In this document: in pieces, positions 1 to 64,000 of the stretch | Position numbering within the stretch: position 1 is the first letter of the stretch | How the letters are laid out: each line of letters opens with the position of its first letter | Virus record (IMG/VR): IMGVR_UViG_3300002026_002465 | Coordinates: 64,001 to 128,000 of that record | Length of the DNA stretch: 64,000 nt | From: a virus | Reading direction: 5' to 3' (one strand) | Notes under the pieces: generated by a model | The model's database searches: none | The model's input: only the letters and a program-made list of their open reading frames with translations | What the model was told of the DNA's origin: nothing | Program-made: the position numbers and the translations under genes

Positions 1-1
1 T

Positions 2-166
2 GAAGATGGATCAATATGTTCAAAAGTTAAATATGAAAATTCTTATGGAAGAAATGGTGTATCAACAGATTATCTTGATAATTATTCAGAAGATATATTT
101 ATTGAAAATATTTTAATGTATATATTTGAAAATAAAATAAAATTAAAACCAATAGGACATTTTTAA
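2..166 (+). CDS. 3' end of a hypothetical protein (truncated by window start)
   Basis: Open frame from position 2 (EDGSICSKVKYENSYG...IFIENILMYIFENKIKLKPIGHF) ending TAA 164-166; the next gene's AAGGAG follows immediately. Confidence 0.6.
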   Translation, partial: EDGSICSKVKYENSYGRNGVSTDYLDNYSEDIFIENILMYIFENKIKLKPIGHF

Positions 167-178
167 AGGAGACACAAA

Positions 179-712
179 CTGGCTTTTGAAAAAATAACAT
201 ATAGGAAGAGGTTTACACCTAATGTAAAGAAAACTAATTTACAGTTACAACAATCAGCTAAAATGAAGAAAAAGTATTATACTGAAAATTGGGATGATAT
301 AAGAAGAAAGGTGTATCAAAGAGATGGTTATAGATGCGTTCTTTGTGGTCATAAAGGAAAACTAGCAGCCCACCATATAGTGCCTGTAAAAGTAAGCAAA
401 GATAATTCTTTATCAAATCTTGTTTCTGTTTGTGCAAAGTGTCATAGAAAATTAGAGTCAGTTGGATTAAAAATATTACAAGAAGGCGGATCAAGATCAG
501 ATGTTAGAAGAATAGAACTAACAATGATAATGGAAAATAAAAAAGAGAGGATGCAAAAGTATCTAGATAGGAGTAAAAATGACACCAGTAGAAAAGAAAC
601 TGATGGCGGCAATAGTAATGGGGTTGGAACAGAACCAGAAGTTATTAGTGAAGGTAAAAGCAATGGAGGATACTTTGGAGACTGTAGCAGAGAGTGTGAA
701 TACTCTTATTGA
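179..712 (+). CDS. HNH endonuclease (McrA-like), probable CTG start at 179 (ATG alternative at 263)
   Basis: RDGYRCVLCG...HHIVP...NLVSVCAKCHRK is a Zn-bound HNH signature. The frame is open upstream of ATG263 to an in-frame CTG at 179 that sits 7 nt after AAGGAG; ATG263 has no SD. Confidence 0.8.
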   Translation: MAFEKITYRKRFTPNVKKTNLQLQQSAKMKKKYYTENWDDIRRKVYQRDGYRCVLCGHKGKLAAHHIVPVKVSKDNSLSNLVSVCAKCHRKLESVGLKILQEGGSRSDVRRIELTMIMENKKERMQKYLDRSKNDTSRKETDGGNSNGVGTEPEVISEGKSNGGYFGDCSRECEYSY

Positions 713-743
713 AATAGAAGCTCAAAGAATAAAAAAAGGGTAA
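579..743 (+). CDS. 54-aa helical protein overlapping the HNH 3' end in another frame
   Basis: AGGAG SD at 569-573, ATG 579, MTPVEKKLMAAIVMGLEQNQKLLVKVKAMEDTLETVAESVNTLIEIEAQRIKKG, TAA 741-743 abutting the next ATG at 745. Below the ORF-track cutoff. Confidence 0.6.
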   Translation: MTPVEKKLMAAIVMGLEQNQKLLVKVKAMEDTLETVAESVNTLIEIEAQRIKKG

Positions 744-744
744 T

Positions 745-1023
745 ATGAATTTATATTTAAAAGATGGAACTATAAATTATGATGATTCATTTCAAGAAAT
801 AACAGCTCCATTATTATTTTGTTCAAATAGTGTTGATAAAGATCAAATGGATGGCTGGGTGTATTCATTTACTGACAATATAATAGTAGCTGAAACTGGG
901 TTTAGCTATGATTCAATGATAAATGCAGGATGGACTAATGGCAGTGAATTACCAAAAAATGAAAAACAAGAACTAATAATTAATATATTTGAACAAATTC
1001 CAAGAATGAAAGTTTATAAATAA
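745..1023 (+). CDS. hypothetical protein (short-ORF family member)
   Basis: ORF track; C-terminal LPKNEKQELIINIF motif shared with other short ORFs in the window. Confidence 0.7.
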   Translation: MNLYLKDGTINYDDSFQEITAPLLFCSNSVDKDQMDGWVYSFTDNIIVAETGFSYDSMINAGWTNGSELPKNEKQELIINIFEQIPRMKVYK

Positions 1024-1045
1024 TTGGATAAACAAGGAGACTATA

Positions 1046-1270
1046 ATGGAAGACAAAGAACTAAAAGGCAAAACAAACACCTTTAATAAAATTCAAACTC
1101 AAGAATATCCAACTGATTATTATACTGGCGATGTGTATAATGCTCCTGGATGTGAGGATTTTGCAAGTGCGGTTAAAAATCTTGATCAAAGTGAATTAGC
1201 AAAATTAAATAAAAAATTACAAACAGAACTTGAAAAAGGTCTTAATCCAAAATTTGCAATTAAAAAATAA
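1046..1270 (+). CDS. hypothetical protein
   Basis: AAGGAG SD upstream; stop overlaps next start (TAATG). Confidence 0.7.
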   Translation: MEDKELKGKTNTFNKIQTQEYPTDYYTGDVYNAPGCEDFASAVKNLDQSELAKLNKKLQTELEKGLNPKFAIKK

Positions 1271-1884
1271 TGGCCAATGTTTTATTCCAAAAACTTTCAC
1301 AGATATTACAAAAAAATTATGGGCCTAATTCAAATGTAATACCATTTGGAATAGGAAGAGTATATTCATGTGCATATAGAAACTGGCATCATGATCCTAA
1401 ACCTTTATTGTTTATTATAGGATCTGATGCCTTTTATACTGTTGGAATAAACATACATTATGTTGGTCTCTATGGTTCTGCTTTAATAAACTTTATTAAT
1501 AATTCTAGAAAAGCTAATGTTGTTTTTACTTCTCATACAATATATCAAGTTTTAAAAACACAATATCCTATGATACCTAAAATAGCTTATAGAAAATATT
1601 TTACATCAATGTTAAGAGGTGTAAAAGTATCAGAAGGATTAAGTCAAATACAAGAACCTGTAAATACAGTAGTAGCTTTAAGAGAAAATTGGGTAAGACA
1701 ATTAAATAACGTCATTAGACCAAAAGTTTTTTCATATAATAAAGTTCAATATAATCCTCTAGAAGCTCAAAAAATAGCATCACAAACAATTCAAATACAA
1801 TATCGTCAAGATTCGCAAAAACCATATCAAAATCAGAAAGGTATATCTGTGCAATATAACCCTCAGGAGAATATTAATGGATGA
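1270..1884 (+). CDS. T4 gp2-like DNA end-protector protein (tentative)
   Basis: HHDPKPLLFIIG...VGINIHYV...AYRKY resembles the gp2 family D-x-x-P-L / G-x-N-x-H-Y pattern as I recall it. Confidence 0.5.
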   Translation: MANVLFQKLSQILQKNYGPNSNVIPFGIGRVYSCAYRNWHHDPKPLLFIIGSDAFYTVGINIHYVGLYGSALINFINNSRKANVVFTSHTIYQVLKTQYPMIPKIAYRKYFTSMLRGVKVSEGLSQIQEPVNTVVALRENWVRQLNNVIRPKVFSYNKVQYNPLEAQKIASQTIQIQYRQDSQKPYQNQKGISVQYNPQENING

Positions 1885-3853
1885 ATCTGACATAACAAGC
1901 TCTTCTATTCCATATATTGAAGTTAAACTTGGAAATGACAAAGAAAAACCTCTATATAAAATAAGTACTAATCAATCAGAAACTGGTTATTATGATGGTG
2001 GAAACTTTATTGCAGATGGAACTGCCTTAATTCAAAGTGCAAATATTGATGGAGTTGTTCCTATGGGAAGACAAGGTAATATTACACTAATTGATATTTC
2101 AGGAACATGGACAAGTAGAATGGCTGATGTTGGAAAATCTTCATCATCTATGTTATCACCATCAGGTCCTAATATTTATATAAGTTTTGGATGGAGAGGA
2201 TTACAAGCAAATAAAGAATATTCAGGCGGTAAATCACATATTAATGAAATGGATGGATTTATTCAAGGAGTAAAATTTGACATTGGAGATGATGCTTCAG
2301 TTACAATAACAATAGATTTTGTTGCATATTCAGCAATAGCCTTTAATGATATAATTGCATGGGGATGGGATGATTTTATAAAGACGGCTCCTGATAAATT
2401 GTGGAAAGTTATGCAAAATATTACTGGTGCAACAACTGCTAATAGTGGTGGTAGTAGTGGTGGGCGTAGTGGACCTGGAGCAGCTGGTGGAAATGCTACA
2501 GGTTATGGTCCTAATATACCACAATCAAAAAATGCAAACTGTACTGCTGCAGATGTTATCAACTATGTCTTAGCAGTTCCAGATTGGGATTATCCAGTAA
2601 TAGGAAAACAACAACCTGATTTTGCATACTCAAAATCTTTAGCATCTAAAAAAATAATAGTTCAAGTAGGAACTAGGATGTCAGAATATGTTGCTGAAGG
2701 TTTAACTGGTAATAGTGATTTAACTTCTATAGAGTTTGGTGAATCACTAAGTAGTTGGTTACAAAAGATGTTAGAAAAAGTTGTTTTAAATGCAGATGGA
2801 CAAAAAAAAGCAGAAGAAAAGAAACTTGTTATAACACTAGAAAAACAAAATGATAAAGATGCGTATACATATAGTGGAAGAAATCCTAAATTTAAGGATT
2901 GGACACTTATTGTTTATGATTGGAAAGCAGTTGCTGATCAAGGAACAACTTCTGGAAGTGCTATATCAGACATAGCAAAATATAATCTAGAAGTAGAAAA
3001 TAGATATAAATATAATAATGGACCAATGTTATATTGGAAAAATGGAACTGATGAATATGCTTATTTAAAAAAGGCTGCAAAAGTTGTTGAAAAAACATAT
3101 GAATATGATGGTGCTGACATAGCAAAAGTTATTGTAGATAGAAAAAGAGTATTAAGTTGGTCTAGTAATTTATCATCTATGCCTCAATTATTTAGATTAT
3201 TTAAAGATGAATTTCGTGATAAATTAAATGAAGTAAAAAGTAATGAAAATTATGGTGATTTTTTAAAAATCATGCAAAAGTTTGATAATGCAACACAAGC
3301 TGAAGATTTTTTTAAAGGTAAAATGAGTGGACTTAATAGATTAGCAACATTTGGAGTTGGTGGTCCTAGTAAAAAAACTTCTGACGCTGCAGCTCAAGCA
3401 TTTGCAACAACAAAAAATATAGGGGATGCCGTGTCTAATATGGGTAATATTACACAAAGAACAGCAACAAATAGAGACCAAACATTTGCATCTATATTAG
3501 CAAATAATGTTTTTACAGTAGATGTTGAAGTAATTGGAGATCCAGATCTTGGTACTAGACTTCCTGGTGGTAATACAATTATATCAACTGACTTCCATTG
3601 GGCAGATCAAGGATATTTAACAAAAGTTTTTGGAAGTGATAAAGAGTTAATAAATATTGCAAAAGAATCATTAGTCAATATGTTTAGTAGACAGTGGATT
3701 CTCATGTCATCTAATCATTCTATATCAGATGGAAAATATACTACTAAATTACAATTAATAGGATATATACCATTAATAGATGCAAAAGAATATGCAGAAA
3801 ATAGAGCTGCAGAAAGAGCTGGCGGAGGTCTCGGCCGTGCTACAGAGATATAG
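1877..3853 (+). CDS. baseplate hub protein (T4 gp27 / P2 GpD-like)
   Basis: C-terminal VDVEVIGDPDL...WILMSSNHSISDGKYTTKLQL is typical of hub/late-control-D C-termini; adjacent to the tape measure gene. Confidence 0.65.
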   Translation: MDESDITSSSIPYIEVKLGNDKEKPLYKISTNQSETGYYDGGNFIADGTALIQSANIDGVVPMGRQGNITLIDISGTWTSRMADVGKSSSSMLSPSGPNIYISFGWRGLQANKEYSGGKSHINEMDGFIQGVKFDIGDDASVTITIDFVAYSAIAFNDIIAWGWDDFIKTAPDKLWKVMQNITGATTANSGGSSGGRSGPGAAGGNATGYGPNIPQSKNANCTAADVINYVLAVPDWDYPVIGKQQPDFAYSKSLASKKIIVQVGTRMSEYVAEGLTGNSDLTSIEFGESLSSWLQKMLEKVVLNADGQKKAEEKKLVITLEKQNDKDAYTYSGRNPKFKDWTLIVYDWKAVADQGTTSGSAISDIAKYNLEVENRYKYNNGPMLYWKNGTDEYAYLKKAAKVVEKTYEYDGADIAKVIVDRKRVLSWSSNLSSMPQLFRLFKDEFRDKLNEVKSNENYGDFLKIMQKFDNATQAEDFFKGKMSGLNRLATFGVGGPSKKTSDAAAQAFATTKNIGDAVSNMGNITQRTATNRDQTFASILANNVFTVDVEVIGDPDLGTRLPGGNTIISTDFHWADQGYLTKVFGSDKELINIAKESLVNMFSRQWILMSSNHSISDGKYTTKLQLIGYIPLIDAKEYAENRAAERAGGGLGRATEI

Positions 3854-3862
3854 GAGTTTAAA

Positions 3863-6800
3863 ATGTTTGGAATAGACGTTGCAATCAATTTAGTATCAAA
3901 CACCACATCTTTTAGTAAAGGCCTTACAGATGCTGGTGCAGGTTCATTCAAATTTTTTGAATCTATGAACAAACAGTTGAGCACAATGAAAAAAGAATTT
4001 AAAATAAGTGAAGAACAAGTATCTAGTCTTTCAAATAAATTCATAAATATGATGCCAAAAAATCTTGATGCAAATTCAACAGCTTATAGAATTTTATTTT
4101 CACAAATTGCCAATGATGCTCAGCGTGCAACTAATGATATAAAAACTTCATTATCAGACATGTTTGGAACAGGGGCTGTAAAAGATAATAAATTTACAAA
4201 AGATTTTAAAGGTCTTGAAAATATATTAATATCCACAGATGAAAAAACACTCCATTCATTGGCAGCTTCTTTTAATTTACTTAAAGGTAATATTGATAAA
4301 ATGACTCATAAAGAGTTAAAGCAATTTGGTGATATGTTTGATGATCTTAAAGAACATCCAGAAAAAATAGAACAAATAACTAAAGGGGCAGGGAAACTGG
4401 CTAATGTACTAGATAAAAGAACAAATAAGAGTTTAAAAGAAATGGTATCTGGAGTTGGGAGGTTTGCCAAAAATGCATTAGAACTATATAGTATATTTGA
4501 AATATTTACTCAAATAATTGGAGTACAAAATGAATTAGCTCGTTCAACATGGAAGATGGGTTTAAGTCAAAACACAGTATTTAAAGATCTAAATGGTAAT
4601 GTGTTAAAAGTTAATAATGCTACAAAAGATGCAAATAAAAATGTAAGAAATACAACATCTTCATTGATGGATATAAATAGACAAGTTGCAGCAAGCACTC
4701 AATCATCGCTTAGTGAAGTATCTGCTACAATGAGAGGATTAATGGATATGAGGGTTGGAACTTTAAATGGTGATTTAGCTGGATTAACAGAAACATCTGT
4801 ACTAATGTCAAAAGCCTTAGGAATAAGTGGAGATGCCGCAAATAGATTTGTTAAAGATTTAAGTCTTATTGGTGGATTAGCAGAAGGTGAGATTAGAGAT
4901 GCAGCACAAGCAATATCTAATGTTCAACAACAGTTTGGATTAACAGAAGTAGAGGCTCAAGGTGTTGGTGATACGGTTGGTTATTTAATGCGAAGATTTA
5001 GAACTTTTGGTGGAAGTGTTAAAGATATAAAAGTTGTCACAAAAGAAGTTGCAAAAATGACTGCAGTATTTTCGTCAGTTGGTCTAGAAGCTAGTGAAGC
5101 AGGTTCAATGATTAAAAAAATGATGGATCCTGAAAATTTGTCACAATCTATTATGCTATGGAATCAAATGGGCATGTCAGCTTCTGAAGGTATGGCTATG
5201 ATGAATGGACAGGGTGGCAATATGGCTAACATGACAGAAAAAATGGTCGTAGCTGCAAAAAATCTCAAGGCTCAATATGGTGGAAATATATTTGCTTTAA
5301 AAGCAATGGCTGAAGCCTCAGGCATGACACTCGAATCAGTACAGGCATTATCACAGTATGATTCAAAAAAACTAAAAGATCAAAAAGATAGTCTTAAATT
5401 AGAACAAGCGGCAAACGCTGCAAGACAGGGTATGTTAGATCAATTAAATAGAATTAAAGACTCATTAATGGTAGTTCTCCAAGGAGCAATACTTCCATTT
5501 TTAAAACCAATAGGTGATTTATTAGAAACTATAGCAAGGGGTTTAAGTTGGATTAATGAATTAGCAGAAAGTCAAAATTTACTTGTGAAAGGTATTGGTA
5601 TGGCATTAAAAGGTGGCATATTAGTAGCATTGCTTATGGTGACAGGTGTTATACCTGGAATAATTAATGGTTTTGCCGCCATTGCAAGAGGAATACCAGT
5701 TATAGGTAAAAATATTGGTACTGCCGCATCTACATTAAAAGACCTTGGAAAATCTGCATGGGAAACTTCTGGTAAATTTATAGATGGATGGCGAGGAGCT
5801 GCAAAAAACGGTGAAGGTATATTTAGTCAAATAGGCGCAGCTTTTAAAAATGCATTTGGTAAAAAAGTAGAAGAACAATTACCAGATGCGGCAGCAAAAG
5901 GATTGGATAGTGCTAAAGATTCAGCAGCAGAAAAAGCTAAAGATGCTATTAAGAAAAATGCAGAAATAAATCCTGAACCTTTAGAAAAAGCTGGAAAAGC
6001 AATGAACAGTTTTCCTTCAGCAGGTCAAATATTAGCAATAGGCGGAGCAATACTAATGATCGCCGTAGGCATAGGTGCAATAGCTCTTGCAACTGCACAA
6101 CTAGCAAAGGCAATGAAGGATCTTAATCCAGAACAATTGAATGCCTTAATGGGTACAATGGGAATAATAATGGGTGGCATGGTATTAATAGTTCTTGCAT
6201 TCGCAGGAGCATTAGCAGTTTTAGGAGCAGCAGGTTATGTTGCTGCTGGACCAATATTAGCAATTGGTGGTGCTGTATTTTTAATGGCATTAGGTGTATC
6301 TTTAATAATATTATCATTAACTGAGCTTGTTAAAGCATTTGCAGGATTAGGTGAGAATGCTGGCATGGTTGCATCTGGAATAGTATCTATTATAGGTGCA
6401 GTAACTAGTTTAATGGTTGTAGCCAGTGGATTAGGTTTAGTTTTGATGGCAATGTCTGGAGCTCTTATTAGTGGAGCTTATGGAATGGCAATATTCTCTG
6501 CAGCATCATTGTTACTTGTTGGTTCTTTTTTATTATTAAGTGGTGTTGTTGGAATTGTTGAAAAAATTGGAAATACTTTCTTAAATATGGGTGCTGGTAT
6601 AGATCTTATTACAGGGAATATATCCTCTGCAACAAAAGGTTTGTTAGAATTTAAAAATGAATTAGGTGGTGGATGGAAAGGCATAGCAGATGGTATTGTT
6701 GCAGAGATAGGAAGAGTAAATGCTGAATTAGATAATATGCAAAATCTTTTATCTGGAGTTAATTTAAAGGCTGCAATTTCACAAGTTGTTAAAGTAGTTG

Positions 6801-6988
6801 GAGGGGATAAAACAGAAGCAAGTTCAAAACCAGTTGATTATACAAGTCAATTAGACATTGCCAACAAGCATTTAGGTGATATTAGTTCAAACACAGCAAC
6901 AACAAATACAAAACTAGATGGCGTAATAAATGCTATAAAAAGCACAAGATATAATGTGACATCAAAACTAGTAATGAATAATGCGTAA
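3863..6988 (+). CDS. tail tape measure protein
   Basis: 1041 aa, Ala/Gly/Met-rich helical composition, long hydrophobic Ala/Gly/Leu C-terminal tract, position among baseplate genes, AGGAG SD. Confidence 0.85.
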   Translation: MFGIDVAINLVSNTTSFSKGLTDAGAGSFKFFESMNKQLSTMKKEFKISEEQVSSLSNKFINMMPKNLDANSTAYRILFSQIANDAQRATNDIKTSLSDMFGTGAVKDNKFTKDFKGLENILISTDEKTLHSLAASFNLLKGNIDKMTHKELKQFGDMFDDLKEHPEKIEQITKGAGKLANVLDKRTNKSLKEMVSGVGRFAKNALELYSIFEIFTQIIGVQNELARSTWKMGLSQNTVFKDLNGNVLKVNNATKDANKNVRNTTSSLMDINRQVAASTQSSLSEVSATMRGLMDMRVGTLNGDLAGLTETSVLMSKALGISGDAANRFVKDLSLIGGLAEGEIRDAAQAISNVQQQFGLTEVEAQGVGDTVGYLMRRFRTFGGSVKDIKVVTKEVAKMTAVFSSVGLEASEAGSMIKKMMDPENLSQSIMLWNQMGMSASEGMAMMNGQGGNMANMTEKMVVAAKNLKAQYGGNIFALKAMAEASGMTLESVQALSQYDSKKLKDQKDSLKLEQAANAARQGMLDQLNRIKDSLMVVLQGAILPFLKPIGDLLETIARGLSWINELAESQNLLVKGIGMALKGGILVALLMVTGVIPGIINGFAAIARGIPVIGKNIGTAASTLKDLGKSAWETSGKFIDGWRGAAKNGEGIFSQIGAAFKNAFGKKVEEQLPDAAAKGLDSAKDSAAEKAKDAIKKNAEINPEPLEKAGKAMNSFPSAGQILAIGGAILMIAVGIGAIALATAQLAKAMKDLNPEQLNALMGTMGIIMGGMVLIVLAFAGALAVLGAAGYVAAGPILAIGGAVFLMALGVSLIILSLTELVKAFAGLGENAGMVASGIVSIIGAVTSLMVVASGLGLVLMAMSGALISGAYGMAIFSAASLLLVGSFLLLSGVVGIVEKIGNTFLNMGAGIDLITGNISSATKGLLEFKNELGGGWKGIADGIVAEIGRVNAELDNMQNLLSGVNLKAAISQVVKVVGGDKTEASSKPVDYTSQLDIANKHLGDISSNTATTNTKLDGVINAIKSTRYNVTSKLVMNNA

Positions 6989-9900
6989 TGGAGAAATCAA
7001 TGTCAGATAATATTGAAGAGAAAAAACCTAGTGATATTGTAGGTACAAACAAAGAATATAAAAGAGTTGAATATACACTCCCTGAACAACATTCTTCAAA
7101 GGGTCTTGAACCTATTATTCCAGCATCAACTGGTAATAATAAAAATGGAAGAACAATTGGCTCTATGGGGTCTAGACAAGAAAAATCAATGTTTGATATC
7201 AATTCAATTGGAAAACAACCTCATAAATTATCTGATGATATAGTTACACCAGCATCTAGAATAGAAAAAGAAAATCCAATCATTGCAGAAAAAGAAAATA
7301 GATCTTTTAAAGATGATATTGTTATACCCCAACAATCAGATAGAGAAAAAAAATATAATGAATTACAACAAGATATAACTCGCCTTTCTATGAAAAGAGA
7401 TTTGAATGTTAAAACAGAACAACAATACGAAGCAAAAAAAGAAGACAAAGTAGATATAAAACAAAATCAAGTTAAAAAAACAGAATTATTTCTAGAAGAA
7501 AAAAAACATCGTGTTAAACAAGAAAGTGATATATTCAAGGATATGAATCATGATAGAAAATCATCCGTTGAAATAGAGCCTAGCAATAACACCTATGTTA
7601 AAAAAGAAAATGATACCCAAGTATTATCTGATCACTTAAATAAAAAAGAAATTGATGAAACAATCATTGGAAGTAATTTATCAAAATTAGAACAAGAAAT
7701 ATCTCCTAAAAGCAATGAAAAAAAGAGTGAAGTTCTTATTTCATCTAGTGATGATAGAAAAGAAAAAACAGAGAAAGCTTATGATCCTGCTATAACAGAA
7801 AAAAAGATTGACAAAAATATTGTTAATGTAGATACAGGAACGGAAAAGACAGAGATAAGAGAAAATATAATAAATAAAAATACTCCAAAACCTGATAATG
7901 AAGTCAGTGCATTCTCTAAAAATGAATCTAGAGATGATAAAGATGTTTATGAAACAACAGGTGATGTTAATTTTATTAATTTGCAGAATAATGAAAAGAC
8001 ATGGGAACACAATACAACAGATCTTTCTTCTCCTAAACAATCAGATCATGATCCAAAAAGATCAAATATAGATTTACCTAACAATAGAAATGATAAAACT
8101 GGTTTATTAGGCGATGAAGAATACACTCTTGATTATTATGCAACAAAACCAAAAAGTGCAATACAAGAACATAATATCAACTCAACTGATAATGTAAAAG
8201 AAAAATCATTTGGTGACTCAACACCAAATTTTCATAATTCGTCTGCAACTATAGATAGTATATCAAATTATTTAATAGATGATATTGATTTACAATCTTC
8301 ATTGGATAAAAGAGATGGAAGAGATATAAATAACTATACAGATTATTCTCCTGTTCCAGCGTCAAAGCCACAAACTATCATTACAAAAAAATCTGTAAAG
8401 CCAATTGTTAATCTTTCTTATTCAAATGTTTTAGATGAGTTTAATAATGCTTTATTAAATGGAGCAAAAGAAGGATATTCTGATGATAACACACCTAAAA
8501 ATCCTATAGCACCATCATCAGCACCTGGTAAAACTAAGTTTGATTCTAATAGTATTATTAATGGAGTAGTAAATTATGGTAATGAAGAAGATCATACAAA
8601 TAGTGGAATAACATTAAATGCTAGGCCTGTTAAAACACAAGATATAAAAAATAAAGTATTAGCTTCACCAAATAATGTTGATGATAGAATATCTGAAGAT
8701 AGATCAGATTTATCTAAAATTGCATTATCAGAAGATAAAATAAATTATGGTAATGAAGAAGATCATACAGTTAGAGGAATCATAGATACTGCAAGACCAT
8801 ATAAATCTGGTGATACCTTATTAAGTTTTGATAAAGATGGAAAAGAAGTAAAAACACAAATTGTACCTCAACCAAATAATGTTGATGATAGAATATCTGA
8901 AGATAGATCTAAACTTGATAAATATACACTAGAATCTGGAAAAATAGATATAAATAAAAAAATAGATTTCAACACTAGAACATTAGGGCCTGTTGGAAGA
9001 GAAAATAAAAACTCCAATGATTCAGGCGATATAATAGAGCCTATTGTAATAACTAAAACAGAAACAGAAGATGAATCCATTGCTTATAGACCTCAAAGAC
9101 AAGATGATTTTTGGCAAAAAATAAGAGGTATTAATACTGCTACACTTGCATCGTTCTTGAGACCAATTGGAAATATTAGAAAATTTGTAAATAATACACG
9201 TAAAGGTTCTGGCGATTTAGATTCAGTAGCATTAAACGCTTTAATGCCATTTACAAATGAAATTCCAGATAATGTATTTGGTCGAAATATTGAAGGTTTT
9301 AAACAGATTTTTAATGGAAGCAAGGCTATAATACCATTAACGCCAGAAGTTTTTGGGCAAGAATTTACAGCCGGAAATTTGAAAGATGATTTAGTAAATT
9401 ATACTCGACACGCTATAATAAATGGATTTAGAGTTATAGCAAATAATATTGTTGACAACTTATGGATTCAAGGAGAAAACGAGCAGGGTGATAGAACACA
9501 AGCATTAAACGTTATTAAACAATCATCACCAGAAGCTGCTAAAATTATTGAAAAAAGCACTCCAACAGAACCTCCATATACAGGAGCATTAACAAAATCA
9601 AGTCAATCACAAGATGTTAGAGGACAAATAAATTCAGACATAGGCATTTTACAAGGTGGATACAGTAATGCAAGTATAAAAAACTCTATAGCAAATAAAT
9701 ATAAAGATTTTGAATCATATAGAGAAATGTTAAAGATTCAACTTGCAAGAAAAAGTTTTGCTTCTAAAATTAAAGGTGCATTCTCATCTGATGAAAACAA
9801 TAAAGATTTAATAAAAGAATATAATAGATCATCGCCTACTACTCCTCTAGAAATACAAAGACAAAAGATGATTGGCCAAATGATTGATTTTGAGTCTAGA

Positions 9901-12243
9901 ATATTTGAAAATGATGGAAAGACAAATGTTATGATGGGTCTTGAGTCTGCTGCTTCTAAAAATCAATTATTTAGCAGATCTACCTATTCTATTACAAACA
10001 ATTTATTTTCTTCTGATGATGATAAAAGTTTTAGTAAAACAATAAATTATGGTGATAATGATATCTATGAAGTTCATTTTAAACAATCACAAATAAAAGA
10101 CTATGGAATGAAAGTGTCTGATAGAAGTTTAAGACAAAACTTTAAAAATGTTTTTAAAAAAAGTGATAAATTTTCTATTTATGATGGAAGCGAAAAGGAT
10201 TTAAATTTTTCTAATTTAGATTTAACTGGAGAAAGTAAATTTAAAACATCTATAACTACTAATAATAATTATAGGGCTATAGATAATAAAACAATAGACT
10301 ATAAAGGTTTTTTATTAGAAGATGATAAAAAAGATCCTCATATTTTAAATGCTTATTCTCAAGGTAAAAGCAAAGATGAAATTATTATTACAGATAGAGG
10401 CACAAAAGAATTAGTCTATAAGAAACTACTAGAAGATTCTCCAGATGATACTTTGTTTTTTAATGATATGCCTTGGGCAACAAAAGGTGAACAAATAAAA
10501 AATAGAGAACTATCAAATAATAGTAAATTCTCTAGTATTAAATCTGAATCTGGTATGTTTAAAAGCACTGAAGATAATGAAACATATAATTTAAGTGGAT
10601 TGACACATGTTGAATATGAAACAAAAATAACAAAAATAACAAGTAATAATTCTATATATAATAAAGAAAAATATACTAATGATATTAGATCTGCAAAAGA
10701 CATATGGGCTAAATATGCTGAAAATTATAAACTAGAAAAATGGCAAACAGATAGTATAGACAGAAGTGTAGGTATATTTAAGTGGAATTTATCAACAGCA
10801 CAACAGTTACTACAAAAAGGCAATACAAATATATATTCTAGTTATAATTATAAAGATATTAATTTAAATAATACAAAATTATTATTTGATATCATAGGCA
10901 ATGCTTCTTTAAATAATATTGTTTCAGAAGAAAAAATAAAAAATTATTATAATTTAACTCTTCCATCAGATTATACTATTAAAGCAAATATAAATCCTCT
11001 CATAAAAGATGTTTTATTTGATAAAATACATGATGGAACAATAATTGATGATCAATTAAAATATATAAAAAATAAAAATATTTATAAAAACACAAAAAAT
11101 TATCAAGATACTATTGACAGTAATATAGAAAATGTTAATGATTTCAGATATCAAAAAAATATATTTGATAATATTGAAAAAAATATAGAAGTAAGACAAT
11201 CTATTCAAGAAGATGCTAATATTTCTGGTGCTGTTAATAGTTTAATTAGTAAACTAAGAACTAATCATATCTTATCTAACGAATCTGTGGTTCCACACAC
11301 AGATGGAAAACTTCCATTAAAAATAAAAGATTATCATAAAGAGCAAGAAAATTTTGAAAAAGAAATTTTTGTTAAAGATAGACATAACTTGGCTACAAAA
11401 GAAGGTAAAGATGCTTGGTGGAAAAAAAGTTTATTTAATAAATTAACCGGTGATAAAAGCGGTGCTGATAATCAAGATATTGGTTATTTAGTTATTACAA
11501 CAAACCCACAAGTAGGTATGACAAAAACACCTGTTTTAAGTGATATTCAACTTAAAGCTGATTTTAATGAATCAGATTCTCTACAAGACACAGTTTTATT
11601 TAGAATACCACTTCAATTTAATCCTGAAATAACAGGTGAATCTATTCAAGCAAATTGGTCAAATCATACTGGTTTTGGAAGAACAAGTGAATTTTATATT
11701 TGGAACAATACATCTTCTAGACAAATAAGTTTTAAAACAACATATCTAGCTCTAGATGGAACACCTTCTGCTGAATCTGCATATACAACTACTTCAACAG
11801 ATCAATATTCTGTAGAATCATTTAGAAGATTACCAGCTGAAAAAAAATTATCAAAAAATCCTGCAATGGTAAGAGACAATTCATCTTTTAGTGGGTGGAG
11901 TCCTATTTTCTTACATAGAACTATGGAAAAATATAGATCGCTTGTTTATCCTATTAATCTATCAGACCCAAATCTATCATCTCCACCTATTATTATTATT
12001 GATTTTAATGGTATGTTTAAAAGATTTACAAAACACTCCAAAGATTTTGATTCAAGATGGATATGTGAAAACGTATCTATTGACCCTCTTACTCAAATGG
12101 GATTTACCACTGAGAACTTTCCAATGGGATTTGAAGTTAATCTAACATTAAGAGAAATATTAAATGATTGGGGAGATTATCAAGATATAAAATCTAATTT
12201 TATGGATAATGTAAATAGATTTCATGGTTTAAGAAAATTCTAA
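6988..12243 (+). CDS. 1751-aa virion protein: long low-complexity Lys/Asp/Asn/Glu region plus C-terminal tail-tube-initiator (gp48/gp54/GpU-like) domain
   Basis: C-terminal FRIPLQFNPEITGESIQANWSNHTGFGRTSEFYIWNNTSSRQISFKTTY...PPIIIIDF...W.CENVSID...GFEVNLTLRE matches the tube-initiator pattern; lies between tape measure and gp53-like gene. Confidence 0.6.
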   Translation: MEKSMSDNIEEKKPSDIVGTNKEYKRVEYTLPEQHSSKGLEPIIPASTGNNKNGRTIGSMGSRQEKSMFDINSIGKQPHKLSDDIVTPASRIEKENPIIAEKENRSFKDDIVIPQQSDREKKYNELQQDITRLSMKRDLNVKTEQQYEAKKEDKVDIKQNQVKKTELFLEEKKHRVKQESDIFKDMNHDRKSSVEIEPSNNTYVKKENDTQVLSDHLNKKEIDETIIGSNLSKLEQEISPKSNEKKSEVLISSSDDRKEKTEKAYDPAITEKKIDKNIVNVDTGTEKTEIRENIINKNTPKPDNEVSAFSKNESRDDKDVYETTGDVNFINLQNNEKTWEHNTTDLSSPKQSDHDPKRSNIDLPNNRNDKTGLLGDEEYTLDYYATKPKSAIQEHNINSTDNVKEKSFGDSTPNFHNSSATIDSISNYLIDDIDLQSSLDKRDGRDINNYTDYSPVPASKPQTIITKKSVKPIVNLSYSNVLDEFNNALLNGAKEGYSDDNTPKNPIAPSSAPGKTKFDSNSIINGVVNYGNEEDHTNSGITLNARPVKTQDIKNKVLASPNNVDDRISEDRSDLSKIALSEDKINYGNEEDHTVRGIIDTARPYKSGDTLLSFDKDGKEVKTQIVPQPNNVDDRISEDRSKLDKYTLESGKIDINKKIDFNTRTLGPVGRENKNSNDSGDIIEPIVITKTETEDESIAYRPQRQDDFWQKIRGINTATLASFLRPIGNIRKFVNNTRKGSGDLDSVALNALMPFTNEIPDNVFGRNIEGFKQIFNGSKAIIPLTPEVFGQEFTAGNLKDDLVNYTRHAIINGFRVIANNIVDNLWIQGENEQGDRTQALNVIKQSSPEAAKIIEKSTPTEPPYTGALTKSSQSQDVRGQINSDIGILQGGYSNASIKNSIANKYKDFESYREMLKIQLARKSFASKIKGAFSSDENNKDLIKEYNRSSPTTPLEIQRQKMIGQMIDFESRIFENDGKTNVMMGLESAASKNQLFSRSTYSITNNLFSSDDDKSFSKTINYGDNDIYEVHFKQSQIKDYGMKVSDRSLRQNFKNVFKKSDKFSIYDGSEKDLNFSNLDLTGESKFKTSITTNNNYRAIDNKTIDYKGFLLEDDKKDPHILNAYSQGKSKDEIIITDRGTKELVYKKLLEDSPDDTLFFNDMPWATKGEQIKNRELSNNSKFSSIKSESGMFKSTEDNETYNLSGLTHVEYETKITKITSNNSIYNKEKYTNDIRSAKDIWAKYAENYKLEKWQTDSIDRSVGIFKWNLSTAQQLLQKGNTNIYSSYNYKDINLNNTKLLFDIIGNASLNNIVSEEKIKNYYNLTLPSDYTIKANINPLIKDVLFDKIHDGTIIDDQLKYIKNKNIYKNTKNYQDTIDSNIENVNDFRYQKNIFDNIEKNIEVRQSIQEDANISGAVNSLISKLRTNHILSNESVVPHTDGKLPLKIKDYHKEQENFEKEIFVKDRHNLATKEGKDAWWKKSLFNKLTGDKSGADNQDIGYLVITTNPQVGMTKTPVLSDIQLKADFNESDSLQDTVLFRIPLQFNPEITGESIQANWSNHTGFGRTSEFYIWNNTSSRQISFKTTYLALDGTPSAESAYTTTSTDQYSVESFRRLPAEKKLSKNPAMVRDNSSFSGWSPIFLHRTMEKYRSLVYPINLSDPNLSSPPIIIIDFNGMFKRFTKHSKDFDSRWICENVSIDPLTQMGFTTENFPMGFEVNLTLREILNDWGDYQDIKSNFMDNVNRFHGLRKF
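8571..8909 (+). repeat. interleaved exact direct repeats within the 1751-aa gene (28 bp x2 and 39 bp x2)
   Basis: aaattatggtaatgaagaagatcataca at 8571-8598 and 8742-8769 (NYGNEEDHT); accaaataatgttgatgatagaatatctgaagatagatc at 8667-8705 and 8871-8909 (PNNVDDRISEDRS). Confidence 0.9.
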
Positions 12244-12257
12244 CAAGGAGAAAGTAA

Positions 12258-12572
12258 GTGGAAGCAAAGAGACCATATTTTAATAAAAATAGTAGAATGA
12301 AACATTATGATATAATATTTGATAGTACCATTGAACAAAATAGAGTTGCGTTCTATAAATATTCAAATATTGCTTCAAGCACTAATGATCAAAAATATAC
12401 TGTCACAAAAGGTACACAACATAGATTAGATTTAATTAGTGTAAAATTTTATGGAACGGCAGCTTATGATTGGTTTATTGCTGAATATAATAATATAGAA
12501 GATCCTATAAGAGATATAAAACCTGGGTTAAAATTAATAATACCAGATAGAAGTCGTCTTGGGGGTGTTTAA
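12258..12572 (+). CDS. baseplate wedge protein, T4 gp53 / LysM-tail X-like
   Basis: YTVTKGTQHRLDLISVKFYGTAAYDWFIAEYNNIEDPIRDIKPGLKLIIP is the RLDLIS..YG...W.I...N.I.DP....G..L.IP signature; GTG start after AAGGAG. Confidence 0.85.
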   Translation: MEAKRPYFNKNSRMKHYDIIFDSTIEQNRVAFYKYSNIASSTNDQKYTVTKGTQHRLDLISVKFYGTAAYDWFIAEYNNIEDPIRDIKPGLKLIIPDRSRLGGV

Positions 12573-13486
12573 TGTCAGCTGAAGTTTTTTCGGCGGTTGT
12601 TTTAGAGAATAAAAGTTTTCTCGATAATGGAATGATTCTTGTTCAACTATCTGAATTGAAGACACCTCTTTATGCAGAAATAATGACTCCAATTGGTGGA
12701 TTAGAAAACATGGCAATGCAATGGGTCCCTCCAGTTGGTGCTCATGGTTATTTATTATATAAAGGTGGAGATGAAAGAAAACCTGTATGGATTGGTTCTA
12801 AACTCCTTCCATGGGATAAAGCAAATGCAACTACAATGGCAGATGCTGAAATTGTGCAAGGAGTTGTTGAAGCTGATGATGGTGTGAGTGATTTTATTAT
12901 TAAAACCCAAAATACAACTTTTGAAGATCAAGATACAAGATCAAAAGATAATAAAATAGAAAACATATTAAAAATGAGTAAAGGAGAATTTACTCTTGCT
13001 AAAGTAAAGCAAGGTGATAAGTATGAATATAAAACTGAAACATATGATATTAAAACTGAACCTAATTATCAAATAATTACAATGACAGATGACAAGATAA
13101 ATATAAGATTTAATTCATCATCTAAAGATACTGATAAAGCAGAAATAATTATGACAGAAGGTGAAACAAAATTATTAACATCATATAATAATAAAACAGC
13201 AACTATAACAATGAGTGAGGGAGGAGTATTAATAGATTCTTCAGAAACATCAACAATACAAATAGATAAAGATGGTAATATAAACATTACTGGAAAGAAG
13301 ATGGTTGTAAGTGCAGATAAAATTGAATTAGGTGGAAATGGAAGTAAGGGTGTATTGTTTGAACCATTGAGAGATTTCATAAATCAATCATATATGAAAC
13401 ACACTCATGCAACACCATCAGGTCCTTCAGGCCCTCCACCTCATGCAAGAATAAAAATTGATTCAAAAAAGGTGAAACTAGATTGA
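12572..13486 (+). CDS. baseplate central spike (gp5 / P2 gpV-like)
   Basis: N-terminal OB-fold-like IVQL...WVPPVGAHGYLLYKGGD..KPVWIGS, short beta-strand repeats, and C-terminal KHTHATPSGPSGPP (HxH metal-binding apex). Confidence 0.85.
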   Translation: MSAEVFSAVVLENKSFLDNGMILVQLSELKTPLYAEIMTPIGGLENMAMQWVPPVGAHGYLLYKGGDERKPVWIGSKLLPWDKANATTMADAEIVQGVVEADDGVSDFIIKTQNTTFEDQDTRSKDNKIENILKMSKGEFTLAKVKQGDKYEYKTETYDIKTEPNYQIITMTDDKINIRFNSSSKDTDKAEIIMTEGETKLLTSYNNKTATITMSEGGVLIDSSETSTIQIDKDGNINITGKKMVVSADKIELGGNGSKGVLFEPLRDFINQSYMKHTHATPSGPSGPPPHARIKIDSKKVKLD

Positions 13487-13743
13487 AAACATATAGAGCA
13501 TTAGGTGGTTATTCAATGGAAACAACATTCATCAAATTTAATTATGGTTAAAATATTACTGTGTTTTTAATTGAAAAAGATTATGATGAAAGCTACGCTA
13601 TAAGATTAGTAAAATATAATATTGGATTTTTAAGTATTATAAATAATACAGAAAAATTTGCTTTAATTGATAGTGAGATGTTTTTAAATTTACTTACTAT
13701 TGATAATAAAGAATTGATGATTAAAGAGGTTTTTGGTATATGA
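13483..13743 (+). pseudogene. short-family ORF interrupted by an in-frame TAA at 13549-13551 (or real gene only from GTG 13561)
   Basis: TTG 13483 overlaps the spike stop (TTGA), has AAGGTGA upstream, reads MKTYRALGGYSMETTFIKFNYG* and continues in the same frame into NITVFLIEKDY...KELMIKEVFGI. Confidence 0.45.
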
Positions 13744-13958
13744 TAATATATGAAATAACAAAAAGTGCAACTGTTTTTATGTTTGATAATACAGATTATA
13801 TTGTTAATATAGTTGATAATAAAGCTATTTTCTTTAAAAACCGCCAAGATCTTAATAATAACATAAAAAGATCATATCAAATATTAGATACACAAGAGTT
13901 TATATCAAAGCTTTCAATAGAAACAAGACAAGAAATAATTACAAAGATTTTTAAATAA
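13740..13958 (+). CDS. hypothetical protein (short-ORF family member)
   Basis: ATGA coupling to upstream stop; MIIYE... start and LSIETRQEIITKIFK end. Confidence 0.7.
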   Translation: MIIYEITKSATVFMFDNTDYIVNIVDNKAIFFKNRQDLNNNIKRSYQILDTQEFISKLSIETRQEIITKIFK

Positions 13959-13966
13959 GGAGTATA

Positions 13967-14944
13967 ATGCCTGTAATCCCACAACTTAGCCAAATAATAA
14001 AAATTGGAAAAACTGCATCAGGTGGATTACCAGCTGAAGTTTCTGCATCTATTGACGCTTTTTCACAAGCACAAGTAGCAGGACCTTCATTACAACCTGT
14101 TCCTCTTCCTTGTTCTGTAATACCTGTAATACCTTTTGGAATTGCATTATCTATTATAATGACAAAAATAGAAGCTCTCATGTTTAAGAGTTTTGAAGAT
14201 TTATCATCATTAACAAAACAATTATTAGAAAAATATCAGGCTGATAAAACAAAGGCAGAAACACAAAGAGGAATTGCTGAAACAAAATTATTTAATGATT
14301 TAATTAAAAAACAAGAAATAATTAAAGAACAAGTTATAGAACTCCAAACTCAAATAGATGATATTAATAAGCAACTACCTGAATTACAAGCAAAGCAAGA
14401 TTCTGAAATGGTGGCTTATCAAGCTGTTATTTTTGAAATAAAAAATAGAGCTAAAAATTATGAAGAATCTGGTGATATTAAAAAAAGAGATGAAGTATTA
14501 GAAGAGATTAAAAAACATGATAATTGGCTTGCAGAAATAATAAAAATATCAGTTCAAATAATAACATTAAAACTACAACTTCCTTCTTTAAAATCTGAAT
14601 TAGAAGAAAAGAATATTCTTGCAAAGATGTCTTTGCAAAAAAAATGGGATGATAATATAAATCAGGCAGACTTATTTGAAGTTGCAGCTCCTCCTTATCC
14701 AGATATTCCATCTCCACCTAATTTGCCAGTAGCCCCACCAATTCCTAAAGAGAGTGAGTTTGTAAAGGCTATGAGGAAGGCTTATGCAAAATGGCAAGTA
14801 ACTCCAACAATACTCCCAACTGGAATTCCATTAGCAGCATTATTATTGTATATACAAGCACAAGCTCCAGTTCCTCCTCCTCTTGCTGCTCAATTAGAAT
14901 CAAATGCTGATGCAAGTATTTTATCAGGAGCAGGTTTAATTTAA
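13967..14944 (+). CDS. hypothetical Pro-rich/coiled-coil protein
   Basis: AAGGAG SD; central heptad-rich Glu/Lys/Gln region flanked by Pro-rich termini. Confidence 0.75.
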   Translation: MPVIPQLSQIIKIGKTASGGLPAEVSASIDAFSQAQVAGPSLQPVPLPCSVIPVIPFGIALSIIMTKIEALMFKSFEDLSSLTKQLLEKYQADKTKAETQRGIAETKLFNDLIKKQEIIKEQVIELQTQIDDINKQLPELQAKQDSEMVAYQAVIFEIKNRAKNYEESGDIKKRDEVLEEIKKHDNWLAEIIKISVQIITLKLQLPSLKSELEEKNILAKMSLQKKWDDNINQADLFEVAAPPYPDIPSPPNLPVAPPIPKESEFVKAMRKAYAKWQVTPTILPTGIPLAALLLYIQAQAPVPPPLAAQLESNADASILSGAGLI

Positions 14945-14975
14945 CGCTTCTCTTTATATAAGATAAAGATATAAT

Positions 14976-15227
14976 ATGAAAATCTACAGAAAAACAGAAG
15001 ATGATGTTGTCCAAGTTGGAGATGATGAATTTGATTTACAAGATCAATATGTTATTACTATAATCGGAAAAATACAATTTACTTATTCAATGGCAGGATA
15101 TGGATGGAAAGTAGTAATATTACAACAACCAATAGATATGAGAAACTATTCAGAGATTTCAATTAATGAGATTGATGAACCTGAATATCAAGAAATGATA
15201 AAACAGATATTCAAGGAATGGAGTTAA
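14976..15227 (+). CDS. hypothetical protein (short-ORF family member)
   Basis: MKIYR... start, IDEPEYQEMIKQIFKEWS end; no SD, AAGATA 4 nt upstream of ATG. Confidence 0.7.
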   Translation: MKIYRKTEDDVVQVGDDEFDLQDQYVITIIGKIQFTYSMAGYGWKVVILQQPIDMRNYSEISINEIDEPEYQEMIKQIFKEWS

Positions 15228-15230
15228 TAT

Positions 15231-18200
15231 ATGGCAGTTAGTATAGATGATAAAAAAAGAAAAATCAAAGAAACAAGATCTCGTGCTATACAACAAAAAA
15301 TAAATTTATTATGGGCTAGAGATGGAAATGAACATCCATTAATTGAATCATCAGCAGAAGATGATGATTTTAATTTAAATCAATTGTTTGGAGGGTCTAA
15401 ATCAGCTATTATAGACTGGACACAATTAGGTGTAGAAGGATTAATAAGATGTTATTATGAAATAATATATAATATAAATGGTAAGAAAAGAAATAATATA
15501 ATAACTAATAACGGAGAAACTCCAAATGGAGGTGCTTTCACTCCTAAATATAATAGATCAGACTTAACAACAACTGCTAGGCAAATTTTAGTTGGAACAG
15601 CATATAAATCAGGATACTTTGTTGGAAATGAAGATGGTTTTGAAGGCAGATCAAGATCTTCAGATACTATTAATGCCGCGGCGGCCAAAGGAACATATGA
15701 TCTTAATTCAACAACATTTTCAACAAATATAGATCAAGAAGTTCCAGAAAATGATTCTGGTAAATTAATAGATCAATTTAATAGTGCTATTAGTTTAATA
15801 GGAATTAATTCTCCATTAGGACCTCACATATCATCAACAACTCCAACAACTGAAACTCCAAACCCGCCCGCTCCACAAGCAAATAATTATATTTATAATA
15901 CAATATTAGGTAAAAGATTTTGTGATGTTTATCCAAGTAATATAAATTATGGATATGGTGAAGGTTCATCAACAACATATACTTTTGGAAATGGAGTATA
16001 TGATACAAATAATATATCTTTAAGAGATTATTATAATCCAGGTTTAGACAGTAATCTAACAACAATAGTTAATTTATTAAATCTTATAAGACAATATATT
16101 GTTTATAGTAAAGTAAGTTATGATAATTTTTTTATGAACACAACTATTATACCAGGAAGAGATAATAATTGGGCATTGCAAGGTGGATGGCTTTCAACAA
16201 TTGACACAGTATTATCACAAATAAATCATTTTATAAGTTTAAAACCAATGGCAACAAGATTAGAATTAGACCAATTAATTATTGATCTTAAGACTAATCT
16301 TTTATCAGCTATATCTCCAATTAATGCTATAGTTCCTGCAGTTGATGCTTTGTTTGGAACACCATTAAGCCCTAATACATTATATGGTTTTAGACTTTTG
16401 TGGATTAAAAATCTTATTGATGTTCAAAATGGAGGGTCTAAAATAACTCTTCTTTCTGTAGCAGGATCTATAGAAGATGCTGATAAAAAAATATCACAAG
16501 CAGAAGAGGGTTATGGAATTATAGGTGTTCAATTAAAAAATGAACCATCATTTTCTTCACAAAGATATTGGGATGGAGGAATAGTAGATCCAATAATTGG
16601 TGGAATCGAAACACATCTTGCTTTAGATACTAGACAGTTTTTAGATACAGCACAAACTATAGAAAATGAAAATTATTTTCAAATGGTGCCTGATGGTTTA
16701 ATAATTGCATGGCAACAAACGGCTCATGCTACTGCCTATAATTTATATAAATCAAATAATTATGATCCTACAACAGAGCAAGGAACATGGACTGCTTTAA
16801 TTCCTACTGGACAAACATATACAAATGAAAATATAGATTTAAATACTGGAAAAGTTTTATCTTATTTTATAGATTACAATGTTAGTTTTGAAGCAGAAGA
16901 AAGCCCTTACTATAAAGTTAAAGTAATTGATACTGGTAAAATGTCTGCTAATAATTATTGGTGGTATGGATCAACATCTGGATTCTCCAAACCAATGTCA
17001 GCATCAGACTTTTTATCATCTCCATCAAGTGGAACAAATGTTCCTGGAATGTCAGGTTCTCCATCAACAAGACCTGATGAGTTGCCAGATTATTTATTTA
17101 AATATGCTACAATGAAAATGGGTGGAGAGGCTGCAGATTCACCTGTAAATAAAATATATAAATCAGATGTTGAGTTTGATTCAATAGGTTCTAATTTAGA
17201 AGTATTCATTGATGGTGAATTAAGAAATCAAGGTAGTGGAAATAATGACTATAGATTATTAAATCTTGTTGATATAGAGTTTAAAACACCAATAGATTCT
17301 AATTCTAAAGTTACAATGATTGTTTATTATGGTTCATCTTCAGGATCAGGTTCTGGTTCTTGGAAGGCACCTGTTGCAACATTAGATCAAAGACCAACAA
17401 TTGGAAATGTTAATGGAGATATAATACTTGTTATTGAAAATAATACAATTTATTCTTGGAGTGGAACTGAAAATAATTGGTTTAAAGTTTCAAGTGCTGG
17501 AAGTGATTTAGTTCATACAGATTTATTAGACATGCCAGATTCTAGTGGTATGAACTCTGACCATGATCAACGCTATCCAAGGAGAGATGAAGTAGATAGT
17601 TTAATAAGTGATTTACAATATAAATTAAATAATTTATCATATCTTATTCCTGATAATGCTATCCCTTTAACATCTCATCTTGAAATTACAAATACAGATT
17701 ATTATACTGGATATTTATCAAGTGGAACTAATGCATTTAATACTCTTCAAGCAAATCAATTATTTAATAAAATTGTTATTGGTGATTTATTTATTATAGA
17801 ATCTACAAACAAAGATGCTGAATTTGCGGATGCTGATAAAGGTGTATTATCCATTTATTTAAATGATGTATTAATTGATTCTATAAACTTAGAAACAAAT
17901 TTTATAGAAGATGATAGAGGTCTTGTACAATCATGGACCCCATTCTCTTCATCAATTATTGAAATAACATCAATATATCCATTTAATAATTTTGGTCAAT
18001 ATCAAAAATGTAATTTTAAATTAAATATACCTAAAACAAGATTAACACCAGGAGAAAATAAAATTGTATTAAAACATGAGAGCTCATTATTCTCAAGAAA
18101 AACACCAGATTTTATATTTTTCTGGGATTCTTCTCCATCTACAATTTTCTTTTCTGACTATACATTAACAGAAAAATTATTAACATCTCAAAAATATTTG

Positions 18201-19106
18201 TCTGGTTTAAGATATTATTATTTAGGTGATAAATTAGAAATAAAATTTAGAGCACAAGGATTATTTGATAATACTTATGTAAATGGAGATCAAGTAAAAA
18301 CTGATATGACTGAATTAGGTATTCAATTATTTGATTTTGATTATACGGATTCTCATACAACTGTAGATGGACAAAATAATCCATCATTAATGTCTACAAT
18401 GCCAATGTGGTATACAAATACAATATCACTTAATCAAGCAGGTATATATTCAACATCTCCAACAATAAAACTTATTGGTAAAAAACCATACATAACATCT
18501 GATGTATTTACTAAAACATTCAATAATGTACTTATTAATACGTGGGCAAAACAATCAGATGATAAAAATGAATATTTTGTTGATGAAAAATACCGTCTCC
18601 CTTATGATACCTTTAATTCTATTCCTGGTTCTTTTGTTGATAGATGGGATAGTAGAAAATTATTGACACCAGGCAATCTTATGTTATATGGTGGCAAGTT
18701 ATATTATCCTGCATATAGTTTTGTTGTTGGATTTAAACCTGCTCAAACAGCAAATTACGGAGCTTTTACTGGAAACTGTGAATATTATAGAGCATTTATT
18801 GATGCATCTTCTCCACATAATAATGGAGTTTTTAATATTAAAGGCAACATATTTGATGATAGTCGCGTAAAGATAATGATGAAACTTCCTGGACAAACAA
18901 ATTGGCTTGATTTGAAAGTTGCTTATAATGAGGCAACTTTCAGTGGGAGTGAGGGTGATGGATGTTTATTAGAATATAGTGAAAATAACTTTAGTTGGAC
19001 AAGTGGAGGATTCAGCACCGCTATCTCGGGGTATATGATAATCTTACGAGTTATAATGGTAGATGCTGGAGCTGCACCAATTGAAGAAATTTCAATAAAA
19101 TGGTAA
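15231..19106 (+). CDS. large virion structural / fibre-associated protein
   Basis: 1291 aa; Fn3-like segment (AWQQTAHATAYNLYKS...YYKVKVID), an LEVFIDG...DY...IEF module, and a C-terminal half paralogous to that of 19138-22221. Confidence 0.65.
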   Translation: MAVSIDDKKRKIKETRSRAIQQKINLLWARDGNEHPLIESSAEDDDFNLNQLFGGSKSAIIDWTQLGVEGLIRCYYEIIYNINGKKRNNIITNNGETPNGGAFTPKYNRSDLTTTARQILVGTAYKSGYFVGNEDGFEGRSRSSDTINAAAAKGTYDLNSTTFSTNIDQEVPENDSGKLIDQFNSAISLIGINSPLGPHISSTTPTTETPNPPAPQANNYIYNTILGKRFCDVYPSNINYGYGEGSSTTYTFGNGVYDTNNISLRDYYNPGLDSNLTTIVNLLNLIRQYIVYSKVSYDNFFMNTTIIPGRDNNWALQGGWLSTIDTVLSQINHFISLKPMATRLELDQLIIDLKTNLLSAISPINAIVPAVDALFGTPLSPNTLYGFRLLWIKNLIDVQNGGSKITLLSVAGSIEDADKKISQAEEGYGIIGVQLKNEPSFSSQRYWDGGIVDPIIGGIETHLALDTRQFLDTAQTIENENYFQMVPDGLIIAWQQTAHATAYNLYKSNNYDPTTEQGTWTALIPTGQTYTNENIDLNTGKVLSYFIDYNVSFEAEESPYYKVKVIDTGKMSANNYWWYGSTSGFSKPMSASDFLSSPSSGTNVPGMSGSPSTRPDELPDYLFKYATMKMGGEAADSPVNKIYKSDVEFDSIGSNLEVFIDGELRNQGSGNNDYRLLNLVDIEFKTPIDSNSKVTMIVYYGSSSGSGSGSWKAPVATLDQRPTIGNVNGDIILVIENNTIYSWSGTENNWFKVSSAGSDLVHTDLLDMPDSSGMNSDHDQRYPRRDEVDSLISDLQYKLNNLSYLIPDNAIPLTSHLEITNTDYYTGYLSSGTNAFNTLQANQLFNKIVIGDLFIIESTNKDAEFADADKGVLSIYLNDVLIDSINLETNFIEDDRGLVQSWTPFSSSIIEITSIYPFNNFGQYQKCNFKLNIPKTRLTPGENKIVLKHESSLFSRKTPDFIFFWDSSPSTIFFSDYTLTEKLLTSQKYLSGLRYYYLGDKLEIKFRAQGLFDNTYVNGDQVKTDMTELGIQLFDFDYTDSHTTVDGQNNPSLMSTMPMWYTNTISLNQAGIYSTSPTIKLIGKKPYITSDVFTKTFNNVLINTWAKQSDDKNEYFVDEKYRLPYDTFNSIPGSFVDRWDSRKLLTPGNLMLYGGKLYYPAYSFVVGFKPAQTANYGAFTGNCEYYRAFIDASSPHNNGVFNIKGNIFDDSRVKIMMKLPGQTNWLDLKVAYNEATFSGSEGDGCLLEYSENNFSWTSGGFSTAISGYMIILRVIMVDAGAAPIEEISIKW

Positions 19107-19137
19107 TACATATAAAATTTTTATAGGAGGAAATTAA

Positions 19138-22100
19138 ATGGCGCTTACTCAAATTCGTGGCGAACAAATTCGTGACGGTATAGTCTACAATAGACATATC
19201 GCTGCTGATGCTGCTGTAGCTTATTCAAAGTTAGATCTTGCAGGAAGAATAGTTGCAACAGATCTTAATACAGATGGCTCAGTTGCACAAAATGTACTTA
19301 GTTCCAAACTCATTACTTTATGGGATATGGTTCAAGGTGTAACAACTGGAACGGGTTCTTCTGTTGTTGTAACATCTTTGGTAGAAGCCTCTGCTGCAAA
19401 TGACAGTGTTCAAAAAACAGTCGCAGCAAAAGGTATTTTAACAACTGGATCTGGCACAAATGGTGCTGGTGTTCAAAATTACAAAGTACAAATTAGAAAT
19501 TCATCTTCTGGTGAACCAATTGCTGATGGAACTGGTGCTGGTGATAATGAAACTGCAGCTAATGGTGCTACTGTTTATGGTGAATTAAGACATGATGGAA
19601 CTGCTTGGACTCTTTACTTTTTTAAATCTGATAACACTGCATACTCATTTGCATCCAGTGCTCAAATAGACTTCCTTTTCTTGGAAATCTATTCTCTATT
19701 AGATGCTCCAGCAAAGGGATTTATTGCAGGAATGGGATTTGCTGACGTTGTTGGTATTTCTGGTTCACACAATCATAATGATCTTTATTACACACAAACT
19801 GAATTAAACGGTGGACAATTAGATACTCGTTATTTCACTGAAACAGAATTAACAGGTGGTTCTCTTGATGGTAGATACTACACAGAAACAGAATTAAACC
19901 CTGCAGCTGCTTTAGCAGCCAATGTTTTAGATGCTCGTTATTATACTGAAAGTGAATTAGGATCAGTAGCATCTGGTTCTTCTGGTGCTGATAAAATTGG
20001 TATAACTGCTGGTGGTGGTCTTGCTGCAGGAACTGTACAAGGTGCTCTTGCAGAATTACAAGGCGATATCAATGATATTATTGGTGGAGCTGTTGATATT
20101 AAATTCTCAATGGATGATACATATAATGATGGTTCAGTAGTTACAGTTGATAATACAAATGTTGATTTTAAAGTTACTGATACAAAATCATTCCAAGTAT
20201 CTGATTCTGCTGGAGTTGAAATTGTAAAAGTTGATGCTCTTCTTGCTGGTGATAAAGTTAAAGTAAACGCTGACACAACTATTGTTGGTGACTTATTACA
20301 ATCAGGTGGGGCAGTTACTCTTAACGCTGGAACAGAAGCTGTAAATGTTGATGGTGGAGCAGTTACTGTTGATGGTTCATCAGTTGCTCTAGCATCTACT
20401 GGAGCCTTAACTCTTAAAGACTCTTTCTTGACAGCTGGCATTCCAATCTCACAAACTGATAATGCTGCATTAGTTGGTTATACAGCCACTTCAATCGTTG
20501 GTGCTTTAAATGAAGCCAAAGCTGCTGCCTCTACTGCTTTAGGTATTGGTGCTGCTGAAGATGCTTCTTACACTGATGGGTTATTCGTTGATTTTGTCCC
20601 TGCAACTCCAGTTGGAACAGCAGTTGACCGCTTCAATGAAGTATTAAAATCTCTCGCCCCTCAACCAGCTCCTGTTCTTGGAAATATTGGAACAGATGTA
20701 GATGGTGTTACTGGCAGGCTTTCTTTTGGAGCAAGTAATACAATCGCTGGATACACAAATCATCCAACATTAGATATTGGTGGATTATATACAAAGGCCG
20801 GTGATACAATGGGAATATTCCCAAAATCTGGAACAATCACTGGATTATTAGCAAACAGCACCCCAGTTGGCGGAGCTAATGACAGACCTTATCCTGCTAA
20901 AGCCTTTGGAAATGGAGAATTAGGAACACTTAAATTAGTTGTTAATGGAGTAGAAGTTCATTCAACTGATCTTACAACATTTGCAAGTGGAAATAGTGTT
21001 AATGCAAATGGAAGTGGATTCTCACTTTCTGCTGCAGCTGCAGTAAAATTCGATAATGGAAACAGCTTTGAAGTATTCAAATACAGAACAGGTTCTTACA
21101 TTGTTGGTGTTGCTGATTTCAGAAATGGATATAATACAGTTCAAGTTATTCATACAACAACTGGTGATAGCAGTACAAATACTGTTAACTTTGTTATTGA
21201 TGATAGCACAACAGCAACTTCTTATTCAGCTGAAACTCTTTCATCAACTGCAATGACTGGTTCTAATGTAATTTCTGGTGTTACATATAACACAGCAGGA
21301 ACAGTAAGCTATGCAGTAACTGCTTCTAATGTTTACAAGAATACTTATAATTCTGGAGCAACAGCTGTAAATTATACAGGTGTAAATGCTTCTATTACAG
21401 ATGAAATAATTACAATTCCTTCAGATGAAGCTAATTCTCTTGTTCTTTCAAAGAGTGCAACTATATCAACTGGAAGTAGATTACTTAATGGCAATGTAAC
21501 AATGAATGTAAATGTTGCAAGAACATTACAAACAACAAGTACTTCATCTGGTGCAACTCTTGGTGGTATTTTATTAGATGCAACAGTTGACAACTCAACT
21601 GCAACTTTAGAATCATTTAATGGTGAAAAGTTTAGAATGAACAATACAGTTTCTACAACTGTAACTGCTGGATATTCTGACACTGGTTCTTCTCCTAACG
21701 AATGGAGTTCAAATCAATCACTCGTTGGAGCAGATGCTGCACACAATGATGGACTCTTGGTTTATAATGGACAACTTGTTTATCCAACATCTGGTCTTAA
21801 TGGTGGCGTGTTTACAACTTCAAATGGTCCTGCTAACCCTGATTATTCAGGCGCAACTGGACTTAGAACATATTACAGATATTTCTACACATCTTCTGCA
21901 AAGAGTAATTTCAGACTTGCAATGACATCTGCTTCTACAGCATTTGTTCCTGTTGCAACTGGAGCTAGTGGAAATAATCTTACTATGCAAGTTCTCGCCC
22001 CTAATACAACTGGTGGATGGAAAGATGGTGCAGTTTCTTATACTGACGATGCTGCTGTTGGTTGTTATGCTGCTACATATGGCGGTTCAATTCCTTCAAA

Positions 22101-22221
22101 TTGGGGAATGACATTAGGAACCAAAAACACATCAACAAGCGGCAATGTTATTGTCATTAAAATTACAGCAGCCGCTGCATGGACTGGAAACATAAGTGAC
22201 ATAACAATTACTTGGTTATAA
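19138..22221 (+). CDS. tail fibre-like virion protein
   Basis: AGGAGG SD; HNH-x-DLYYT then three RY(Y/F)TE(T/S)EL repeats; Gly/Ala/Thr-rich beta modules shared with downstream fibre genes. Confidence 0.75.
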   Translation: MALTQIRGEQIRDGIVYNRHIAADAAVAYSKLDLAGRIVATDLNTDGSVAQNVLSSKLITLWDMVQGVTTGTGSSVVVTSLVEASAANDSVQKTVAAKGILTTGSGTNGAGVQNYKVQIRNSSSGEPIADGTGAGDNETAANGATVYGELRHDGTAWTLYFFKSDNTAYSFASSAQIDFLFLEIYSLLDAPAKGFIAGMGFADVVGISGSHNHNDLYYTQTELNGGQLDTRYFTETELTGGSLDGRYYTETELNPAAALAANVLDARYYTESELGSVASGSSGADKIGITAGGGLAAGTVQGALAELQGDINDIIGGAVDIKFSMDDTYNDGSVVTVDNTNVDFKVTDTKSFQVSDSAGVEIVKVDALLAGDKVKVNADTTIVGDLLQSGGAVTLNAGTEAVNVDGGAVTVDGSSVALASTGALTLKDSFLTAGIPISQTDNAALVGYTATSIVGALNEAKAAASTALGIGAAEDASYTDGLFVDFVPATPVGTAVDRFNEVLKSLAPQPAPVLGNIGTDVDGVTGRLSFGASNTIAGYTNHPTLDIGGLYTKAGDTMGIFPKSGTITGLLANSTPVGGANDRPYPAKAFGNGELGTLKLVVNGVEVHSTDLTTFASGNSVNANGSGFSLSAAAAVKFDNGNSFEVFKYRTGSYIVGVADFRNGYNTVQVIHTTTGDSSTNTVNFVIDDSTTATSYSAETLSSTAMTGSNVISGVTYNTAGTVSYAVTASNVYKNTYNSGATAVNYTGVNASITDEIITIPSDEANSLVLSKSATISTGSRLLNGNVTMNVNVARTLQTTSTSSGATLGGILLDATVDNSTATLESFNGEKFRMNNTVSTTVTAGYSDTGSSPNEWSSNQSLVGADAAHNDGLLVYNGQLVYPTSGLNGGVFTTSNGPANPDYSGATGLRTYYRYFYTSSAKSNFRLAMTSASTAFVPVATGASGNNLTMQVLAPNTTGGWKDGAVSYTDDAAVGCYAATYGGSIPSNWGMTLGTKNTSTSGNVIVIKITAAAAWTGNISDITITWL

Positions 22222-22245
22222 AAAAATAAAAAATGGAGGAATATA

Positions 22246-24507
22246 ATGGCGTTCGATATAAACACAAAAGCTAATATTGCTTTTAAACAAATTAAAGCTA
22301 AGGCCCATACTTCTAACAGCCGCGATCCTGTAAACGAACCTTTCGTAACAAGATCACTCTTGACAAGCAAAGATATTTGGGCACAACCAATATCACAAAC
22401 AATGTCAATTGCTACTGCTGTAAGTGAAGGAATTATTGGCCACGCTACTGCTGTTGATTTATCACTCTCTGCAGTAAGTGGAACAAATGATTTATCATCA
22501 AAGTATAGTGCCTATACACTAACAGTACCTGGAACTGTTCCAGCTGGTTTAGTTGGTAAAGTAAATCCACTAACAGGAGCAGAATATGCACCTGGAGATA
22601 GAGTTTCTAATATCATATTAGAAGCTTATTCTAATCAAAACTTTAGAGTTCATCTCTATACAAACTCAGGAAAAGCCGTAGAGGTTGCTCCTCTTGATGC
22701 TTGCGATTGGACAATTGATCCAGTAGCCGGTATTGTTGTTCAAGAAACTGATGTTGTTGCAAGTATGCTTGATTTATCAAGTGCTGTTCTTAGTTGCTAT
22801 GTATATGTTGGTGACACAGCTCAATCAGCAACTGCAACTGCAGGTTCTACTTCTTTAGATCTTGCTTACAATCAAGGTTCAGTTGTTGGTGTTGATAAAG
22901 CAGATCTTGATTTACAACTTAATGGTTATGGTTTTACAGTAAGTGATGCAACTGGAGCAAATGAATATGTTTCAGTAAAAGCTGGTGAAACTGTAATTTC
23001 AAATGACCTTGATGTTCAAGCAATTAAAGGTGATTATGTTACAACAGCAATTCCATTCGATAATGTTGGAGTTACTGCTCTTTCTACTAACCTCTCTGCA
23101 ACTTCTATCGTTGGTGCAATCAATGAAAATGCAGATGATTTACACACTTTAATAAATACAACTTTAACTTCAAAAACAAATGGATCATCTGGTGCTGATG
23201 GTATTGGAGTAACTGGTATTATTGGAGTTCTTCCTGAAGGTGGAACAGTTGGTGCAGATGCAACTCTTCAAGCTATGTTAGAAGGTCTTGCAAAATCTGC
23301 TGGTGGATTAAAAACATTCGCATCAATAGCTGCATTTACTGCTTCTAAAGCAGCAGGTGATTATCTACCAGTAAATACAATTGGTTATATTAAAGACATT
23401 GATAGAATGGTTATGGTTCTTGTTGAAGGTGTTGCTGTAGTTGAAGGAACTGATTATGATGTTCTTTGGGATATTAATCAACCATTAGGTGGTACAAACT
23501 TTAGAGTAACTTCAACTAGTGTTCAAATAGTTCCTAGTGGAGTTCTTACTCTCACTGGAACAGAATCAGCAGTTTTAACTGGTGATGATGCTATTCTTAC
23601 TCTTGATAAAACTGTTGCTTTAAGTGCAAAGACTGGAAATAAAGTTACCATCACTTCTGATACAGAAACAGAAATAAACGGTGGAGCTTTAGTTGATATC
23701 AATGCAACTGCTGTAACAATTGATGGTGATGTTGCAATCAATGGTGCAAGTAATGATGACTTCAAAGTAACAACTATTGGAGCTACTGGTGGTATTTTCC
23801 TTAAATCAGAATTCAAAACTGAAATAGACACTCCTGTTGTTAATGTAACAGGTGATGTTGTTATTGCTGCTAATAAAATACTCAGTGTTGACAAGATTAA
23901 TATTTCTTCTGTTGATCCTACAGACGCTGCTACAATTACTGGACAAAGAACTGGTATTCCATTCACTGGAAATAAGTTAAAGAATCCAGGATTTGAAAAA
24001 GGATCAGGTGCTAATGCAGATGATTGGACAGAAGGACCTAACTCAGGAAGAGATGCTACTGAAAAGTATTTTGATAACTATTCATTTGGTTATGAAAAAT
24101 CTTCAGAGCTTGGTGGTGATGTACCTATTCTTACACAAGCAATAACTGGTTTAAATCTTACAAATCATATTGTTTCTGTTTGGTTTAAAGGCTCAACTCA
24201 ATCTTCAGTTGATGCAGTTTTAAATGGAACTACAGTTGAAATTGTTCCTGCTAACACATCAGTTTCTGTATGGACAAGATTCTATAAAGATGTAACTCCA
24301 GGAACTGCCGCAGGCAATTTCTCACTTGTTGTAAATGGTGTTGCTGTGTTCATAATAACCATTTCTATGTTGATGCTCTTCAAGTTGAAGAGAAGGCTGC
24401 TCTTTCAGCACCAACTGGATTCTTCTCAACATATATGTCAGAACTTATTCTTCGTGTTGGTAACAATGCAGAAGATAAAATTTCATTCCAATCAGTTGCA
24501 CCTGTAG
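22246..24507 (+). CDS. long tail fibre, N-terminal part (frameshifted near 24346; last ~53 aa of this ORF are out-of-frame)
   Basis: GGAGG SD. Contains the start of a CBM4/9-like domain (KLKNPGFEKGSG...W) whose end (FYVDALQVEEK) lies in the -1 frame. Composition changes abruptly after NGVA. Confidence 0.75.
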   Translation: MAFDINTKANIAFKQIKAKAHTSNSRDPVNEPFVTRSLLTSKDIWAQPISQTMSIATAVSEGIIGHATAVDLSLSAVSGTNDLSSKYSAYTLTVPGTVPAGLVGKVNPLTGAEYAPGDRVSNIILEAYSNQNFRVHLYTNSGKAVEVAPLDACDWTIDPVAGIVVQETDVVASMLDLSSAVLSCYVYVGDTAQSATATAGSTSLDLAYNQGSVVGVDKADLDLQLNGYGFTVSDATGANEYVSVKAGETVISNDLDVQAIKGDYVTTAIPFDNVGVTALSTNLSATSIVGAINENADDLHTLINTTLTSKTNGSSGADGIGVTGIIGVLPEGGTVGADATLQAMLEGLAKSAGGLKTFASIAAFTASKAAGDYLPVNTIGYIKDIDRMVMVLVEGVAVVEGTDYDVLWDINQPLGGTNFRVTSTSVQIVPSGVLTLTGTESAVLTGDDAILTLDKTVALSAKTGNKVTITSDTETEINGGALVDINATAVTIDGDVAINGASNDDFKVTTIGATGGIFLKSEFKTEIDTPVVNVTGDVVIAANKILSVDKINISSVDPTDAATITGQRTGIPFTGNKLKNPGFEKGSGANADDWTEGPNSGRDATEKYFDNYSFGYEKSSELGGDVPILTQAITGLNLTNHIVSVWFKGSTQSSVDAVLNGTTVEIVPANTSVSVWTRFYKDVTPGTAAGNFSLVVNGVAVFIITISMLMLFKLKRRLLFQHQLDSSQHICQNLFFVLVTMQKIKFHSNQLHL

Positions 24508-27500
24508 GTGGAACAATTAAAGAATTAATGGCTATTGATAATAGTCAAGTTAGAGTATATGGTGATCTTATTGTTGATGGTGCTACTACTACAATTAATT
24601 CTACAACACCTGTTCAGGATAATAAAGTTACTCTCAATAATGGAATGACTGGTGATCCTGCTACTAATATGCCAAATGGCGAAGCTGGAATCGAAGTTAT
24701 TCGTGGTTCTTCAGCTAAAGTTGCTGTTAGATGGAATGAAACAACTGATAAGTGGGAATTAACAAATGATGGTACAACTTATGGTGCAATCGTTACTGTT
24801 GGTGGTTCTTCTGGAATCTCAATGGATACTGCCTATAATGGTGGATCTGTAGTTACTGTTGATAATACAAACGTATCATTTGATCTTGCTCTCACAAAGA
24901 GCTTTACTGTCTCTGACCCAACTGATGCTTCAAAATTTGTTGTATCTGCTGGGTCAGGTGCCGATTCAATAAAGATTGATACAACTGGTGGAGTTGATAT
25001 TGATGTTGATGGTGGATTTGTTGTAAGTGATAATAGCGGTGCATCGTTTGAACTAAACACTAGTGGTGAAATTGGTATTTATGGTGCTTCTAATAGTACA
25101 GTAACACTTGGTGCAACAGGTTCCGGATGGGCACAACTTACATCACAAGGAAATACAAAAGTTTCATCAAGTGGAACAGGAGTTGAATCAATAAAGATTG
25201 ATACCCTTGGTGGAATTGATATTAATGCAGCTGCTACAAGCCCAATAACTATGGACTCAGGTTCATTCTCAATTGATGGTGTATTGGCTTCTAATGTAAG
25301 CGTAACTGGTGCAGACCTTACTCTCTCTACTATAACTTCTGGAAACGTTGTTATCTCATCTGACAAGAATATCACATTTAATGATGAGTTCTTGACTACT
25401 GCTCTTCCTCTTGGACAAACTGGTTATACAGGTCTTGTTACTGAATTTGCTTATAATTCACAAACTGGATTTAATTGGTCAGCAAGAGATATAGGAATAA
25501 CTGCTCCTACTTCTATAATTGGTGCAATAAACACAAATAGAGAAGACTTGTGGCAATATGTTGAGTTGTTAGCAACTCAAGGTGCCGCTGTTGGTGTCGC
25601 CGCTGGTGCTAACTTGATTGGTGTTGATGGTATCGTAAGCGTTATCCCAACTGGAAAAACACTCGGTGCTAATTCTAATCTTCAAGAAATGCTTGAAGGA
25701 ATTGCTTCTTCTGGTGGTGGTTCTTGTAAACACTTTGCTTCTGAAGCTGCATTCAAAACTGCTAAGGCTGGTGGAGAATACTTTAATCTTGGAACTCAAG
25801 TATACTTTATTGATACTGAAAGAGAAGCTCGTGTTCTTACTCAATCAGTAAATGCTGTTGAAGGAGCTGATTGGGCTTACTTATGGTCAACTGTAAGACC
25901 TCTTGCTGGTCCTGCATTCGTAGTTGAGAGTGCTTCTGTTGATATTGATGTTGCTGGTAGTGTTGCAATTGATGGAGCTACAGGTATTACTCTCGATTCA
26001 GTCGCTGCTATATCTCTTGATTCTACTGCTGCTTCTAATTTCTCAGTCGCTGGTGCTAACTTGACATTATCAACTGCAACTTCTGGTAACGTTGTTATCA
26101 ACGCTGCTACAACAGTTGATATTGATGGTGCTGCAATTGATATGGATTCTACTGGAACAGTAACAATCAATTCAGGAACAGATAAAGATATTACTCTTAC
26201 AACTGCTGGAACTGGTGATGTTGTTCTCGCTGGTAATGGTGTTAGAGCAAGTGTCACTGGAAATACTGGTGTTGATGCAGTTTATGTAAGTTCTTCTGGT
26301 GGAGTTCAAGTAACCTCTGCTGGTTTAGTTGATATCACTTCTGGTACATTCAGTCTTGATACTACAGGAGCTGGGGCAGATTCTATAAAGATTGATACTC
26401 TCGGTGGTATTGATATTGATGTTGATGGTGGATTTAGGGTAGATGATGCAGGTGGAAGTAAAATTGCTATTGGACACTTAGCAGTATTTGAAATTACTGC
26501 CGCTAATGGGCTTGTTGTTGATGTTAATGGTACTGGAAACTATAATACAACTATCGTAGGTGGATCATTCAACCTTGACATTGTAGATAATAGCACATCA
26601 AGTGCATTTAAGCTTAGAACTATCTCTGGTGGTATTGATATTGATACTGCAGCTACTAAACCAATAACTATGGACTCAGGTTCATTCTCAATTGACGGTG
26701 TGTTGGCTTCTAATGTAAGCGTAACTGCTGCTGATCTTACTCTTTCTACTATAACTTCTGGTTCTCTTGTTCTTGGATCTGCTGGTGCCTTAACACTTAA
26801 AGATTCATTCTTAACAGCAGGACTTCCTCTTTCTGAAACTGGACATGCTGCTTTAACTGGATTTGCTGCAACATCAATCGTTGGTGCATTGAATGAAGTT
26901 AGACTTGCAGCTACTAGTGCAAACACTCTTGATGAAATTTATGATGGTGAAGCTGGAACCAGAACAGTGACTATGGATAATGGATCAGTTCTCTTTAAGA
27001 TGACTGATACCTATGAATTCAATGTTGCTGACTCTGCTGCTGCAAAGATTCTTTCTGTTAAAGCTCTTGCAGCCGGTGATAAGGTTGATATTGTTGGAGC
27101 ACTTGATGTATCAGGAGATTCTACATTTGATAAAGTCACAATGTATGGAAATCTTGATCAATCAAATGGAACTGTTGTTCTTAATGCTACTGGAAATGTT
27201 GACATTGATTCTACAGCAGCATTTACAGTTGACGCTGCAAGCTTCAGCTTAGATGCTACAACAGCTTCTAATGTTACAGTTGCAGGTGCTGCTCTTACTC
27301 TTTCTACAACTGGTGCCTTTGATGTTAATGTTACTGCTGGAAAAGATGTTGTTGTATCTGCTGTTGCCTTTGATGCAAATCTTACTGGTGCCTTAACTGT
27401 TGATTCAATAGGTGCATCTAGTATTACAACTTCTGGTGGATCACTCACTCTTGCTACTGTTTCTTCTGGTGCAGTTATTGTATCCTCTATCGGTGCAGTA

Positions 27501-28034
27501 ACAGTTGATGGAACTGGAATCTCAATTGATGGAACTGCTGCTTCTAACTTTACAGTAAACGGTAATAGTCTTACTTTATCAACTGTATCAAGTGGAAATG
27601 TTGTTGTATCATCAGCTGGTGAATTAACATTCAAAGATTCTAGAACAGCTGCAATTCCTTTCTCTGATGCTGGTGCAACAGCCCTTCCTGGTGGAGCAAC
27701 ATCCATCCTTGGAGCCTTGAAGACAGCTTATGAAAAGTCAATTGATATTGGTTATGGAGAAAAGGATGTTAACTCAACTGATGTTACTAATGATTATGTT
27801 GTTGTAACAATTGAAGAGCTTCCTATTAATGGTGTAACATTCCCTGCTACTCCTACTGCTCTTAGAACTGCTGGAGTTTATGCTTCTGTATATCTCAATG
27901 GTCTTAGACTATCTGATACAGAATGGAAGTATAATTATGCTGGTAGTGTAAAACAAATTACATTTAACGGTTCAAATGATATCGTTCTTGTAAGTGGTGA
28001 TAAAATCATGGTTGAAGTCAACAAGATTAACTAA
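24435..28034 (+). CDS. long tail fibre, C-terminal part (same gene as 22246 if the frameshift is corrected; fused ~1,929 aa)
   Basis: Frame open from 24288, reading HNNHFYVDALQVEEKAALSAPTGFFSTY before the annotated Met; no SD at 24435; repeated SIKIDT.GG.DI and LT.KD.FLT..P modules. Confidence 0.75.
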   Translation: MSELILRVGNNAEDKISFQSVAPVGGTIKELMAIDNSQVRVYGDLIVDGATTTINSTTPVQDNKVTLNNGMTGDPATNMPNGEAGIEVIRGSSAKVAVRWNETTDKWELTNDGTTYGAIVTVGGSSGISMDTAYNGGSVVTVDNTNVSFDLALTKSFTVSDPTDASKFVVSAGSGADSIKIDTTGGVDIDVDGGFVVSDNSGASFELNTSGEIGIYGASNSTVTLGATGSGWAQLTSQGNTKVSSSGTGVESIKIDTLGGIDINAAATSPITMDSGSFSIDGVLASNVSVTGADLTLSTITSGNVVISSDKNITFNDEFLTTALPLGQTGYTGLVTEFAYNSQTGFNWSARDIGITAPTSIIGAINTNREDLWQYVELLATQGAAVGVAAGANLIGVDGIVSVIPTGKTLGANSNLQEMLEGIASSGGGSCKHFASEAAFKTAKAGGEYFNLGTQVYFIDTEREARVLTQSVNAVEGADWAYLWSTVRPLAGPAFVVESASVDIDVAGSVAIDGATGITLDSVAAISLDSTAASNFSVAGANLTLSTATSGNVVINAATTVDIDGAAIDMDSTGTVTINSGTDKDITLTTAGTGDVVLAGNGVRASVTGNTGVDAVYVSSSGGVQVTSAGLVDITSGTFSLDTTGAGADSIKIDTLGGIDIDVDGGFRVDDAGGSKIAIGHLAVFEITAANGLVVDVNGTGNYNTTIVGGSFNLDIVDNSTSSAFKLRTISGGIDIDTAATKPITMDSGSFSIDGVLASNVSVTAADLTLSTITSGSLVLGSAGALTLKDSFLTAGLPLSETGHAALTGFAATSIVGALNEVRLAATSANTLDEIYDGEAGTRTVTMDNGSVLFKMTDTYEFNVADSAAAKILSVKALAAGDKVDIVGALDVSGDSTFDKVTMYGNLDQSNGTVVLNATGNVDIDSTAAFTVDAASFSLDATTASNVTVAGAALTLSTTGAFDVNVTAGKDVVVSAVAFDANLTGALTVDSIGASSITTSGGSLTLATVSSGAVIVSSIGAVTVDGTGISIDGTAASNFTVNGNSLTLSTVSSGNVVVSSAGELTFKDSRTAAIPFSDAGATALPGGATSILGALKTAYEKSIDIGYGEKDVNSTDVTNDYVVVTIEELPINGVTFPATPTALRTAGVYASVYLNGLRLSDTEWKYNYAGSVKQITFNGSNDIVLVSGDKIMVEVNKIN
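25242..26761 (+). repeat. 101-bp near-identical direct repeat pair inside the long fibre gene (25242-25342 and 26661-26761)
   Basis: ccaataactatggactcaggttcattctcaattga... ; by manual comparison 6 mismatches in 101 nt; encodes PITMDSGSFSIDGVLASNVSVT(G/A)ADLTLSTITSG. Confidence 0.9.
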
Positions 28035-28050
28035 TAATTAATCAAGTATG

Positions 28051-28081
28051 AAAAGGAGGGGGTCAAACCCCTCCTTTTTTT
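28051..28081. terminator. bidirectional rho-independent terminator
   Basis: AAAAGGAGGGG-GTCAAA-CCCCTCCTTTTTTT: GC stem with A-tract before and T-tract after, between convergent genes. Confidence 0.9.
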
Positions 28082-28230
28082 ATGCCACTACCATCATATT
28101 TTTTATAGTAATCATAGAGATACTTTACTGTCTCTGCCATTGTTTTATTCAACTCAATTGATAAATGCATTACCTCTTTCCAATACCCCTCTCTTAATCT
28201 AATTGTCTTATATTGTTCTTTTTCTTCCAT
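28063..28230 (-). CDS. 55-aa ribbon-helix-helix (CopG/Arc-like) DNA-binding protein
   Basis: Not in ORF track. AAGGA SD, MEEKEQYKTIRLREGYWKEVMHLSIELNKTMAETVKYLYDYYKKYDGSGIKKGGV; KTIRL strand followed by two amphipathic helices fits the RHH pattern. Confidence 0.65.
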   Translation of the reverse strand: MEEKEQYKTIRLREGYWKEVMHLSIELNKTMAETVKYLYDYYKKYDGSGIKKGGV

Positions 28231-28339
28231 TTTGTTCCTTTATATATTTATATACAATTTATTAAAATAATTTATTCTATTTATTAAATATGCTACAAGA
28301 TAATCTAAACCACAAAACTATTAAAATTAGGAGGCTAAT

Positions 28340-31024
28340 ATGCCACGTATTCGTTCGGAACAGATTGCTAATTTTGGAATTAGTGATTTGCAGATTGCTT
28401 TAAATGCAGCAATCCAACAATCAAAAATTGCTGATCAACTCGCAGACCCACAAGGTTGGATTAGTAAAGGAACAATGAATGTTGTTGATTCATTTTCAAC
28501 AAACACAGCAGGTTATCAAGAATTCGGCTTAACTATTTCACCAACAGATGATTCAGGATTAAGACAAGAAACTATTTATTATTTTGAAGTAAATAATAAA
28601 GAATATGCAATCGCAACACCAGCTTCTGCACTAACACACCAACAAGTAGTTGATCTTATGCAAGCAGAAATATCAGGTGATGGTCTTGTTATTGCTATTG
28701 TAAACAATGATTATAGAATATCATCTGTTGCAACTGGATATGATAAAGTTGTTTTTATTAATCCAAATTGTACAAGACACCGCCTCCATGATTATTTAGT
28801 TGGATTTACATCATTTGAAAAACCAGTAAAGGGAACAGGAATTATATGGGGACCAGATCTTGCAGGAAGAATGTTCTTTGCTGCTGATACAAATGAAACA
28901 TATATTGGCGTAACAACCCAGCCATATTATCAATCATTAAGTGGTTCAGGTGCTGGTGAAAGTAAGATAACAACTGTTGTTGCTAATCAAGCTACAAACT
29001 GGAATGGAACTACTGCAACTATATTTAGATCTGAATATGGTTTTGCTCCTGATGGTTCAAATGTATTTGCATATTTAAACGGTCAATTATTACAATATGG
29101 TCCTGGTGGAAACAATGACTATCAAATTGAAATGGGAACTGGTACAGGTGGAGAGTATACTGATATCGTTTTAAATTCAAATTATAATATAACAGCAACA
29201 GATAAAGTAACGATGATAGTTTATATAAATAGTGAATTATCATCTTTTGCTACTAAGGCATATGTAAATAATAAATTTACAAATGGTGTAGAATTAAATG
29301 GTGATACAACAATTGATGGTAGTATTTTACCAGGACAGGGTGGATTATTTGATATTGGATCTACTACAGATACATGGAAAAACATATATCTTGGAGGATC
29401 AATTAAATTCTCACCAATAGGAACAGGTGACACAGCAGAAATTTATCATCAATTAGTTGGTGAAAACACTCAATTAAAATTCAAGATTGGTACTTCTGCT
29501 AATGATAAAATTATATTTGAAGATGAAAACAACACAGTAATTATGGCTATTGACGGTGAAGGTGGATGTACTATTCCTGGAAACTTAGTTGTTCAAGGAA
29601 CTACTACATATGCTAATGAAGATAATACAACTATAACAGATGCTGATTTTATTATTAAACAAGGTTCTGGTGATGGTGATGCTACATTCTCTGTAGAAAG
29701 AACAACAAATAACACTTCTATCAAATGGAATGATTCAATTGATAGATGGCAAGCTATTTATGGACCAACTGCTAATATAACTTCTACCATCCTTACAGAG
29801 GATGATTTGGTCAATGGAAAAAATCTTGATGCAAGATATGTTAATGAGAATCAAATTGTAGTATCAGGATCCACTGTAACTAGTGGTGCTGTAAAATATG
29901 CAGGATCATTTACTTCAGCCCCTCCTGATGGAGTTTTCTATGGTGGAACTATAAATCCAGATGCTCATGTAAGACTTAATTATGGTGGAGATTTATATGT
30001 ATCAGCTTTATATGCTGATGATATCTATGTTTCAGCAAGTTCACTTTATGTTAATGGTAAGAAAGCAATTGAAGATGATAATGATATAATGACATTCCGT
30101 GCTTCTGCTGATCAATCTATTCAAGTTAAAACAACTGGAACAGAAGGTGATATTGATTTAATATCAGTAGATAATATCACAGCAATTTCTGCTGGACACC
30201 TTGATTTCTCTATTTCAGGAACTAAAACTGGAAAAAATATATCATTTACAAACATTTCATCAGGTGGAGAAATTCAGTTTGCAGCAACTGGTAATAATGG
30301 AGTAATTCAAATACAAGCAGGTGGACCTCTTGCAGATGTTGTAAATATCAATACATCAGCAAATGCACCAACAGGAATAGGTAGACTTAACGTTGATGGT
30401 AATTTATATGCAACTGCATTTATTGGTAATATATCAACAGCTTCTAAACTTGAAACTGCAAGAACAATTTCATTATCAGGTGATACAACTGGTAGTATTA
30501 GTTTTGATGGATCTACGGATAAAGATATTGTAGTTTCAGTTAATAAAATAAGAGGTATTGCTTGTAATACTACAACAACTGATCCTACTGGAGCTAATAG
30601 ACTTAATATTGAAGGTTATGTTTATGCAACTAGAGTTTATAATGCAGTTTGGAATGACTTGGCAGAATTTATGCCTAAGGCAAAAGATTCAATGGCAGGT
30701 GATGTTATTATAATGACTTCATCTGGTGTTGCTCCTTCTGTTGCAAGGGCTCAAAAAGCAGTTGTTGGTGTTAATTCAGATACATATGGTTATATCCTTG
30801 GTGCTGAAGATCAAGAGAATAAAACACCAATTGGTCTTGCCGGTAGAGTTCAAGTTAAAGTTAAAGAAAAGTTAGAGATTGGTGATTTATTAGTAAGTGA
30901 TGAAGATGGTTTTGCTACTAAGGCAACGGCTGAAGAAGAAATGAGAGCTAGTATAATAATTGGAAAAGTTCTTGAAGAAAAAACAGATACAAATGTTTCA
31001 AGAATTTGGATGCTTATAAAATAA
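28340..31024 (+). CDS. tail fibre/spike with C-terminal intramolecular chaperone (peptidase G2/IMC-like) domain
   Basis: AGGAGG SD; C-terminal NAVWNDLAEFM...GDVI...VVGV.S...GLAGRVQVKV...GDLLVS...GFA...IIGKVLE is the D(Y/L)AE autocleaving chaperone pattern; LETARTISLSGD.TGS.SFDGS fibre motif. Confidence 0.8.
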   Translation: MPRIRSEQIANFGISDLQIALNAAIQQSKIADQLADPQGWISKGTMNVVDSFSTNTAGYQEFGLTISPTDDSGLRQETIYYFEVNNKEYAIATPASALTHQQVVDLMQAEISGDGLVIAIVNNDYRISSVATGYDKVVFINPNCTRHRLHDYLVGFTSFEKPVKGTGIIWGPDLAGRMFFAADTNETYIGVTTQPYYQSLSGSGAGESKITTVVANQATNWNGTTATIFRSEYGFAPDGSNVFAYLNGQLLQYGPGGNNDYQIEMGTGTGGEYTDIVLNSNYNITATDKVTMIVYINSELSSFATKAYVNNKFTNGVELNGDTTIDGSILPGQGGLFDIGSTTDTWKNIYLGGSIKFSPIGTGDTAEIYHQLVGENTQLKFKIGTSANDKIIFEDENNTVIMAIDGEGGCTIPGNLVVQGTTTYANEDNTTITDADFIIKQGSGDGDATFSVERTTNNTSIKWNDSIDRWQAIYGPTANITSTILTEDDLVNGKNLDARYVNENQIVVSGSTVTSGAVKYAGSFTSAPPDGVFYGGTINPDAHVRLNYGGDLYVSALYADDIYVSASSLYVNGKKAIEDDNDIMTFRASADQSIQVKTTGTEGDIDLISVDNITAISAGHLDFSISGTKTGKNISFTNISSGGEIQFAATGNNGVIQIQAGGPLADVVNINTSANAPTGIGRLNVDGNLYATAFIGNISTASKLETARTISLSGDTTGSISFDGSTDKDIVVSVNKIRGIACNTTTTDPTGANRLNIEGYVYATRVYNAVWNDLAEFMPKAKDSMAGDVIIMTSSGVAPSVARAQKAVVGVNSDTYGYILGAEDQENKTPIGLAGRVQVKVKEKLEIGDLLVSDEDGFATKATAEEEMRASIIIGKVLEEKTDTNVSRIWMLIK

Positions 31025-31025
31025 T

Positions 31026-31059
31026 AAAAAGCGGCATCTTAAATGGTGCCGCTTTTTTT
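31026..31059. terminator. bidirectional rho-independent terminator
   Basis: AAAAAGCGGCATC-TTAAAT-GGTGCCGCTTTTTTT between the fibre operon (+) and the radical-SAM operon (-). Confidence 0.9.
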
Positions 31060-31085
31060 ATAAAAAAAGTATATAATAATTTTAA

Positions 31086-32186
31086 TTACGAATAGAATAT
31101 TTTTCTATCTCCTGATAAATACTTTAATTTATAGTTTTCTATCATTGAATCTTGAAGAAAATAAAATTGATTTAAATGATAATACTCGTTCAGTTCAATT
31201 TGTCTATAAAATGTTTTTAATCCTTGCCATGAATTAGAGTGTTTACCTAGACCTAAAACAGAATTTAAATATCCATTAATATTATTAGGCTTATCGAAAT
31301 AAATAAAGTTAAAATTAAAATCATAATTTTTTCTTAAAAAATTATAAAAATTTTCATTTGTTATATCTTTTTCATAATCATATTTATTGTTTTCTAATAT
31401 ATTTTTTAGTAATTTATCAATATAATTTATTTTTACATCTCTAAGTTTATTTTCAGCAAAATCATTATGAAATGTTGTTGTGAGTTTACTATATACAGTT
31501 ATTTTAGGAATATCAAGATTAGATAAGAAATTAAAATCATTTATCAATGTTTGATTGCTTTGATCTGAAAGCCCAGCCATTAAATCAACATTAATAATAT
31601 GCTTTTTATTTTTAAATTTATTAATAATATGTCTTAGTCTTTTTTCAATTATTTCTATTGACGGGTTAAATCTGTCTTCTGACGTTAAAGGTTGTGGACT
31701 TAATGATTGAATTCCTATACTTACTCTATTTATAAAATTAGAATCTGCTAAAAAATCTATTTTATCTTCAGTAAGAGTAGAGATACTTGTTTCAAAACTA
31801 TATATATTGTTGTTCATATCTAAATTAAAATTAGATTTTATCATATCAAACAATCTTTTCATTTGATATGGCTGGAGTAGTGATGCAGTCCCTCCACCTA
31901 TATAAAGAGACTTAAATACTTGATTCTTAAATAATGGTGAATACTCTTTCATTTGTAGTTCTAAATTATTTAAATAATCATTTATTTGTTCTTCATTTTT
32001 ATATAAATCTACAAAATAAATACAATATTTACATTGATGTAAACAAAATGGAATTTTTATAAATAATGATAAATAATCATATTCATTTTTTGTTTCAAAA
32101 TAATCATTCCATAATTCATATATTTGTTCTTTTGAAAGAGAATTTTCTTCTGAATCTTGTTGATAATCTGTTTTTAATTCTAACAC
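31086..32186 (-). CDS. HemN-like (class C) radical SAM enzyme
   Basis: FIKIPFCLHQCKYC (CxxxCxxC), YIGGGTAS, RVSIGIQS, INVDLMAGL. Confidence 0.85.
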   Translation of the reverse strand: MLELKTDYQQDSEENSLSKEQIYELWNDYFETKNEYDYLSLFIKIPFCLHQCKYCIYFVDLYKNEEQINDYLNNLELQMKEYSPLFKNQVFKSLYIGGGTASLLQPYQMKRLFDMIKSNFNLDMNNNIYSFETSISTLTEDKIDFLADSNFINRVSIGIQSLSPQPLTSEDRFNPSIEIIEKRLRHIINKFKNKKHIINVDLMAGLSDQSNQTLINDFNFLSNLDIPKITVYSKLTTTFHNDFAENKLRDVKINYIDKLLKNILENNKYDYEKDITNENFYNFLRKNYDFNFNFIYFDKPNNINGYLNSVLGLGKHSNSWQGLKTFYRQIELNEYYHLNQFYFLQDSMIENYKLKYLSGDRKIFYS

Positions 32187-33100
32187 TTAAATTCCTTGAG
32201 TGCATTATCTATATCATTTTCAATAAAAAAATTAGATTTATAATTTCTATATTTTTCTATTCCTGAATTACAATCCAATACTGAATAATTATATTTTTTA
32301 TCTAAAACTTCTTTCATTATTTCATATACTAATCCTTCATCATAAACATGATGAAGTGCATCTTTATATACCAAAGCATTTGGATATATTTTTTCTATAG
32401 AATCTTTATTATAATCAGTATATTGCACTTCTATTAAATTTAAATGGGATATACCTATTTTATCAAATATTTCAAGATGTGATAACAATAAATCCTTGTG
32501 CAAAGGCCATGATGGTTCTTCTATTGTTATAATAAATCCCATTTCTTTTGCATCATACAAATAGTCAAAAACTTTTTTAGAAAAACCACTTGCACTTATG
32601 TGCACTCTAAGTTCTTGAATATTCATATTCTTTAATATTAATAAATTTTCTTTATTTAATAACAATCCATTAGTATAAATATGTTTGTAAATATTGTAAT
32701 TATTATTTGATTCTATTTTTGAAAGTAATTTTGAAAATTCTTCATATTCATTTAAATATAATAATGACTCTCCCCATGTATTAAATGATACTGTTTTTGG
32801 TTTGAAATTTAAATCTAAACTCTTTTTATATAATTCTTTAATTTCAGTTTTTGGAATATCATTGAAATAATCAAGCATTTCATTGTCAATATTATTATAA
32901 TAACACATTGGACATTTTAATTGACATTTAGTTCCAACATGAATAGCAAATGATTGATTTGTTTTAAAACAAGATATACATCCTGGAGATATTTTTCCTA
33001 TGTGAATGCAATCACCATTTACATGCTTTTCAAGTTCTGGTATAGATTTTTGAGATTCTAATTTTTTCTGGAAAATATCACTATAAGATACTATTTTCAT
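32180..33100 (-). CDS. radical SAM enzyme (GKISPGCxxC subtype, COG2108-like)
   Basis: GKISPGCISCF plus CQLKCPMC; HIYTNG; start at ATG 33100 coupled ATGA to the upstream stop. Confidence 0.85.
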   Translation of the reverse strand: MKIVSYSDIFQKKLESQKSIPELEKHVNGDCIHIGKISPGCISCFKTNQSFAIHVGTKCQLKCPMCYYNNIDNEMLDYFNDIPKTEIKELYKKSLDLNFKPKTVSFNTWGESLLYLNEYEEFSKLLSKIESNNNYNIYKHIYTNGLLLNKENLLILKNMNIQELRVHISASGFSKKVFDYLYDAKEMGFIITIEEPSWPLHKDLLLSHLEIFDKIGISHLNLIEVQYTDYNKDSIEKIYPNALVYKDALHHVYDEGLVYEIMKEVLDKKYNYSVLDCNSGIEKYRNYKSNFFIENDIDNALKEFKC

Positions 33101-34629
33101 GTTTTTTCGCCACAAATAACTAAAGCACTAAACTCACCAACATTGAATATATTTTCTATATTATATTTTTCTTTCGTTTTGATTAATCTATCTTCTATAA
33201 AATTTTTGTCAAAAATAACACCATTGTTAAAAACATTATAAATTAATATTATTTTTCCAGAAAATTTATTTTGTTTATATAATTTATATCTAAAATCAAA
33301 TTCATCTAGTGTGTTGTCAATGCCTGCATTAAGAATATAATCAAATTTATGATGATCAATAATACAGTCTTCATCATTGATTGTAAAATTAATTTTCGAT
33401 CCATTAAAAGTTTTTAAAATATTTGCTATTTTAATAGAAGTTTCATCAATATCAAATCCATGTATTAATATATTTGGAAACACTTCTTCTAGAATAAATG
33501 AATTTGTGCCATTATTACAGCAAATATCTAGAATTTTACTTCCAGATTTAATATCTAATTGTTTAAGCAATAATTTTCTAGCACTGTAAGATTGAATATC
33601 ACAGTCAAATAATATTTCATTGTTTAAAATAATAGGTGAAACAAGTTTATTATTCTCTTTTGAATATTTTAATAAATCTAAAATATCTTTTTTATATTCT
33701 ATTGGATAAATATCTAATTCATTTTGATAAAGATCAACATATTCTTTCCAAACACCTAAACATTTATTGTTATATACACATCTTAAACATTCTTGAGGTT
33801 TTTTAAAGTCATATTTAACCATCTCTTTAAAGTCACCATCAGGTTCATAGCCTGGATTGTCATTTACAAGTTCTATACATCTATCATATGATGAATATGA
33901 TTGATATTCTTCTAATGATCCTTCAATTTGATGTTTAAAACCTTGTAAATAACATGGAGGGAAGGCACTTGTATATATTTTATAATAATATTTACTTAAA
34001 ATATTATGAACAATATCTTTTAAGTCTGAATATTTTGGAACAACATTGTAAAAATCAGCCAATGCATTTCCCATAGCATGAGGAAATGTTAAACTTGAAT
34101 TATCAACATTTAACATATGAAAGAAATCAAATGTTTTTTCAAGTGATAATAAATTATATTTTGATATAACCGTTTGTGTTTGTATTTTAAATTTATCAGA
34201 TTTTAAATTAATTAGATTTGATAGTCCATTCAATGTATCATCCCATGAACCTTCTTTTTGACAAATAAAATCGTGTTCTACTTTATCAAAAGAATGTATA
34301 GCTACAAGAAAAGAATCTACATATTTTACAAGTTCTTTTGTAAGATTTATATCTTTAAGTCCAGTGCCATTTGTTTGTAGATCTATAGTGCAACTTGGAT
34401 TTATCTTTTTTATATATTGAACCATATCAACTAAATCTGGCCTTATTGTTGGTTCACCCCCTGTGATAGTGAATTTATCACATGTAGAGTATTTGTCTAT
34501 TATATTTTTCAATTCATCAAGAGAAAAATCAGGTCTATGTGTATATTGTTTTTTATCTGAAACAACACAATGAACACAATTATGATTACAATTCCAGCCC
34601 ACTTTTAAATCAATATGACTTTCTAACAT
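33097..34629 (-). CDS. radical SAM enzyme with Cys-rich auxiliary motif fused to a class I methyltransferase-like domain
   Basis: CNHNCVHC, TGGEPT, LQTNGT, KPQECLRCVYNNKCLGVWKEY; C-terminal GSKILDICCNNGT...IHGFDIDE (SAM-binding motifs I/II-like). Confidence 0.85.
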   Translation of the reverse strand: MLESHIDLKVGWNCNHNCVHCVVSDKKQYTHRPDFSLDELKNIIDKYSTCDKFTITGGEPTIRPDLVDMVQYIKKINPSCTIDLQTNGTGLKDINLTKELVKYVDSFLVAIHSFDKVEHDFICQKEGSWDDTLNGLSNLINLKSDKFKIQTQTVISKYNLLSLEKTFDFFHMLNVDNSSLTFPHAMGNALADFYNVVPKYSDLKDIVHNILSKYYYKIYTSAFPPCYLQGFKHQIEGSLEEYQSYSSYDRCIELVNDNPGYEPDGDFKEMVKYDFKKPQECLRCVYNNKCLGVWKEYVDLYQNELDIYPIEYKKDILDLLKYSKENNKLVSPIILNNEILFDCDIQSYSARKLLLKQLDIKSGSKILDICCNNGTNSFILEEVFPNILIHGFDIDETSIKIANILKTFNGSKINFTINDEDCIIDHHKFDYILNAGIDNTLDEFDFRYKLYKQNKFSGKIILIYNVFNNGVIFDKNFIEDRLIKTKEKYNIENIFNVGEFSALVICGEKT

Positions 34630-34639
34630 TAATTAATCC

Positions 34640-35101
34640 TTATAATGACTTTACGTATTCTATTGCTTTTTCCATATTAAAAAACATTACATCTTTTTTT
34701 GTATATTCATACATGTTATCTTCAATATAATTAAATTCTGGTATTAATGCTTTTTCTTTTTTAATGTCGAAAGTATCATCCTGTTTAGGATTACTTTTAT
34801 CAAAATACTCTTTAAATTTATTAAAATTATTAACTTCAATTGTTTTTATTGAACTATCAAATATAAGTTTCCACCTTGTTTTTACCATTTCAAATTTATC
34901 ATCATCTTTCAGAAAGTTTTTTACTGTCATAATGTCATATACTGTTGGACAGTCTTGTTGTATTATTATTATTTTATTTAAAAGCTCTTTGTAATTATCG
35001 TTTATTACAATATCAATATGACTTTTTATAACTTCATCAATACCATAGCCTATATTATTAATTAAATAAGCGTTTTTTATTTCCTCTCCATTATAATTCA
35101 T
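34640..35101 (-). CDS. hypothetical accessory protein (paralog of 43251-43709)
   Basis: GGAGG SD; shares IDx(V/I)IxDN(Y/F)xE and FD....EVx..xKxK segments with 43251-43709. Confidence 0.75.
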   Translation of the reverse strand: MNYNGEEIKNAYLINNIGYGIDEVIKSHIDIVINDNYKELLNKIIIIQQDCPTVYDIMTVKNFLKDDDKFEMVKTRWKLIFDSSIKTIEVNNFNKFKEYFDKSNPKQDDTFDIKKEKALIPEFNYIEDNMYEYTKKDVMFFNMEKAIEYVKSL

Positions 35102-35999
35102 TGTTTACCTCCCAATTTAAAAATACATTTGTTACAGGTTTTAAAAATTTATCATCATAAATATAATAATAAGATTTATGAATTCCAAGACAATATTCAA
35201 AATGTGTGCATTTTTCACAATTAAAATGAAAAACATTTTCTTTAAATAAATCTCTTATTTGTTTTATTCCATTTTCTTTTTTCAAAGAAGCTAAAATCCA
35301 ATTATATTCTATAGAATATTTAACAAGATTTTTTAATTCACATATAGGAATATATGCTATTCTATATTTACTTTTATCTCTTGAATTACTAATTATAGTA
35401 TTTAATATATTATATACATCACCATATAAAGGTAAAAATTTTTGTATTTCACTTATATCAGCATTAAATGGATTATATACTTTAAAAAAAATATCAGCAT
35501 TTGGCCATTTTGAACTTACATAAGAATTCCATTCCTCCATAGAATCTAAATTTATTTTATTTACAACAACTCCAATTGTTATTTCTTTAAATTTATAATT
35601 ATAAATTTTATCTATTAATTGTATTTTTTCTTTATAAAATACTCTATTACAAAGTTTATCATGTATTTCTTCAATGTGACTATCTAAAGATGTAGATATT
35701 GATATCTTAGATATGTCTCTTTTAATAAACTCATCAAAAAAAGCATTATCATTAAATTTTAATAAATTACTTATCACAAGTATATTATCAAACTTATTTA
35801 GACAAATATCTAATATTTCAAAAAAATCTGGTCTTATAGTTGGTTCACCACCTGTAATAGTTATATTACTACTTTCACATTTAATAATATCTATTTGTTT
35901 TAAAATATCATTTGAAGATGGAATTGGAGAGTTTTTTTCTCCACAGAACTCACAATCTAAATTGCATATTCCACCCAAATTAATATCATTAACAATCAT
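35091..35999 (-). CDS. radical SAM enzyme with C-terminal CxxC-x4/5-C motif
   Basis: CNLDCEFC, TGGEPTIRPD, YIPIC, CEKCTHFEYCLGIHKSY; immediately downstream of the putative substrate gene. Confidence 0.85.
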   Translation of the reverse strand: MIVNDINLGGICNLDCEFCGEKNSPIPSSNDILKQIDIIKCESSNITITGGEPTIRPDFFEILDICLNKFDNILVISNLLKFNDNAFFDEFIKRDISKISISTSLDSHIEEIHDKLCNRVFYKEKIQLIDKIYNYKFKEITIGVVVNKINLDSMEEWNSYVSSKWPNADIFFKVYNPFNADISEIQKFLPLYGDVYNILNTIISNSRDKSKYRIAYIPICELKNLVKYSIEYNWILASLKKENGIKQIRDLFKENVFHFNCEKCTHFEYCLGIHKSYYYIYDDKFLKPVTNVFLNWEVNNEL

Positions 36000-36658
36000 A
36001 GATTATCTTGATATGTTGCTGGATTAGTGAATACATTTAAATATGTTAAATTAGCATATGCTGTTGCTGTGTTTAAATGACTACTTCCTGTATTAGAATG
36101 ATTTCCATGATTTCTATGGCATGTATAACTTCTAGTATTTGAACTATGTGAGTTGCTATGATTTTGATAACCATTAAGATATGATGGTGCAGGACTATCT
36201 GTATAGTTTGAATAATTAGCATAGGCAGCTACTTGTTTAAGTCTTGTAGCAATTTCATCTATTTTTGATTTTGTAATTACTTCTCCTTCTACAACAGGCC
36301 CAACTGATCCTAACATCCCCATTTCTGACATTTCATCTAATAACCCTGAATATGTTCCATTTATTACACCACTTTGTTCATTAAGATGTTCTTGTTCAAT
36401 TATTTCACTATCTGCAACTTCAGTATCTGAAACACGAGTATATGTTGGAGATCCTGCATACCCAAACTGTATTTTTACAGCTTTTGCATGTTGTCTAAGC
36501 TGTTTTAATGTTTCACCATCTAATTTTGTATCTGCTTTTACTGTTCCATCAGCATTAAAATATGTTGAGTTAAACGGTAAATCTAATGGCCATTTTTTAG
36601 CGGAGTCATCAATTTCAGTAGCTGCATTTGAATAATTTGCGTAATTTACATATCCCAT
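35996..36658 (-). CDS. putative radical-SAM substrate (RiPP-precursor-like), 220 aa, with (Y/H)-X-N repeat tail
   Basis: AAGGAG SD then ATG 36658 (MGYVNYANYSN...). C-terminal YANYSNYTD..YLNGYQNHSNSHSS..HRNHGNHSN..HLN..YAN..YLN.FTN..YQD. It is the only low-complexity peptide-like gene amid 11 radical SAM genes. Substrate role is inference. Confidence 0.75.
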   Translation of the reverse strand: MGYVNYANYSNAATEIDDSAKKWPLDLPFNSTYFNADGTVKADTKLDGETLKQLRQHAKAVKIQFGYAGSPTYTRVSDTEVADSEIIEQEHLNEQSGVINGTYSGLLDEMSEMGMLGSVGPVVEGEVITKSKIDEIATRLKQVAAYANYSNYTDSPAPSYLNGYQNHSNSHSSNTRSYTCHRNHGNHSNTGSSHLNTATAYANLTYLNVFTNPATYQDNL

Positions 36659-36660
36659 AA

Positions 36661-37605
36661 CTATATCTCCTTTTTTAAGAATCCTAGGCATGGACCTGGA
36701 CACTCTTTGAATAAGAAACAACATTTTTTACATTCTTCAGGTAAACCTTGTGTCGAATATGCTAACCTTTTTCTAAGAAAAAGTTCATTTTCAACTGTAT
36801 TCAATAAAGAATGTTTATCCATATCAACTCTTATGTTTTCTCCTGGATAACAATATTGAACTTCTGATGGATTCAAAATATCAACTGGAATTCCATTTTC
36901 ACAACCATATTTGAACCCTTCAAGCCATTCTAATAAAAATGTTTTTACAGTATTATCTTTGATCATACACGGATAAATTCCGCAATCTAGATTAAATTTT
37001 ACTTTATTTTTTATACCCCAATTAACAAAATCAATAATTCTATCAATATATTCATAATTATTAAAAAAATACATTTTACTATTAGTATCTTTTGGGTTTG
37101 GAAATGGTAAACTTATTCTTGCTCTACTAAACACATCACCTAATTTTTCCTTATACTTATTTAAATTATCTTCATAATATTTAAAATCATAATCAAGATT
37201 GATTGTATACCCTAATCTTATATTAGCATTAGTGTATTTAGATATTAATAGCATGTTTTCAGATGTTAAATCAAACTGTTGTTGAGATACTTCAGAAACA
37301 TTTATTAAAAATCCAAGATTTTTTTCACTTATAAAATCTATAATACTGTTTAAAATTTTTTCTCCAAAAATAAAATTGCTTATTAAAGTAATTTTATTTG
37401 GTAGTGTTTTCAAATAAGATAGTATTTCAACAAAATTTGAATTATTTGTTGGTTCACCACCTAAAAGAGATATGTTATTATTTACAGTCATTTTTTTTAC
37501 AATGTTTTTTACATCATCTAATGACATTTCACTTTTATCTAGAACATCTTTAGCAAAGCAAAAAGAGCATCCTTTATTACATGAAGTAGTTAAGATAAGA
37601 TTCAT
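36661..37605 (-). CDS. radical SAM enzyme with SPASM/twitch-like Cys motifs
   Basis: CNKGCSFC, LLGGEPT, LDCGIYPC, YCYP, CKKCCFLFKECPGPC. Confidence 0.85.
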   Translation of the reverse strand: MNLILTTSCNKGCSFCFAKDVLDKSEMSLDDVKNIVKKMTVNNNISLLGGEPTNNSNFVEILSYLKTLPNKITLISNFIFGEKILNSIIDFISEKNLGFLINVSEVSQQQFDLTSENMLLISKYTNANIRLGYTINLDYDFKYYEDNLNKYKEKLGDVFSRARISLPFPNPKDTNSKMYFFNNYEYIDRIIDFVNWGIKNKVKFNLDCGIYPCMIKDNTVKTFLLEWLEGFKYGCENGIPVDILNPSEVQYCYPGENIRVDMDKHSLLNTVENELFLRKRLAYSTQGLPEECKKCCFLFKECPGPCLGFLKKEI

Positions 37606-38800
37606 TTTTTATTTCATCCTTTAATAGTTCTGATATTTTTAGTCTATTTTTATTAAAAAACTCTGATAACCCTTTATTAAACTCACAAGTTGCATCATCA
37701 ATAATACCTTTTCCATATTTTTGATATGAAAAGCTTAAGCATCCATAATCGCAAAATGCTTGTGAAGAACAAAGATTACATTTTCTTTCTATAACTGCAT
37801 CTGCTTTTGATCTATGAAATTGCCACATTTTATGTGTATGTATTAATTCACCAACATCTTTAGACGTTACATTGCCTGATGATACATTATTACTTTTTTC
37901 AGAATTTCTACCACAAAAAAGAGTTGTTCCATCTGGTTCAACTTCTAATATTCCATTTCCAGCACCACAATATCTCGTATAGCATATATCTCCAACACTT
38001 ATTTCTTGACCAAAACTAATGTTTTCAATATATTTTTTCATTTTATTATATAGAGTTTCTTCTTTAAAGCCCTTATTGTCAAACATAAAATTAATTATTT
38101 TTATTGATGCTTCTAAATTTTCTTGTGCTGTTAACTCAAATTCACTTCCAGTATTTGCAACATCAACAGCCCTATTAATTTTAATAGAATTAAAACCCAT
38201 TGATTGTATCATTCTTAAATCATCAACTATTGTTAAATGATTTTGTTTGTGTAAAATAGATAATAAACCTGGTTGTAATCCATAACCTCTTAATTTTATT
38301 ATATTTTCTAATAATTTACCATTTGCATTCCTATTAGAATCAGAAATTCCAAACCCATCAAAACTCACTCCAGGACTTATATTATATCTTCTAAATATTC
38401 CAATCCATTCATCGTCAATTAAAGTGCCATTTGTTTGCAAAGATATTGCAAGCATTTTTCCATGCTCTCTTGCAAGTTGTGTTGCAATTTTACAAAATGC
38501 AGAAAACTTTTCTTTACCTATTTTTAGTGCTTCCCCTCCATGAAAAACTAAACTTAGTGGATTCCATTTTTGGAGATTTTCAGTTTTAGTATCAGAATTT
38601 AAAGCATCTATTAAACTTTGTTGAGATTCTATATTACCGTGAGATGTTTCTAAAAACCACCTTCTAATAGTATTCTCAAACACCTCATATGACATTGATT
38701 CTTCACTATAGTCATCTTTATGAAACACATAACAATATGAGCACCTTAAATTACACCCTCTTGTAACTTTTAGAATTACTTGTCTAGTATTTTGAAACAT
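37577..38800 (-). CDS. radical SAM/SPASM peptide-maturase-like enzyme
   Basis: KVTRGCNLRCSYC, FHGGE, LQTNGTLID, CYTRYCGAG, VEPDG..LFC, CNLCSSQAFCDYGC...C (full SPASM spacing; anSME/3-CyFE-like). Confidence 0.9.
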   Translation of the reverse strand: MFQNTRQVILKVTRGCNLRCSYCYVFHKDDYSEESMSYEVFENTIRRWFLETSHGNIESQQSLIDALNSDTKTENLQKWNPLSLVFHGGEALKIGKEKFSAFCKIATQLAREHGKMLAISLQTNGTLIDDEWIGIFRRYNISPGVSFDGFGISDSNRNANGKLLENIIKLRGYGLQPGLLSILHKQNHLTIVDDLRMIQSMGFNSIKINRAVDVANTGSEFELTAQENLEASIKIINFMFDNKGFKEETLYNKMKKYIENISFGQEISVGDICYTRYCGAGNGILEVEPDGTTLFCGRNSEKSNNVSSGNVTSKDVGELIHTHKMWQFHRSKADAVIERKCNLCSSQAFCDYGCLSFSYQKYGKGIIDDATCEFNKGLSEFFNKNRLKISELLKDEIKNESYLNYFM

Positions 38801-38801
38801 T

Positions 38802-39089
38802 TTATTCTCCTATTGTTTTATGCTCATTAAAACCAGATTCACCTATTGGATTTTCAGACTGAATTTTTTCAGATTCAGAAGTAAAATTTTCAATATGACC
38901 TATTAACCTATCAAAACAAACGTCACAATACAAAGATGTTGTTTTTCTACACATACTAGCATCCATTTCACTTTGATTTGTATTTGGGTCTTTAATCCAT
39001 GTTTTAAAATCTATAACTATTTCATGATAATATCTATTTTTATAGATGTTTTTACCACAACCGTCACATTCAACTACTGAGTATTTCAT
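38802..39089 (-). CDS. small CxxC...CxxC metal-binding protein (paralog of 45975-46199)
   Basis: VECDGCGKNI...IVIDFK...LYCDVCFDR; AGGAG SD. Confidence 0.75.
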   Translation of the reverse strand: MKYSVVECDGCGKNIYKNRYYHEIVIDFKTWIKDPNTNQSEMDASMCRKTTSLYCDVCFDRLIGHIENFTSESEKIQSENPIGESGFNEHKTIGE

Positions 39090-40123
39090 AATTTCTCCTT
39101 TGTGTATTCATTAAATTCATCTTCTAATATTTTAATTCCAACCATTATAGAGCAAAAAACATCTCTTGATTCTTTAAACGCTGCATAACATCCTGTTCTA
39201 CAAAAATCTTTTGCTTTACAATCTTCACATGTTTTATCATAAAAATCATTTGATTTAATTTTATCATAATTTGTAACATTAAATTTCATATTAGGAAAAT
39301 CATTAAGATTTAAATATATTTTTTTCTTATCATATTCTAGACCACAATGGGATATTTCACCAGATGGAAAAACTGAAAAAGATAGATGTTTATCAAGACA
39401 GTATTGCTTATTTTTAGTTATAAAATTTAAAAAATCTAAACTGCCAAACTCCAATGCTGTTTTAGCAAATTGTTTTAATAGTGTTTGAACAAAATTCTTT
39501 GCATCTTTTTTAGGTGAAAAGAAATCTATTGAAGTTGAGTGTTCTAATTTTAATGAGTCAAGAAACTTTTTATCTTCTAAAAAAGATCCAGCATTATTTT
39601 CTGATATTGTCCTATTAATAAAAACTTTATTTGGAAATATAGATGCAAACGTCATTAGATTGTTTATTGTTTTATTAAATGATCCTAATCCTCTAACCTT
39701 ATCATGAGTGATTTCACTACTATCTAATGATATGCTTATTTCACTATACATTGCTCCCATAAATTCAATTTGTTCTTTACTATAATCTAAAGTTAAATTT
39801 GTAACAAGAGATAATTCACAGTTTGGTATAGACTTTAATATTAATGTATAATTATAAAAATATTGCCAGTCTAATGTGGGCTCGCCACCATTTATTAAAA
39901 TATGTAATGTATTATCAGGGTGTCTATACATATTAATCATTTGTGTAAAATTATAAAAATTTTCTATTGAAAGCTTTTCTTTTGTATTTTTATGAAATTT
40001 ATTTTCATTATTTTTATGCACACAATAATTACAATTTAAATTACAATCAAAAGATGGAAATATAGTAACATCATCTATTCTTATTTCATTTTTTATAGGA
40101 TTATCAACCTCAAAATAGCTCAT
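39086..40123 (-). CDS. radical SAM/SPASM enzyme
   Basis: CNLNCNYC, INGGEPT, ISLDS...HDKVRG.GSF, CLDK...VFPSGEISHC, CEDCKAKDFCRTGCYA...C. Confidence 0.9.
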   Translation of the reverse strand: MSYFEVDNPIKNEIRIDDVTIFPSFDCNLNCNYCVHKNNENKFHKNTKEKLSIENFYNFTQMINMYRHPDNTLHILINGGEPTLDWQYFYNYTLILKSIPNCELSLVTNLTLDYSKEQIEFMGAMYSEISISLDSSEITHDKVRGLGSFNKTINNLMTFASIFPNKVFINRTISENNAGSFLEDKKFLDSLKLEHSTSIDFFSPKKDAKNFVQTLLKQFAKTALEFGSLDFLNFITKNKQYCLDKHLSFSVFPSGEISHCGLEYDKKKIYLNLNDFPNMKFNVTNYDKIKSNDFYDKTCEDCKAKDFCRTGCYAAFKESRDVFCSIMVGIKILEDEFNEYTKEKL

Positions 40124-41058
40124 TTTTTCTCCTTATCAACCATATTTTTAAAATCATTTTCATCATCAAGAACCTCATTTCTATTTACAATATATCTTGC
40201 TCTAACTGTATCGGAGTTACAATCAAGAACTGAAAATTTATAATTTTTATTTATTACCTCTTCCATTATATCATATACAAGACCTTCATCATATAGATGA
40301 TAGTTTAGATTTTTATACATTCTTCCTTCTGGATAAATAGAATTTACTTTTTGAATATTCATTGGAGTTATATCTATTTCATCTAAATTTAAATGTTTGA
40401 CCCCAATAGAATCAAAAAGTTTAATTGCTTCAAACAACTTATCTCTATTGAGCATCCATGATGGTTCTTCTACTGTTACTCTAAATCCATTTTTTGCTGC
40501 ATGTTCCATGTTATTATATACTTTAATTGAAAAATCACTTGCACTTATATGAAATCTTATTTCTTCAATATCTAAATCTTTTAATATTTGAGTGTTATTC
40601 ATATCATATAAAATACCTGTAGTGTATATTCTTTTATGAATATTAATATTTCTTTTTGTTTCAATCTGTTTGATAATTTTTGAGGTTGATAAATAATGTT
40701 CTAAATATAAAAAAGGCTCTCCAATTGAATTATAACATATATTTGATGGAGAGTAATTCTCATCAAAAAGTTTTGAATAATAAAATTCATTTGTATTTAT
40801 AATATCTTTCTCTATTGATTTACTTTCATCAGTATTATTGTGTAATGTTGTGTAATAACACATTGGACATTGAAATGGACATTTATTTCCAATAAAAATA
40901 CTTTTTCTACATGCCTTTTCAGTAAAACATCCTTCACATCCTGGAGATATTTTGCCTATATGAGAAGCAAAACCATTTGCATGAAGTATAAGATTTGGTA
41001 TGTTTTTTTGTCTTAAATATTTTTCATTTAATATAGTTCTGAAATCAACTAAAATCAT
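40120..41058 (-). CDS. radical SAM enzyme (GKISPGCxxC subtype; paralog of 32180-33100)
   Basis: GKISPGCEGCF, CPFQCPMCYY, EIRFHISASDFS, VEEPSW, LYDEGLVY all shared with 32180-33100. Confidence 0.85.
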   Translation of the reverse strand: MILVDFRTILNEKYLRQKNIPNLILHANGFASHIGKISPGCEGCFTEKACRKSIFIGNKCPFQCPMCYYTTLHNNTDESKSIEKDIINTNEFYYSKLFDENYSPSNICYNSIGEPFLYLEHYLSTSKIIKQIETKRNINIHKRIYTTGILYDMNNTQILKDLDIEEIRFHISASDFSIKVYNNMEHAAKNGFRVTVEEPSWMLNRDKLFEAIKLFDSIGVKHLNLDEIDITPMNIQKVNSIYPEGRMYKNLNYHLYDEGLVYDIMEEVINKNYKFSVLDCNSDTVRARYIVNRNEVLDDENDFKNMVDKEKK

Positions 41059-41849
41059 GGTATCCTTTTAAAAACACTTGTATTCATTTCAAGAAAATTA
41101 AATTGTGTGCTTCCTTCATAAGAAGGATTTAACAATCTATCAACATCACTGCTCCAATAAAATATTGAATTTGTTCTATTTTTTGAAAAATAGAGATTGC
41201 TCATTATATCTAAAGTTTCATAGCTGGATATATACCAGTTTATATTTTTATAAATCTTATTATCATAAAATTTATTTTGATTATTTACTTCAACATCTCT
41301 TAGGATGATATAATTAAATTTATCAATAATACTTTCTAATAATGTATAATCTTCTTGAGAATATTTAATAAGAGGAATTTCTAATACTGAATTAGATACA
41401 ATATATTTATAATTAAAATCACTCTGAAAAGTATATCTAGTTTCATTTAAGTTAGGATAAATACCATCACTATTAACATATCCAAATGTGTATGTAGATT
41501 CATTTAATAAATCATTATATTCATTTATATAATTAAATGTTTTTATATCAGCATAACCATTTACTGATACAATATGAGGAGATGATTTATTAATTCTAAC
41601 ATAATTAGAAAGATTTTCTAATCTCCACGTTATATGGTCTGATAATTTAGAATTATAATAATTTGCATAATATTGCACTTCTAATAAATATTGAATATAT
41701 TCAGACTTTGGTATAGAGAAAAAGTCTATAAAAGAATAAGGAATATTACCTTTATAAATACAATACCCTGAGTAGTCAGAAATATATGGATATTTTAATA
41801 TAGTCTTATATTTATTTATAAATTCATCTTGAAAATTAATTTTAATCAT
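41055..41849 (-). CDS. degenerate (cluster-less) paralog of the GKISPGC-type radical SAM enzymes
   Basis: N-terminus (YCIYKGNIP vs CIHIGKISP) and central segments (SDF..K, V.EIP, LRDVEV..N) align by eye with 40120/32180, but no CxxxCxxC. Confidence 0.5.
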   Translation of the reverse strand: MIKINFQDEFINKYKTILKYPYISDYSGYCIYKGNIPYSFIDFFSIPKSEYIQYLLEVQYYANYYNSKLSDHITWRLENLSNYVRINKSSPHIVSVNGYADIKTFNYINEYNDLLNESTYTFGYVNSDGIYPNLNETRYTFQSDFNYKYIVSNSVLEIPLIKYSQEDYTLLESIIDKFNYIILRDVEVNNQNKFYDNKIYKNINWYISSYETLDIMSNLYFSKNRTNSIFYWSSDVDRLLNPSYEGSTQFNFLEMNTSVFKRIP

Positions 41850-41868
41850 TGTTATATTAACTATGCTT

Positions 41869-43185
41869 TTATTTTGAATTAATTATATTCAAAAACTCAT
41901 TAGTTTTATCTAATAATTGCGTATTAAAGTATTCTCCTTTTGATTGAATATTAATATTCAAATTTTTTTTATATTCAAATGTACCCTCATATTCTTTTAA
42001 ATATAGAAATGATTCGAATATATATAAATACAAACCACTTATATTAGGAATATTAGAAATATATTTAAAAAACTCAGTAATTATTTCAGAATCTGATTTA
42101 TAATCATTTATATCAAATTGTTTAAAATATACAGGCTCTTTATTTTTATAAACTTCAATATATTGAAAATCTTGACCTATTTTAGAATAAATATCCACAA
42201 TGTTTTTCATTCTACCAGGTTTAATCTTATTTTCTATTTTAGAACCTATACCTAAAATAGAAAATGTTGGTTCAGATTTTAATATATCATCTTGACTTTT
42301 ATACTGTGGATATATCTTATTTATAAATAAATTTAAAGGTATTGTATTTTTTATTAAATTTACCTTATTAAACTCTCGTAAAATATTAAAAATTTTTTCA
42401 TAAGACAAAGTTTCATCTTTAAATTTAAAAAGTCCAGATGGATAATATCCAAATTTTTTACAAAATTCTAAAATAAATATACAATATGTTTTATATAAAT
42501 CTTCTGATGGATATAATTCCTTATTATTTTTATCTGAAAAACTATAATCAATTGCTAAATTAATTTCATCTACACCCATGGAAGCAACATTAAACATATC
42601 ATAAATCATTTTTTCTACATGATCTTTTTCTTTCCAAAAGATTATAAAGTCGGTTAAAACATATATATTTTGTTTTTTAAAATCTGAAATAATTTTAGGA
42701 ATATTCTCATAATTTTTATATATCCTATTTTGCTTTTTTAAATATTCTTTATCAAAAGTCTGTATACAAAGAATAATAGAGTTAAAGTTGTATTCGCCAA
42801 GAAGTAACGATTGTTCTTCTATATAAGCAGACGGATGAATTTCCATTAGTTTTGATTCTATTTGTTTAAAATTTGGAATTTTTTCAAAAACCATTCTCAT
42901 GTCATCTATAGACATAATATTAGCCGTTCCGCCACCAAAACAATATGTTTCAATTTCTGAATTCGCAATTATATTAGAATAAAAATCAATTTGAGATATT
43001 AAATATGTAATATAATCTTGATATTTAGTACTTTCTTCATAATTTTGAGATATTATTGAACCATGAAAAGGACAATATAAGCAATTAGTGAAGCAAAATG
43101 GATTATGCACATAAACTCTTACAGGAGTGTTATTAAACTCCCATAAATCTAAAATAGATTCTTTTAATATTTCTTGTAGTTTCAT
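41869..43185 (-). CDS. HemN-like (class C) radical SAM enzyme
   Basis: VYVHNPFCFTNCLYC, CFGGGTA, MEIHP, ILCIQTF, ILGIGS. Confidence 0.85.
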   Translation of the reverse strand: MKLQEILKESILDLWEFNNTPVRVYVHNPFCFTNCLYCPFHGSIISQNYEESTKYQDYITYLISQIDFYSNIIANSEIETYCFGGGTANIMSIDDMRMVFEKIPNFKQIESKLMEIHPSAYIEEQSLLLGEYNFNSIILCIQTFDKEYLKKQNRIYKNYENIPKIISDFKKQNIYVLTDFIIFWKEKDHVEKMIYDMFNVASMGVDEINLAIDYSFSDKNNKELYPSEDLYKTYCIFILEFCKKFGYYPSGLFKFKDETLSYEKIFNILREFNKVNLIKNTIPLNLFINKIYPQYKSQDDILKSEPTFSILGIGSKIENKIKPGRMKNIVDIYSKIGQDFQYIEVYKNKEPVYFKQFDINDYKSDSEIITEFFKYISNIPNISGLYLYIFESFLYLKEYEGTFEYKKNLNINIQSKGEYFNTQLLDKTNEFLNIINSK

Positions 43186-43194
43186 TATAAGAAA

Positions 43195-43220
43195 TATGCT
43201 TTTTCAAATGAAAAAGCATA
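43195..43220. promoter_or_regulatory. perfect 12-bp inverted repeat in the divergent promoter of the radical SAM island
   Basis: TATGCTTTTTCA-AA-TGAAAAAGCATA in the 65-bp gap between divergent starts 43185(-) and 43251(+). Confidence 0.6.
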
Positions 43221-43250
43221 AATTTATGTTTTTTTTCATAAGATAATAAT

Positions 43251-43709
43251 ATGATAAAAATAACAACTATTGATAATATATATGAAGTGCTGCAAGATAC
43301 TACAAGTGTTGAAGAAAGATGTGAAATTGCTATAAAATTAATTGATACTATTATTAAAGATAATTTCAATGAGTATTATATAATTTTTTTAGATAATTAT
43401 AACGTTCCAGTTCAGTGGAGTGATTTTGAGAATTTTTGTATAAAAGAAAATTTAGATTTTGATAAATATAAAAAGTTGACTAATCAATGTTTCGATAAAG
43501 CAACATTATATTTAGAAGTTGTTGATCTAGAAAAAATAAAAATCAACTACCCAAAGGATAAATTTCCAAAAGATGTAAATAACTACACTCCTTATGGATA
43601 TAGTAACTATCCAAATAGATTCAGAATTTATAATAGAGACATCGCCATGGATCTTATTAAAAACTACTCTCTACAAGAACTAGAAAAGTATAGTCATGAT
43701 TTATCATAA
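43251..43709 (+). CDS. hypothetical accessory protein (paralog of 34640-35101)
   Basis: 152 aa vs 153 aa; shared segments by eye; first gene of the rightward operon. Confidence 0.75.
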   Translation: MIKITTIDNIYEVLQDTTSVEERCEIAIKLIDTIIKDNFNEYYIIFLDNYNVPVQWSDFENFCIKENLDFDKYKKLTNQCFDKATLYLEVVDLEKIKINYPKDKFPKDVNNYTPYGYSNYPNRFRIYNRDIAMDLIKNYSLQELEKYSHDLS

Positions 43710-43746
43710 GTAAGGCATATTTTAGTAGTTAGTAATAGAGGTAAAA

Positions 43747-44718
43747 ATGCTTAAATGTTTAGATCTTGAAACGGAAAACACCAATGATTATTGGGGTTCA
43801 ATAATTATTTATGGGCACCAAAAATGTATGAATACTTGTTTGTTTTGTTCAGGTAAAAACGAATCAATTGATGATGATACTATAAAATATAAAAAAGCAA
43901 TTTATGATGCTGATTATTTAATAAGTAGTGGTGTAAATAAAATAGAAATATCTGGTGGAGATCCAGGTGAATTTAGTATGATTGTTGATGTTGTGTCTTA
44001 TTTAAAAACTAAAGGTATTAAAACAATTCAATTATCAACACACGGAAGAACTCTTATTAATGAAAATTTTGTAAAAAAATTAAAGGATGCAGGTGTTACT
44101 TTGTTTAAAATACCATTATATGGTAGCACACAAGAAATACATAATAAAAGTGTCCAGGTTGATAATTCAATAGATAATGCTTTTTCAGACACAATTACAG
44201 GTATTAAAAATTGTAATAAACATGGCATGAGTATAATAGGATATATTTTATTAAATCAATATAATAAAAATGATATTACAAATATAGTAAGATTATATTT
44301 AAGCATCTCAAATTATATTTATAAAATAATAATAGGAATAACATTTATTTCAACTGTTGAATATAGTTATACAAGAGATTGGTTTTTACCAATAAAAGAT
44401 ATGAAACCATATCTTGAAGATATATTGATTGAATTTTCTAAAAATAATATAAATTTTGAGATGATTGATATTCCTTATTGTGCTATTGGTAAGTATTCTG
44501 AAAATATAGATAATAGACTTATTTTTCCAAATCTTGGAAATCATAAAGTAGAAGAACAAAATAGATCAACAATTTCAGATTTTATTCCTCATTATAGAAT
44601 TAAATCATATTTTAATGAATGTAATTCTTGTAACTTAAAAAATCTATGTAGTGGTATTCCAATCAATGAAATTAAAATGTTTGGAATATATGGACTTGAA
44701 GGAGTTGGAAGTGTTTAG
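43747..44718 (+). CDS. radical SAM enzyme with C-terminal CxxC-x5-C motif
   Basis: CMNTCLFC, ISGGDPG, LSTHGR, DIPYC, CNSCNLKNLCSGI; GAGG SD. Confidence 0.85.
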   Translation: MLKCLDLETENTNDYWGSIIIYGHQKCMNTCLFCSGKNESIDDDTIKYKKAIYDADYLISSGVNKIEISGGDPGEFSMIVDVVSYLKTKGIKTIQLSTHGRTLINENFVKKLKDAGVTLFKIPLYGSTQEIHNKSVQVDNSIDNAFSDTITGIKNCNKHGMSIIGYILLNQYNKNDITNIVRLYLSISNYIYKIIIGITFISTVEYSYTRDWFLPIKDMKPYLEDILIEFSKNNINFEMIDIPYCAIGKYSENIDNRLIFPNLGNHKVEEQNRSTISDFIPHYRIKSYFNECNSCNLKNLCSGIPINEIKMFGIYGLEGVGSV

Positions 44719-45973
44719 ATTTACAGATTTAATTATATTTAGATTAACAAGGGGGTGTAATCTAAATTGTAAATATTGTTTTATGCAAAATAAAGAAGAA
44801 TATAAAAATGAAAAAATAGATTTTGAACTTTTTAAAAAAATAATAGATAGAATTATAGAACAAAGACTAATAAATTCAAAACATACACAACTATCACTTG
44901 TTTTTCATGGTGGAGAATTTTTAACTATAGGGAAAAAAAGCCTGTATGAAATTTTAGAATATACAACTGCCCAAATGAATCTAAATAATATAGATTGTGA
45001 ATTAGGTTGTCAAACAAATGGGGTATTATTAGATGATGAAATTGCAAAAATATTAAGTAAATTTAGTGTAGGAATAGGACTTAGTTTTGATGGTGTAAAT
45101 GGTTCTAATGACTTGCGTGATATTAAACAGGAAATATTTGAAAGCAAGTTTGAAATATTAAAGAAAAATAAAAACAATTTTGGTTTTCTTATCATTGCAA
45201 ACAAATCTAATATTGATAAAATCCAAGATTCACAAGATTATATTAAAAAGTTAAATAGAACAAATGGATATAAAATAAATTATTCTGAAGATATGATAAA
45301 TCCTGGTGAAAACAGTGAAATAGAAGTCTCTGGTAAAGAAATGTTTGAGAAAGTTTTTAAGCCAGAATTATTACGTATTTTAAAAGGAGAACAACCTGAA
45401 GAACATAACACAAAAGAACTTTTAACAAAAGCAATAATAGATATTTTATCATATCATGAAAATGGCACAAAATCAGGTTGTGGCACTAAATGGTGTGGTG
45501 CTGGTATCTCAATGATAGCAATAGAGCCTGATGGTGAAATGGATTATTGTGATAGATATTCCAAAAAATTTTCTGAAACATATATTCAACATGCTTTAGA
45601 TTATGATTTTTTAGGTATATATCAATTAAATAAAATGATACAATACAATAAAATGAAAGCTAAATTATATAATAATTATGAGTGTGATACTTGTTATGCT
45701 GATTATATATGTAATCATGGTTGTGAATCATTTTATTATTCTAAATATGGTGAATATGGAATTGATACTAGACTAGTGTGTGATCAGTATAAAATGTTTT
45801 ATAGTTTTGTTCTAGAAAATATTGTTGAATTTGTTAAAAAACGTGAAATTGTTTCATATGCAAATGATACTATAATTAAGATTAGACCAAACATTAATTA
45901 CTTATTTTTTTCTTATGGAATTGACTTGATAATAACAGATGATAAAAAAAGCATAATTATTAAAAGGACATAA
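44711..45973 (+). CDS. radical SAM/SPASM enzyme (paralog of 37577-38800)
   Basis: GTG 44711 after GGAG gives MFRFTDLIIFRLTRGCNLNCKYC, matching the paralog's MFQNTRQVILKVTRGC; FHGGE, CGTKWCGAG, IEPDG..YC, CDTCYADYICNHGC. Confidence 0.9.
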   Translation: MFRFTDLIIFRLTRGCNLNCKYCFMQNKEEYKNEKIDFELFKKIIDRIIEQRLINSKHTQLSLVFHGGEFLTIGKKSLYEILEYTTAQMNLNNIDCELGCQTNGVLLDDEIAKILSKFSVGIGLSFDGVNGSNDLRDIKQEIFESKFEILKKNKNNFGFLIIANKSNIDKIQDSQDYIKKLNRTNGYKINYSEDMINPGENSEIEVSGKEMFEKVFKPELLRILKGEQPEEHNTKELLTKAIIDILSYHENGTKSGCGTKWCGAGISMIAIEPDGEMDYCDRYSKKFSETYIQHALDYDFLGIYQLNKMIQYNKMKAKLYNNYECDTCYADYICNHGCESFYYSKYGEYGIDTRLVCDQYKMFYSFVLENIVEFVKKREIVSYANDTIIKIRPNINYLFFSYGIDLIITDDKKSIIIKRT

Positions 45974-45974
45974 C

Positions 45975-46199
45975 ATGAATAAAAATTATTGTACTAGATG
46001 TAAAAATGAAATTATAGATATGGCAATTATAGTTGATTTTAAAATAAGTGTTGGAAGAGTAAAAAATAGTGGAATATTTGAAAACATTCCAAATCTTGAA
46101 AACAACTCAAGAGAAGTTTTATGTGATGATTGTTTTAACAAGTTTTCACTTTTAATGGAAGGCTTAAATATAAAATACAATAAAAAAGTGGAGAATTAA
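45975..46199 (+). CDS. small CxxC...CxxC metal-binding protein (paralog of 38802-39089)
   Basis: NYCTRCKNEI...IIVDFK...VLCDDCFNKF; AAGGA SD. Confidence 0.75.
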   Translation: MNKNYCTRCKNEIIDMAIIVDFKISVGRVKNSGIFENIPNLENNSREVLCDDCFNKFSLLMEGLNIKYNKKVEN

Positions 46200-46945
46200 T
46201 GATATTAATAGCAGGACCTTGTGTTCTAGAAAATAAAGATATGCTTGATAAAGTTGCATCTTATTTAGTAGAGTTTAAAAAAGATAGTGATTTTTATCTT
46301 AAGGCATCATGTGTTAAAGATAATAGAACAAAGACCAATAATTTTAGTGGTCTTGGTTTTGAAAAGTGTTTAGATATATTTATTGAGATAAAAAATAAAT
46401 ATGGAGTGAAAATAACAACTGACTTCCATAATGAAGAGCAGTTAGAAAATTATGGTATGTATTTTGATCTTATTCAAATACCGGCATTCTTGGCAAGACA
46501 ACAATCTCTATTAAAAAAGGCTGTTGAATTGAATTTGCCTATCCATGTCAAAAAATCTCAATTTACATCACCATATAATACTATAGATATTGTAAGCATA
46601 TTAAAAGATTTTGGGCACTCTGAAGAAATAATGATAACTGATAGAGGAACTCAGTTTGGTTATGATAGAGTTATTATGGATCCACGTCACATTGCTTGGA
46701 TGCAAAATGATGGAGCTAAAACATTAGTTGATATAACCCATCCTAATAAACTCCTTGGGGAACCTTTAAAGTTAGCTAAAATATTAGCTGAATCTTATAT
46801 GATGGCAGGAGTAAATGGTGTATTTTTAGAAACACATCCAAACCCTGCAGAGGCTCTTTGTGATGCTGATACTCAAATTAATATAGATGATTCTGTTGTT
46901 CTAATAAGGAAATTATTAAAACTAGAAAAGTATATAAAGGAATAA
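46199..46945 (+). CDS. kdsA: 3-deoxy-D-manno-octulosonate 8-phosphate (KDO8P) synthase
   Basis: IAGPCVLE, YLKAS..K.NRT, TTDFH, QIPAFLARQ, VKKSQF, TDRGTQFGY, D.THP, GVFLETHPNP..ALCD. Confidence 0.92.
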   Translation: MILIAGPCVLENKDMLDKVASYLVEFKKDSDFYLKASCVKDNRTKTNNFSGLGFEKCLDIFIEIKNKYGVKITTDFHNEEQLENYGMYFDLIQIPAFLARQQSLLKKAVELNLPIHVKKSQFTSPYNTIDIVSILKDFGHSEEIMITDRGTQFGYDRVIMDPRHIAWMQNDGAKTLVDITHPNKLLGEPLKLAKILAESYMMAGVNGVFLETHPNPAEALCDADTQINIDDSVVLIRKLLKLEKYIKE

Positions 46946-47680
46946 TTGATAAATAACTCAGTTGGTATAATACCTGCAAGATTGGATAGTACAAGATTTC
47001 CTAATAAATTATTCTCAAAACTAGACAACATTCCTATATTACAAAGAGTTATAGAGAATATATTAAGTGCTAATGTTGTAGATAAATTAATAATTGCTAC
47101 AGATAGTAAGCGAGTTATTGATTTCTGTAAATCATTTAATGTTGAATGTTTTTATATGGAGGATATGGTTAGTTGTGGGAGTGAAAGAGCATATTATGTT
47201 TATCAAAAGTATCCAAACTATGATCAATACATAACATTCCCTGCAGATGAACCCCTTATCAACCCTGATGAAACAAAAAAATTGTTTAAAGATTATGAAG
47301 TTAAAGCTCCTGTGACAACATGTTATTCAGACTTTCACTCAATGGATAGACTCCTTGATCCTAAATCTTGTAAAATTGTTTCTAATAAAGCCAACCAAGT
47401 ATTGTATTTTTCACGCTCTCCAATACCATGGTCAAAGACTGGATTATTAGATATAAAAGAGTATAAGAAACATGTTGGTGTGTTTATATTTGAAAATGAA
47501 TTTTTTACTAAATATAAAGATCAGTGGAAGAGTGACTTGGCAGATAAAGAAGGATTAGAACAAATTGCTTTTATAGATAATAATATACAAGTTAATCTAA
47601 TGAAAATAGAGCATAAATATTATGGAATAGATTCTCCAGAAGATATAATAAAAATAGAAGAATTAATGAGGCAAAAATGA
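46946..47680 (+). CDS. kdsB: CMP-KDO synthetase (3-deoxy-manno-octulosonate cytidylyltransferase)
   Basis: IIPARLDSTRFPNK, ATD, CGSER, DEPLI, LYFSRSPIP, HVGVF, EGLEQ. Confidence 0.92.
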   Translation: MINNSVGIIPARLDSTRFPNKLFSKLDNIPILQRVIENILSANVVDKLIIATDSKRVIDFCKSFNVECFYMEDMVSCGSERAYYVYQKYPNYDQYITFPADEPLINPDETKKLFKDYEVKAPVTTCYSDFHSMDRLLDPKSCKIVSNKANQVLYFSRSPIPWSKTGLLDIKEYKKHVGVFIFENEFFTKYKDQWKSDLADKEGLEQIAFIDNNIQVNLMKIEHKYYGIDSPEDIIKIEELMRQK

Positions 47681-48270
47681 AATATTTATTAGATTCAGTT
47701 AAACGAGAAGATATAGCAAAATGGAATAGCACTGTTGATGGAGTAACATCAAACCCTATTTTATTAAAAGAACAAAAAATGACCAATCTAGAGTTTTTAA
47801 AATCTATGACTGGATATAGCATGTCTGATAAAAAAATATTTATTCAGATAACAGATATTGAAGAGGCATTTTATTTAAAAAATGAATCTCCTTTAAATAT
47901 TATTTTTAAAGTTACAATGCATCCTAAATATTATCCATTAATAAAAAAATTAAAAGACAATGGGTATCAAGTGGCGGCAACTACAATGTATGATATTGTT
48001 CAAATTAATCAAGCAATAGAGTTTGGGTGTGATTATACAATGGTTTATTTTCACAAGAATACAAATAAATTGTTATTTGAACAAGCTTATAAACTAAAAC
48101 AAATTACAGGTTCAAAAATAAAACTTGTTGGAGCTTCATTTAGGAATAAACAAGAGGTTGAGAAGGCTATATTAAATGGTATGGATTATAGTACAGTAAG
48201 ACCAGAACATTTAGAAGTTGCATTTAAAAATGAACAACTAGAGTCAGATTTAAGCGTTTTATACGCATAA
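47677..48270 (+). CDS. transaldolase / fructose-6-phosphate aldolase family protein
   Basis: LLDS, GVTSNPILL, FKVT (Schiff-base Lys position), AATTMYD..Q...A...G.DY...Y, KLVGASFRN. Confidence 0.85.
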   Translation: MKYLLDSVKREDIAKWNSTVDGVTSNPILLKEQKMTNLEFLKSMTGYSMSDKKIFIQITDIEEAFYLKNESPLNIIFKVTMHPKYYPLIKKLKDNGYQVAATTMYDIVQINQAIEFGCDYTMVYFHKNTNKLLFEQAYKLKQITGSKIKLVGASFRNKQEVEKAILNGMDYSTVRPEHLEVAFKNEQLESDLSVLYA

Positions 48271-48297
48271 ATTGATTTTATCATAAAGATAAGATAT

Positions 48298-48660
48298 ATG
48301 GCAAAAGGAATTGGATTTTACGATAAGAAATTTTTATTAATAAAAAAAGACAAAGAATTGGTTGCTGAGTCTATAACGAGGATTATAATGACAAATCCTG
48401 GTGAAAGAGTTGGCCAACCATTTTTTGGTGTAGGGTTAAGAAATGTTTTATTTGATCAGGTTGATGCAACAACAAAATCTAATTTAAAAAAGACTATTAT
48501 TGATCAATGTTCAACATATGAACCAAGAGCTGACATAACAGATGTTACTTTTGAAGAATTAACTGATAACAACACTATTATTGTTAAATTAAGTTTTCTT
48601 ATGGATGGAGATACTCCTAAAAATGTAAATATTTTAACATATAATTTTAGCTTACAATAG
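48298..48660 (+). CDS. baseplate wedge protein gp25/GPW-like
   Basis: SITRIIMTNPGERVGQPFFGVGLRNVLFD...YEPRA is the gp25 family signature. Confidence 0.92.
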   Translation: MAKGIGFYDKKFLLIKKDKELVAESITRIIMTNPGERVGQPFFGVGLRNVLFDQVDATTKSNLKKTIIDQCSTYEPRADITDVTFEELTDNNTIIVKLSFLMDGDTPKNVNILTYNFSLQ

Positions 48661-48693
48661 ATGGAAAAATATATTTTGATTAAGAGGTAAATA

Positions 48694-50967
48694 ATGGATA
48701 AATTAATCCGTCTTCCACGTTTTTCATATACTTCATTAGACTTTGATACAATAATAGAAGATATAAAGGCTTTAATAAAAGAACACCCAGAGTATAACCA
48801 AGAATGGGATGACTTTCTTGAATCTAATGCTGGCAAAATGACTGTTGAGTTAGTTTCATTCATTATGCAAAAGTTTGCAGAAAGAGCTGATTGGATTGCT
48901 AGAGAATTGTTTATATCAACAGCAACACAAAGACAATCAGTAATTAATTTATTAAAGTTAATTAATTATAGACCAGCCCTTCCTAAAGCTGCAAAAGCAA
49001 ATGTTACAATGAAACTCACCCAGTGGGTTCCATCTTTTTATCTTCCTATAAGAGATTCAATTCAAGCAACAGATATAAATGGGAGCACAATTAATTTTGA
49101 ATGTATAGAACTTGATGATGATGGAAAACCAAATTATAATTATGAACACTTTATTAATAGTGGAACTGTTGATGCCCAAATTAAAGAAATAAATAACATA
49201 CCCTATTATCAAGGAAGAACTCATGTTGATCAGGAAATATATTTAGATGGTATAGATAATGAAAAATATATTTTATCAAATTATCCTGTTATAGAAAATA
49301 CTGTTAGAGTTTATTCAGCAACAACTGGAAAAGAGCATATACAAGTAAATTCATTCGTATCACCAGAAGCACAACAACCAGACGTTGCAGCGGATGTTGA
49401 TAAAATTCCACCATATATGATTGAAATAGACGCTGATAATAGAATGACAATAAAATGGGGATCATCACAAATTGTTAAAACACCTGGTAAGGGTGAGAAA
49501 ATTACTATTTATTATAGAGTTGGTGGAGGGGCTAATACAAATATTGTTGCAAAAGGTATATCAACAACAAAAACATATTCTTCTGGTGATAAAAGAATAA
49601 CGATTATAATAACAAACCCAAAATCTGCAGCCGGTGGAGCAAATGGAGATGATATTGATGAAGAAAAATTAATAGCTCCAATTAGATTGAGATCAGCCGA
49701 AAAAACTGTAACAGAAGAAGATTATATAACACACCTTGAAGATGATGCAAATATTATGCATGTTATTCCCATTGGAGCTGAAAATGAACCTGCTCAATTA
49801 AAAATTGATTATGGACATGCTCTCCCTCCTCTTGATACATGGCTTTATATTATACCAAATAGAGAAGATTGGACAAATTATAACCCATATGAATATAATT
49901 CATTATTTGAAATATCAAGACCTTATGATGTATGGCAAGAAAGTGATTATGAAGATATATTCTTTGATTCAACAATACAAACCGTATTTCTTAAAAAACT
50001 AAAAAAATATTATGGACATAAACTCTATATTACATTATATGAAAACACAGTTGAAGGATCATGGTGGCTTACATCTCCATCATTTATTCAAGATGTTGAT
50101 TATACTTTAAATAAAGATAGTTGTGAAATAACTCGTATTACAACAGTTGAAGGTGGAACTATACCATCTTCAACTAGAACATTAAGAGTTAGATATATAA
50201 AACAAGATGTTACAAAATTTAAAGAAAAAACTGTCAAGACATTTGATATTAATAATAAAATATATCTTGGTCTCTTTAATAACAAGCTTTTCCCATCAAA
50301 TGAAATAAAAATTTATAATAATAAAATGACTGTTCAATATAAAGAAGATGTTGATTATAAGATTTATTGGACAAGTGGAATTATTGAATTAATTGTTGAT
50401 AAGGCAATATTACCAGGACAAGCTGTTATTGTTTATTATACAGATAATTATGATGAAGAAGATAAATCATCTGAGGAATATAATCTTTTAAGTATAATAA
50501 AAAACAAAAAAATGATTTGTGTTGATAACTATGTTAAAGAATCTTTTATTACTCCATTTGACATTTCAGGAACAGTTTATTGTTATAAAAACATGAGATC
50601 AAATGTTACACAAAATCTTGAAAGTTATTTATTAGATAAATATAGTTTATTAAATGCAAGTTTTAATAAACCTATATTAATTCCAGATATTATTACAGAT
50701 ATAATGAATTTTAGTGGTGTTAGATTTTTTCAACCTGATTATGTTGGTGAAAATTATCATTTATATAAAAAATATATAAGTGATGAAATCACATTTGAAG
50801 AATTAGATACCTTGGGTGCAAAGAATTATTTTAAAGAAGAGAATCAACAAATACCAGCAAATTATAGAACTCTATATGTTTTATCAAATAATGAATATGA
50901 TGGAGATGAAACAATAGAAAATAGAATTCATGGTTTAATCTTAAAAATTAAGGATTCTAATATATAA
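48694..50967 (+). CDS. baseplate wedge protein gp6 / baseplate J-like
   Basis: YTSLDFDTII..IK..I...W.DF.ES..G, E.FI.TA..R.SV, YRVGGG..TN, A.GG...D..EE...AP...R...K.VT.EDY. Confidence 0.88.
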   Translation: MDKLIRLPRFSYTSLDFDTIIEDIKALIKEHPEYNQEWDDFLESNAGKMTVELVSFIMQKFAERADWIARELFISTATQRQSVINLLKLINYRPALPKAAKANVTMKLTQWVPSFYLPIRDSIQATDINGSTINFECIELDDDGKPNYNYEHFINSGTVDAQIKEINNIPYYQGRTHVDQEIYLDGIDNEKYILSNYPVIENTVRVYSATTGKEHIQVNSFVSPEAQQPDVAADVDKIPPYMIEIDADNRMTIKWGSSQIVKTPGKGEKITIYYRVGGGANTNIVAKGISTTKTYSSGDKRITIIITNPKSAAGGANGDDIDEEKLIAPIRLRSAEKTVTEEDYITHLEDDANIMHVIPIGAENEPAQLKIDYGHALPPLDTWLYIIPNREDWTNYNPYEYNSLFEISRPYDVWQESDYEDIFFDSTIQTVFLKKLKKYYGHKLYITLYENTVEGSWWLTSPSFIQDVDYTLNKDSCEITRITTVEGGTIPSSTRTLRVRYIKQDVTKFKEKTVKTFDINNKIYLGLFNNKLFPSNEIKIYNNKMTVQYKEDVDYKIYWTSGIIELIVDKAILPGQAVIVYYTDNYDEEDKSSEEYNLLSIIKNKKMICVDNYVKESFITPFDISGTVYCYKNMRSNVTQNLESYLLDKYSLLNASFNKPILIPDIITDIMNFSGVRFFQPDYVGENYHLYKKYISDEITFEELDTLGAKNYFKEENQQIPANYRTLYVLSNNEYDGDETIENRIHGLILKIKDSNI

Positions 50968-53723
50968 TGGGAAAAAGAACTTATTTTGATACGCCAGTAA
51001 AAATTTATACACTCTTGACAGAACATCCTATTATGAGTAATTTATTATCAGAATTTAATATTGATAGTGATAATGTTAAGAAAGTTGTTATAACACTTTT
51101 TTCTCTTGATAATGAAATTACATCTACTCCATTAAATAATCTTTATTTTTATTCTGATATAATAGAAGCAATTGCTACTGATTATGGTTTTGATGCTCCT
51201 TATGATGATCAAGTATCTGCTAGTGGAACAAAATTATATGAGTTATTAAATTTTACTCTTTATTTATATAAATTTGGAACAGTTGATAATTTTTATGAAC
51301 AAAATATATTAGATTTTTTACCAGAATATGATAGAGATTATATTAAAAGTGAACCAAAATTAAAACTCTTGTATGAATCAATTGGAAGAAAGCTTGATTC
51401 AATAGAACTTTCATTATCTAAGATGAAGGATATTTATGATATTGATGATGTTCCTGAACAACTATTAGATTATTTAGGACAAAATATTGGATATGAAAAA
51501 GAAGATTACACCCTCCAAAATGTTTCATTTAGAGAGTTATTAAAAAATATAATTGAAATTTATAAAATAAAGGGAACTAATTATTCATTCTCTTTCTTTT
51601 TCAAATTTCTTGGTTTTGAAATAGCATTAAAAGAATTCTTTTTTAATCATGATGTTTCAAATCCTGAAGGTTTTCCAGGAATAGAATCTAATAAAGTTGA
51701 ATATTATTTAACTACAATTAATCCTATAAAAGATATAACAAATAATAAACCAGCAAAATTTTTAAATAAAATAAAAAACATTAATGACTGGGATATTGAA
51801 ATGAAAAGCCTTGAAGAAAAAGGTTGTATAAATTCTACAAAATATATGCTTGGATTTGAACCTTTTAATAATAGTAAAGATAATCCAAAATGGCACTCAA
51901 ATCCATGGACTTATTTTAAAACAAATCTTATTGAATATAATTTATCACAACTATCATCAAATTTAAATCTTACAGCAAGTGATAATGATACTATTAGAAA
52001 GTATGTAAAGTTTTTATCTCCAACTTATTTATTTACTTGGATAAATGTAAATCTATCTCCATGGATTGAACAAATTAATATTATTGTTGATTCTACAAAA
52101 GATTGGAATATATCAATAACTAATAACCTTGGTGATGTTAGACCAACACCGTCACCATGGCCTTTTGGTTTAACTAAAAAAACAAATCAAGATCCTGGAT
52201 TTAATGGTTTTAATAATGATGGAAAGTATTATGATCATGAACCATTAAATGAAATATTAAAAGTATATAAACCTGGAGGAGAAACACTTACATTTAGTGT
52301 TAGTAATAATTTAAATCTTGGTGGTGTTGATTCAATTGGAACAACATTAAAAAGAAATGGTGTTTATGTTAGACAACCAGGAAACCCAAAATATATATCA
52401 AATATAACTCATAAGGGTGATAGAAAAATATCCTTTGACTTTATGGGAATACAAGTAAAAGATTATATTAATATGAATAACCTTGTAACAGTAAATTATT
52501 ATTCAGAATTGCCACAAAGTATTATTGATGATTCTGTTTATTTTGTAACATTTAATCAAGGTAATTATCTTTCTGGTTATTATAGGTTTAATTCTTTAAC
52601 AGGATGGGTTTATATTGAAACAGAAGACTATTCATATAGATCTTATCCATCTACACCCGTAAAATCATTTCCAAATGATAATCAAATAATCTCAAATGGT
52701 AATTATTTACAACTATCATGGGAAGAAATTAAAGGTGCAGAACAATATTGGATTCAAGTTTCAAAAGATTCAAAATTTAATAACTTAATAATAAATGATA
52801 AAACACTGACAACAAATTTTTTTACAAGTAATTATTTATTAAGTAACAATAGATATTATTGGAAAATAAAAGTAAAAAACTCTGCTACTTTTCCAAATCT
52901 TCCTAAACAAAATATATTAAATTATCCAACTTTTGAACAAATAAACCCAGATAATTTTATTTGGACTCCATGGTCTAATAACTGGAAATTCACATTAAAA
53001 AGTCTTCCATTTCCTTATAATAATGAAATTATAAATGAAGAAACATTATTCGTTAAAATAGATAATGATTTAACAACTTTTAATATTTCTTGGCCAAACA
53101 TTCCTGGAGCATCTAAATATAAGATCCAAGTATTAGAAAGCAAACCATTTGTTTGGATAAAAAAGGATCTTGAATGGGTTCAATCTTTTTCAAACTTAAT
53201 GGAAAAAGAAATAGATGATGTTTGTTACGTTAAAGATGAACAAAAATCTTATAAATATACAAGCACCCAAAAAGACTGGGTTATTGTTGAAAAACCAGAA
53301 TCTTTTAGTGTAATAGATCATTTTATAGATTTACCAAAAACTGAACAAAGACTTGGTGATTCTTGGCTTGTTATAGATAATGGTCAATATTATACTTGGA
53401 CCTCTATTCAAAATGTATGGCAAGAATATACTCCTTTATATAATATGATTGGAAATGTCAAAGATAATAATACTCTCTATCAAATAAATACTAGTCTTTA
53501 TTCTGTTTGCTTTTTATTAGCAGAAAATGAATTTTATGAATATGTTCCAATAGAAAATACTTCTCAATATATTTCATCAGTATATGACACAATTGTTAAA
53601 GATAATTCTTTAAGTGTATCATTAAAAAATGGAACATATTATTGGAGATATAGTAAATATAATTCTATAAATGATATAATGGTTTGGAGTGATATTTATA
53701 GTTTTACAATTAATTTTGCATAG
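50967..53723 (+). CDS. baseplate wedge protein gp7 / P2 tail protein I-like with Fn3-like repeats
   Basis: DIDDVPEQLLDYLGQNIGY...RELLKNIIEIYKIKGT..SFSFFFKFLG; later LSWEEIKGAEQYWIQVS...YYWKIKV Fn3-like units; follows the gp6-like gene. Confidence 0.75.
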   Translation: MGKRTYFDTPVKIYTLLTEHPIMSNLLSEFNIDSDNVKKVVITLFSLDNEITSTPLNNLYFYSDIIEAIATDYGFDAPYDDQVSASGTKLYELLNFTLYLYKFGTVDNFYEQNILDFLPEYDRDYIKSEPKLKLLYESIGRKLDSIELSLSKMKDIYDIDDVPEQLLDYLGQNIGYEKEDYTLQNVSFRELLKNIIEIYKIKGTNYSFSFFFKFLGFEIALKEFFFNHDVSNPEGFPGIESNKVEYYLTTINPIKDITNNKPAKFLNKIKNINDWDIEMKSLEEKGCINSTKYMLGFEPFNNSKDNPKWHSNPWTYFKTNLIEYNLSQLSSNLNLTASDNDTIRKYVKFLSPTYLFTWINVNLSPWIEQINIIVDSTKDWNISITNNLGDVRPTPSPWPFGLTKKTNQDPGFNGFNNDGKYYDHEPLNEILKVYKPGGETLTFSVSNNLNLGGVDSIGTTLKRNGVYVRQPGNPKYISNITHKGDRKISFDFMGIQVKDYINMNNLVTVNYYSELPQSIIDDSVYFVTFNQGNYLSGYYRFNSLTGWVYIETEDYSYRSYPSTPVKSFPNDNQIISNGNYLQLSWEEIKGAEQYWIQVSKDSKFNNLIINDKTLTTNFFTSNYLLSNNRYYWKIKVKNSATFPNLPKQNILNYPTFEQINPDNFIWTPWSNNWKFTLKSLPFPYNNEIINEETLFVKIDNDLTTFNISWPNIPGASKYKIQVLESKPFVWIKKDLEWVQSFSNLMEKEIDDVCYVKDEQKSYKYTSTQKDWVIVEKPESFSVIDHFIDLPKTEQRLGDSWLVIDNGQYYTWTSIQNVWQEYTPLYNMIGNVKDNNTLYQINTSLYSVCFLLAENEFYEYVPIENTSQYISSVYDTIVKDNSLSVSLKNGTYYWRYSKYNSINDIMVWSDIYSFTINFA

Positions 53724-53742
53724 TTTAATAAGGAGATTTAAA

Positions 53743-54549
53743 ATGAATTGGTTAGAAAATATTAAAATGCCTAAAGGATATCTTGAGATAATTATAACTG
53801 ATCACAAAACAGGTGAAATTCTTCGCCATGATGAAGATCATAATCAGATACAAGACTGGACAAGACATGCTCTAACATATTTACAATCTGGTAGATTGTT
53901 TTCTACATGGGGAAATCATGGTGAAACATTTATAGATACAGGTCTTAGTTTAAGTTATGATCACATCTCACATTTTAAAGATAGTACTGATGGAACTGGT
54001 CTTGGAGAAAGAGAAGTTTCTTCACCATGGACATATACAGATTCAATGGCAGGTCTTATTCAAATAAGAACACAAGAATTAGGTGATTTAACAGGAGCAA
54101 CAACAACAATTGGATCTGCTCTTTATCCTTTCTTTCCAACAAAAATGAGATTTGGAATTGGAGGACTTGATGCTGATCAAAATCCAAAAACTGGTATTTC
54201 AACATCAGCAACAAACTTACAAAATGTTTTAGATGTTTTTCCATTCGTTACAATAGATAGAACACGTGCAGTAAATGCTCAACATATTACTCTTGCAGAA
54301 GGTGATATTGGAGTTGTAAATAAAGTTACATTTTCTGTAAAATTACCAGGAGGGGGAGCTAATTTCCCTTATGATAATTATGTTATATCAGAAGCAGGAT
54401 TGTTTTGTGATGCAGCATTAAAAGTAATTAAAAATGGAAATACTGATAATAATATGAGAACAGGTATTATGCTTGCTTATAGAACATTCTATGGTATAAC
54501 TAAGAATCCATCAATTGATTGCACATTTAATTGGACCCTACAATTTTAG
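53743..54549 (+). CDS. baseplate/tail-collar fibre-attachment protein
   Basis: AAGGAG SD before ATG 53743; GYLEIII.D..TG.I.R..E.HN, KMRFGIGG, VTFSVKL, ISEAGLF, MLAYRTF..ITKN.SI...FNWTL.F. Confidence 0.7.
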   Translation: MNWLENIKMPKGYLEIIITDHKTGEILRHDEDHNQIQDWTRHALTYLQSGRLFSTWGNHGETFIDTGLSLSYDHISHFKDSTDGTGLGEREVSSPWTYTDSMAGLIQIRTQELGDLTGATTTIGSALYPFFPTKMRFGIGGLDADQNPKTGISTSATNLQNVLDVFPFVTIDRTRAVNAQHITLAEGDIGVVNKVTFSVKLPGGGANFPYDNYVISEAGLFCDAALKVIKNGNTDNNMRTGIMLAYRTFYGITKNPSIDCTFNWTLQF

Positions 54550-54575
54550 GTAAAAACCTAAAAAGTAATATCTAC

Positions 54576-54605
54576 AAGCATACTCCTATGGAGTATGCTT
54601 TTTTT
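54576..54605 (+). terminator. rho-independent terminator
   Basis: AAGCATACTCC-TAT-GGAGTATGCTT followed by a T-tract, after the baseplate operon. Confidence 0.9.
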
Positions 54606-54676
54606 ATGTAATAATGGATTATTATGTGTTATATAACAAAGATATCATATGCAAAATCATTATTATCAGTGGATGA

Positions 54677-55135
54677 TTGTCACTTTTTACTTATGGAATT
54701 GGGACTAATTACGATTCATGTTATATGGGCAAAGATTTTTTTGGAAAATATTTTCAATTTTTTTATGCTTATAGAACTAAATATTATTATGAAAAAAATA
54801 TTATATTAAGTGCTGATTGGATTGATTTTGATGGATTAAAATTTAATAAAATTAAAAATATAAAGGGTGATGTATATGATGAAAGAGGTAATGGAAAAAT
54901 TGCTGACAATTATTTAGTATATATTGAAGATAAATTTTATTTAATAAAAGGTGTTAGGTCAATATCATCCTCTTTTGGTGGCACATCAAAAGGCGTTTCA
55001 TATGACATATTAAGAGTTAAAACAAAGGAATTAGATCCTGAAAACAATCTTGATTATATTACATTCAATATAAAAACTGTAGAAGGATTTAAAAGAAAAA
55101 TGACTCAATTAGATGTTGAGATATTTGAAATATAA
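54677..55135 (+). CDS. hypothetical protein (start uncertain)
   Basis: ORF track; no clear SD; closed by a terminator. Confidence 0.55.
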   Translation: MSLFTYGIGTNYDSCYMGKDFFGKYFQFFYAYRTKYYYEKNIILSADWIDFDGLKFNKIKNIKGDVYDERGNGKIADNYLVYIEDKFYLIKGVRSISSSFGGTSKGVSYDILRVKTKELDPENNLDYITFNIKTVEGFKRKMTQLDVEIFEI

Positions 55136-55164
55136 GGCACCTTTTTAACAAGGTGTCTTTTTTT
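55134..55164 (+). terminator. rho-independent terminator
   Basis: AAGGCACCTT-TTTAAC-AAGGTGTCTT plus T-tract (one G:U pair). Confidence 0.8.
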
Positions 55165-55179
55165 ATGCAAGATAATTAT

Positions 55180-55416
55180 ATGACAATATATAAGCATTTA
55201 TATGGAGACAGTAAAACAATAAGATATTATTTTATTGTTGGAGATGATTATTATGTTCAAAAATTGAATAATTTTTCCAAAACATATAAATCTTCATTTT
55301 TAGAAATAAAGGCTACAAGAAGTGATACTTATATAAGTGAATTTACAGATGTGACTATTGAAGATGTTCCTACTAAAGTTATAAAACTATTATTAGATTG
55401 TGTTTTTAATGATTAG
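55180..55416 (+). CDS. hypothetical protein (short-ORF family member)
   Basis: The track's GTG 55153 lies inside the terminator; ATG 55180 gives MTIYK..., preceded by AAGATA at 5 nt spacing. Confidence 0.6.
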   Translation: MTIYKHLYGDSKTIRYYFIVGDDYYVQKLNNFSKTYKSSFLEIKATRSDTYISEFTDVTIEDVPTKVIKLLLDCVFND

Positions 55417-55486
55417 CTGTTCATATTATGAACAGGCTGTTTTCTTGGTGAACTCTACTGTTCACCTGGTGAACGTATAAATATAG
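55417..55486. promoter_or_regulatory. nested inverted repeats / paired TGTTCA-N5-TGAAC palindromes upstream of the MshEN-like gene
   Basis: TGTTCAtattaTGAACA at 55418 and TGTTCAcctggTGAACG at 55459 (41 bp apart), an extra GGTGAAC at 55447, then TATAAATATAG at 55476. Confidence 0.55.
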
Positions 55487-55520
55487 TCTTATAAAAATAA
55501 GTACTACTAAGGAGGATATA

Positions 55521-55727
55521 ATGCCAAAAATTAGATTTGGAGAATACTTAGTTCAAAAACAAATAATTACCCAAGAACAGTTAAATAAAGCTTTACTTAT
55601 TCAAAAAGAAGATACTTTAGAAGGTTATCATAGAATGATAGGATTTGTTCTTTTAAATGAATATAAATTATTTTCAAAAGATGGTTTATATGATTTATTA
55701 AAGGAATGGGAAAATGGAAAAGATTGA
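55521..55727 (+). CDS. stand-alone MshEN-like (c-di-GMP-binding motif) protein
   Basis: RFGEYLVQKQIITQEQLNKALLIQ matches RLGxxLLxxGLVxxxxLxxxLxxQ except Gly to Gln; second half-motif RMIGFVLL...LS...L..LL; AAGGAGG SD. Confidence 0.7.
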   Translation: MPKIRFGEYLVQKQIITQEQLNKALLIQKEDTLEGYHRMIGFVLLNEYKLFSKDGLYDLLKEWENGKD

Positions 55728-55971
55728 AGATTTTTTATATCAACCATTTGTTGGAAATGGTGGTTCAAATTTTGTGATAATTCGTGGATCTATTAATGGC
55801 CAGTTTTATGGACTATTATATGACATAGGTAAAATATACAAACTTACATTTTTAAATGAATTAAATGCCAAATATTTTATAAAAACAAATAAAGGTGTGC
55901 CTACAGACAAAATACCAGAAGAGACTATGAGATTATTTGTTAAAAGAGCAATGGATAATGGAAACACATAA
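55714..55971 (+). CDS. hypothetical protein
   Basis: ORF track; overlaps upstream stop; AAGGA upstream. Confidence 0.65.
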   Translation: MEKIEDFLYQPFVGNGGSNFVIIRGSINGQFYGLLYDIGKIYKLTFLNELNAKYFIKTNKGVPTDKIPEETMRLFVKRAMDNGNT

Positions 55972-56536
55972 TCATGCAGTTTTAAAAGTTAAAGCATTAG
56001 AGTGGTTATATTTAAATGCAAAATGTCAATATGTTACAACTGAATTAAAAATAGGAAGATATATTTTCGATGTTGTAGGATGTGATGGTAGTAGAGTATT
56101 TATAATTGAAGCAAAACAAGATATAAATGATTATATAAGAGATTTAAACAATCCTAATGAAATAAAAGAAAATATACTTTTATTAAAAAAAGAATTTTTA
56201 ATAGATAATAATAAAGAGAAATATGTTGATAATGTAAAAAAAGAAAGAGAAAAAAGTATAAAATTTTTAGATGATAGTTTATTAAAGCTTTCTTCACATA
56301 GATATTTAATAACTCCAGATGGAATGTTAACAGAGGAAAACACTCCACAAGGATGGGGATTATTAAATGAGGAACCAAGAGTTATAAAAAAATGTGATGG
56401 AAACAGAATAGACAAGAAAATAGCTGAAAAGATTATTCGAGATATTTGTGTGAGAAACACCAAGATATATCTAGAAATGAAAGAAGGAGTAGAATTTGGA
56501 AAACAAGTAACCTTTCCAGATTTAATGTTATTATGA
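55958..56536 (+). CDS. PD-(D/E)xK nuclease-fold protein, MmcB/DUF1052-like
   Basis: H..LK..A..WL, TE, FDVVG, IIEAK...DY..D, HRYLITP..ML.....P.GWGLL; ATG at 55958. Confidence 0.65.
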   Translation: METHNHAVLKVKALEWLYLNAKCQYVTTELKIGRYIFDVVGCDGSRVFIIEAKQDINDYIRDLNNPNEIKENILLLKKEFLIDNNKEKYVDNVKKEREKSIKFLDDSLLKLSSHRYLITPDGMLTEENTPQGWGLLNEEPRVIKKCDGNRIDKKIAEKIIRDICVRNTKIYLEMKEGVEFGKQVTFPDLMLL

Positions 56537-56681
56537 TATTGTTTGGAGCACTAGTAAAGATGATGAATTAGTTGAAAGAGTTGTTTCTGGTGGAATGTCA
56601 TTAACAAGAATTTTTGATTCAAAAGAAGAAAAAGATTGTGAAAGATTAATTTCTTTGTTTTTTGAAAGAAAAGATGAATAA
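56533..56681 (+). pseudogene. short ORF apparently frameshifted just after its start
   Basis: ATG 56533 is ATGA-coupled to the upstream stop but terminates after 12 codons. The -1 frame reads (D)IVWSTSKDDELVERVV...CERLISLFFERKDE* to 56681 without its own start. Confidence 0.35.
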
Positions 56682-56707
56682 TTTAAAATAATTGAATAAG
56701 ATATATT

Positions 56708-56752
56708 GAAGCCTCTAATTGCTTCTGAAGCAAAATGGTATATAAAATATAG
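56708..56752. promoter_or_regulatory. X-loop-X'-T-X inverted-repeat element followed by TATAAAATATAG
   Basis: GAAGC-ctctaatt-GCTTC-T-GAAGC (TTGCTTC-T-GAAGCAA is a perfect 15-bp palindrome), same architecture as 55447-55486. Confidence 0.45.
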
Positions 56753-56760
56753 AGGGTATA

Positions 56761-57171
56761 ATGGAATTTGAACAAGTATTAAACGAATCTTTTAAAAAGT
56801 ATAAATTGACTTATATAGGTAGTAGAAAAGACTACAAGATTCACGATCCAAATCCAATGGTTCTTGCCGTTGATGAAAAGTATGATGTTGACGGCAATGG
56901 AGAATCAATTCTTGGAATAAACCTTAATTATTATAAAGGTGATAAAAGTAAACTCATTGATGATATAAATAAAAAAGACAATGAAGCTGGATTTCGTAAT
57001 TTTGAAATAATGGCTAAATTGAAAAAACAATTTAATAATGAAAAAGATTGGGAGATTGAAGAAAGAAAGAGAAGATATAGTCATCTTTCCACTCAGTTTC
57101 CACATATGATGAAGTTTATTCGTCGTTATAAACTTTCTGGAATAGAAAGTAAAAAACGCAAATTCTTTTAA
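56761..57171 (+). CDS. second T4 gp2-like protein (paralog of 1270-1884)
   Basis: HDPNPMVL...ILGINLNYY...FIRRYK vs HDPKPLLF...VGINIHYV...AYRKY. Confidence 0.5.
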   Translation: MEFEQVLNESFKKYKLTYIGSRKDYKIHDPNPMVLAVDEKYDVDGNGESILGINLNYYKGDKSKLIDDINKKDNEAGFRNFEIMAKLKKQFNNEKDWEIEERKRRYSHLSTQFPHMMKFIRRYKLSGIESKKRKFF

Positions 57172-57184
57172 TAATTGAGGGTAA

Positions 57185-57574
57185 ATGAAATTTAACAATC
57201 TAATACAAGAAGCATCTCAAGAAATAGTCACTAATTTTAATTCTTTTTATGATGAAATAAAAACTAAAAAAGAAATTTTAAATTATGGTGATTTACGTAT
57301 GCGTGAGATATATCCATCTAATAATAATTACTCAATGCAATTTCAATTAAAACCAAAATATTCAAATTTAGAAAATAGTGATGAAAATATAAAATATATA
57401 ATTAGATTATTAAAAGATATAGCAGTTAAATATAATCAAGATGCAAAAGTCAAAAGAGAAATTGCAATAAACAATCAAGCTGTTATAAAGATAATATTTA
57501 AGGATATTCAACAGGGAGAAAACATGAATAAAGAAAATAATATAGGTTTAAATAGACTTGGGGGTACAATTTGA
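57185..57574 (+). CDS. hypothetical protein, possible head-associated protein
   Basis: GAGG SD; N-terminus MKFNNLIQE resembles T4-type prohead-protease-processed leaders. Confidence 0.65.
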   Translation: MKFNNLIQEASQEIVTNFNSFYDEIKTKKEILNYGDLRMREIYPSNNNYSMQFQLKPKYSNLENSDENIKYIIRLLKDIAVKYNQDAKVKREIAINNQAVIKIIFKDIQQGENMNKENNIGLNRLGGTI

Positions 57575-60500
57575 GTGTTATCAAACGTTGGTCAACAGGT
57601 TCAATAGGTAATGAATATCCAGATCACAAGGAAAGAAATAATCCAAATACAAAGGGTCTTTCTTATGAAGGCTCTGAAATAGTAGGTCCTGGTATTGAAG
57701 GATATATTGAAGAAGATGAAGTTCTTGCTTCTAGTGATAATAGACCATTAAAAAACTTGGTTGAAAATGATATTATTCTTGATAAAAATATTTCAGATGT
57801 TGCATCTGAAGTTGATCATGGAATTTTCAAAAATAGATATAATGAATTTAAATTAGATATTTTAACACAAGATTATTTAAATGATCCTGAAATTCAATCA
57901 ACAGAATTTCTTACAACACTATTAAGAATTAACTCAGGATCTTCTATTATTAATGGTAAAGTTACTCGTATTGGTAATCAAAAAATATTATACTTTATGA
58001 GAACAACTGACAGTTCAATTATTTTCCCTGATTATGAAAATAACACAGATTCAATTTTAATTGAAATAAATGATGATAATTATTTTAATGATTATAATGT
58101 TGTATATACTACAATATCAGATACTCTTCCTAATAATTTTGAATCATATGAAGTAAAAATAACAAATAAATCAACAATAAATACTTCTGTTGAAGACAGA
58201 GTATTAATATATAAAATATATAGAGATTGGGAAGATATAACTCCATTAAAAGCTGACTCTAAAGAAGCAAAAAATGAAATAATTAATTTCCAAAATGATA
58301 TTAACTTTGGTAAAACTAGTGATGGTTATTGGTTAAAATCTCCAACAGGTCTTGGAGACCCAATAAAAGGAACGTTTGTTACTGATGTAAAAATAAAAAA
58401 AGATATTGAAATAAAAGACAAATTTCTAGAAAAAGATTTATTTACAATAAATACAACAACTGGAAAAAAAGAATACGAAATCATAACAGATGGTATTTTC
58501 TTTAATGATATTCAATGGTTTATAGCTGATGAATTAATAGATAAATCAGCTGATATTCAAGATATTTATGTTGATGAAAACAACAATATATATTTTATTA
58601 TTAGATCAAAAACATCAACACAATTATATTATAAGGCAGCAACATCAACTCAGCTTGTTGCAAAACCAATAAGAAATGTAGGTGAACCAAATACTATTTC
58701 AGTTAATACTAGATTAAAACAAATTAAAAATTATTTGTTTGTATATGGCACGAATGGTTTCATAAGAGCAGTTCAATTAGATAGCAATAATTATATAGAA
58801 ACTCCAGCACTTGTATTTAGTAATATTCAAACAACACAAGAAATAACTTCTATATATGTTTGGAATGATCAAATTTGGATTGCAGGTGAAAATACATTAT
58901 GGCATTCTAATCAAACATTATCTTCAATAAGTAATTATTCTACAATATTTCCAACCTGGACATTTACAGAATTAAAATTGAATGATGTTGTAAAAGATTT
59001 ATCAGGTCAACCAATTGTTAAAAAAATAACAACTCTTGAAAGAACAAAAGGAAATATTATTGTTGATACTGCTATTAATACTAATATTTTTAACTTGGTA
59101 AAAAATGGTTCTTTTGAACAGGGAACACCAGGACAAATACCAACAAATTGGAATCTTACTGATGATCTTTCTGAATTAAATGCAGAATTATTATCAACAT
59201 TTGAAATGACTCAATCATCTGGAAGTTCAAACACAGATAGATGGGGAAATTATAAAGGTATATTAAAACTTGGATCTGGTGTTACAAGAGCTACAGTTTA
59301 TCAAGATTTTATATTAGAAGAAAATTCTCAAAATAAAATATATAACTTTTCTGTTTTCTTGAAATCAGGAGTTCCACAAGGTTCAACTATAAAAATAGCT
59401 GAATATAATAGTGACAATGAAATTGTAACAAGTATTGATAGTGGTCTTTTAAATACTTCAAGTGAATCTTGGGTTATTGATAATACAAATGTTAACACAT
59501 GGATTAGACCTGAAATTGCATTTAGAATTGCAAATAATAATTCAAAATATTTAAGATTTAGTATTAACTGTGAAAGTGCAAGTCCTCTTCAAATAGATGG
59601 TGTTCAATTAGAGGAAATTAATAACTCTGGTATTGAAATAACAAATATCACATGTGCTGCAGATATTGATGGATCACTTTCAGGAAAATATTTATTAATA
59701 AGTTCACCTTTACATAATTATTATGCTTGGATAAATGTTGACATGGATTTGAATGGTCAAGGTGATTCTATAGATCCAAAGTTATTAGAAACTTTTGATG
59801 GAAGTGGTATATCTAAATATCCTGTTTTATTAAATAAAACAGGAATTCAAGTTCTTATTTCTAAAAATTCTCATGCAGATGTTGTTGCAGAAAAAGTTGC
59901 AAAGGCTATAAATTTTGTTTCAGATCTTGTTGCATATAGAATACAAAACACAATTCAAGTTCAAGTAAGTAGTGAAATACCAGGTCAAGTTGCTGATGCT
60001 AGTATTGCTACATTAGGATCAGTTGGATTTTTTATAGACATTGTAGTTCAAGGTCTTTATAAGGCTTCTCAATATATAGAAAATTATGAATATTTGTTTA
60101 TTGGTTTTGAAAAATTTGAATCTAATAGAACAGATCAACCTTTCGCTTTTATTGATATTGCAAACCCAACAGGACCACAAGCAATTAAATATGTATTAGG
60201 AAAATATGGTAATGTAATGAGAATCAATGCTGCCATACATGATGATTCAAATAGAATGTATGTAACAGATGATAAGAGAATTTATACTTTAACATTCCTT
60301 AATAACTATAATATGTATGATCGTTTTACAATGGTTGATATTAGTAATAAAAATTCAAATGAATTAGATTTTAGTTCTAATATTTATAAGTTTGAAACAA
60401 TAGCAAAATTTAATAATAGAATTATGTTTGGTGGAACAGTTGATAATCGTGTTATTAAAGCAAAATATGGAATAGATGATAAAAAAGATCATACTATAGA

Positions 60501-63500
60501 ATTTGTTGATGCTCTAGATGGATTTAAGAGTTTTAATAGTTTATTTGGTGAAACTGTATTTGTTCATTCTAATGGTATTGATAATTCAACAATAGAATTT
60601 AAAAGAACAAAAAGTTGTTATGAAAAAATATCAACAACATCTGATTCAAATATTGGATATTATGAACCTGGAGAATTTTATACTTTTAAAATATTAATTG
60701 ATGGTCAAGAAGATAAAATAATAAAAATACTTTCTCCAAGTTGGAATAAAGGTCCATGGACTATACAAAAAATATATGAACAAATTAAATCAAACTATAG
60801 TGGTAGTCTAATAGACTGGTTAAATCCTGAAGGTAAAGAATCTGTTGTTAAAACATTGGATTGGACAAATCCTGAATCATCTTCAATTAAAACTGATGGT
60901 TTTTATTCAATTGGAAAACAAGATTTAACAAGACATGTTAGAGGAAATATCCATAAAATATTTATACCAGCAAATCAAAATAAAACATTTTATATTATTC
61001 GTGGAAAACAAATATTCCAATCAAAATTTGATCCAAATGTTTTAAAAGATGATAATGGAAAATATCCTGGTGTTATAGCTCCTAGAGGAACTGTTTTATC
61101 TTATGATCTCCTTCCAAAAAACCTCGATGCAACTAGTATAAACTTTGTTTGGTTTGTTCAAGATAAAGGATATTATAAATGGACTCAAGATGGATGGGAA
61201 GAAGTTCAATATTATACAAAATGGGATATATATTCTGAAGGTATTAAACTAACAAAATATAAACATATTAATGATATTGAAAAAACTTTTGGTGATGCTT
61301 CTAATAATAAAGTATGGGTTGATCTTCCAATAGAACCTGGTTATAATTTATTAAAAGGATCTGTTAGAGTAAAAACAAATTTTATTGCAGAAGTTGGATT
61401 TACAGAAGGTGAAGATTATTTTATTGATTATGATAATAATAAAATGATAAGATCAGATACAACAAATATGTTGTTAAATTCTGAATTTTCTTATGCAGAT
61501 ACATATATTAATTTAAATAATCTTGATTATAAAGGTGAAGTTTCAAGCACAGGATCATTACCAACAGTTGGTGTTTCAATTGGTGATGCTTATAAAGTTG
61601 GAAGCGATTATTATAGATGTAAAGAGTTACCAATATCTGGATTTAGTTCATGGATAAAATTCTCAAATGAAATTGTTCCATTAAACTGGAAATATTATGC
61701 TCAAAATGATACAGGTTTTGAAACAATTTTAAGAAAAACACGAGATGCATATGATAATAGAAATGATGTAGCAGAATTTATAGTAAAATCAGTATCTTCA
61801 GGAAGTGAAGTTGGTGTATTATATCAAGTTGTTGATATTGATTATGCTCAAGATGTATATACATTCTCCGTTGATTTGAAGGCTTATAATTATTCAAAAG
61901 TAATAATAAGAATATCAGAATGTGATAACTCAAATATTTCTAGTTTTGGATATAACAAACTAGGAAATTCATTTACTGATTTAGTTTATAAATCATCTAG
62001 ATTAGATTATCAAATAGGAAATGCTAATAACTCTACATCTGTTGATAGTTATGATAAGTGGAATAGAGTTGTATTGTCACATGAATTAAAAGATGCAAGA
62101 ACAACAAAACTTAGAGTTGAAATTTATTCTTTAAAGAATAATCAACTTTATGTAGATAAGGCTCAACTTGAAAAAAATGCTTCTCAAACACCATTTGTTG
62201 AGACTGCAAGATTATCAAGAATTGATCCTAATATGCATGTTTGGATTGATTATGTAGAATATACAACTGCAATAAAAGGAACTGATTACAAGTTTGATTT
62301 AGCAACAAGAAAAATAAAAATGATAGAAGACATATCAGATAATGAATATTTTTATTTTAATTACAAATATAATAAAATATTTAATCCATATGATTATGGA
62401 AACTCAAAACCAGTTGCTGCTGTTAATTATGATCCTAGAGATGATTACTTTATATTAAAATCAGAAGGTCATATATGGGCAATAAATCAAATGTTCGCTA
62501 TGATTTCATTAGAAACAGAAGATCCTCTCCTTGTTTCATATAATTATCACTATCCACGCGTTGATCAAATTAAAATAAGAAATCAACCTGATAGATTTGG
62601 TAATTTTATTTATGTTGTAAAGGGCGAAGCAGCTTATGACAACCCATATAAACCAAATGACATTGGATCTGGTTATGGAATAAATGGATCAAAACAATAT
62701 TATAATGGTGTTGATATTAGTGAAATAGAAGATTCTGTAAATAATGATATTCTTTATGAAATAAACGTTGTTGATAATAATTATCAAATAAATGATATTT
62801 ATGATAGACGTATTTATATTGATGCTAGAGACAATCTTAATTATAATATTTCTCTTTTACCTGAAACACTTGCATACTTCCCATTTAAAAAAGATTTTAA
62901 CTCAACAAATGGTTTAACACCATTGAATTTTATTCAAAATAGTAAAATTATTCCAATAATTAAAAACTATTCTATATTACAACTTGTTGAAGTTGGAGCT
63001 TGGAGAAATGGATATCAGTTAGGATTAAGAACACAATTTACTTATCCAGGAACTTCATTCTCTGTTTTCGTAGATCCTATAGATGGAAATGATACAAATA
63101 CTGGTAAATCAGAAAACAGTGCATTTAAAACTGTTCAACGAGCATTAGATGGAGATGCACTATATAGTAATAGCACTGATGATTATGTAACAAACATTAT
63201 TATTACAAAACCATCAACAATTAAAGAAAATATAGAAATCAATAAACCATTTACAGTTTCAATTGTTGCAAAATCATATTGCTATTGGGTTGGTTCAATT
63301 CAAAACTTGACAGAATGTAATATTCAAGGTGTTTGGTTTAAAAACACTGCAATATATCCATTTAATAAAATAAGTTTTTATTATTGTACTTTTGATAATA
63401 CATCAATAAACTGTATATCACCACAAAATATAAGTTTATATAATTGTGAAGCCACAAACAATCATAATCCTCTATTAAGAGTTAAAAACACTCTCTATCC

Positions 63501-64000
63501 ATCACCATTCAAATTCCCATATATGAGAATGTCAGAAAGAGATGATGGAATAATAGGATATCCTGATAGTGTTGCTACAAGCAATAATGAATCTATTGCA
63601 CCTGGTGACGTCTTTAATACACCACAATTAACAGCCTCAACATATATTTTCAAGAATTGTTTAATTTATGGTTCAACAGATCATATTATAAAATTCGATC
63701 CATCACCTGCATGGACTGGAAGTTTTGGTTTTGATTTCTGTACAATAGCAGATAACGTTGGAATGTTTTCAACACCAAAATATAATCTATCAATAAATTA
63801 TTCAAACTCAATTATTTCAAATAATAGAGAAATAATTTCACAAACAGATGATGCAATTATTAAAAAAGTTTTTAATTGTAATTCATCAATAAACTTTGAT
63901 ACTTGCTATATTGATTTCCCAAATAAATCAGATGAAGAAGGATCTTCAAATCTTTGGAATAATTTAAGTGGTGAATTATTAGGAAGAGAATCATGTATTT
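57571..64000 (+). CDS. giant tail fibre/receptor-binding protein, >2,140 aa, truncated by window end
   Basis: Absent from the ORF track because it has no stop in the window. TTG 57571 overlaps the upstream stop (TTGA) after GGGGG. Reads MSVIKRWSTG...NRPLKNLVENDIIL; two CBM4/9-like units (NLVKNGSFE...IDGVQLEE ~59090-59620; NMLLNSEF...YVDKAQLEK ~61465-62180); VFVDPIDGNDTNTG...FKTVQRA (~63065) introduces a beta-helix-like region. Confidence 0.85.
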   Translation, partial: MSVIKRWSTGSIGNEYPDHKERNNPNTKGLSYEGSEIVGPGIEGYIEEDEVLASSDNRPLKNLVENDIILDKNISDVASEVDHGIFKNRYNEFKLDILTQDYLNDPEIQSTEFLTTLLRINSGSSIINGKVTRIGNQKILYFMRTTDSSIIFPDYENNTDSILIEINDDNYFNDYNVVYTTISDTLPNNFESYEVKITNKSTINTSVEDRVLIYKIYRDWEDITPLKADSKEAKNEIINFQNDINFGKTSDGYWLKSPTGLGDPIKGTFVTDVKIKKDIEIKDKFLEKDLFTINTTTGKKEYEIITDGIFFNDIQWFIADELIDKSADIQDIYVDENNNIYFIIRSKTSTQLYYKAATSTQLVAKPIRNVGEPNTISVNTRLKQIKNYLFVYGTNGFIRAVQLDSNNYIETPALVFSNIQTTQEITSIYVWNDQIWIAGENTLWHSNQTLSSISNYSTIFPTWTFTELKLNDVVKDLSGQPIVKKITTLERTKGNIIVDTAINTNIFNLVKNGSFEQGTPGQIPTNWNLTDDLSELNAELLSTFEMTQSSGSSNTDRWGNYKGILKLGSGVTRATVYQDFILEENSQNKIYNFSVFLKSGVPQGSTIKIAEYNSDNEIVTSIDSGLLNTSSESWVIDNTNVNTWIRPEIAFRIANNNSKYLRFSINCESASPLQIDGVQLEEINNSGIEITNITCAADIDGSLSGKYLLISSPLHNYYAWINVDMDLNGQGDSIDPKLLETFDGSGISKYPVLLNKTGIQVLISKNSHADVVAEKVAKAINFVSDLVAYRIQNTIQVQVSSEIPGQVADASIATLGSVGFFIDIVVQGLYKASQYIENYEYLFIGFEKFESNRTDQPFAFIDIANPTGPQAIKYVLGKYGNVMRINAAIHDDSNRMYVTDDKRIYTLTFLNNYNMYDRFTMVDISNKNSNELDFSSNIYKFETIAKFNNRIMFGGTVDNRVIKAKYGIDDKKDHTIEFVDALDGFKSFNSLFGETVFVHSNGIDNSTIEFKRTKSCYEKISTTSDSNIGYYEPGEFYTFKILIDGQEDKIIKILSPSWNKGPWTIQKIYEQIKSNYSGSLIDWLNPEGKESVVKTLDWTNPESSSIKTDGFYSIGKQDLTRHVRGNIHKIFIPANQNKTFYIIRGKQIFQSKFDPNVLKDDNGKYPGVIAPRGTVLSYDLLPKNLDATSINFVWFVQDKGYYKWTQDGWEEVQYYTKWDIYSEGIKLTKYKHINDIEKTFGDASNNKVWVDLPIEPGYNLLKGSVRVKTNFIAEVGFTEGEDYFIDYDNNKMIRSDTTNMLLNSEFSYADTYINLNNLDYKGEVSSTGSLPTVGVSIGDAYKVGSDYYRCKELPISGFSSWIKFSNEIVPLNWKYYAQNDTGFETILRKTRDAYDNRNDVAEFIVKSVSSGSEVGVLYQVVDIDYAQDVYTFSVDLKAYNYSKVIIRISECDNSNISSFGYNKLGNSFTDLVYKSSRLDYQIGNANNSTSVDSYDKWNRVVLSHELKDARTTKLRVEIYSLKNNQLYVDKAQLEKNASQTPFVETARLSRIDPNMHVWIDYVEYTTAIKGTDYKFDLATRKIKMIEDISDNEYFYFNYKYNKIFNPYDYGNSKPVAAVNYDPRDDYFILKSEGHIWAINQMFAMISLETEDPLLVSYNYHYPRVDQIKIRNQPDRFGNFIYVVKGEAAYDNPYKPNDIGSGYGINGSKQYYNGVDISEIEDSVNNDILYEINVVDNNYQINDIYDRRIYIDARDNLNYNISLLPETLAYFPFKKDFNSTNGLTPLNFIQNSKIIPIIKNYSILQLVEVGAWRNGYQLGLRTQFTYPGTSFSVFVDPIDGNDTNTGKSENSAFKTVQRALDGDALYSNSTDDYVTNIIITKPSTIKENIEINKPFTVSIVAKSYCYWVGSIQNLTECNIQGVWFKNTAIYPFNKISFYYCTFDNTSINCISPQNISLYNCEATNNHNPLLRVKNTLYPSPFKFPYMRMSERDDGIIGYPDSVATSNNESIAPGDVFNTPQLTASTYIFKNCLIYGSTDHIIKFDPSPAWTGSFGFDFCTIADNVGMFSTPKYNLSINYSNSIISNNREIISQTDDAIIKKVFNCNSSINFDTCYIDFPNKSDEEGSSNLWNNLSGELLGRESCI

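Follow-up and report, generated by a model that had tools for sequence, protein, structure and literature searches.

A run of 11 radical-SAM genes within the tail gene region of a phage raises the question of which molecule so many enzymes act on. The window analyzed here comprises 64,000 nucleotides (positions 64,001 to 128,000 of the 177,948-bp IMG/VR record IMGVR_UViG_3300002026_002465) and originates from a large uncultured T4-like phage of a microbial mat. The preliminary description had counted 11 genes with an intact CxxxCxxC motif, and the motif was found in all 11 open reading frames. Ten of them score above the gathering cut-off of PF04055 (Radical_SAM, 29.5 bits) and one matches weakly. 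When the complete record was searched in all six frames, exactly these 11 radical-SAM genes were found and none beyond the cassette, which is composed as follows (scores refer to PF04055).

31028..31059, no strand: hairpin resembling a bidirectional terminator (GCGGCA...TGCCGC), preceded by an A-run and followed by a T-run
31086..32186, minus: HemN-like (class C type) radical-SAM enzyme, 366 aa, 45.7 bits, no auxiliary Cys
32180..33115, minus: radical-SAM enzyme, 311 aa, 37.8 bits, extra N-terminal Cys triad C36, C46, C49
33097..34629, minus: HxsC4/HxsC-like radical-SAM enzyme fused to a class I SAM methyltransferase, 510 aa, 70.7 bits
34640..35101, minus: 153-aa protein, no Pfam, NCBIfam or PHROG match
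35091..35999, minus: HxsC-like radical-SAM enzyme, 302 aa, 51.6 bits
35996..36658, minus: putative substrate, acidic, 220 aa, aromatic-x-Asn/Asp triplet tails and folded middle
36661..37605, minus: core radical-SAM enzyme, 314 aa, HxsC position, 42.5 bits
37577..38800, minus: core radical-SAM/SPASM enzyme, 407 aa, HxsB position, PF04055 and PF13186 (SPASM)
38802..39089, minus: 4-Cys zinc-ribbon-like protein, 95 aa, HxsD position, invariant CxxC...CxxC
39086..40123, minus: radical-SAM/SPASM enzyme, 345 aa, 40.9 bits, SPASM motif at residue 299
40120..41058, minus: radical-SAM enzyme, 312 aa, CxxxCxxC at residue 60, 19.7 bits (below cut-off)
41055..41849, minus: 264-aa protein, no Pfam, NCBIfam or PHROG match
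41869..43185, minus: second HemN-like radical-SAM enzyme, 438 aa, 32.9 bits, first gene of the minus-strand operon
43186..43250, no strand: divergent intergenic spacer, 65 bp, perfect palindrome with 11-bp arms at 43195-43220
43251..43709, plus: 152-aa protein, no Pfam, NCBIfam or PHROG match
43747..44718, plus: HxsC-like radical-SAM enzyme, 323 aa, 51.4 bits
44651..45973, plus: second radical-SAM/SPASM enzyme, 440 aa from GTG, 42.3 bits, start ambiguous
45975..46199, plus: second 4-Cys zinc-ribbon-like small protein, 74 aa, four invariant Cys (alignment A3)
46199..48270, plus: KdsA (Kdo-8-P synthase), KdsB (CMP-Kdo synthetase) and FSA/transaldolase-like aldolase, contiguous with the cassette

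The two divergent, coupled operons described earlier were confirmed. They are tightly packed and stops overlap starts; in the minus-strand operon, running from 43185 to 31086, genes overlap by 4-29 nt or are separated by gaps of 0-19 nt, and the plus-strand operon begins at 43251. The palindrome between them is a possible shared operator or bidirectional hairpin. The proposed terminator at the left edge corresponds to the GC hairpin at 31028-31059, which was read by eye directly from the sequence and is not listed by the automatic terminator scan. It separates the convergent tail-fibre gene and HemN-like gene. The location between tail-fibre genes (PHROGs match at 28340-31024) and baseplate wedge genes (gp25/gp6-like PHROGs matches at 48298-48660 and 48694-50967) also holds, but three Kdo genes intervene before the baseplate. 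These match DAHP_synth_1 (149 bits), CTP_transf_3 (140 bits) and TAL_FSA (53 bits) in Pfam, and KDO8P synthase (216 bits) and the KdsB subfamily (199 bits) in NCBIfam. The gene previously listed at 44711 contains the CxxxCxxC motif, and its start is ambiguous (GTG at 44651 or later).

The putative substrate is the 220-aa protein. Its 75 C-terminal residues contain 14 [YHFW]-x-[ND] triplets compared with 3.4 ± 1.5 in composition-preserving shuffles (n = 2000), none of which reached 14, so the array is not a composition effect. The same test gave 0 of 2000 in 11 of the 15 members of its family. The protein has the highest motif density among the 238 ORFs of at least 80 aa in the 178-kb genome, and no comparable triplet ORF was found elsewhere among them, in agreement with the earlier claim of a single (Tyr/His)-X-Asn repeat protein. 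The disordered N-terminus carries the triplets YVN-YAN-YSN, which are found again in most family members. In an AF2 model, the middle has a pLDDT of 70-87, whereas residues 1-16 and 149-209 stay under 50; the triplet arrays are predicted to occupy disordered tails around a folded domain (about residues 20-148), for which no fold match was obtained. The protein has a pI of 5.3, contains no hydrophobic segment and has no match in Pfam, NCBIfam or PHROG. Its family is small, with about 15 sequences (14 representatives). In the alignment of 15 sequences (A5), the tail residues Y146, Y149, N151, Y206 and Y216 are invariant and N148 nearly so, the middle "x" positions are variable, and conservation also extends to the folded middle domain and the extreme C-terminus (…NPxxYxNxL). 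A single tail Cys in the motif C-H-R-N-H is conserved among the closest relatives. The location of the triplets in predicted disordered tails and the conservation of Tyr and Asn support the view of the tail as a RiPP-like target.

The enzymes encoded next to this protein point to peptide chemistry. The 37577 enzyme carries the full CxxCx5CxxxC motif and has about 32 orthologue clusters with 39-70% identity. Its best NCBIfam matches are DynA (107.7 bits), PapB (93.7), anSME (88.5), YhhB (81.0) and XyeB (77.1), all below the cut-offs, and the best PDB matches of its family profile are anSME (4K36), CteB (5WGG) and ChlB (9GM3). It aligns from about position 4-9 of the best-matching SPASM profiles and therefore has no N-terminal RRE, as in 3-CyFEs. 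The 44651 enzyme is its paralogue (31% identical), contains the full SPASM motif at residue 345, is paired with the second 4-Cys protein and matches YhhB (98.7 bits), QhpD (98.6), PapB (88.4) and anSME (88.2). Taken together, the SPASM enzymes match DynA, PapB, anSME, YhhB, XyeB, QhpD and AmcB best; judged by sequence, their nearest characterized relatives and solved structures are all peptide or protein modifiers. The 36661 enzyme has nine conserved C-terminal Cys, its orthologues are 29-57% identical, and its family shows only generic N-terminal radical-SAM similarity in NCBIfam (HxsC 28 bits). Orthologues of the 38802 protein were aligned from L011, L013, L015, L017 and L019 together with the paralogue in the window (A3), and no match to PF27806 (HxsD) or another family was detected. 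Orthologues of the 39086 enzyme in L011, L013, L017, L020 and L026 have 268-288 aa and no CxxxCxxC, with the C-terminal Cys motif retained.

The remaining enzymes are more diverse. Three of them are HxsC-like (60-119 bits). The fusion enzyme at 33097 matches HxsC4 with 119.2 bits (cut-off 500) and HxsC with 93.9 bits (cut-off 268), has a C-terminal CxxCx5C and a Methyltransf_31 match (34.7 bits) at residues 360-445, and is 42% identical to a 310-aa enzyme adjoining the repeat protein in L016. The 35091 enzyme, immediately downstream of the repeat-protein gene, reaches 59.5 bits for HxsC (cut-off 268) and has CxxCx5C at residue 261; the 43747 enzyme aligns with positions 33-288 of the 292 in the HxsC profile and reaches 89.1 bits (cut-off 268). 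The HemN-like enzyme at 31086 matches the STM4012 family (129.6 bits), ChuW/HutW (119.2) and HemZ/HemW/HemN (93-99), far below the cut-offs, and is 36% identical to L015:6342-7373. HemN-family matches of the second one (41869) are 46-67 bits, also below the cut-offs. The 32180 and 40120 enzymes are paralogues (45% identical); the former has ESM Atlas neighbours in radical-SAM clusters without names and no PDB relative by sequence. For the 41055 protein, a sub-threshold ESM Atlas lead (0.84) to class I methyltransferases was obtained. The 152-aa protein at 43251 contains a short YSNYPN stretch. No cassette enzyme reached an NCBIfam equivalog cut-off (HxsB/C, XyeB, YhhB, GrrM, FxsB, HemN and triceptide maturases included).

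Which of these genes belong together was seen in related contigs. A run of 4-Cys protein, SPASM enzyme of about 400 aa, radical-SAM enzyme of about 315 aa and repeat protein is common to at least eight other contigs, with protein identities down to 26-33% in linked loci. The gene of the repeat protein comes after that of the 36661-type enzyme in the window, an SRR30757702 contig, L010, L011, L013/L014, L015, L017/L018, L020 and L026, directly wherever the order is D-B-C-A, and the SPASM enzyme and the 4-Cys protein precede that enzyme wherever the contig extends far enough upstream. The distant L019 contains all four core genes in the order A-D-B-C. The expectation that homologous clusters retain an aromatic-x-Asn gene is thereby supported, since this gene is tied to a specific radical-SAM pair across divergent contigs; enzyme sets without a repeat protein were found in no locus long enough to judge. 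All linked loci but one appear to come from a single phage lineage with shared structural genes, so the synteny is partly inherited and not independent evidence.

Only the 4-Cys protein, the SPASM enzyme, the enzyme of about 315 aa and a 39086-like enzyme or pseudo-enzyme travel with the repeat protein. Seven of the 11 enzymes are not conserved with it across relatives; these may do something else, so that action of all 11 on it is a supposition. L011, L017, L020 and L026 contain the core and one B12-radical-SAM enzyme, and no HemN-like or 32180-type counterparts were found in the stretches read of these four loci. In relatives, the B12-radical-SAM gene directly follows the repeat-protein gene and replaces the HemN-like and methyltransferase genes. 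In the SRR30757702 relative, the repeat protein is surrounded by at least seven radical-SAM genes whose order is unchanged. The earlier idea of a dedicated system that hyper-modifies one protein therefore stands in part: a conserved family is tied to an enzyme pair, but only the core travels with it. In the window (25% GC) and in L026 (37.5% GC), tail-fibre genes flank the cassette on one side and gp25/gp6 baseplate genes on the other; in L015, L011 and L017 it is located beside tail-fibre/baseplate genes.

The closest analogue, by gene layout, is the bacterial HxsDBCA antiphage system (HXS; Nat Commun 2026), in which a small protein is combined with two radical-SAM enzymes, the first of the SPASM type, and with a 214-aa repeat protein, ordered D-B-C-A in 99.6% of systems (PMC13128918). 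The effector is modified as a protein and, once matured, blocks phage DNA entry; HxsA acts in the periplasm through basic repeats (PMC13128918). The phage core (95, 407, 314 and 220 aa) resembles HxsD-B-C-A in order and sizes, although no HxsA, HxsD, HxsB or HxsC family membership was detected in it by profile searches. The phage protein differs from HxsA in being acidic, in carrying an uncharged tail and in lacking both a signal-like segment and a peptidoglycan-binding domain. Triceptide maturases form i/i+2 links from Trp/Phe to Asn C-beta, Tyr to Asp/Arg and His to Ala/Arg (PMC11002830); unlike classical triceptide precursors, the phage protein has 220 aa and motifs at both ends. Campylobacter phages CP220 and CPt10, reported in 2010, carry 11 and 12 radical-SAM genes, read as a metabolic, interchangeable module (PMC2853527). 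No similarity to the cassette was detectable, but the gene count alone is not new, and the suggestion of an unprecedented size has to be toned down.

Several other explanations have to be weighed. Modification of the repeat protein could be the work of the core alone (two or three enzymes and the 4-Cys protein). In this reading, the two HemN-like genes, the 32180/40120 pair and part of the HxsC-like set would be unrelated auxiliary metabolic genes (cofactor, haem, anaerobic metabolism) that accumulated in a plastic region. The variable shell, the four loci with core and one B12-radical-SAM gene, the best matches of the HemN-like genes to haem-related families and the CP220/CPt10 precedent (PMC2853527) speak for it. 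However, the 11 genes form two tightly coupled operons, at least seven are kept in order in the SRR30757702 relative, the B12-radical-SAM swap looks like one tailoring function replaced by another, and haem or cofactor pathway genes are absent alongside. We regard it as unlikely. A product which, rather than being a virion part, acts as an HXS-like effector to exclude superinfecting phages at DNA entry or to counter a host defence would fit the core order and component sizes (PMC13128918) and the three HxsC-like enzymes. The features that separate the protein from HxsA, the lack of Hxs family membership and the conserved position inside the tail/baseplate module argue against it, and it seems a rather unlikely outcome.

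It is improbable that what the cassette makes or tailors is a small molecule or glycan (e.g., Kdo in modified form, a different sugar or a cofactor) and that the repeat protein beside it is an unrelated structural or scaffold protein. Some radical-SAM/SPASM or twitch enzymes, e.g., BtrN, act on sugars. The Kdo genes adjoin radical-SAM genes in the window and, as orthologues with 46-60% identity, in L015, which also has an aminotransferase and a methyltransferase; in two distant paralogous clusters, L019 and L021, genes for glycosyltransferases, PMT_2 and a polysaccharide flippase are found. Some of the enzymes may therefore have a sugar-related role. Yet L011, L013, L017, L020 and L026 all have the repeat protein but, as far as they are sequenced, no Kdo genes, and profile searches revealed no glycosyltransferase in the window cassette. 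The families and solved structures closest to the enzymes modify peptides or proteins, and in a chance neighbour a triplet array so extreme statistically would not stay conserved in the disordered tails. Cleavage of the repeat protein after modification into small cross-linked peptides or a PQQ/mycofactocin-like redox cofactor appears very improbable. The SPASM enzymes PqqE and MftC make cofactors from Tyr-containing peptides, weak mycofactocin and PQQ maturase matches were obtained, and the cassette of one relative includes a Lipase_3-type hydrolase; however, proteases, peptidases and exporters were found neither in the window cassette nor in the other loci examined, and the folded middle domain and C-terminus are conserved as in a functional protein.

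On balance, we find it fairly likely that the cassette matures a whole protein as an HXS-like, triceptide-like system. The gene content, motif enrichment, family conservation, synteny and peptide-modifying enzyme affinities were observed, whereas the repeat protein as substrate, the chemistry and the biological role are inferred. The core comprises, in order, the 39086-like SPASM enzyme, the 4-Cys protein, the 37577 SPASM enzyme, the 36661 enzyme of about 315 aa and the putative 220-aa target, whose folded acidic middle domain is probably a recognition handle and part of the final product. By analogy with triceptides, the SPASM enzymes would create a bond between the aromatic ring of residue i and the beta-carbon of i+2, and the tails would become a chain of small cyclophanes. 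The shell of three HxsC-like enzymes (one methyltransferase-fused), the HemN-like pair and the two enzymes that have an additional N-terminal cluster, which B12-radical-SAM enzymes replace in relatives, would most likely modify some of the motifs by C-methylation or additional cross-linking. The modified product would be made inside the infected cell. A virion component had been suggested before, and one line of evidence, the conserved position, speaks for it; a tail-/baseplate-associated or late-acting protein is weakly favoured, HXS-like action against competing phages being the main, rather unlikely, alternative.

The sister phages L017 and L026 encode a further protein of about 600 aa adjoined by genes for a TIGR04115-like radical-SAM enzyme (175 bits) and a TIGR04119-like maturase; in L017 it has 599 aa and a CxxxC-repeat tail. 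With this second RiPP-type system on a large protein, maturases of full-length proteins look like a theme of the lineage. As its core gene layout is the same as in HXS, the cassette probably represents a new phage-borne protein-modification system.

The CxxxCxxC motif of the proposed radical-SAM cluster is present in all eleven ORFs. Ten of them pass the Pfam Radical_SAM gathering score; the remaining one, 40120-41058, reaches 19.7 bits, yet it is 45% identical to 32180-33115. A six-frame search of the whole genome recovered exactly these 11 radical-SAM genes. Their arrangement in two divergent, tightly packed operons was confirmed: the minus-strand set runs from 43185 down to 31086 with overlapping or almost abutting genes, and the plus-strand set begins at 43251. 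They are separated by a 65-bp spacer with a perfect palindrome (TATGCTTTTTCA-AA-TGAAAAAGCATA) at 43195-43220, possibly serving as an operator or as a hairpin acting in both directions. The terminator described at the left edge corresponds to a GC hairpin (31028-31059) bordered by A and T runs. Neither a late promoter motif (TATAAATA; 32 found, 21±5 expected) nor an AAGATA-type motif noticed by eye ahead of several starts (20 found, 18±4 expected) was convincingly enriched, and a sigma-70 scan stayed at background level.

The record comprises 177,948 bp with a CheckV completeness of 74% and a 'provirus' flag, and the GC content across the cassette is 22-28%. Two sequencing runs, containing 99% and 94% of the sampled words of the stretch, belong to one microbial-mat study, and one of them is possibly the source of this DNA; no RNA runs are among the sequencing runs listed as containing the stretch. 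The phage is a distant T4-like myovirus, and the nearest GenBank relatives of its wedge protein are found in cyanophages at about 25% identity. PHROG matches define the surrounding tail module:

28340-31024: tail-fibre matches
48298-48660: gp25-type baseplate-wedge match
48694-50967: gp6-type baseplate-wedge match

The cassette is thus flanked by tail-fibre and baseplate genes as described before, with the correction that genes for KdsA, KdsB and an FSA/transaldolase-like aldolase (46199-48270, plus strand) directly follow the cassette and intervene on the baseplate side, ahead of gp25 and gp6. In the related locus L015 (1905-3965), orthologues of these Kds and aldolase genes (46-60% identity) adjoin radical-SAM genes, and an aminotransferase and a methyltransferase are encoded there as well. 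KdsC, KdsD and Kdo transferases were not recognised among the cassette genes. A possible product of the phage is CMP-Kdo or a modified form of Kdo. Downstream of the baseplate genes lies one ORF of 4,528 aa, which extends from window position 57571 past the window end (genome 121571-135157).

By similarity, the eleven enzymes fall into several types (window start coordinates).

Types of radical-SAM enzymes in the cassette
37577: full SPASM; best matches DynA, PapB, anSME, YhhB and XyeB
44651: full SPASM; best matches YhhB, QhpD, PapB and anSME
39086: full SPASM; weaker matches, with DynA and YhhB at about 50 bits
33097, 35091, 43747: HxsC-like with a C-terminal CxxCx5C motif; 33097 carries a fused class I methyltransferase
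36661: novel type of about 315 aa with nine conserved C-terminal Cys; generic N-terminal radical-SAM similarity only
32180, 40120: extra N-terminal Cys triad; mutual paralogues
31086, 41869: HemN-like

The three SPASM enzymes share CxxCx5CxxxC plus an upstream Cys, and 37577 also has a Pfam SPASM match. The PDB matches of the 37577-family profile (anSME, CteB and ChlB) are all peptide or protein modifiers; orthologues of 37577 form about 32 clusters. On the HemN/HemW/HemZ/ChuW/STM4012 models, 93-130 bits were obtained for 31086 and 46-67 bits for 41869, all below the cut-offs of 205-400, and Radical_SAM is the sole Pfam domain reported for both. The HMM comparison suggested in the preliminary description gave similarity to the HxsB, HxsC and HemN families below threshold; none of the 11 enzymes reached an NCBIfam equivalog cut-off. 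The gene at 41055-41849 gave only a sub-threshold methyltransferase lead in the ESM Atlas.

The putative substrate is the 220-aa product of 35996-36658 (minus strand), which has the highest motif density among the 238 ORFs of at least 80 aa in the genome, in agreement with its designation as the single repeat protein. Residues 146-220 contain 14 aromatic-x-Asn/Asp triplets, compared with 3.4±1.5 in shuffled sequences (0 of 2000 shuffles as high), and residues 1-11 read MGYVNYANYSN. An exhaustive HMMER search of 1.8 billion representatives returned a family of 14 proteins at E≤0.001, of which the two weakest are spurious. The spurious representatives, P0015 and P0016, are large PKD/low-complexity proteins that match the middle domain weakly and repeatedly. 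Members have 220-290 aa and share triplets at the N-terminus, a conserved central part (…LRQHAKA…GLLD…ITK…), a Y-x-N-Y-x-N block and, at the C-terminus, NPxxYxNxL. Their folded middle domain and the presence of motifs at either terminus set them apart from a short leader-core precursor. In the alignment of 15 family sequences, Y146, Y149, N151, Y206 and Y216 of the tail are invariant and N148 is nearly so. In an AlphaFold2 model, the middle domain is predicted with moderate confidence (pLDDT 70-87) and the termini are unstructured. The fold of the protein had no match at E≤0.001 in Foldseek searches of PDB and BFVD, and the best VIA-align Z of 5.5 lies inside the stated noise range of the tool; the sequence has no NCBIfam or Pfam match at E≤0.01. 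The protein has a pI of 5.3, a tail charge of about 0 and a maximum 15-aa hydropathy of 1.07, with no hydrophobic segment.

The second-highest density of aromatic-x-Asp/Asn triplets in the genome (9 in 62 residues) was found in a 176-aa ORF at genome position 59137-59667 (plus strand), about 4.3-4.9 kb ahead of the window start. Its product, strongly acidic and with a high content of Tyr, Trp and Asp, may therefore be a DNA mimic or another modified protein.

Comparison with related contigs (L010 to L026) defines a conserved core. Wherever enough DNA is available, the gene order is a 39086-like gene, a gene for a small protein with four Cys (38802 in the window), the 37577 orthologue, the 36661 orthologue and the repeat-protein gene. 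This order was seen in the window and in at least eight other contigs (a relative from run SRR30757702, L010, L011, L013/L014, L015, L017/L018, L020 and L026). The expectation that relatives keep an aromatic-x-N/D repeat gene was borne out, as this gene follows the 36661 orthologue in each locus with enough DNA. Several orthologues of 39086 lack CxxxCxxC and keep the C-terminal Cys motif CxxCx5C...C (L011:351-1166, L013:2839-3660, L017:4739-5545 and L020:8851-9672), and the 288-aa counterpart in L026 likewise lacks CxxxCxxC. In these relatives, the 39086-like protein may therefore be a scaffold, possibly a pseudo-enzyme. In the distant locus L019, the four components occur in the order repeat protein, small protein, SPASM enzyme and ~315-aa-type enzyme.

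The remaining enzymes vary. Immediately behind the repeat-protein gene, relatives encode a B12-radical-SAM enzyme in place of the HxsC-like, methyltransferase-fused and HemN-like enzymes of the window; the SRR30757702 relative retains at least seven of the radical-SAM enzymes in order. Since this shell differs among relatives, co-conservation supports the core only. Of the proposed dedicated system in which all 11 enzymes act on one protein, the core is thus the supported part; that all eleven act on the repeat protein is something we infer, aided by the operon packing and the gene order in the SRR30757702 relative.

Some relatives show further features. In L019, an 80-kb contig, positions 7618-12203 encode a 250-aa Tyr-x-Asn protein, a small Cys protein, a 443-aa radical-SAM enzyme (judged by position, the core enzyme of the SPASM type) and an enzyme of 331 aa. 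Next comes a secreted ankyrin-repeat protein, and the neighbourhood contains six additional radical-SAM genes and the gene for an 894-aa double-GT2 protein. L026 (CAZLSE010000028.1, 20.7 kb), the closest relative of the cassette in the genome collections, was binned into a MAG of an uncultured gammaproteobacterium. The gp6/gp25 and tail-fibre homologues on it mark it as a phage contig, and its binning is at most a weak pointer to the host. The 36661 orthologue of L026 is apparently split (81 + 269 aa). In the JGI contigs L021/L022, a SPASM paralogue with 33% identity, which is also present on a 1.29-Mb contig, lies in another mega-cluster with at least eight radical-SAM genes, an HxsD-domain protein (PF27806), a NifH-like ATPase, two nitrogenase-component-like proteins, PMT_2, a GT2, Peptidase_U32 and a polysaccharide flippase. 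IMG/VR scans with the repeat protein (single sequence and alignment) or with the SPASM enzyme alone returned no relatives, nor did a JGI metagenome scan with alignment A1; the SPASM orthologue profile found relatives in IMG/VR at 22-26% only. In GenBank phages, the cassette has no nucleotide match, and the repeat protein and 43747 have no protein match.

[quoted passage not shown] Its effector is a 214-aa protein with five His-x-Ser repeats, and maturation is radical-SAM-dependent, with +8 Da on one repeat plus N-terminal processing (PMC13128918). HxsC and HxsD form a complex in the HXS system. The phage core follows the same order of a small protein, a radical-SAM/SPASM enzyme of about 400-470 aa, a radical-SAM enzyme of about 300 aa and a repeat protein of about 215 aa; the products of 38802, 37577, 36661 and 35996 have 95, 407, 314 and 220 aa. 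In both systems, three-residue, His-containing repeats are located on a whole protein and not on a short peptide, the phage protein being the putative substrate, and the phage cassette has three further HxsC-like enzymes. However, the phage system is encoded within a tail/baseplate module and has Tyr/His-x-Asn repeats, with about 17 triplets at both termini, instead of five basic His-x-Ser repeats. The repeat protein is acidic, and it lacks the His-x-Ser repeats, peptidoglycan-binding domain, signal/processing region and basic repeats of HxsA. The phage small protein is of a 4-Cys zinc-ribbon type, and there are up to seven extra radical-SAM enzymes. Profile scores place the enzymes outside the HXS families: 37577 reaches 35.0 bits on HxsB (TIGR03978; residues 8-50 only, cut-off 370) and 36661 reaches 28.3 bits on HxsC (TIGR03977; cut-off 267.9), with all 14 members of the 36661 family weak on HxsC (best E 4e-9). 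Neither 38802-39089 nor 45975-46199 matches HxsD (PF27806); both belong to a separate 4-Cys family.

A second relationship exists to triceptide maturases (XncB/XyeB, OscB/GrrM, MscB/FxsB, YxdB, HaaB and YhhB), which link an aromatic residue (i) to C-beta (i+2), with pairs including Trp/Phe-Asn, Tyr-Asp/Arg and His-Ala/Arg (PMC11002830). As in these systems, the SPASM enzymes have no N-terminal RRE, with alignments beginning at positions 4-9 of the YhhB, XyeB and DynA profiles, and the presumed target shows repeated aromatic-x-X triplets, with conserved Tyr and Asn columns. Acceptors already known include Asn at position 3 (Trp/Phe-x-Asn), and the known donors include Tyr and His. Tyr-x-Asn and His-x-Asn are outside the described pairs, though they fit the same logic; a Tyr/His-to-Asn linkage, as predicted here, would be chemistry not yet described. 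Further differences are the putative substrate, which has 220 aa and a folded domain between motif-bearing ends, the eleven enzymes instead of one or two, and the viral context. The best scores on the respective equivalogs remained below the cut-offs, with 98.7 for YhhB (445), 77.1 for XyeB (450), 61.5 for GrrM/OscB (310), 66.9 for FxsB (370) and 73.7 for AmcB (425); over the cassette, YhhB gave 81-99, XyeB 50-77 and GrrM 52-62 bits. We conclude that the core probably works like the HXS and triceptide systems and belongs to neither. The cassette is probably a phage-borne radical-SAM system, similar to both, that matures a whole protein with Tyr/His-x-Asn arrays.

The size of the cluster is not unprecedented as had been supposed, since the Campylobacter phages CP220 and CPt10 were already described with 11-12 radical-SAM genes (Timms et al., 2010, PMC2853527). 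In the excerpts of that report, these include a five-gene module, are of unknown function and are interpreted as host-metabolism boosters. Both phages are T4-like with about 178 kb, low GC and a similar radical-SAM count, whereas a repeat-protein substrate is not mentioned for them in the same excerpts. A tblastn search of 50,697 phage records with four cassette proteins matched no Campylobacter phage.

For the role of the repeat protein, the genomic position has to be weighed against the likeness to HXS. The cassette lies between the tail-fibre gene and gp25/gp6 in the window and in L026 (37.5% GC), and beside such genes in L015, L011 and L017. A virion-associated or tail-acting role can be put forward tentatively. 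An HXS-like exclusion or counter-defence role, which would parallel the block of phage DNA entry by HXS (PMC13128918), appears improbable. A role in DNA hypermodification, considered on the basis of PMC5889632 and PMC8989533, was set aside because genes for nucleotide metabolism are absent from the cassette and because of its location in the tail module.

Beside the Tyr/His-x-Asn core, L017 and L026 encode a CXXX-repeat maturation system (TIGR04115 + TIGR04119), whose target repeat in L017 is the tail of a large protein. It is absent from the window and the genome; its repeats are Cys-based, in contrast to the core, and it is relevant only as a parallel within the same phage lineage. The locus (L017:29-4598 and L026:4011-8291, both minus strand) encodes a protein of about 600 aa, the 599-aa L017 copy ending in about 200 residues of dense CxxxC repeat, next to a TIGR04115-like radical-SAM enzyme (175 bits) and a TIGR04119-like CXXX maturase (62 bits). 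From its sequence, it looks like a second RiPP-type system for a large protein. Together with the conserved tail-module position, this locus suggests a lineage habit of RiPP-type chemistry on large proteins encoded among tail genes, judged by position within one lineage. A more speculative and rather doubtful extension is that this T4-like lineage uses RiPP-type radical-SAM maturases on full-length proteins of the tail/baseplate module, that the Tyr/His-x-Asn tails are stapled into chains of cyclophanes, and that the product acts in or at the tail.

If the repeat protein is the substrate, the system would be compact and clonable and would combine about 17 candidate sites of a new motif, Tyr/His-x-Asn, with as many as eleven radical-SAM enzymes. 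Much new chemistry, both cross-linking and C-methylation, could then be expected from it, on a whole protein and not on a peptide. The four-gene signature of 4-Cys protein, SPASM enzyme, ~315-aa enzyme and aromatic-x-Asn protein provides a search handle for genome mining. Phages would then have HXS-like protein maturation of their own, coming to light only months after HXS became known as a defence of bacteria. If the product indeed belongs to the tail, it would represent the first virion component cross-linked by radical-SAM enzymes and a viral equivalent of the HXS effector. This raises the question whether these phages use radical chemistry to harden or functionalise parts of their tails, or whether the matured proteins are used against rival phages.

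Follow-up and report, generated by a model that had tools for sequence, protein, structure and literature searches.

The window analysed here, a 64,000-nt stretch of a 178-kb phage record, contains an island of radical-SAM genes that surround the gene of a 220-residue protein, the candidate substrate of the enzymes. All 11 PF04055 matches of the 178-kb genome fall within positions 31086–45973, around this gene. The genes of the island and the parts of the candidate substrate are the following:

31086–32186, minus strand: HemN-like (class C-type) radical-SAM enzyme, 366 aa.
32180–33115, minus strand: B-type radical-SAM enzyme (PF04055), 311 aa, a paralogue of 40120–41058.
33097–34629, minus strand: C-type HxsC4-like radical-SAM enzyme, 510 aa, with a class I methyltransferase fused to it.
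34640–35101, minus strand: accessory protein, 153 aa.
35091–35999, minus strand: D-type HxsC-like radical-SAM enzyme, 302 aa.
35996–36658, minus strand: candidate substrate, 220 aa, with a triad-bearing short N-terminus, a helical core and a triad-rich C-terminal tail.
36626–36652, minus strand: N-terminal echo of the substrate (residues 3–11, YVN-YAN-YSN).
36224–36610, minus strand: central helical domain (residues ~17–145), with conserved motifs including LRQHAKA, GLLD and ITK.KI.
35999–36223, minus strand: C-terminal tail (residues 146–220), with 14 [YHFW]-x-[ND] triads, HSS, the conserved C180 and the end motif YQDNL.
36661–37605, minus strand: E-type radical-SAM enzyme (PF04055), 314 aa, the core partner immediately upstream of the substrate.
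37577–38800, minus strand: F-type radical-SAM/SPASM enzyme (PF04055 and PF13186), 407 aa, the candidate cross-linker.
38802–39089, minus strand: 4-Cys protein (CxxC...CxxC), 95 aa, always adjoining the SPASM enzyme.
39086–40123, minus strand: G-type radical-SAM enzyme (PF04055), 345 aa.
40120–41058, minus strand: H-type radical-SAM enzyme (weak PF04055, 19.7 bits), 312 aa, the B-type paralogue.
41055–41849, minus strand: 264-aa protein matching no family.
41869–43185, minus strand: second HemN-like radical-SAM enzyme, 438 aa, the first gene of the left arm.
43251–46199, plus strand: right arm, with a 152-aa accessory protein (43251–43709), an HxsC-like enzyme (43747–44718), a SPASM enzyme (44651–45973) and a 4-Cys protein (45975–46199).

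The island is located between a tail-fibre gene (28340–31024) and gp25 with other baseplate genes (48298–53723). It is read against the direction of the structural genes, and its GC content is lower, in which it resembles an inserted accessory cassette. Of the three copies of the sequence GCATAAATT in the genome, one precedes the right arm and another gp25, in each case by 33–35 nt; the T4 late promoter TATAAATA is uninformative, with 32 matches vs 21 ± 5 expected. Among cultured phages, T4-like cyanophages come closest, their baseplate wedge protein sharing ~25% identity; an affinity to the CP220-like Campylobacter phages, which the many radical-SAM genes, the size of ~178 kb and the low GC content had suggested, was rejected.

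The substrate gene is translationally coupled on both sides, as the TAG of the upstream E-type gene lies 2 nt before its ATG and its own TGA overlaps the ATG of the downstream D-type gene (ATGA). Its start is supported by this spacing, by an AAGGAG located 8 nt before the ATG, and by homologues that start alike. The translation, which begins MGYVNYANYSN, matches no Pfam, NCBIfam or PHROG family. In the AlphaFold2 model, pLDDT values of ~70–90 are obtained over most of residues 20–145, with a dip at 67–76, and values below 50 over residues 150–209, from which the core is predicted to be folded and helical and the ends disordered. Foldseek searches of the PDB and BFVD gave no convincing fold match for the core (all E > 0.7), and the best Z of a wide VIA-align search, 5.3, corresponds to a generic helical arrangement. 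The N-terminus is hydrophilic and, by eye, lacks a signal-peptide-like stretch. A fused or longer form of the protein was looked for and not found, which is weak evidence.

The first-pass annotation had noted about 15 aromatic-X-(N/D/S) triads in the tail, and there are exactly 15 [Y/H/F]-x-[N/D/S] triads in the last 77 residues, in the order YAN, YSN, YTD, YLN, YQN, HSN, HSS, HRN, HGN, HSN, HLN, YAN, YLN, FTN and YQD. Composition-preserving shuffles of the tail contain 5.5 ± 1.7 such triads, with none of 20,000 reaching 15; for the strict [YHF]-x-N form, the tail has 12 vs 2.9 ± 1.4 in the shuffles. The translation also bears out two further details of that annotation. Three more triads follow the start Met, so that YANYSN occurs both at residues 6–11 and at residues 146–151, and the third position is mostly Asn, not Ser as in HxsA. 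When the ORFs of the 178-kb record that reach 80 aa, 238 in total, are ranked by triads per 75 residues, the substrate is the top ORF with 14 (median 2, 99th percentile 7.6, runner-up 9). Being such an outlier, the array cannot be put down merely to an abundance of N and Y in a genome of 29% GC; relatives on contigs of 46–48% GC also retain it. A second triad-rich ORF, at G000:C1:59137-59667 before the start of the window, encodes an acidic W/F-x-D protein that is unrelated to the substrate family.

The substrate family is small, with ~16 relatives among the 1.8 billion proteins searched and 14 clusters at E ≤ 1e-3. Relatives are carried in the samples ERZ27301260, ERZ27262661, SRR30757702, ERR15087771 and JGI 3300010429. 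Back-translated patterns retrieved no substrate relative from IMG/VR and JGI contigs, and searches of cultured-phage records yielded relatives of neither the substrate nor the E-type enzyme. The comparison of triads with linkers that had been proposed as a check was carried out on alignments of 4, 8 and 16 relatives, and it shows the first and third triad residues to be conserved, with position 2 and the linkers drifting. Position 1 is aromatic in 91, 81 and 75% of cases, respectively, and position 3 is N, D or S in 91, 80 and 72%, vs identities of 46, 29 and 23% at position 2 and 38, 27 and 22% in the linkers. The triads are also conserved better than the folded core, the identity of which is 29–45%. 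Residues Y146, N148, Y149, N151, Y164, Y201, Y206 and Y216 are invariant across the relatives. Triads are enriched in every relative with a delimitable tail (p ≤ 0.011; in most cases 0 of 2,000–20,000 shuffles). Nearly all relatives start with M-(G/S/A/P/T) followed by Y/H-x-N triads, and in the more distant ones this N-terminal array expands to ~100–150 aa. The alignments and the genome-wide ranking support the view that the triads are the feature of the substrate that is conserved and under selection.

Wherever the family is present, the 4-Cys gene and those of the SPASM enzyme and of another radical-SAM enzyme, similar to SuiB, are present as well, on contigs of 24–48% GC where the module mostly adjoins tail-fibre or baseplate genes. 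In four of the related loci (L003, L005, L006 and L008) the order is SPASM enzyme, E-type enzyme, substrate, with the E-type orthologue directly before the substrate. Five others (L009, L010, L014, L015 and L017) have the E-type orthologue within the same module, in the order G-type, substrate, 4-Cys, SPASM, E-type, except that in L015 the G-type gene is placed after the E-type gene; the substrates of these five carry triad arrays flanking a helical middle on both ends. The adjacency of the 4-Cys and SPASM genes is kept in L005, L007, L008, L009, L010, L014, L015 and L017, and a G-type orthologue heads the module in L005–L010, L014 and L017. The contig encoding relative P0003 retains the entire left arm, including genes of 141 and 267 aa in the places of the accessory protein at 34640–35101 and the 264-aa protein, respectively, and on the contig encoding P0017 two radical-SAM genes are followed by the substrate, a 353-aa gene and gp25. 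L007 has the same enzymes beside a protein that shares only Y-x-N stretches with the substrate, its core not being recognisably homologous. In other genomes, a related E-type enzyme adjoins a different repeat-tail protein, with CxxxC repeats or a Cys-rich tail, which points to enzyme–substrate pairing. In L005, L007, L008, L015, L016, L017 and L019, the genes flanking the module include tail-fibre homologues, and the baseplate protein of L019 has 71% identity; PHROG searches with the large neighbouring proteins in L005 and L007 were empty. The conserved gene position suggests a late action together with the tail-fibre and baseplate apparatus; it may also be plain inherited synteny among related phages.

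The F-type enzyme scores above the Pfam cut-offs for both PF04055 (40.0 bits, cut-off 29.5) and PF13186 (27.6 bits, cut-off 21.5), and the Cys pattern of its C-terminal auxiliary cluster is invariant in alignment A4. Orthologues of it accompany the substrate on other contigs. Its best NCBIfam family is DynA (5.9e-31), followed by PapB, anSME, YhhB and XyeB, all under the equivalog cut-offs, and its best PDB match is the cyclophane synthase ChlB (7.6e-8). For this enzyme and the right-arm SPASM enzyme at 44651–45973 (31% identity to it), DynA, YhhB, XyeB, AmcB, FxsB and GrrM make up the top and much of the list; PapB, anSME and QhpD, which stand for thioether or oxidation chemistry, score on par with the cyclophane synthases, QhpD being the second-best family of 44651–45973 (3.3e-28). 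Neither of the two reaches membership of XyeB (TIGR04496), YhhB (NF041707), GrrM/OscB (TIGR04261), FxsB (TIGR04269) or AmcB (NF041718), the scores being 50–99 bits vs cut-offs of 310–450, and every family match of the island enzymes likewise falls far short of the curated equivalog cut-offs. In the case of the E-type enzyme, the model (pLDDT 82) has SuiB as its closest structure, along with anSME, SkfB and ChlB; the YydG/EpeE epimerases are also among its PDB relatives (1.3e-8; Foldseek 2e-6), behind SuiB, anSME and SkfB. The four Cys of the 4-Cys protein are invariant in alignment A5. The island gave no match to a PqqD/RRE-type family.

Of the remaining enzymes, the HemN-like one at 31086–32186 matches STM4012, ChuW/HutW and HemZ at 1e-37 to 1e-28, under the cut-offs, and the B- and H-type enzymes share 45% identity. 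The accessory proteins at 34640–35101 and 43251–43709 have no NCBIfam match at E ≤ 1, and a mutual paralogy of the two is unsupported (BLASTP E 0.63), as is the paralogy of the 264-aa protein with a neighbouring enzyme (BLASTP E 0.17). The Methyltransf_31 domain of the C-type enzyme has a generic class I fold, the best match being an OvoA-type His N-methyltransferase (E 8.8e-7). In the relatives whose C-type orthologue could be read, the domain is missing (310 aa in L002, 316 aa on the P0003 contig, 302 aa in L014 and 375 aa in L017), which means that methylation does not belong to the core steps.

On the above data, the 220-aa protein alone qualifies as a plausible substrate within the island, the right arm having none of its own, and it is very probably acted on by the surrounding radical-SAM enzymes. 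The location of its gene among eleven radical-SAM genes beside tail genes makes it probable that the phage cross-links a protein of its own, by a chemistry hitherto described for small peptides of bacteria alone. The triads are the probable sites of modification, and the reading that we favor on balance is that of a dedicated, protein-sized substrate that would be modified at the triads of both ends by the phage radical-SAM enzymes. The minimal conserved machinery consists of the 4-Cys protein, the SPASM enzyme (37577–38800) and the E-type enzyme (36661–37605), and the three HxsC-like, two HemN-like and the B-, G- and H-type enzymes, together with the methyltransferase domain, would provide lineage-specific tailoring. 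The likeliest step would be a hydrogen abstraction at the Cβ of the third residue (Asn), with a C–C bond then formed between this carbon and the ring of residue 1, so that the triads would become a row of three-residue cyclophanes like those of triceptides. Trp and Phe have been found to form bonds from the ring to the Cβ of Asn, and the rings of Tyr and His to react with other third residues (PMC11002830, PMC12912966). That C–C links of the cyclophane type form in the triads is a serious possibility, to which we assign slightly less than an even chance. The occurrence of the modification, its chemistry and its role are what we infer from the genomes.

Among the alternatives, the one that survives best, improbable as it is, is an exclusion or defence effector of the HXS kind, for which HxsB/HxsC-like enzymes would mature the substrate and the product would exclude superinfecting phages by blocking the DNA entry of these competitors. 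HxsA is indeed a protein with aromatic-x-small repeats that is matured by radical-SAM enzymes and stops phage DNA entry (PMC13128918). HxsC or HxsC4 is the best or near-best family of three island enzymes (2.1e-34 for C-type with HxsC4, 2.2e-25, and 2.4e-16 for D-type with HxsC), HxsB is among the matches of the G-type and right-arm SPASM enzymes, and the accessory proteins, which may act analogously to HxsD, adjoin the HxsC-like genes, as HxsD adjoins HxsC. However, all of these scores are 3–8 fold under the cut-offs (HxsC 93.9, 89.1 and, for D-type, 59.5 bits vs 267.9; HxsC4 119 bits for C-type vs 500; HxsB at most 48.8 vs 370), and neither HxsA nor HxsD was matched. The substrate lacks an evident export signal and a detected peptidoglycan-binding domain, and has Asn in place of Ser at the third position. 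Moreover, the conserved core of 4-Cys protein, SPASM enzyme and E-type enzyme is not the HxsB/HxsC pair, the HxsC-like genes vary across relatives, and HXS is 99.7% confined to Pseudomonadota with the fixed gene order D-B-C-A.

The release of RiPP-type peptides, with proteases of the host or the phage cutting off the cross-linked N- and C-terminal segments to act in an antibacterial, signalling or metal-binding manner on lysis, would be in line with the RiPP-type clans of the maturases, the triceptide-like motifs and the ends that, being disordered, are separable from the core. We nevertheless consider it distinctly improbable. The island and the related loci examined contain no protease, transporter or immunity gene, and since neither a protease nor an exporter is encoded, the product appears to remain a protein. 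In addition, the 130-aa folded core is conserved family-wide, which is atypical for a leader, and the motifs begin right after Met1, leaving the N-terminal array without a leader at all.

We hold it no more probable that the tail functions unmodified and that the enzymes act elsewhere, the Tyr/His/Asn array binding a metal, a carbohydrate or a receptor, or self-associating in an amyloid-like manner. Segments rich in His, Tyr and Asn are capable of binding metals and sugars, but the array is inherited together with the enzyme module across a wide divergence in sequence and GC content, including L007 with its unrecognisable core. The island, where genes abut or overlap, holds no other candidate substrate, and the alternative repeat-tail proteins found elsewhere beside a related E-type enzyme also speak against this explanation.

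Least probable of all is the proteusin-like route of the first-pass annotation, with radical-SAM epimerisation to D-residues and Asn side-chain N-methylation as in polytheonamide: the Asn-rich substrate, the one enzyme fused to a methyltransferase and the YydG/EpeE epimerases among many PDB relatives of the E-type enzyme would fit it, but the substrate matches no NHLP or Nif11 leader family, no enzyme stands out as specifically epimerase-like, the methyltransferase is generic, an aromatic residue and Asn are conserved at a spacing of two, as expected for an i/i+2 reaction but not for alternate epimerisation, and, above all, the route is weak because the fusion is missing from the matching enzyme in the readable relatives. 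The interpretation in that annotation is supported in part, by the single plausible substrate of the island, the selection on the triads and the kinship of the SPASM enzymes with those of cyclophanes and daropeptides.

Returning to the preferred reading of a protein-sized substrate modified at its triads, a virion- or tail-associated role can tentatively be suggested from the gene neighborhood. A more speculative extension, which we regard as rather unlikely, is that large uncultured phages apply RiPP-type radical chemistry to their own particle, up to eleven dedicated radical-SAM enzymes turning the disordered termini of a protein associated with the tail or baseplate into rigid, protease-proof chains of Tyr/His-to-Asn cyclophanes for adsorption or assembly, with the repeat types (Y/H-x-N, CxxxC, Cys-rich) being swapped as cassettes. 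If the triads are cross-linked, a folded protein of a virus would undergo triceptide-type chemistry, which would then no longer be limited to secreted peptides of small size, the known ring-forming motifs would gain Tyr-x-Asn and His-x-Asn, and phages would be spending ~15 kb on post-translational radical chemistry beside their host-recognition genes. With its four genes, for the 4-Cys protein, the SPASM enzyme, the E-type enzyme and the substrate, the module is compact and directly testable in E. coli, and its natural substrate variants are a resource for enzyme discovery and for the engineering of poly-cyclophane proteins.

It is instructive to compare the present system with the known ones. 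In QhpC/QhpD, a SPASM enzyme likewise cross-links a protein subunit, the gamma subunit of quinohemoprotein amine dehydrogenase, and not a secreted peptide. QhpD forms Cys-to-Asp/Glu thioethers in a Cys-containing subunit, whereas the motif here is aromatic-x-Asn and there is a single conserved Cys. SuiB, DarE and DynA, the enzymes of streptide and of darobactin/dynobactin, form C–C or C–O links from an aromatic ring to an aliphatic carbon; DynA heads the NCBIfam list of the F-type enzyme, and the E-type model matches the structure of SuiB best. Their targets are single short motifs in small peptides, and the N-terminal RRE domain by which SuiB achieves recognition belongs to a 440-aa enzyme, compared with the 314 aa of the E-type enzyme.

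The system is not a true member of either HXS or the triceptides. With HXS (HxsA, HxsB/HxsC and HxsD; PMC13128918) it shares a protein with aromatic-x-small repeats, several radical-SAM enzymes and phage-related biology, but it is encoded by the phage and not by the host, and it differs in having no match to HxsA or HxsD, no evident export signal and no detected peptidoglycan-binding domain, in Asn for Ser, in the conserved core and in scores that are under the cut-offs. Characterised triceptides are short leader–core peptides freed by proteolysis (PMC12912966). Here, in contrast, the substrate has 220 aa, a folded core and arrays at both termini with up to ~18 triads, the motifs starting from residue 3 and again from 146 with no leader and no protease in the island; the system is carried by a phage next to its tail genes, comprises as many as 11 radical-SAM genes and has enzyme scores far under the cut-offs, and Tyr-x-Asn and His-x-Asn are not among the pairs given in PMC11002830 and PMC12912966. 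What the two have in common is the repeated aromatic-x-X3 motif, with Asn and Asp as known X3 residues and Tyr and His as known donors in the products of XncB/XyeB, OscB/GrrM, MscB, YxdB, HaaB, YhhB, MicB and ChlB (PMC11002830, PMC12912966), and the island SPASM enzymes match these families at the top of their lists, among PapB, anSME and QhpD.

The putative substrate gene (35996-36658, minus strand) encodes 220 residues, its start being fixed by an AAGGAG motif 8 nt upstream, by the stop of the upstream gene, which lies 2 nt ahead of the ATG, and by the homologues. Its own stop overlaps the start codon (ATG) of the radical-SAM gene that follows. All 15 aromatic-X-(N/D/S) triads that the first-pass annotation had read in the tail are present, compared to 5.5 ± 1.7 in shuffles of the tail, none of 20,000 of which reach 15; for strict aromatic-X-Asn triads, the numbers are 12 and 2.9 ± 1.4, respectively. 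The proposed N-terminal echo is likewise found, with YVN-YAN-YSN at residues 3-11 and a second copy of YANYSN at residues 146-151. At 14 triads per 75 residues, where the median of the 238 ORFs is 2, the protein is the extreme of the genome in triad density.

Relatives are very few: three, with 36-54% identity, came from a word-based search, and 14 clusters at E ≤ 1e-3 from a profile search run exhaustively over 1.8 billion representatives. Conservation was measured in alignments of 4, 8, and 16 sequences, the values below following that order. An aromatic residue occupies triad position 1 in 91/81/75%, and N, D, or S occupies position 3 in 91/80/72%, while the identity is 46/29/23% at position 2, 38/27/22% in the linkers, and 45/37/29% in the folded core. 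Y149, N151, Y164, Y201, Y206, and Y216 are invariant in 16/16 sequences. Poor conservation of the triads, which the earlier annotation had named as evidence against a modified array, is thus not what is seen, because positions 1 and 3 are kept in 72-91% and the tail of each relative that could be delimited is enriched in triads over its own shuffles. Nearly all N-termini of the relatives consist of Met, a small residue, and then Y/H-x-N triads. In the more distant substrates, an N-terminal aromatic-x-Asn/Asp array that is far longer and often contains Cys precedes a helical middle, and the C-terminal array is short; for one such protein (locus L009), hhalign shows homology with the family core (probability 89%, E 2.6e-6).

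In the AlphaFold2 model built from the 16-sequence alignment, the core is predicted to be helical, with a pLDDT of ~70-90 across most of residues 20-145 and a dip at 67-76, and it has no convincing match among solved structures or viral models. Confidence is low at both ends that bear triads (pLDDT below 50 for residues 1-16 and 150-209), and the selected residues therefore lie in segments predicted to be disordered, as would be expected of sites of enzyme recognition and modification rather than of a fold.

The IMG/VR virus record (177,948 bp, 29% GC; the window covers bases 64001-128000) has T4-like cyanophages as its closest cultured phages, at ~25% identity. The substrate gene lies in a 15-kb island of two divergent arms, between fibre and baseplate genes, which holds all 11 radical-SAM domains of the genome:

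3863-6988, plus strand, tape-measure-like gene
28340-31024, plus strand, tail-fibre gene
31086-43185, minus strand, left arm of the island
43251-46199, plus strand, right arm of the island
46199-48270, KdsA, KdsB, and aldolase-like (fructose-6-phosphate-aldolase/transaldolase-like) genes, past the island and directly before the baseplate genes
48298-48660, gp25-like baseplate wedge gene, after this trio

The baseplate group further includes a wedge protein of 757 aa and one that is P2-I-like, and the plus strand bears very large structural ORFs as well. An ORF of 4,528 codons begins at 57571 and runs past 63999 (genome 121571-135157). The KdsA/KdsB/aldolase-like trio, kept in L019 and in part in L014 and L017, suggests a Gram-negative host or Kdo decoration.

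A late, tail-linked role of the substrate is a candidate reading of this arrangement. The island sits between fibre and baseplate genes, fibre homologues adjoin the module in seven other loci, and gp25 is nearby in a distant relative (the contig of P0017). The upstream regions of the right arm and of gp25 share GCATAAATT at 33-35 nt (33 nt for gp25, at 48265), these being two of only three copies in the 178-kb genome, and the 65-bp divergent intergenic region 43186-43250 carries a palindromic CATAAATTTATG serving both arms, together with the inverted repeat ATGCTTTTTC-AAAT-GAAAAAGCAT. However, the synteny may be inherited, and the island is on the opposite strand and has a lower GC content. 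The main rival is an HXS-like exclusion function. A literature search found no description of such a phage system.

The substrate travels with its enzymes. The 10.7-kb contig encoding the relative P0003 repeats the entire left arm in the same order, with a lipase-family gene inserted and a 316-aa HxsC4-like enzyme without the methyltransferase; the substrate of L002 also adjoins a C-type enzyme lacking this domain. The order in L003 is SPASM enzyme, E-type enzyme, substrate, and on the P0017 contig two radical-SAM genes precede the substrate, which is followed by a 353-aa gene, gp25, and the gene of a 757-aa protein. With the E-type enzyme as query, 31 loci were recovered from IMG/VR and 6 from genome bins; their ORFs were typed by comparison with the proteins of the window. 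The conserved module consists of a G-type enzyme, a 4-Cys protein, the SPASM enzyme, and the E-type enzyme, on contigs of 24% to 48% GC. The substrate follows the E-type gene in L005, L006, and L008, and lies between the G-type and 4-Cys genes in L009, L010, L014, and L017; L015 has two substrate copies after an F-like radical-SAM gene, and the G-type gene after the E-type gene. The 4-Cys protein, which accompanies a SPASM enzyme in the window and eight other loci, could act in recognition, as a zinc-ribbon partner, or as a reductant of the rubredoxin type:

38802-39089 and 45975-46199, small proteins with four invariant Cys (CxxC...CxxC), each beside a SPASM enzyme

In L007 (80-kb contig, 32% GC), the same enzymes are paired with a protein sharing only Y-x-N stretches. 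There, an ankyrin-repeat protein of 400 aa whose N-terminus is hydrophobic (11001-12203) comes after the 4-Cys/SPASM/E-type module, and the contig has glycosyltransferase, HlyIII, and metallo-beta-lactamase-fold genes; given this content, the module may also occur outside phages.

Different repeat-tailed proteins stand alongside a related E-type enzyme at other loci (L019, L016) or near a further radical-SAM gene (L005):

L019:5968-6897, plus strand, 309-aa CxxxC-repeat protein, in the same slot (tail fibre ... KdsA/KdsB, gp25)
L016:7317-7985, plus strand, 222-aa protein with a Cys-rich tail, just upstream of the E-type gene
L005:29-1828, minus strand, 599-aa protein, one end of which is a huge Cys-repeat region, the further radical-SAM gene being a few genes away

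L019 is a 388-kb relative with a 71% identical baseplate protein; the CxxxC-type repeats of its 309-aa protein, which adjoins E-type and SPASM radical-SAM genes, fill the C-terminal two thirds. The L005 protein has a faint Pfam match on record to CXXX-repeat radical-SAM-target. This pattern argues that repeat ends and enzymes form matched pairs, and the type of repeat seems to be exchanged like a cassette.

In L018 (4076-11409), an E-type radical-SAM gene is surrounded by a paralogous set of about ten small proteins (113-195 aa) that share the start MK(I/L)R.GF(V/I)SNSS.SSF, which may be another N-terminal substrate motif. In L011 (2768-6223) and L024 (3531-5784), similar proteins of 369-576 aa with no assigned family come in pairs, encoded ~1.8-2.2 kb upstream of distant E-type radical-SAM genes; they end ...QSSGHCGWR(E/N), in one copy ...QSSAICGWRQ.

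The island encodes three HxsC- or HxsC4-like and two HemN-like enzymes; the methyltransferase domain fused to one enzyme is of a generic class I type and is not kept in the orthologues that could be read. The enzyme at 37577-38800 has Radical_SAM and SPASM domains, both above the Pfam cut-offs. DynA is first among its NCBIfam matches (5.9e-31), followed by PapB, anSME, YhhB, and XyeB, and its paralogue at 44651-45973 (31% identity) is led by YhhB (3.1e-28) and QhpD, all of these matches being far under the equivalog cut-offs. The top solved relative of the former is the multiple-cyclophane synthase ChlB (7.6e-8), which is also, with SuiB, anSME, SkfB, TigE, and PqqE, among the nearest structures to the predicted E-type model (pLDDT 82).

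As judged from the sequences, i-to-i+2 chemistry fits the triad conservation best. Poly-cyclophanes at both ends of the protein, with additional tailoring in the lineage of this phage, are favoured, because conservation falls precisely on the ring residue and on the one two positions later. Thioether formation is possible, the substrate having one conserved Cys, as are epimerisation or other reactions. Rings closed from residue i to i+2 are known products of SPASM enzymes: Trp or Phe is joined to the Cβ of Asn, Tyr to either Asp or Arg, and His to Ala, Arg, or Ser (PMC11002830, PMC12912966). Radical-SAM enzymes also mature HxsA, a protein with His-x-Ser repeats, with a change of +8 Da (PMC13128918).

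What the first reader, a model, noticed from the sequence alone, without database searches (positions are those of the whole stretch)
36230..36658. The substrate's 'leader' looks like a folded phage structural domain rather than a RiPP leader
Seen: about 145 aa precede the repeat tail, with two similar helical units (TKLDGETLKQLRQHAKAV; EGEVITKSKIDEIATRLKQV) and a related EIIEQEHLNE. Inference from memory: G-x-x-I-x-x-x-x-x-(N/D)-E-(I/L) repeats occur in phage tail-associated proteins. If so, the modified product is a virion appendage with cross-linked termini (enzymatic armouring or a receptor-binding tip), not a secreted peptide. This fits the absence of any protease or transporter gene in the island.
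Basis: inference. Interest (0 to 1): 0.7.

Follow-up and report, generated by a model that had tools for sequence, protein, structure and literature searches.

The report
Folded core of phage radical-SAM substrate
A large uncultured phage encodes a 220-residue protein whose conserved middle part looks like a small folded domain of unknown fold. Short tyrosine/histidine-x-asparagine motifs, probable targets of the 11 radical-SAM enzyme genes around it, sit on both sides, so it is more likely an enzyme-modified protein than a cleaved peptide precursor; nothing yet shows it is part of the virus particle.

Summary
The gene is real: window 35996-36658, minus strand, 220 aa, with a GGAGA ribosome-binding site. 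About 145 residues do precede the C-terminal aromatic-x-Asn array.

**Supported**
- The region is conserved in a small, unnamed, purely metagenomic family of 18 proteins.
- Insertions fall between the conserved helices.
- AlphaFold2 with 14 sequences gives pLDDT 70-87 for residues ~21-146. Both ends come out disordered.
- All 13 full-length aligned members also carry 2-4 triplets at the extreme N-terminus, so the domain is central and not a classical N-terminal leader.
- I found no match to NHLP or Nif11 leaders and no conserved Gly-Gly site.
- The 178-kb record has no C39 peptidase, ABC transporter or PqqD domain, and the protein has no signal peptide.

**Not supported**
- The two "similar helical units" are no more alike than chance (28% of shuffles score as high).
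- The G-x-x-I-x5-(N/D)-E-(I/L) motif occurs once here and in no tail protein of this phage.
- No phage structural family or fold matches.
- A related 388-kb phage lacks the gene. At the same place, behind its tail-fibre gene, it has a CXXX-repeat radical-SAM cassette.

The closest precedents are the radical-SAM-modified proteins HxsA and CrpA. The scan has noted similar phage cassettes on other DNA. Virion membership is untested.

The parts
35996..36658 (-). Gene of the 220-aa substrate protein (P0001), stop codon included. Its stop overlaps the ATG of the next radical-SAM gene (35091-35999).
   Evidence: the start agrees with homologues
36666..36670 (-). Shine-Dalgarno GGAGA, 7 nt upstream of the ATG at 36658
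   Evidence: read directly from the sequence
36626..36652 (-). N-terminal arm, residues 3-11: three back-to-back triplets YVN-YAN-YSN; pLDDT below 50
   Evidence: 2-4 such triplets lie in the first 30 residues of all 13 full-length aligned members
36221..36610 (-). Central conserved domain, residues ~17-146. It carries the motifs KKWPLxLP(F/W), G-x-x-L-x-x-LRQHAKA, GLLD and ITKxKIxxIA. Net charge is -9.
   Evidence: alignment A2, conservation profile, AlphaFold2 pLDDT 70-87, composition
36467..36517 (-).
36323..36343 (-). Predicted helix 2, residues 106-112 (GLLDEMSE)
36221..36271 (-).
35999..36223 (-). C-terminal arm, residues 146-220: 14 (Y/H/F)-x-(N/D) triplets, mostly pLDDT below 40. It ends in the conserved motif NP(A/G)xYQNxL, where pLDDT rises to 61.
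36661..37605 (-). Radical-SAM gene immediately upstream (314 aa). Its product is 29% identical to the 317-aa radical-SAM protein in the syntenic cassette of the related phage.
37577..38800 (-). Radical SAM/SPASM gene (407 aa). Best NCBIfam matches are the cyclophane-forming maturases DynA, YhhB, XyeB and FxsB, all far below their curated cut-offs.
31086..45973 (.). The whole island: 11 radical-SAM genes (9 on the minus strand, 2 on the plus strand), P0001 and four small ORFs with no family match. No peptidase or transporter family was detected.

Best explanation
P0001 is a protein-sized radical-SAM substrate, not a leader-plus-core peptide.

**Architecture.** A conserved, mostly helical domain of about 130 residues (17-146) with no known fold sits in the middle. 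Two disordered arms flank it: residues 2-11 with 3 triplets, and residues 146-220 with 14 triplets and a conserved C-terminal NPxxYQNxL.

**Inferred mechanism.** The arms are modified at their (Y/H/F)-x-(N/D) triplets by the island's radical SAM/SPASM enzymes, most plausibly as triceptide-type aromatic-to-C-beta cyclophanes plus further chemistry. The central domain does the job a leader does, docking the enzymes, as the N-terminal domain of CrpA helps CrpC. Unlike a leader, it stays in the product, which is therefore a modified ~24-kDa protein, as with HxsA and CrpA.

**Shown:** the architecture, its conservation, the predicted fold confidence, and the absence of cleavage or export signatures.

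**Inferred:** the chemistry, the docking role, retention of the domain, and where the product ends up.
For: - A family of 18 unnamed metagenomic proteins of 219-322 aa shares the whole architecture.
- The middle region is about as conserved as the arms: mean BLOSUM pair score 1.29, against 1.04-2.5 for the arm segments. Its indels lie between the helices.
- AlphaFold2 with 14 sequences gives pLDDT 70-87 for ~21-146 and pTM 0.57, with residues 1-16 and 149-209 below 50.
- Triplets lie upstream of the domain in 13 of 13 full-length members, so removing a leader would discard conserved motifs.
- P0001 has no Pfam, NCBIfam or PHROG family, NHLP and Nif11 included.
- The residues at the junction are variable with no Gly-Gly, and no member has a signal peptide or membrane segment.
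- The 178-kb record has no Peptidase_C39, ABC_tran or PqqD match, and the first two ring in control genomes.
- The neighbouring enzymes hit cyclophane-forming radical SAM/SPASM and HxsB/HxsC/HxsC4 models at E 1e-14 to 1e-34.
- Published precedents for radical-SAM-modified proteins with a folded domain: HxsA (PMC13128918) and CrpA, whose N-terminal domain aids enzyme engagement (PMC13692751).
- In a related phage the syntenic radical-SAM target P0027 also has an N-terminal domain of about 115 residues ahead of its repeats.
Against: - The fold confidence rests on only 14 sequences. A 4-sequence run gave pLDDT 33, and three of the five models in the 14-sequence run averaged below 51.
- Only about a third of the domain is in regular secondary structure.
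- No known fold matches, so the model cannot be cross-checked.
- An acidic region (net charge -9) ending in an amphipathic helix right before the main core is also what a long leader looks like.
- A host protease could still cut it.
- No modification, enzyme-substrate contact or product has been observed.
- The genomic context of every homologue could not be retrieved.
Confidence: 0.55

Rival explanations
1. Virion appendage. The modified protein is built into the particle near the tail fibres or baseplate. The central domain is the attachment or oligomerisation module, and the cross-linked arms act as armoured or receptor-contacting tips.
For: - The island lies between a tail-fibre gene (28340-31024; PHROG tail-fibre hits) and baseplate wedge genes (48298-50967).
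- In related phage G001 a different radical-SAM target (P0027, CXXX repeats) lies 90 nt downstream of the homologous fibre gene on the same strand.
- The ESM Atlas model of P0027's N-terminal domain resembles Ig/FN3 domains of phage proteins, TM 0.75-0.83 (a lead only).
- The held genome has no export or cleavage genes.
Against: - P0001 has no PHROG family and no tblastn match in 50,697 phage records.
- It has no structural match in BFVD or PDB.
- The recalled tail-protein motif is absent from this phage's own tail proteins.
- No longer protein carries the domain.
- G001 keeps the surrounding fibre and baseplate genes but lacks P0001, so it is not a core structural part.
- In this phage the operon runs opposite to the structural genes.
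- Gene position alone is weak evidence.
Confidence: 0.22
2. Classical long leader. Residues 1-145 only recruit the enzymes and are removed by a host or unrecognised protease. The stapled C-terminal peptide of about 75 residues is released at lysis as a toxin, signal or metal binder.
For: - The main triplet array is C-terminal to the region.
- The region is acidic and ends in a conserved amphipathic helix abutting the core.
- Long protein-like leaders exist (NHLP, Nif11; established knowledge).
- Phage lysis makes a transporter unnecessary (inference).
- Three island ORFs (153, 95 and 264 aa) have no known family and could hide a peptidase.
Against: - Conserved triplets at the extreme N-terminus in all full-length members would be thrown away.
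- There is no conserved cleavage motif at the junction.
- There is no NHLP or Nif11 similarity.
- The held genome has no C39 peptidase, ABC transporter or PqqD/RRE.
- The whole 130-residue region is conserved, not only a short recognition helix.
Confidence: 0.18
3. Intracellular or envelope-acting effector. Like bacterial HxsA, the matured protein acts inside the infected cell or at its envelope. It could exclude superinfecting phages, counter a host defence or bind metal or DNA, with the central domain as the functional or targeting module.
For: - Four of the island's radical-SAM proteins have HxsC or HxsC4 as their best NCBIfam match, at E 2e-16 to 2e-34.
- HxsA is a radical-SAM-matured protein effector that blocks phage DNA entry (PMC13128918).
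- The gene is accessory, being absent from the relative G001.
Against: - The family has no signal peptide.
- P0001 has no peptidoglycan-binding or other known domain.
- No HxsD (TIGR03976) homologue is found among the small ORFs even at E up to 1.
- The triplets are Y/H-x-N, not basic H-x-S repeats, and the arms are uncharged.
- HxsA matches (TIGR03979) are absent.
Confidence: 0.15

Closest known systems
Triceptide precursors and their 3-residue cyclophane-forming radical-SAM enzymes (3-CyFEs; defined in PMC11499958)
   Same: Dense aromatic-X-X3 triplets (Y/H/F at position 1). The neighbouring radical SAM/SPASM genes have cyclophane-forming maturases (DynA, YhhB, XyeB, FxsB, GrrM) as their best NCBIfam matches.
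   Different: - The protein is 220 aa, with 17 triplets in the two arms, at both ends of a conserved ~130-residue domain.
- Position 3 is mainly Asn.
- It is phage-encoded, with 11 radical-SAM genes and no protease or transporter.
- The enzymes score far below every curated cut-off (for example 108 against 450 bits).
- No cross-link has been shown.
HxsA of the bacterial HXS antiphage system (HxsA/B/C/D; PMC13128918)
   Same: A protein of about 200 aa, not a peptide, which combines a short-repeat array modified by radical-SAM enzymes with a folded functional domain. HxsC/HxsC4/HxsB are among the best matches of several island enzymes.
   Different: - P0001 has no signal peptide and no peptidoglycan-binding domain.
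- The repeats are Y/H-x-N, not basic H-x-S.
- No HxsD homologue was found.
- P0001 has arrays at both termini.
- It is encoded by a phage, not by a defence island.
CrpA/CrpC of Methanococcus voltae (PMC13692751)
   Same: A ~29-kDa protein substrate with an N-terminal domain followed by a repeat region modified by a radical SAM/SPASM enzyme. The N-terminal domain contributes to enzyme engagement, and the product is a modified protein.
   Different: - CrpA carries Cys-based ranthionine thioethers, not aromatic-x-Asn triplets.
- CrpC has an RRE, whereas no PqqD/RRE is detectable here.
- It is archaeal, has one enzyme, and the sequences are unrelated.
CXXX-repeat radical-SAM target system (TIGR04115 maturase, TIGR04116 partner), as found in related phage G001 (L002 2770-7494)
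   Same: - It occupies the same genomic slot behind the homologous tail-fibre gene.
- The substrate has a non-repeat N-terminal region of about 115 residues followed by a long repeat array.
- It shares one homologous radical-SAM gene, 29% identical to window 36661-37605.
   Different: - The repeats are Cys-x-x-x, and there are only two radical-SAM genes.
- The N-terminal regions are not detectably homologous (hhalign probability 0.6%; BLASTP E 3.8).
- P0027's domain looks Ig/FN3-like in the Atlas model, whereas P0001's is helical.
NHLP and Nif11 long leader peptides
   Same: A long (over 70 aa), conserved, protein-like region ahead of a modified core.
   Different: - There is no sequence match in Pfam or NCBIfam.
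- There is no Gly-Gly site.
- There is no C39 peptidase or ABC exporter.
- Target motifs also lie upstream of the region.

Membership tests
Triceptide precursor / 3-CyFE system | Aromatic(1)-X2-X3 motifs in the substrate | tested here: met
   The two arms hold 17 (Y/H/F)-x-(N/D) triplets: 3 at the N-terminus and 14 in the tail. The tail count of 14 compares with 3.35 expected, and 0 of 20,000 shuffles reach it.
Triceptide precursor / 3-CyFE system | An adjacent radical SAM/SPASM enzyme belonging to a characterised cyclophane-synthase family | tested here: inconclusive
   DynA, YhhB, XyeB, FxsB and GrrM are the top hits for 37577-38800 and 44651-45973, at E 1e-14 to 6e-31. Scores of 50-108 bits fall far short of the 310-450 bit cut-offs.
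Triceptide precursor / 3-CyFE system | An aromatic-to-C-beta cross-link is actually formed (-2 Da per motif) | not testable with these tools
   Needs co-expression and mass spectrometry or NMR.
Triceptide precursor / 3-CyFE system | A short precursor with an N-terminal leader followed by the core | tested here: not met
   The protein is 220 aa, with motifs on both sides of a conserved ~130-residue domain.
HXS system effector HxsA | N-terminal signal peptide | tested here: not met
   The maximum 15-residue hydropathy in the first 25 residues is 0.17 or less in 18 family members.
HXS system effector HxsA | Peptidoglycan-binding domain and HxsA family match (TIGR03979) | tested here: not met
   P0001 has no Pfam hit at E up to 1 and no NCBIfam hit at E up to 0.01.
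HXS system effector HxsA | HxsD partner (TIGR03976) | tested here: not met
   The small island ORFs have no NCBIfam hit at E up to 1.
HXS system effector HxsA | HxsB/HxsC radical-SAM pair | tested here: inconclusive
   HxsC/HxsC4 are the best hits for 33097-34629, 35091-35999 and 43747-44718, but at 60-119 bits against cut-offs of 268-500.
NHLP / Nif11 leader peptides | Sequence match to the leader families | tested here: not met
   P0001, P0007 and P0012 have no Pfam hit at E up to 1, and P0001 has no NCBIfam hit.
NHLP / Nif11 leader peptides | Gly-Gly type cleavage site with a C39 peptidase/ABC exporter | tested here: not met
   The junction residues vary (AA, AV, AS, SQ, SK, KN and others). 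The 178-kb record has no PF03412 or PF00005 match, and both ring in control genomes. The record is only 74% complete.
Phage tail-fibre / tail-associated structural proteins | Sequence membership of a phage structural family | tested here: not met
   There is no PHROG hit at E up to 0.01, no tblastn hit in 50,697 phage records, and no longer protein contains the region.
Phage tail-fibre / tail-associated structural proteins | Fold shared with a known virion protein | tested here: inconclusive
   The best scores are Foldseek E 0.075 in BFVD, Foldseek E 0.69 in PDB and VIA-align Z 5.5, which is background level. The model itself is of only moderate confidence.
   The motif has one exact copy in P0001 and none in any tail or baseplate ORF of the genome. 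The internal repeat is not significant.
Phage tail-fibre / tail-associated structural proteins | Presence in purified virions | not testable with these tools
   The phage is uncultured and no proteome is available.
Radical-SAM-modified proteins with a folded docking domain (CrpA type) | A conserved non-repeat domain joined to a repeat array, next to radical SAM/SPASM genes | tested here: met
Radical-SAM-modified proteins with a folded docking domain (CrpA type) | Cys-based thioether motifs and an RRE on the enzyme | tested here: not met
   P0001 has one Cys, and the genome has no PqqD match.

The most novel reading that the evidence does not exclude
The mature product is a component of the virus particle. 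The orphan central domain would anchor it near the tail fibre or baseplate, and its two arms would be stapled into strings of cyclophane rings by the phage's own 11 radical-SAM enzymes. That would be enzymatic radical cross-linking of a virion protein, a kind of particle maturation not yet described. Related phages would swap the cassette (Y/H-x-N here, CXXX in G001) at the same fibre-adjacent slot.
Probability: 0.2. Interest if true: 0.9.

Novelty: new variant of a known kind. Interest (0 to 1): 0.55.

Why it matters
Radical-SAM peptide chemistry has been studied almost entirely on short, cleaved, exported peptides. The first cases of whole proteins matured this way, HxsA and CrpA, were published only in 2026.

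This family would add three things:
- a phage-encoded case;
- a new layout, with target motifs on both sides of a folded orphan domain;
- an unusually large enzyme set, 11 radical-SAM genes around the only evident substrate.

If the domain is the docking platform, it is a handle for reconstituting the pathway and for asking how many enzymes share one substrate. If the product is in the particle, it would mean that phages chemically staple structural or host-recognition parts. The domain also has no detectable relative in structure databases, so an experimental structure would be new.

Tried and rejected
**Searches and jobs that gave nothing usable**
- Homotrimer test of residues 17-150 (three copies, alignment A2): no answer, score 0.00 against a mark of 0.42. 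This counts neither for nor against oligomerisation.
- AlphaFold2 with the 4-sequence alignment gave pLDDT 33 and was uninformative.
The contigs of the homologues (up to 29 kb) could therefore not be read.
- Scans of IMG/VR, JGI metagenomes and GTDB genomes with A1, A2 and P0031 found no relatives. One call failed for lack of a conserved stretch.
- Relatives cannot be drawn for a virus record.
- No RNA holder is listed among sequencing runs. Four DNA runs from one microbial-mat study hold the region.
- The PDB sequence profile search found only one chance-level hit, a thioesterase at E 0.063.

**Hits rejected as spurious or as leads only**
- P0015 (a eukaryote-like repeat protein) and P0016 (a 2203-aa PKD-repeat protein) were rejected. 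Their hits are repeated weak matches, Pfam PKD models do not hit P0001, and the matched stretch is a predicted helix.
- I suspected by eye that P0001's domain resembles the N-terminal region of P0027. This is not supported.
- The ESM Atlas nearest clusters for residues 12-146 are unnamed viral proteins at 0.92-0.94, with a CXXX-target cluster at 0.80. These are leads only.
- Searches of cultured phages with the adjacent radical-SAM protein found nothing. P0027 gave only low-complexity hits in mycobacteriophages.

**Uninformative or untestable**
- T4-type late promoter TATAAATA: 32 matches against 21 expected in this AT-rich window, none placed informatively. Sigma-70 scans are at background.
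- A search for a T4-type prohead protease (PF03420) had no positive control and shows nothing. The idea that the (L/I)-x-E sites in the domain are cut by such a protease stays untested.

Full report
**What is there.** The finding's coordinates (36230-36658) are residues 1-143 of a 220-aa ORF on the minus strand (35996-36658). GGAGA lies 7 nt upstream of the ATG at 36658. All homologues begin at the equivalent Met, so the longer 242-aa reading is not needed. The stop overlaps the ATG of the next radical-SAM gene.

The gene sits in an island (31086-45973) with 11 ORFs that match the Radical_SAM Pfam family (ten above the gathering cut-off; 40120-41058 only weakly, E 0.001). Two of these have clear SPASM-type matches, one is fused to a methyltransferase domain, and two are HemN/ChuW-like. 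Upstream of the island is a tail-fibre gene (28340-31024; PHROG tail-fibre hits). Downstream are KDO-pathway genes and gp25-like and gp6-like baseplate wedge genes. The window is part of a 177,948-bp IMG/VR virus record estimated at 74% complete.

**Checking the observation.** About 145 residues do precede the repeat tail.
- The tail (146-220) holds 14 aromatic-x-(N/D) triplets against 3.35 expected; 0 of 20,000 shuffles reach 14.
- The quoted peptides are present, and AlphaFold2 places helices at 48-64 and 130-146.
- The claim that these units resemble one another fails. The best internal local alignment scores 26, against a shuffle mean of 23.9 (sd 4.6), and 28% of shuffles do as well.
- The remembered motif G-x-x-I-x5-(N/D)-E-(I/L) occurs once in P0001.
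- Among 161 ORFs of at least 100 aa in the genome it occurs only in P0001 and one unrelated ORF, and never in a tail or baseplate protein.
- This note did not weigh the fact that residues 3-11 are themselves three back-to-back triplets (YVN-YAN-YSN).

**The family.** A word-indexed search found three close relatives at 36-54% identity. An exhaustive phmmer run over 1.84 billion representatives found ten more, and a profile search found five further ones.
- All are 219-322 aa, apart from one fragment.
- All are unnamed, without Pfam domains, and come from metagenome assemblies.
- No fused or stand-alone form of the middle region turned up.
- Two long repeat proteins that scored weakly are spurious.

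The alignment (A2) shows one conserved layout:
- 2-4 (Y/H)-x-(N/D) triplets within the first 30 residues in all 13 full-length aligned members;
- a conserved region with KKWPLxLP(F/W), G-x-x-L-x-x-LRQHAKA, a (T)DPxY stretch, GLLD and ITKxKIxxIA;
- an invariant Y-x-N-Y-x-N start of the tail;
- usually a terminal NP(A/G)xYQNxL.

Insertions of 17-35 residues occur only between the conserved helices.

**Is the middle region folded?** With four sequences AlphaFold2 was uninformative, at pLDDT 33. With the 14-sequence alignment:
- residues ~21-146 reach pLDDT 70-87 and pTM is 0.57;
- residues 1-16 and 149-209 stay below 50;
- the last ten residues rise to 61.

The composition is that of a soluble acidic domain: GRAVY -0.39, 26% charged residues, net charge -9. 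Helices 1 and 3 have conserved hydrophobic positions at i, i+3/4, i+7 spacing. This supports a compact domain.

The support is moderate only. Three of the five models averaged below 51, and only about a third of the region is in regular secondary structure. No known fold matches: Foldseek against PDB gives a best E of 0.69, BFVD a best E of 0.075, and VIA-align over 48,161 chains a best Z of 5.5, which is background for helical models. The PDB sequence profile search gave nothing.

- The junction before the first tail triplet is variable, with no Gly-Gly.
- None of the 18 members has a signal peptide or hydrophobic segment.
- The 178-kb record has no Peptidase_C39, ABC_tran or PqqD/RRE match, and the searches ring in control genomes.
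- The conserved N-terminal triplets place the domain in the middle of the substrate. A leader cut would discard conserved target motifs.

I therefore read the region as a retained central domain.

Two papers from 2026 give precedent. HxsA is a 214-aa effector with H-x-S repeats and a peptidoglycan-binding domain, matured by HxsB, HxsC and HxsD (PMC13128918). CrpA is a 28.8-kDa protein whose N-terminal domain helps the radical SAM/SPASM enzyme CrpC engage it, and whose product is 'a modified protein' (PMC13692751). By analogy the domain probably docks the enzymes. That step is inferred, not shown.

**Structural or virion domain?** No direct test supports it.
- There is no PHROG family, no tblastn hit in 50,697 phage records and no fold match to viral models.
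- The remembered motif is absent from the tail proteins.

The only support is positional, and it gained one interesting parallel. A 388-kb phage, G001 (98% complete), has a gp6-like protein 71% identical to ours and keeps the flanking fibre, KDO and baseplate genes. It has no P0001 homologue. In the same slot, 90 nt behind the homologous fibre gene and on the same strand, it carries a CXXX-repeat radical-SAM cassette:
- a 309-aa target (P0027) with a non-repeat N-terminal region of about 115 residues;
- a 317-aa radical-SAM protein 29% identical to the one beside P0001;
- a TIGR04115-like maturase (249 bits);
- two TIGR04116-like partners.

The N-terminal regions of P0001 and P0027 are not detectably related. 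The Atlas model of P0027's region looks Ig/FN3-like (TM 0.75-0.83; a lead only). So the slot behind the fibre gene is a swap site for cassettes made of a folded domain, a repeat array and radical-SAM genes. That fits a particle-associated role, but it fits an accessory-gene hot spot equally well.

Notes from this scan on other DNA describe similar fibre-adjacent cassettes with Cys or Cys-His repeats. They are unchecked leads, and one related claim partly fell, so I do not count them as evidence.

**Chemistry.** The triplets fit the published definition of triceptide motifs, aromatic(1)-X2-X3 (PMC11499958). The SPASM enzymes at 37577-38800 and 44651-45973 have cyclophane-forming maturases as their best matches, and four others match HxsC/HxsC4 best. 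All score far below the curated cut-offs. Membership of any characterised enzyme family is therefore not established, and the cross-link is inferred.

**Verdict.** The region is a conserved, probably folded, retained central domain of an orphan fold. It is neither a classical leader nor demonstrably a phage structural module. Among known systems it is a new variant of the recently recognised radical-SAM-modified proteins.

Noticed in passing
L002:2770-7494 (IMGVR_UViG_3300025715_000009, 388 kb): A related jumbo phage carries a CXXX-repeat radical-SAM cassette directly behind the homologue of the window's tail-fibre gene. It comprises a 309-aa Cys-x-x-x repeat target (P0027), two unknown ORFs (172 and 186 aa), a 317-aa radical-SAM gene, a TIGR04115-like maturase and two TIGR04116-like small proteins. 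In the ESM Atlas model, the N-terminal ~110 residues of the target resemble Ig/FN3 domains of phage proteins.
   Followed up: partly
window 43195-43220: A perfect inverted repeat with 11-nt arms and a 4-nt loop (TATGCTTTTTC AAAT GAAAAAGCATA) fills most of the 65-nt gap between the two divergent radical-SAM operons. It could be an operator or a bidirectional hairpin.
   Followed up: no
window 46199-48270: A KDO-8-phosphate synthase (216 bits, just under the 242-bit cut-off), a CMP-KDO synthetase (KdsB, over the cut-off) and a transaldolase-like gene lie between the radical-SAM island and the baseplate wedge genes. The related phage G001 has them in the same order.
   Followed up: partly
window 33097-34629: A 510-aa fusion of an HxsC4-like radical-SAM domain (E 2e-34) with a class I SAM methyltransferase domain (residues ~350-445).
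   Followed up: no
window 35999-36028 (residues 211-220): The C-terminal motif NP(A/G)xYQNxL is conserved in most family members. It is the only part of the tail where pLDDT rises (61, against 23-37 before it). It may dock back on the central domain or be an enzyme recognition end.
   Followed up: partly
window 36224-36625 (residues 12-145): There are several (L/I)-x-E sites (IIE, LNE, LDE, IDE), partly conserved in close homologues. They resemble the cleavage motif of T4-type prohead proteases. No such protease could be confirmed or excluded, because the PF03420 search had no positive control.
   Followed up: partly
window 31086-32186 and 41869-43185: Two HemN/ChuW/HutW-like radical-SAM proteins sit at the two ends of the minus-strand operon. 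This class includes radical methyltransferases, which hints at chemistry beyond cyclophane formation.
   Followed up: no
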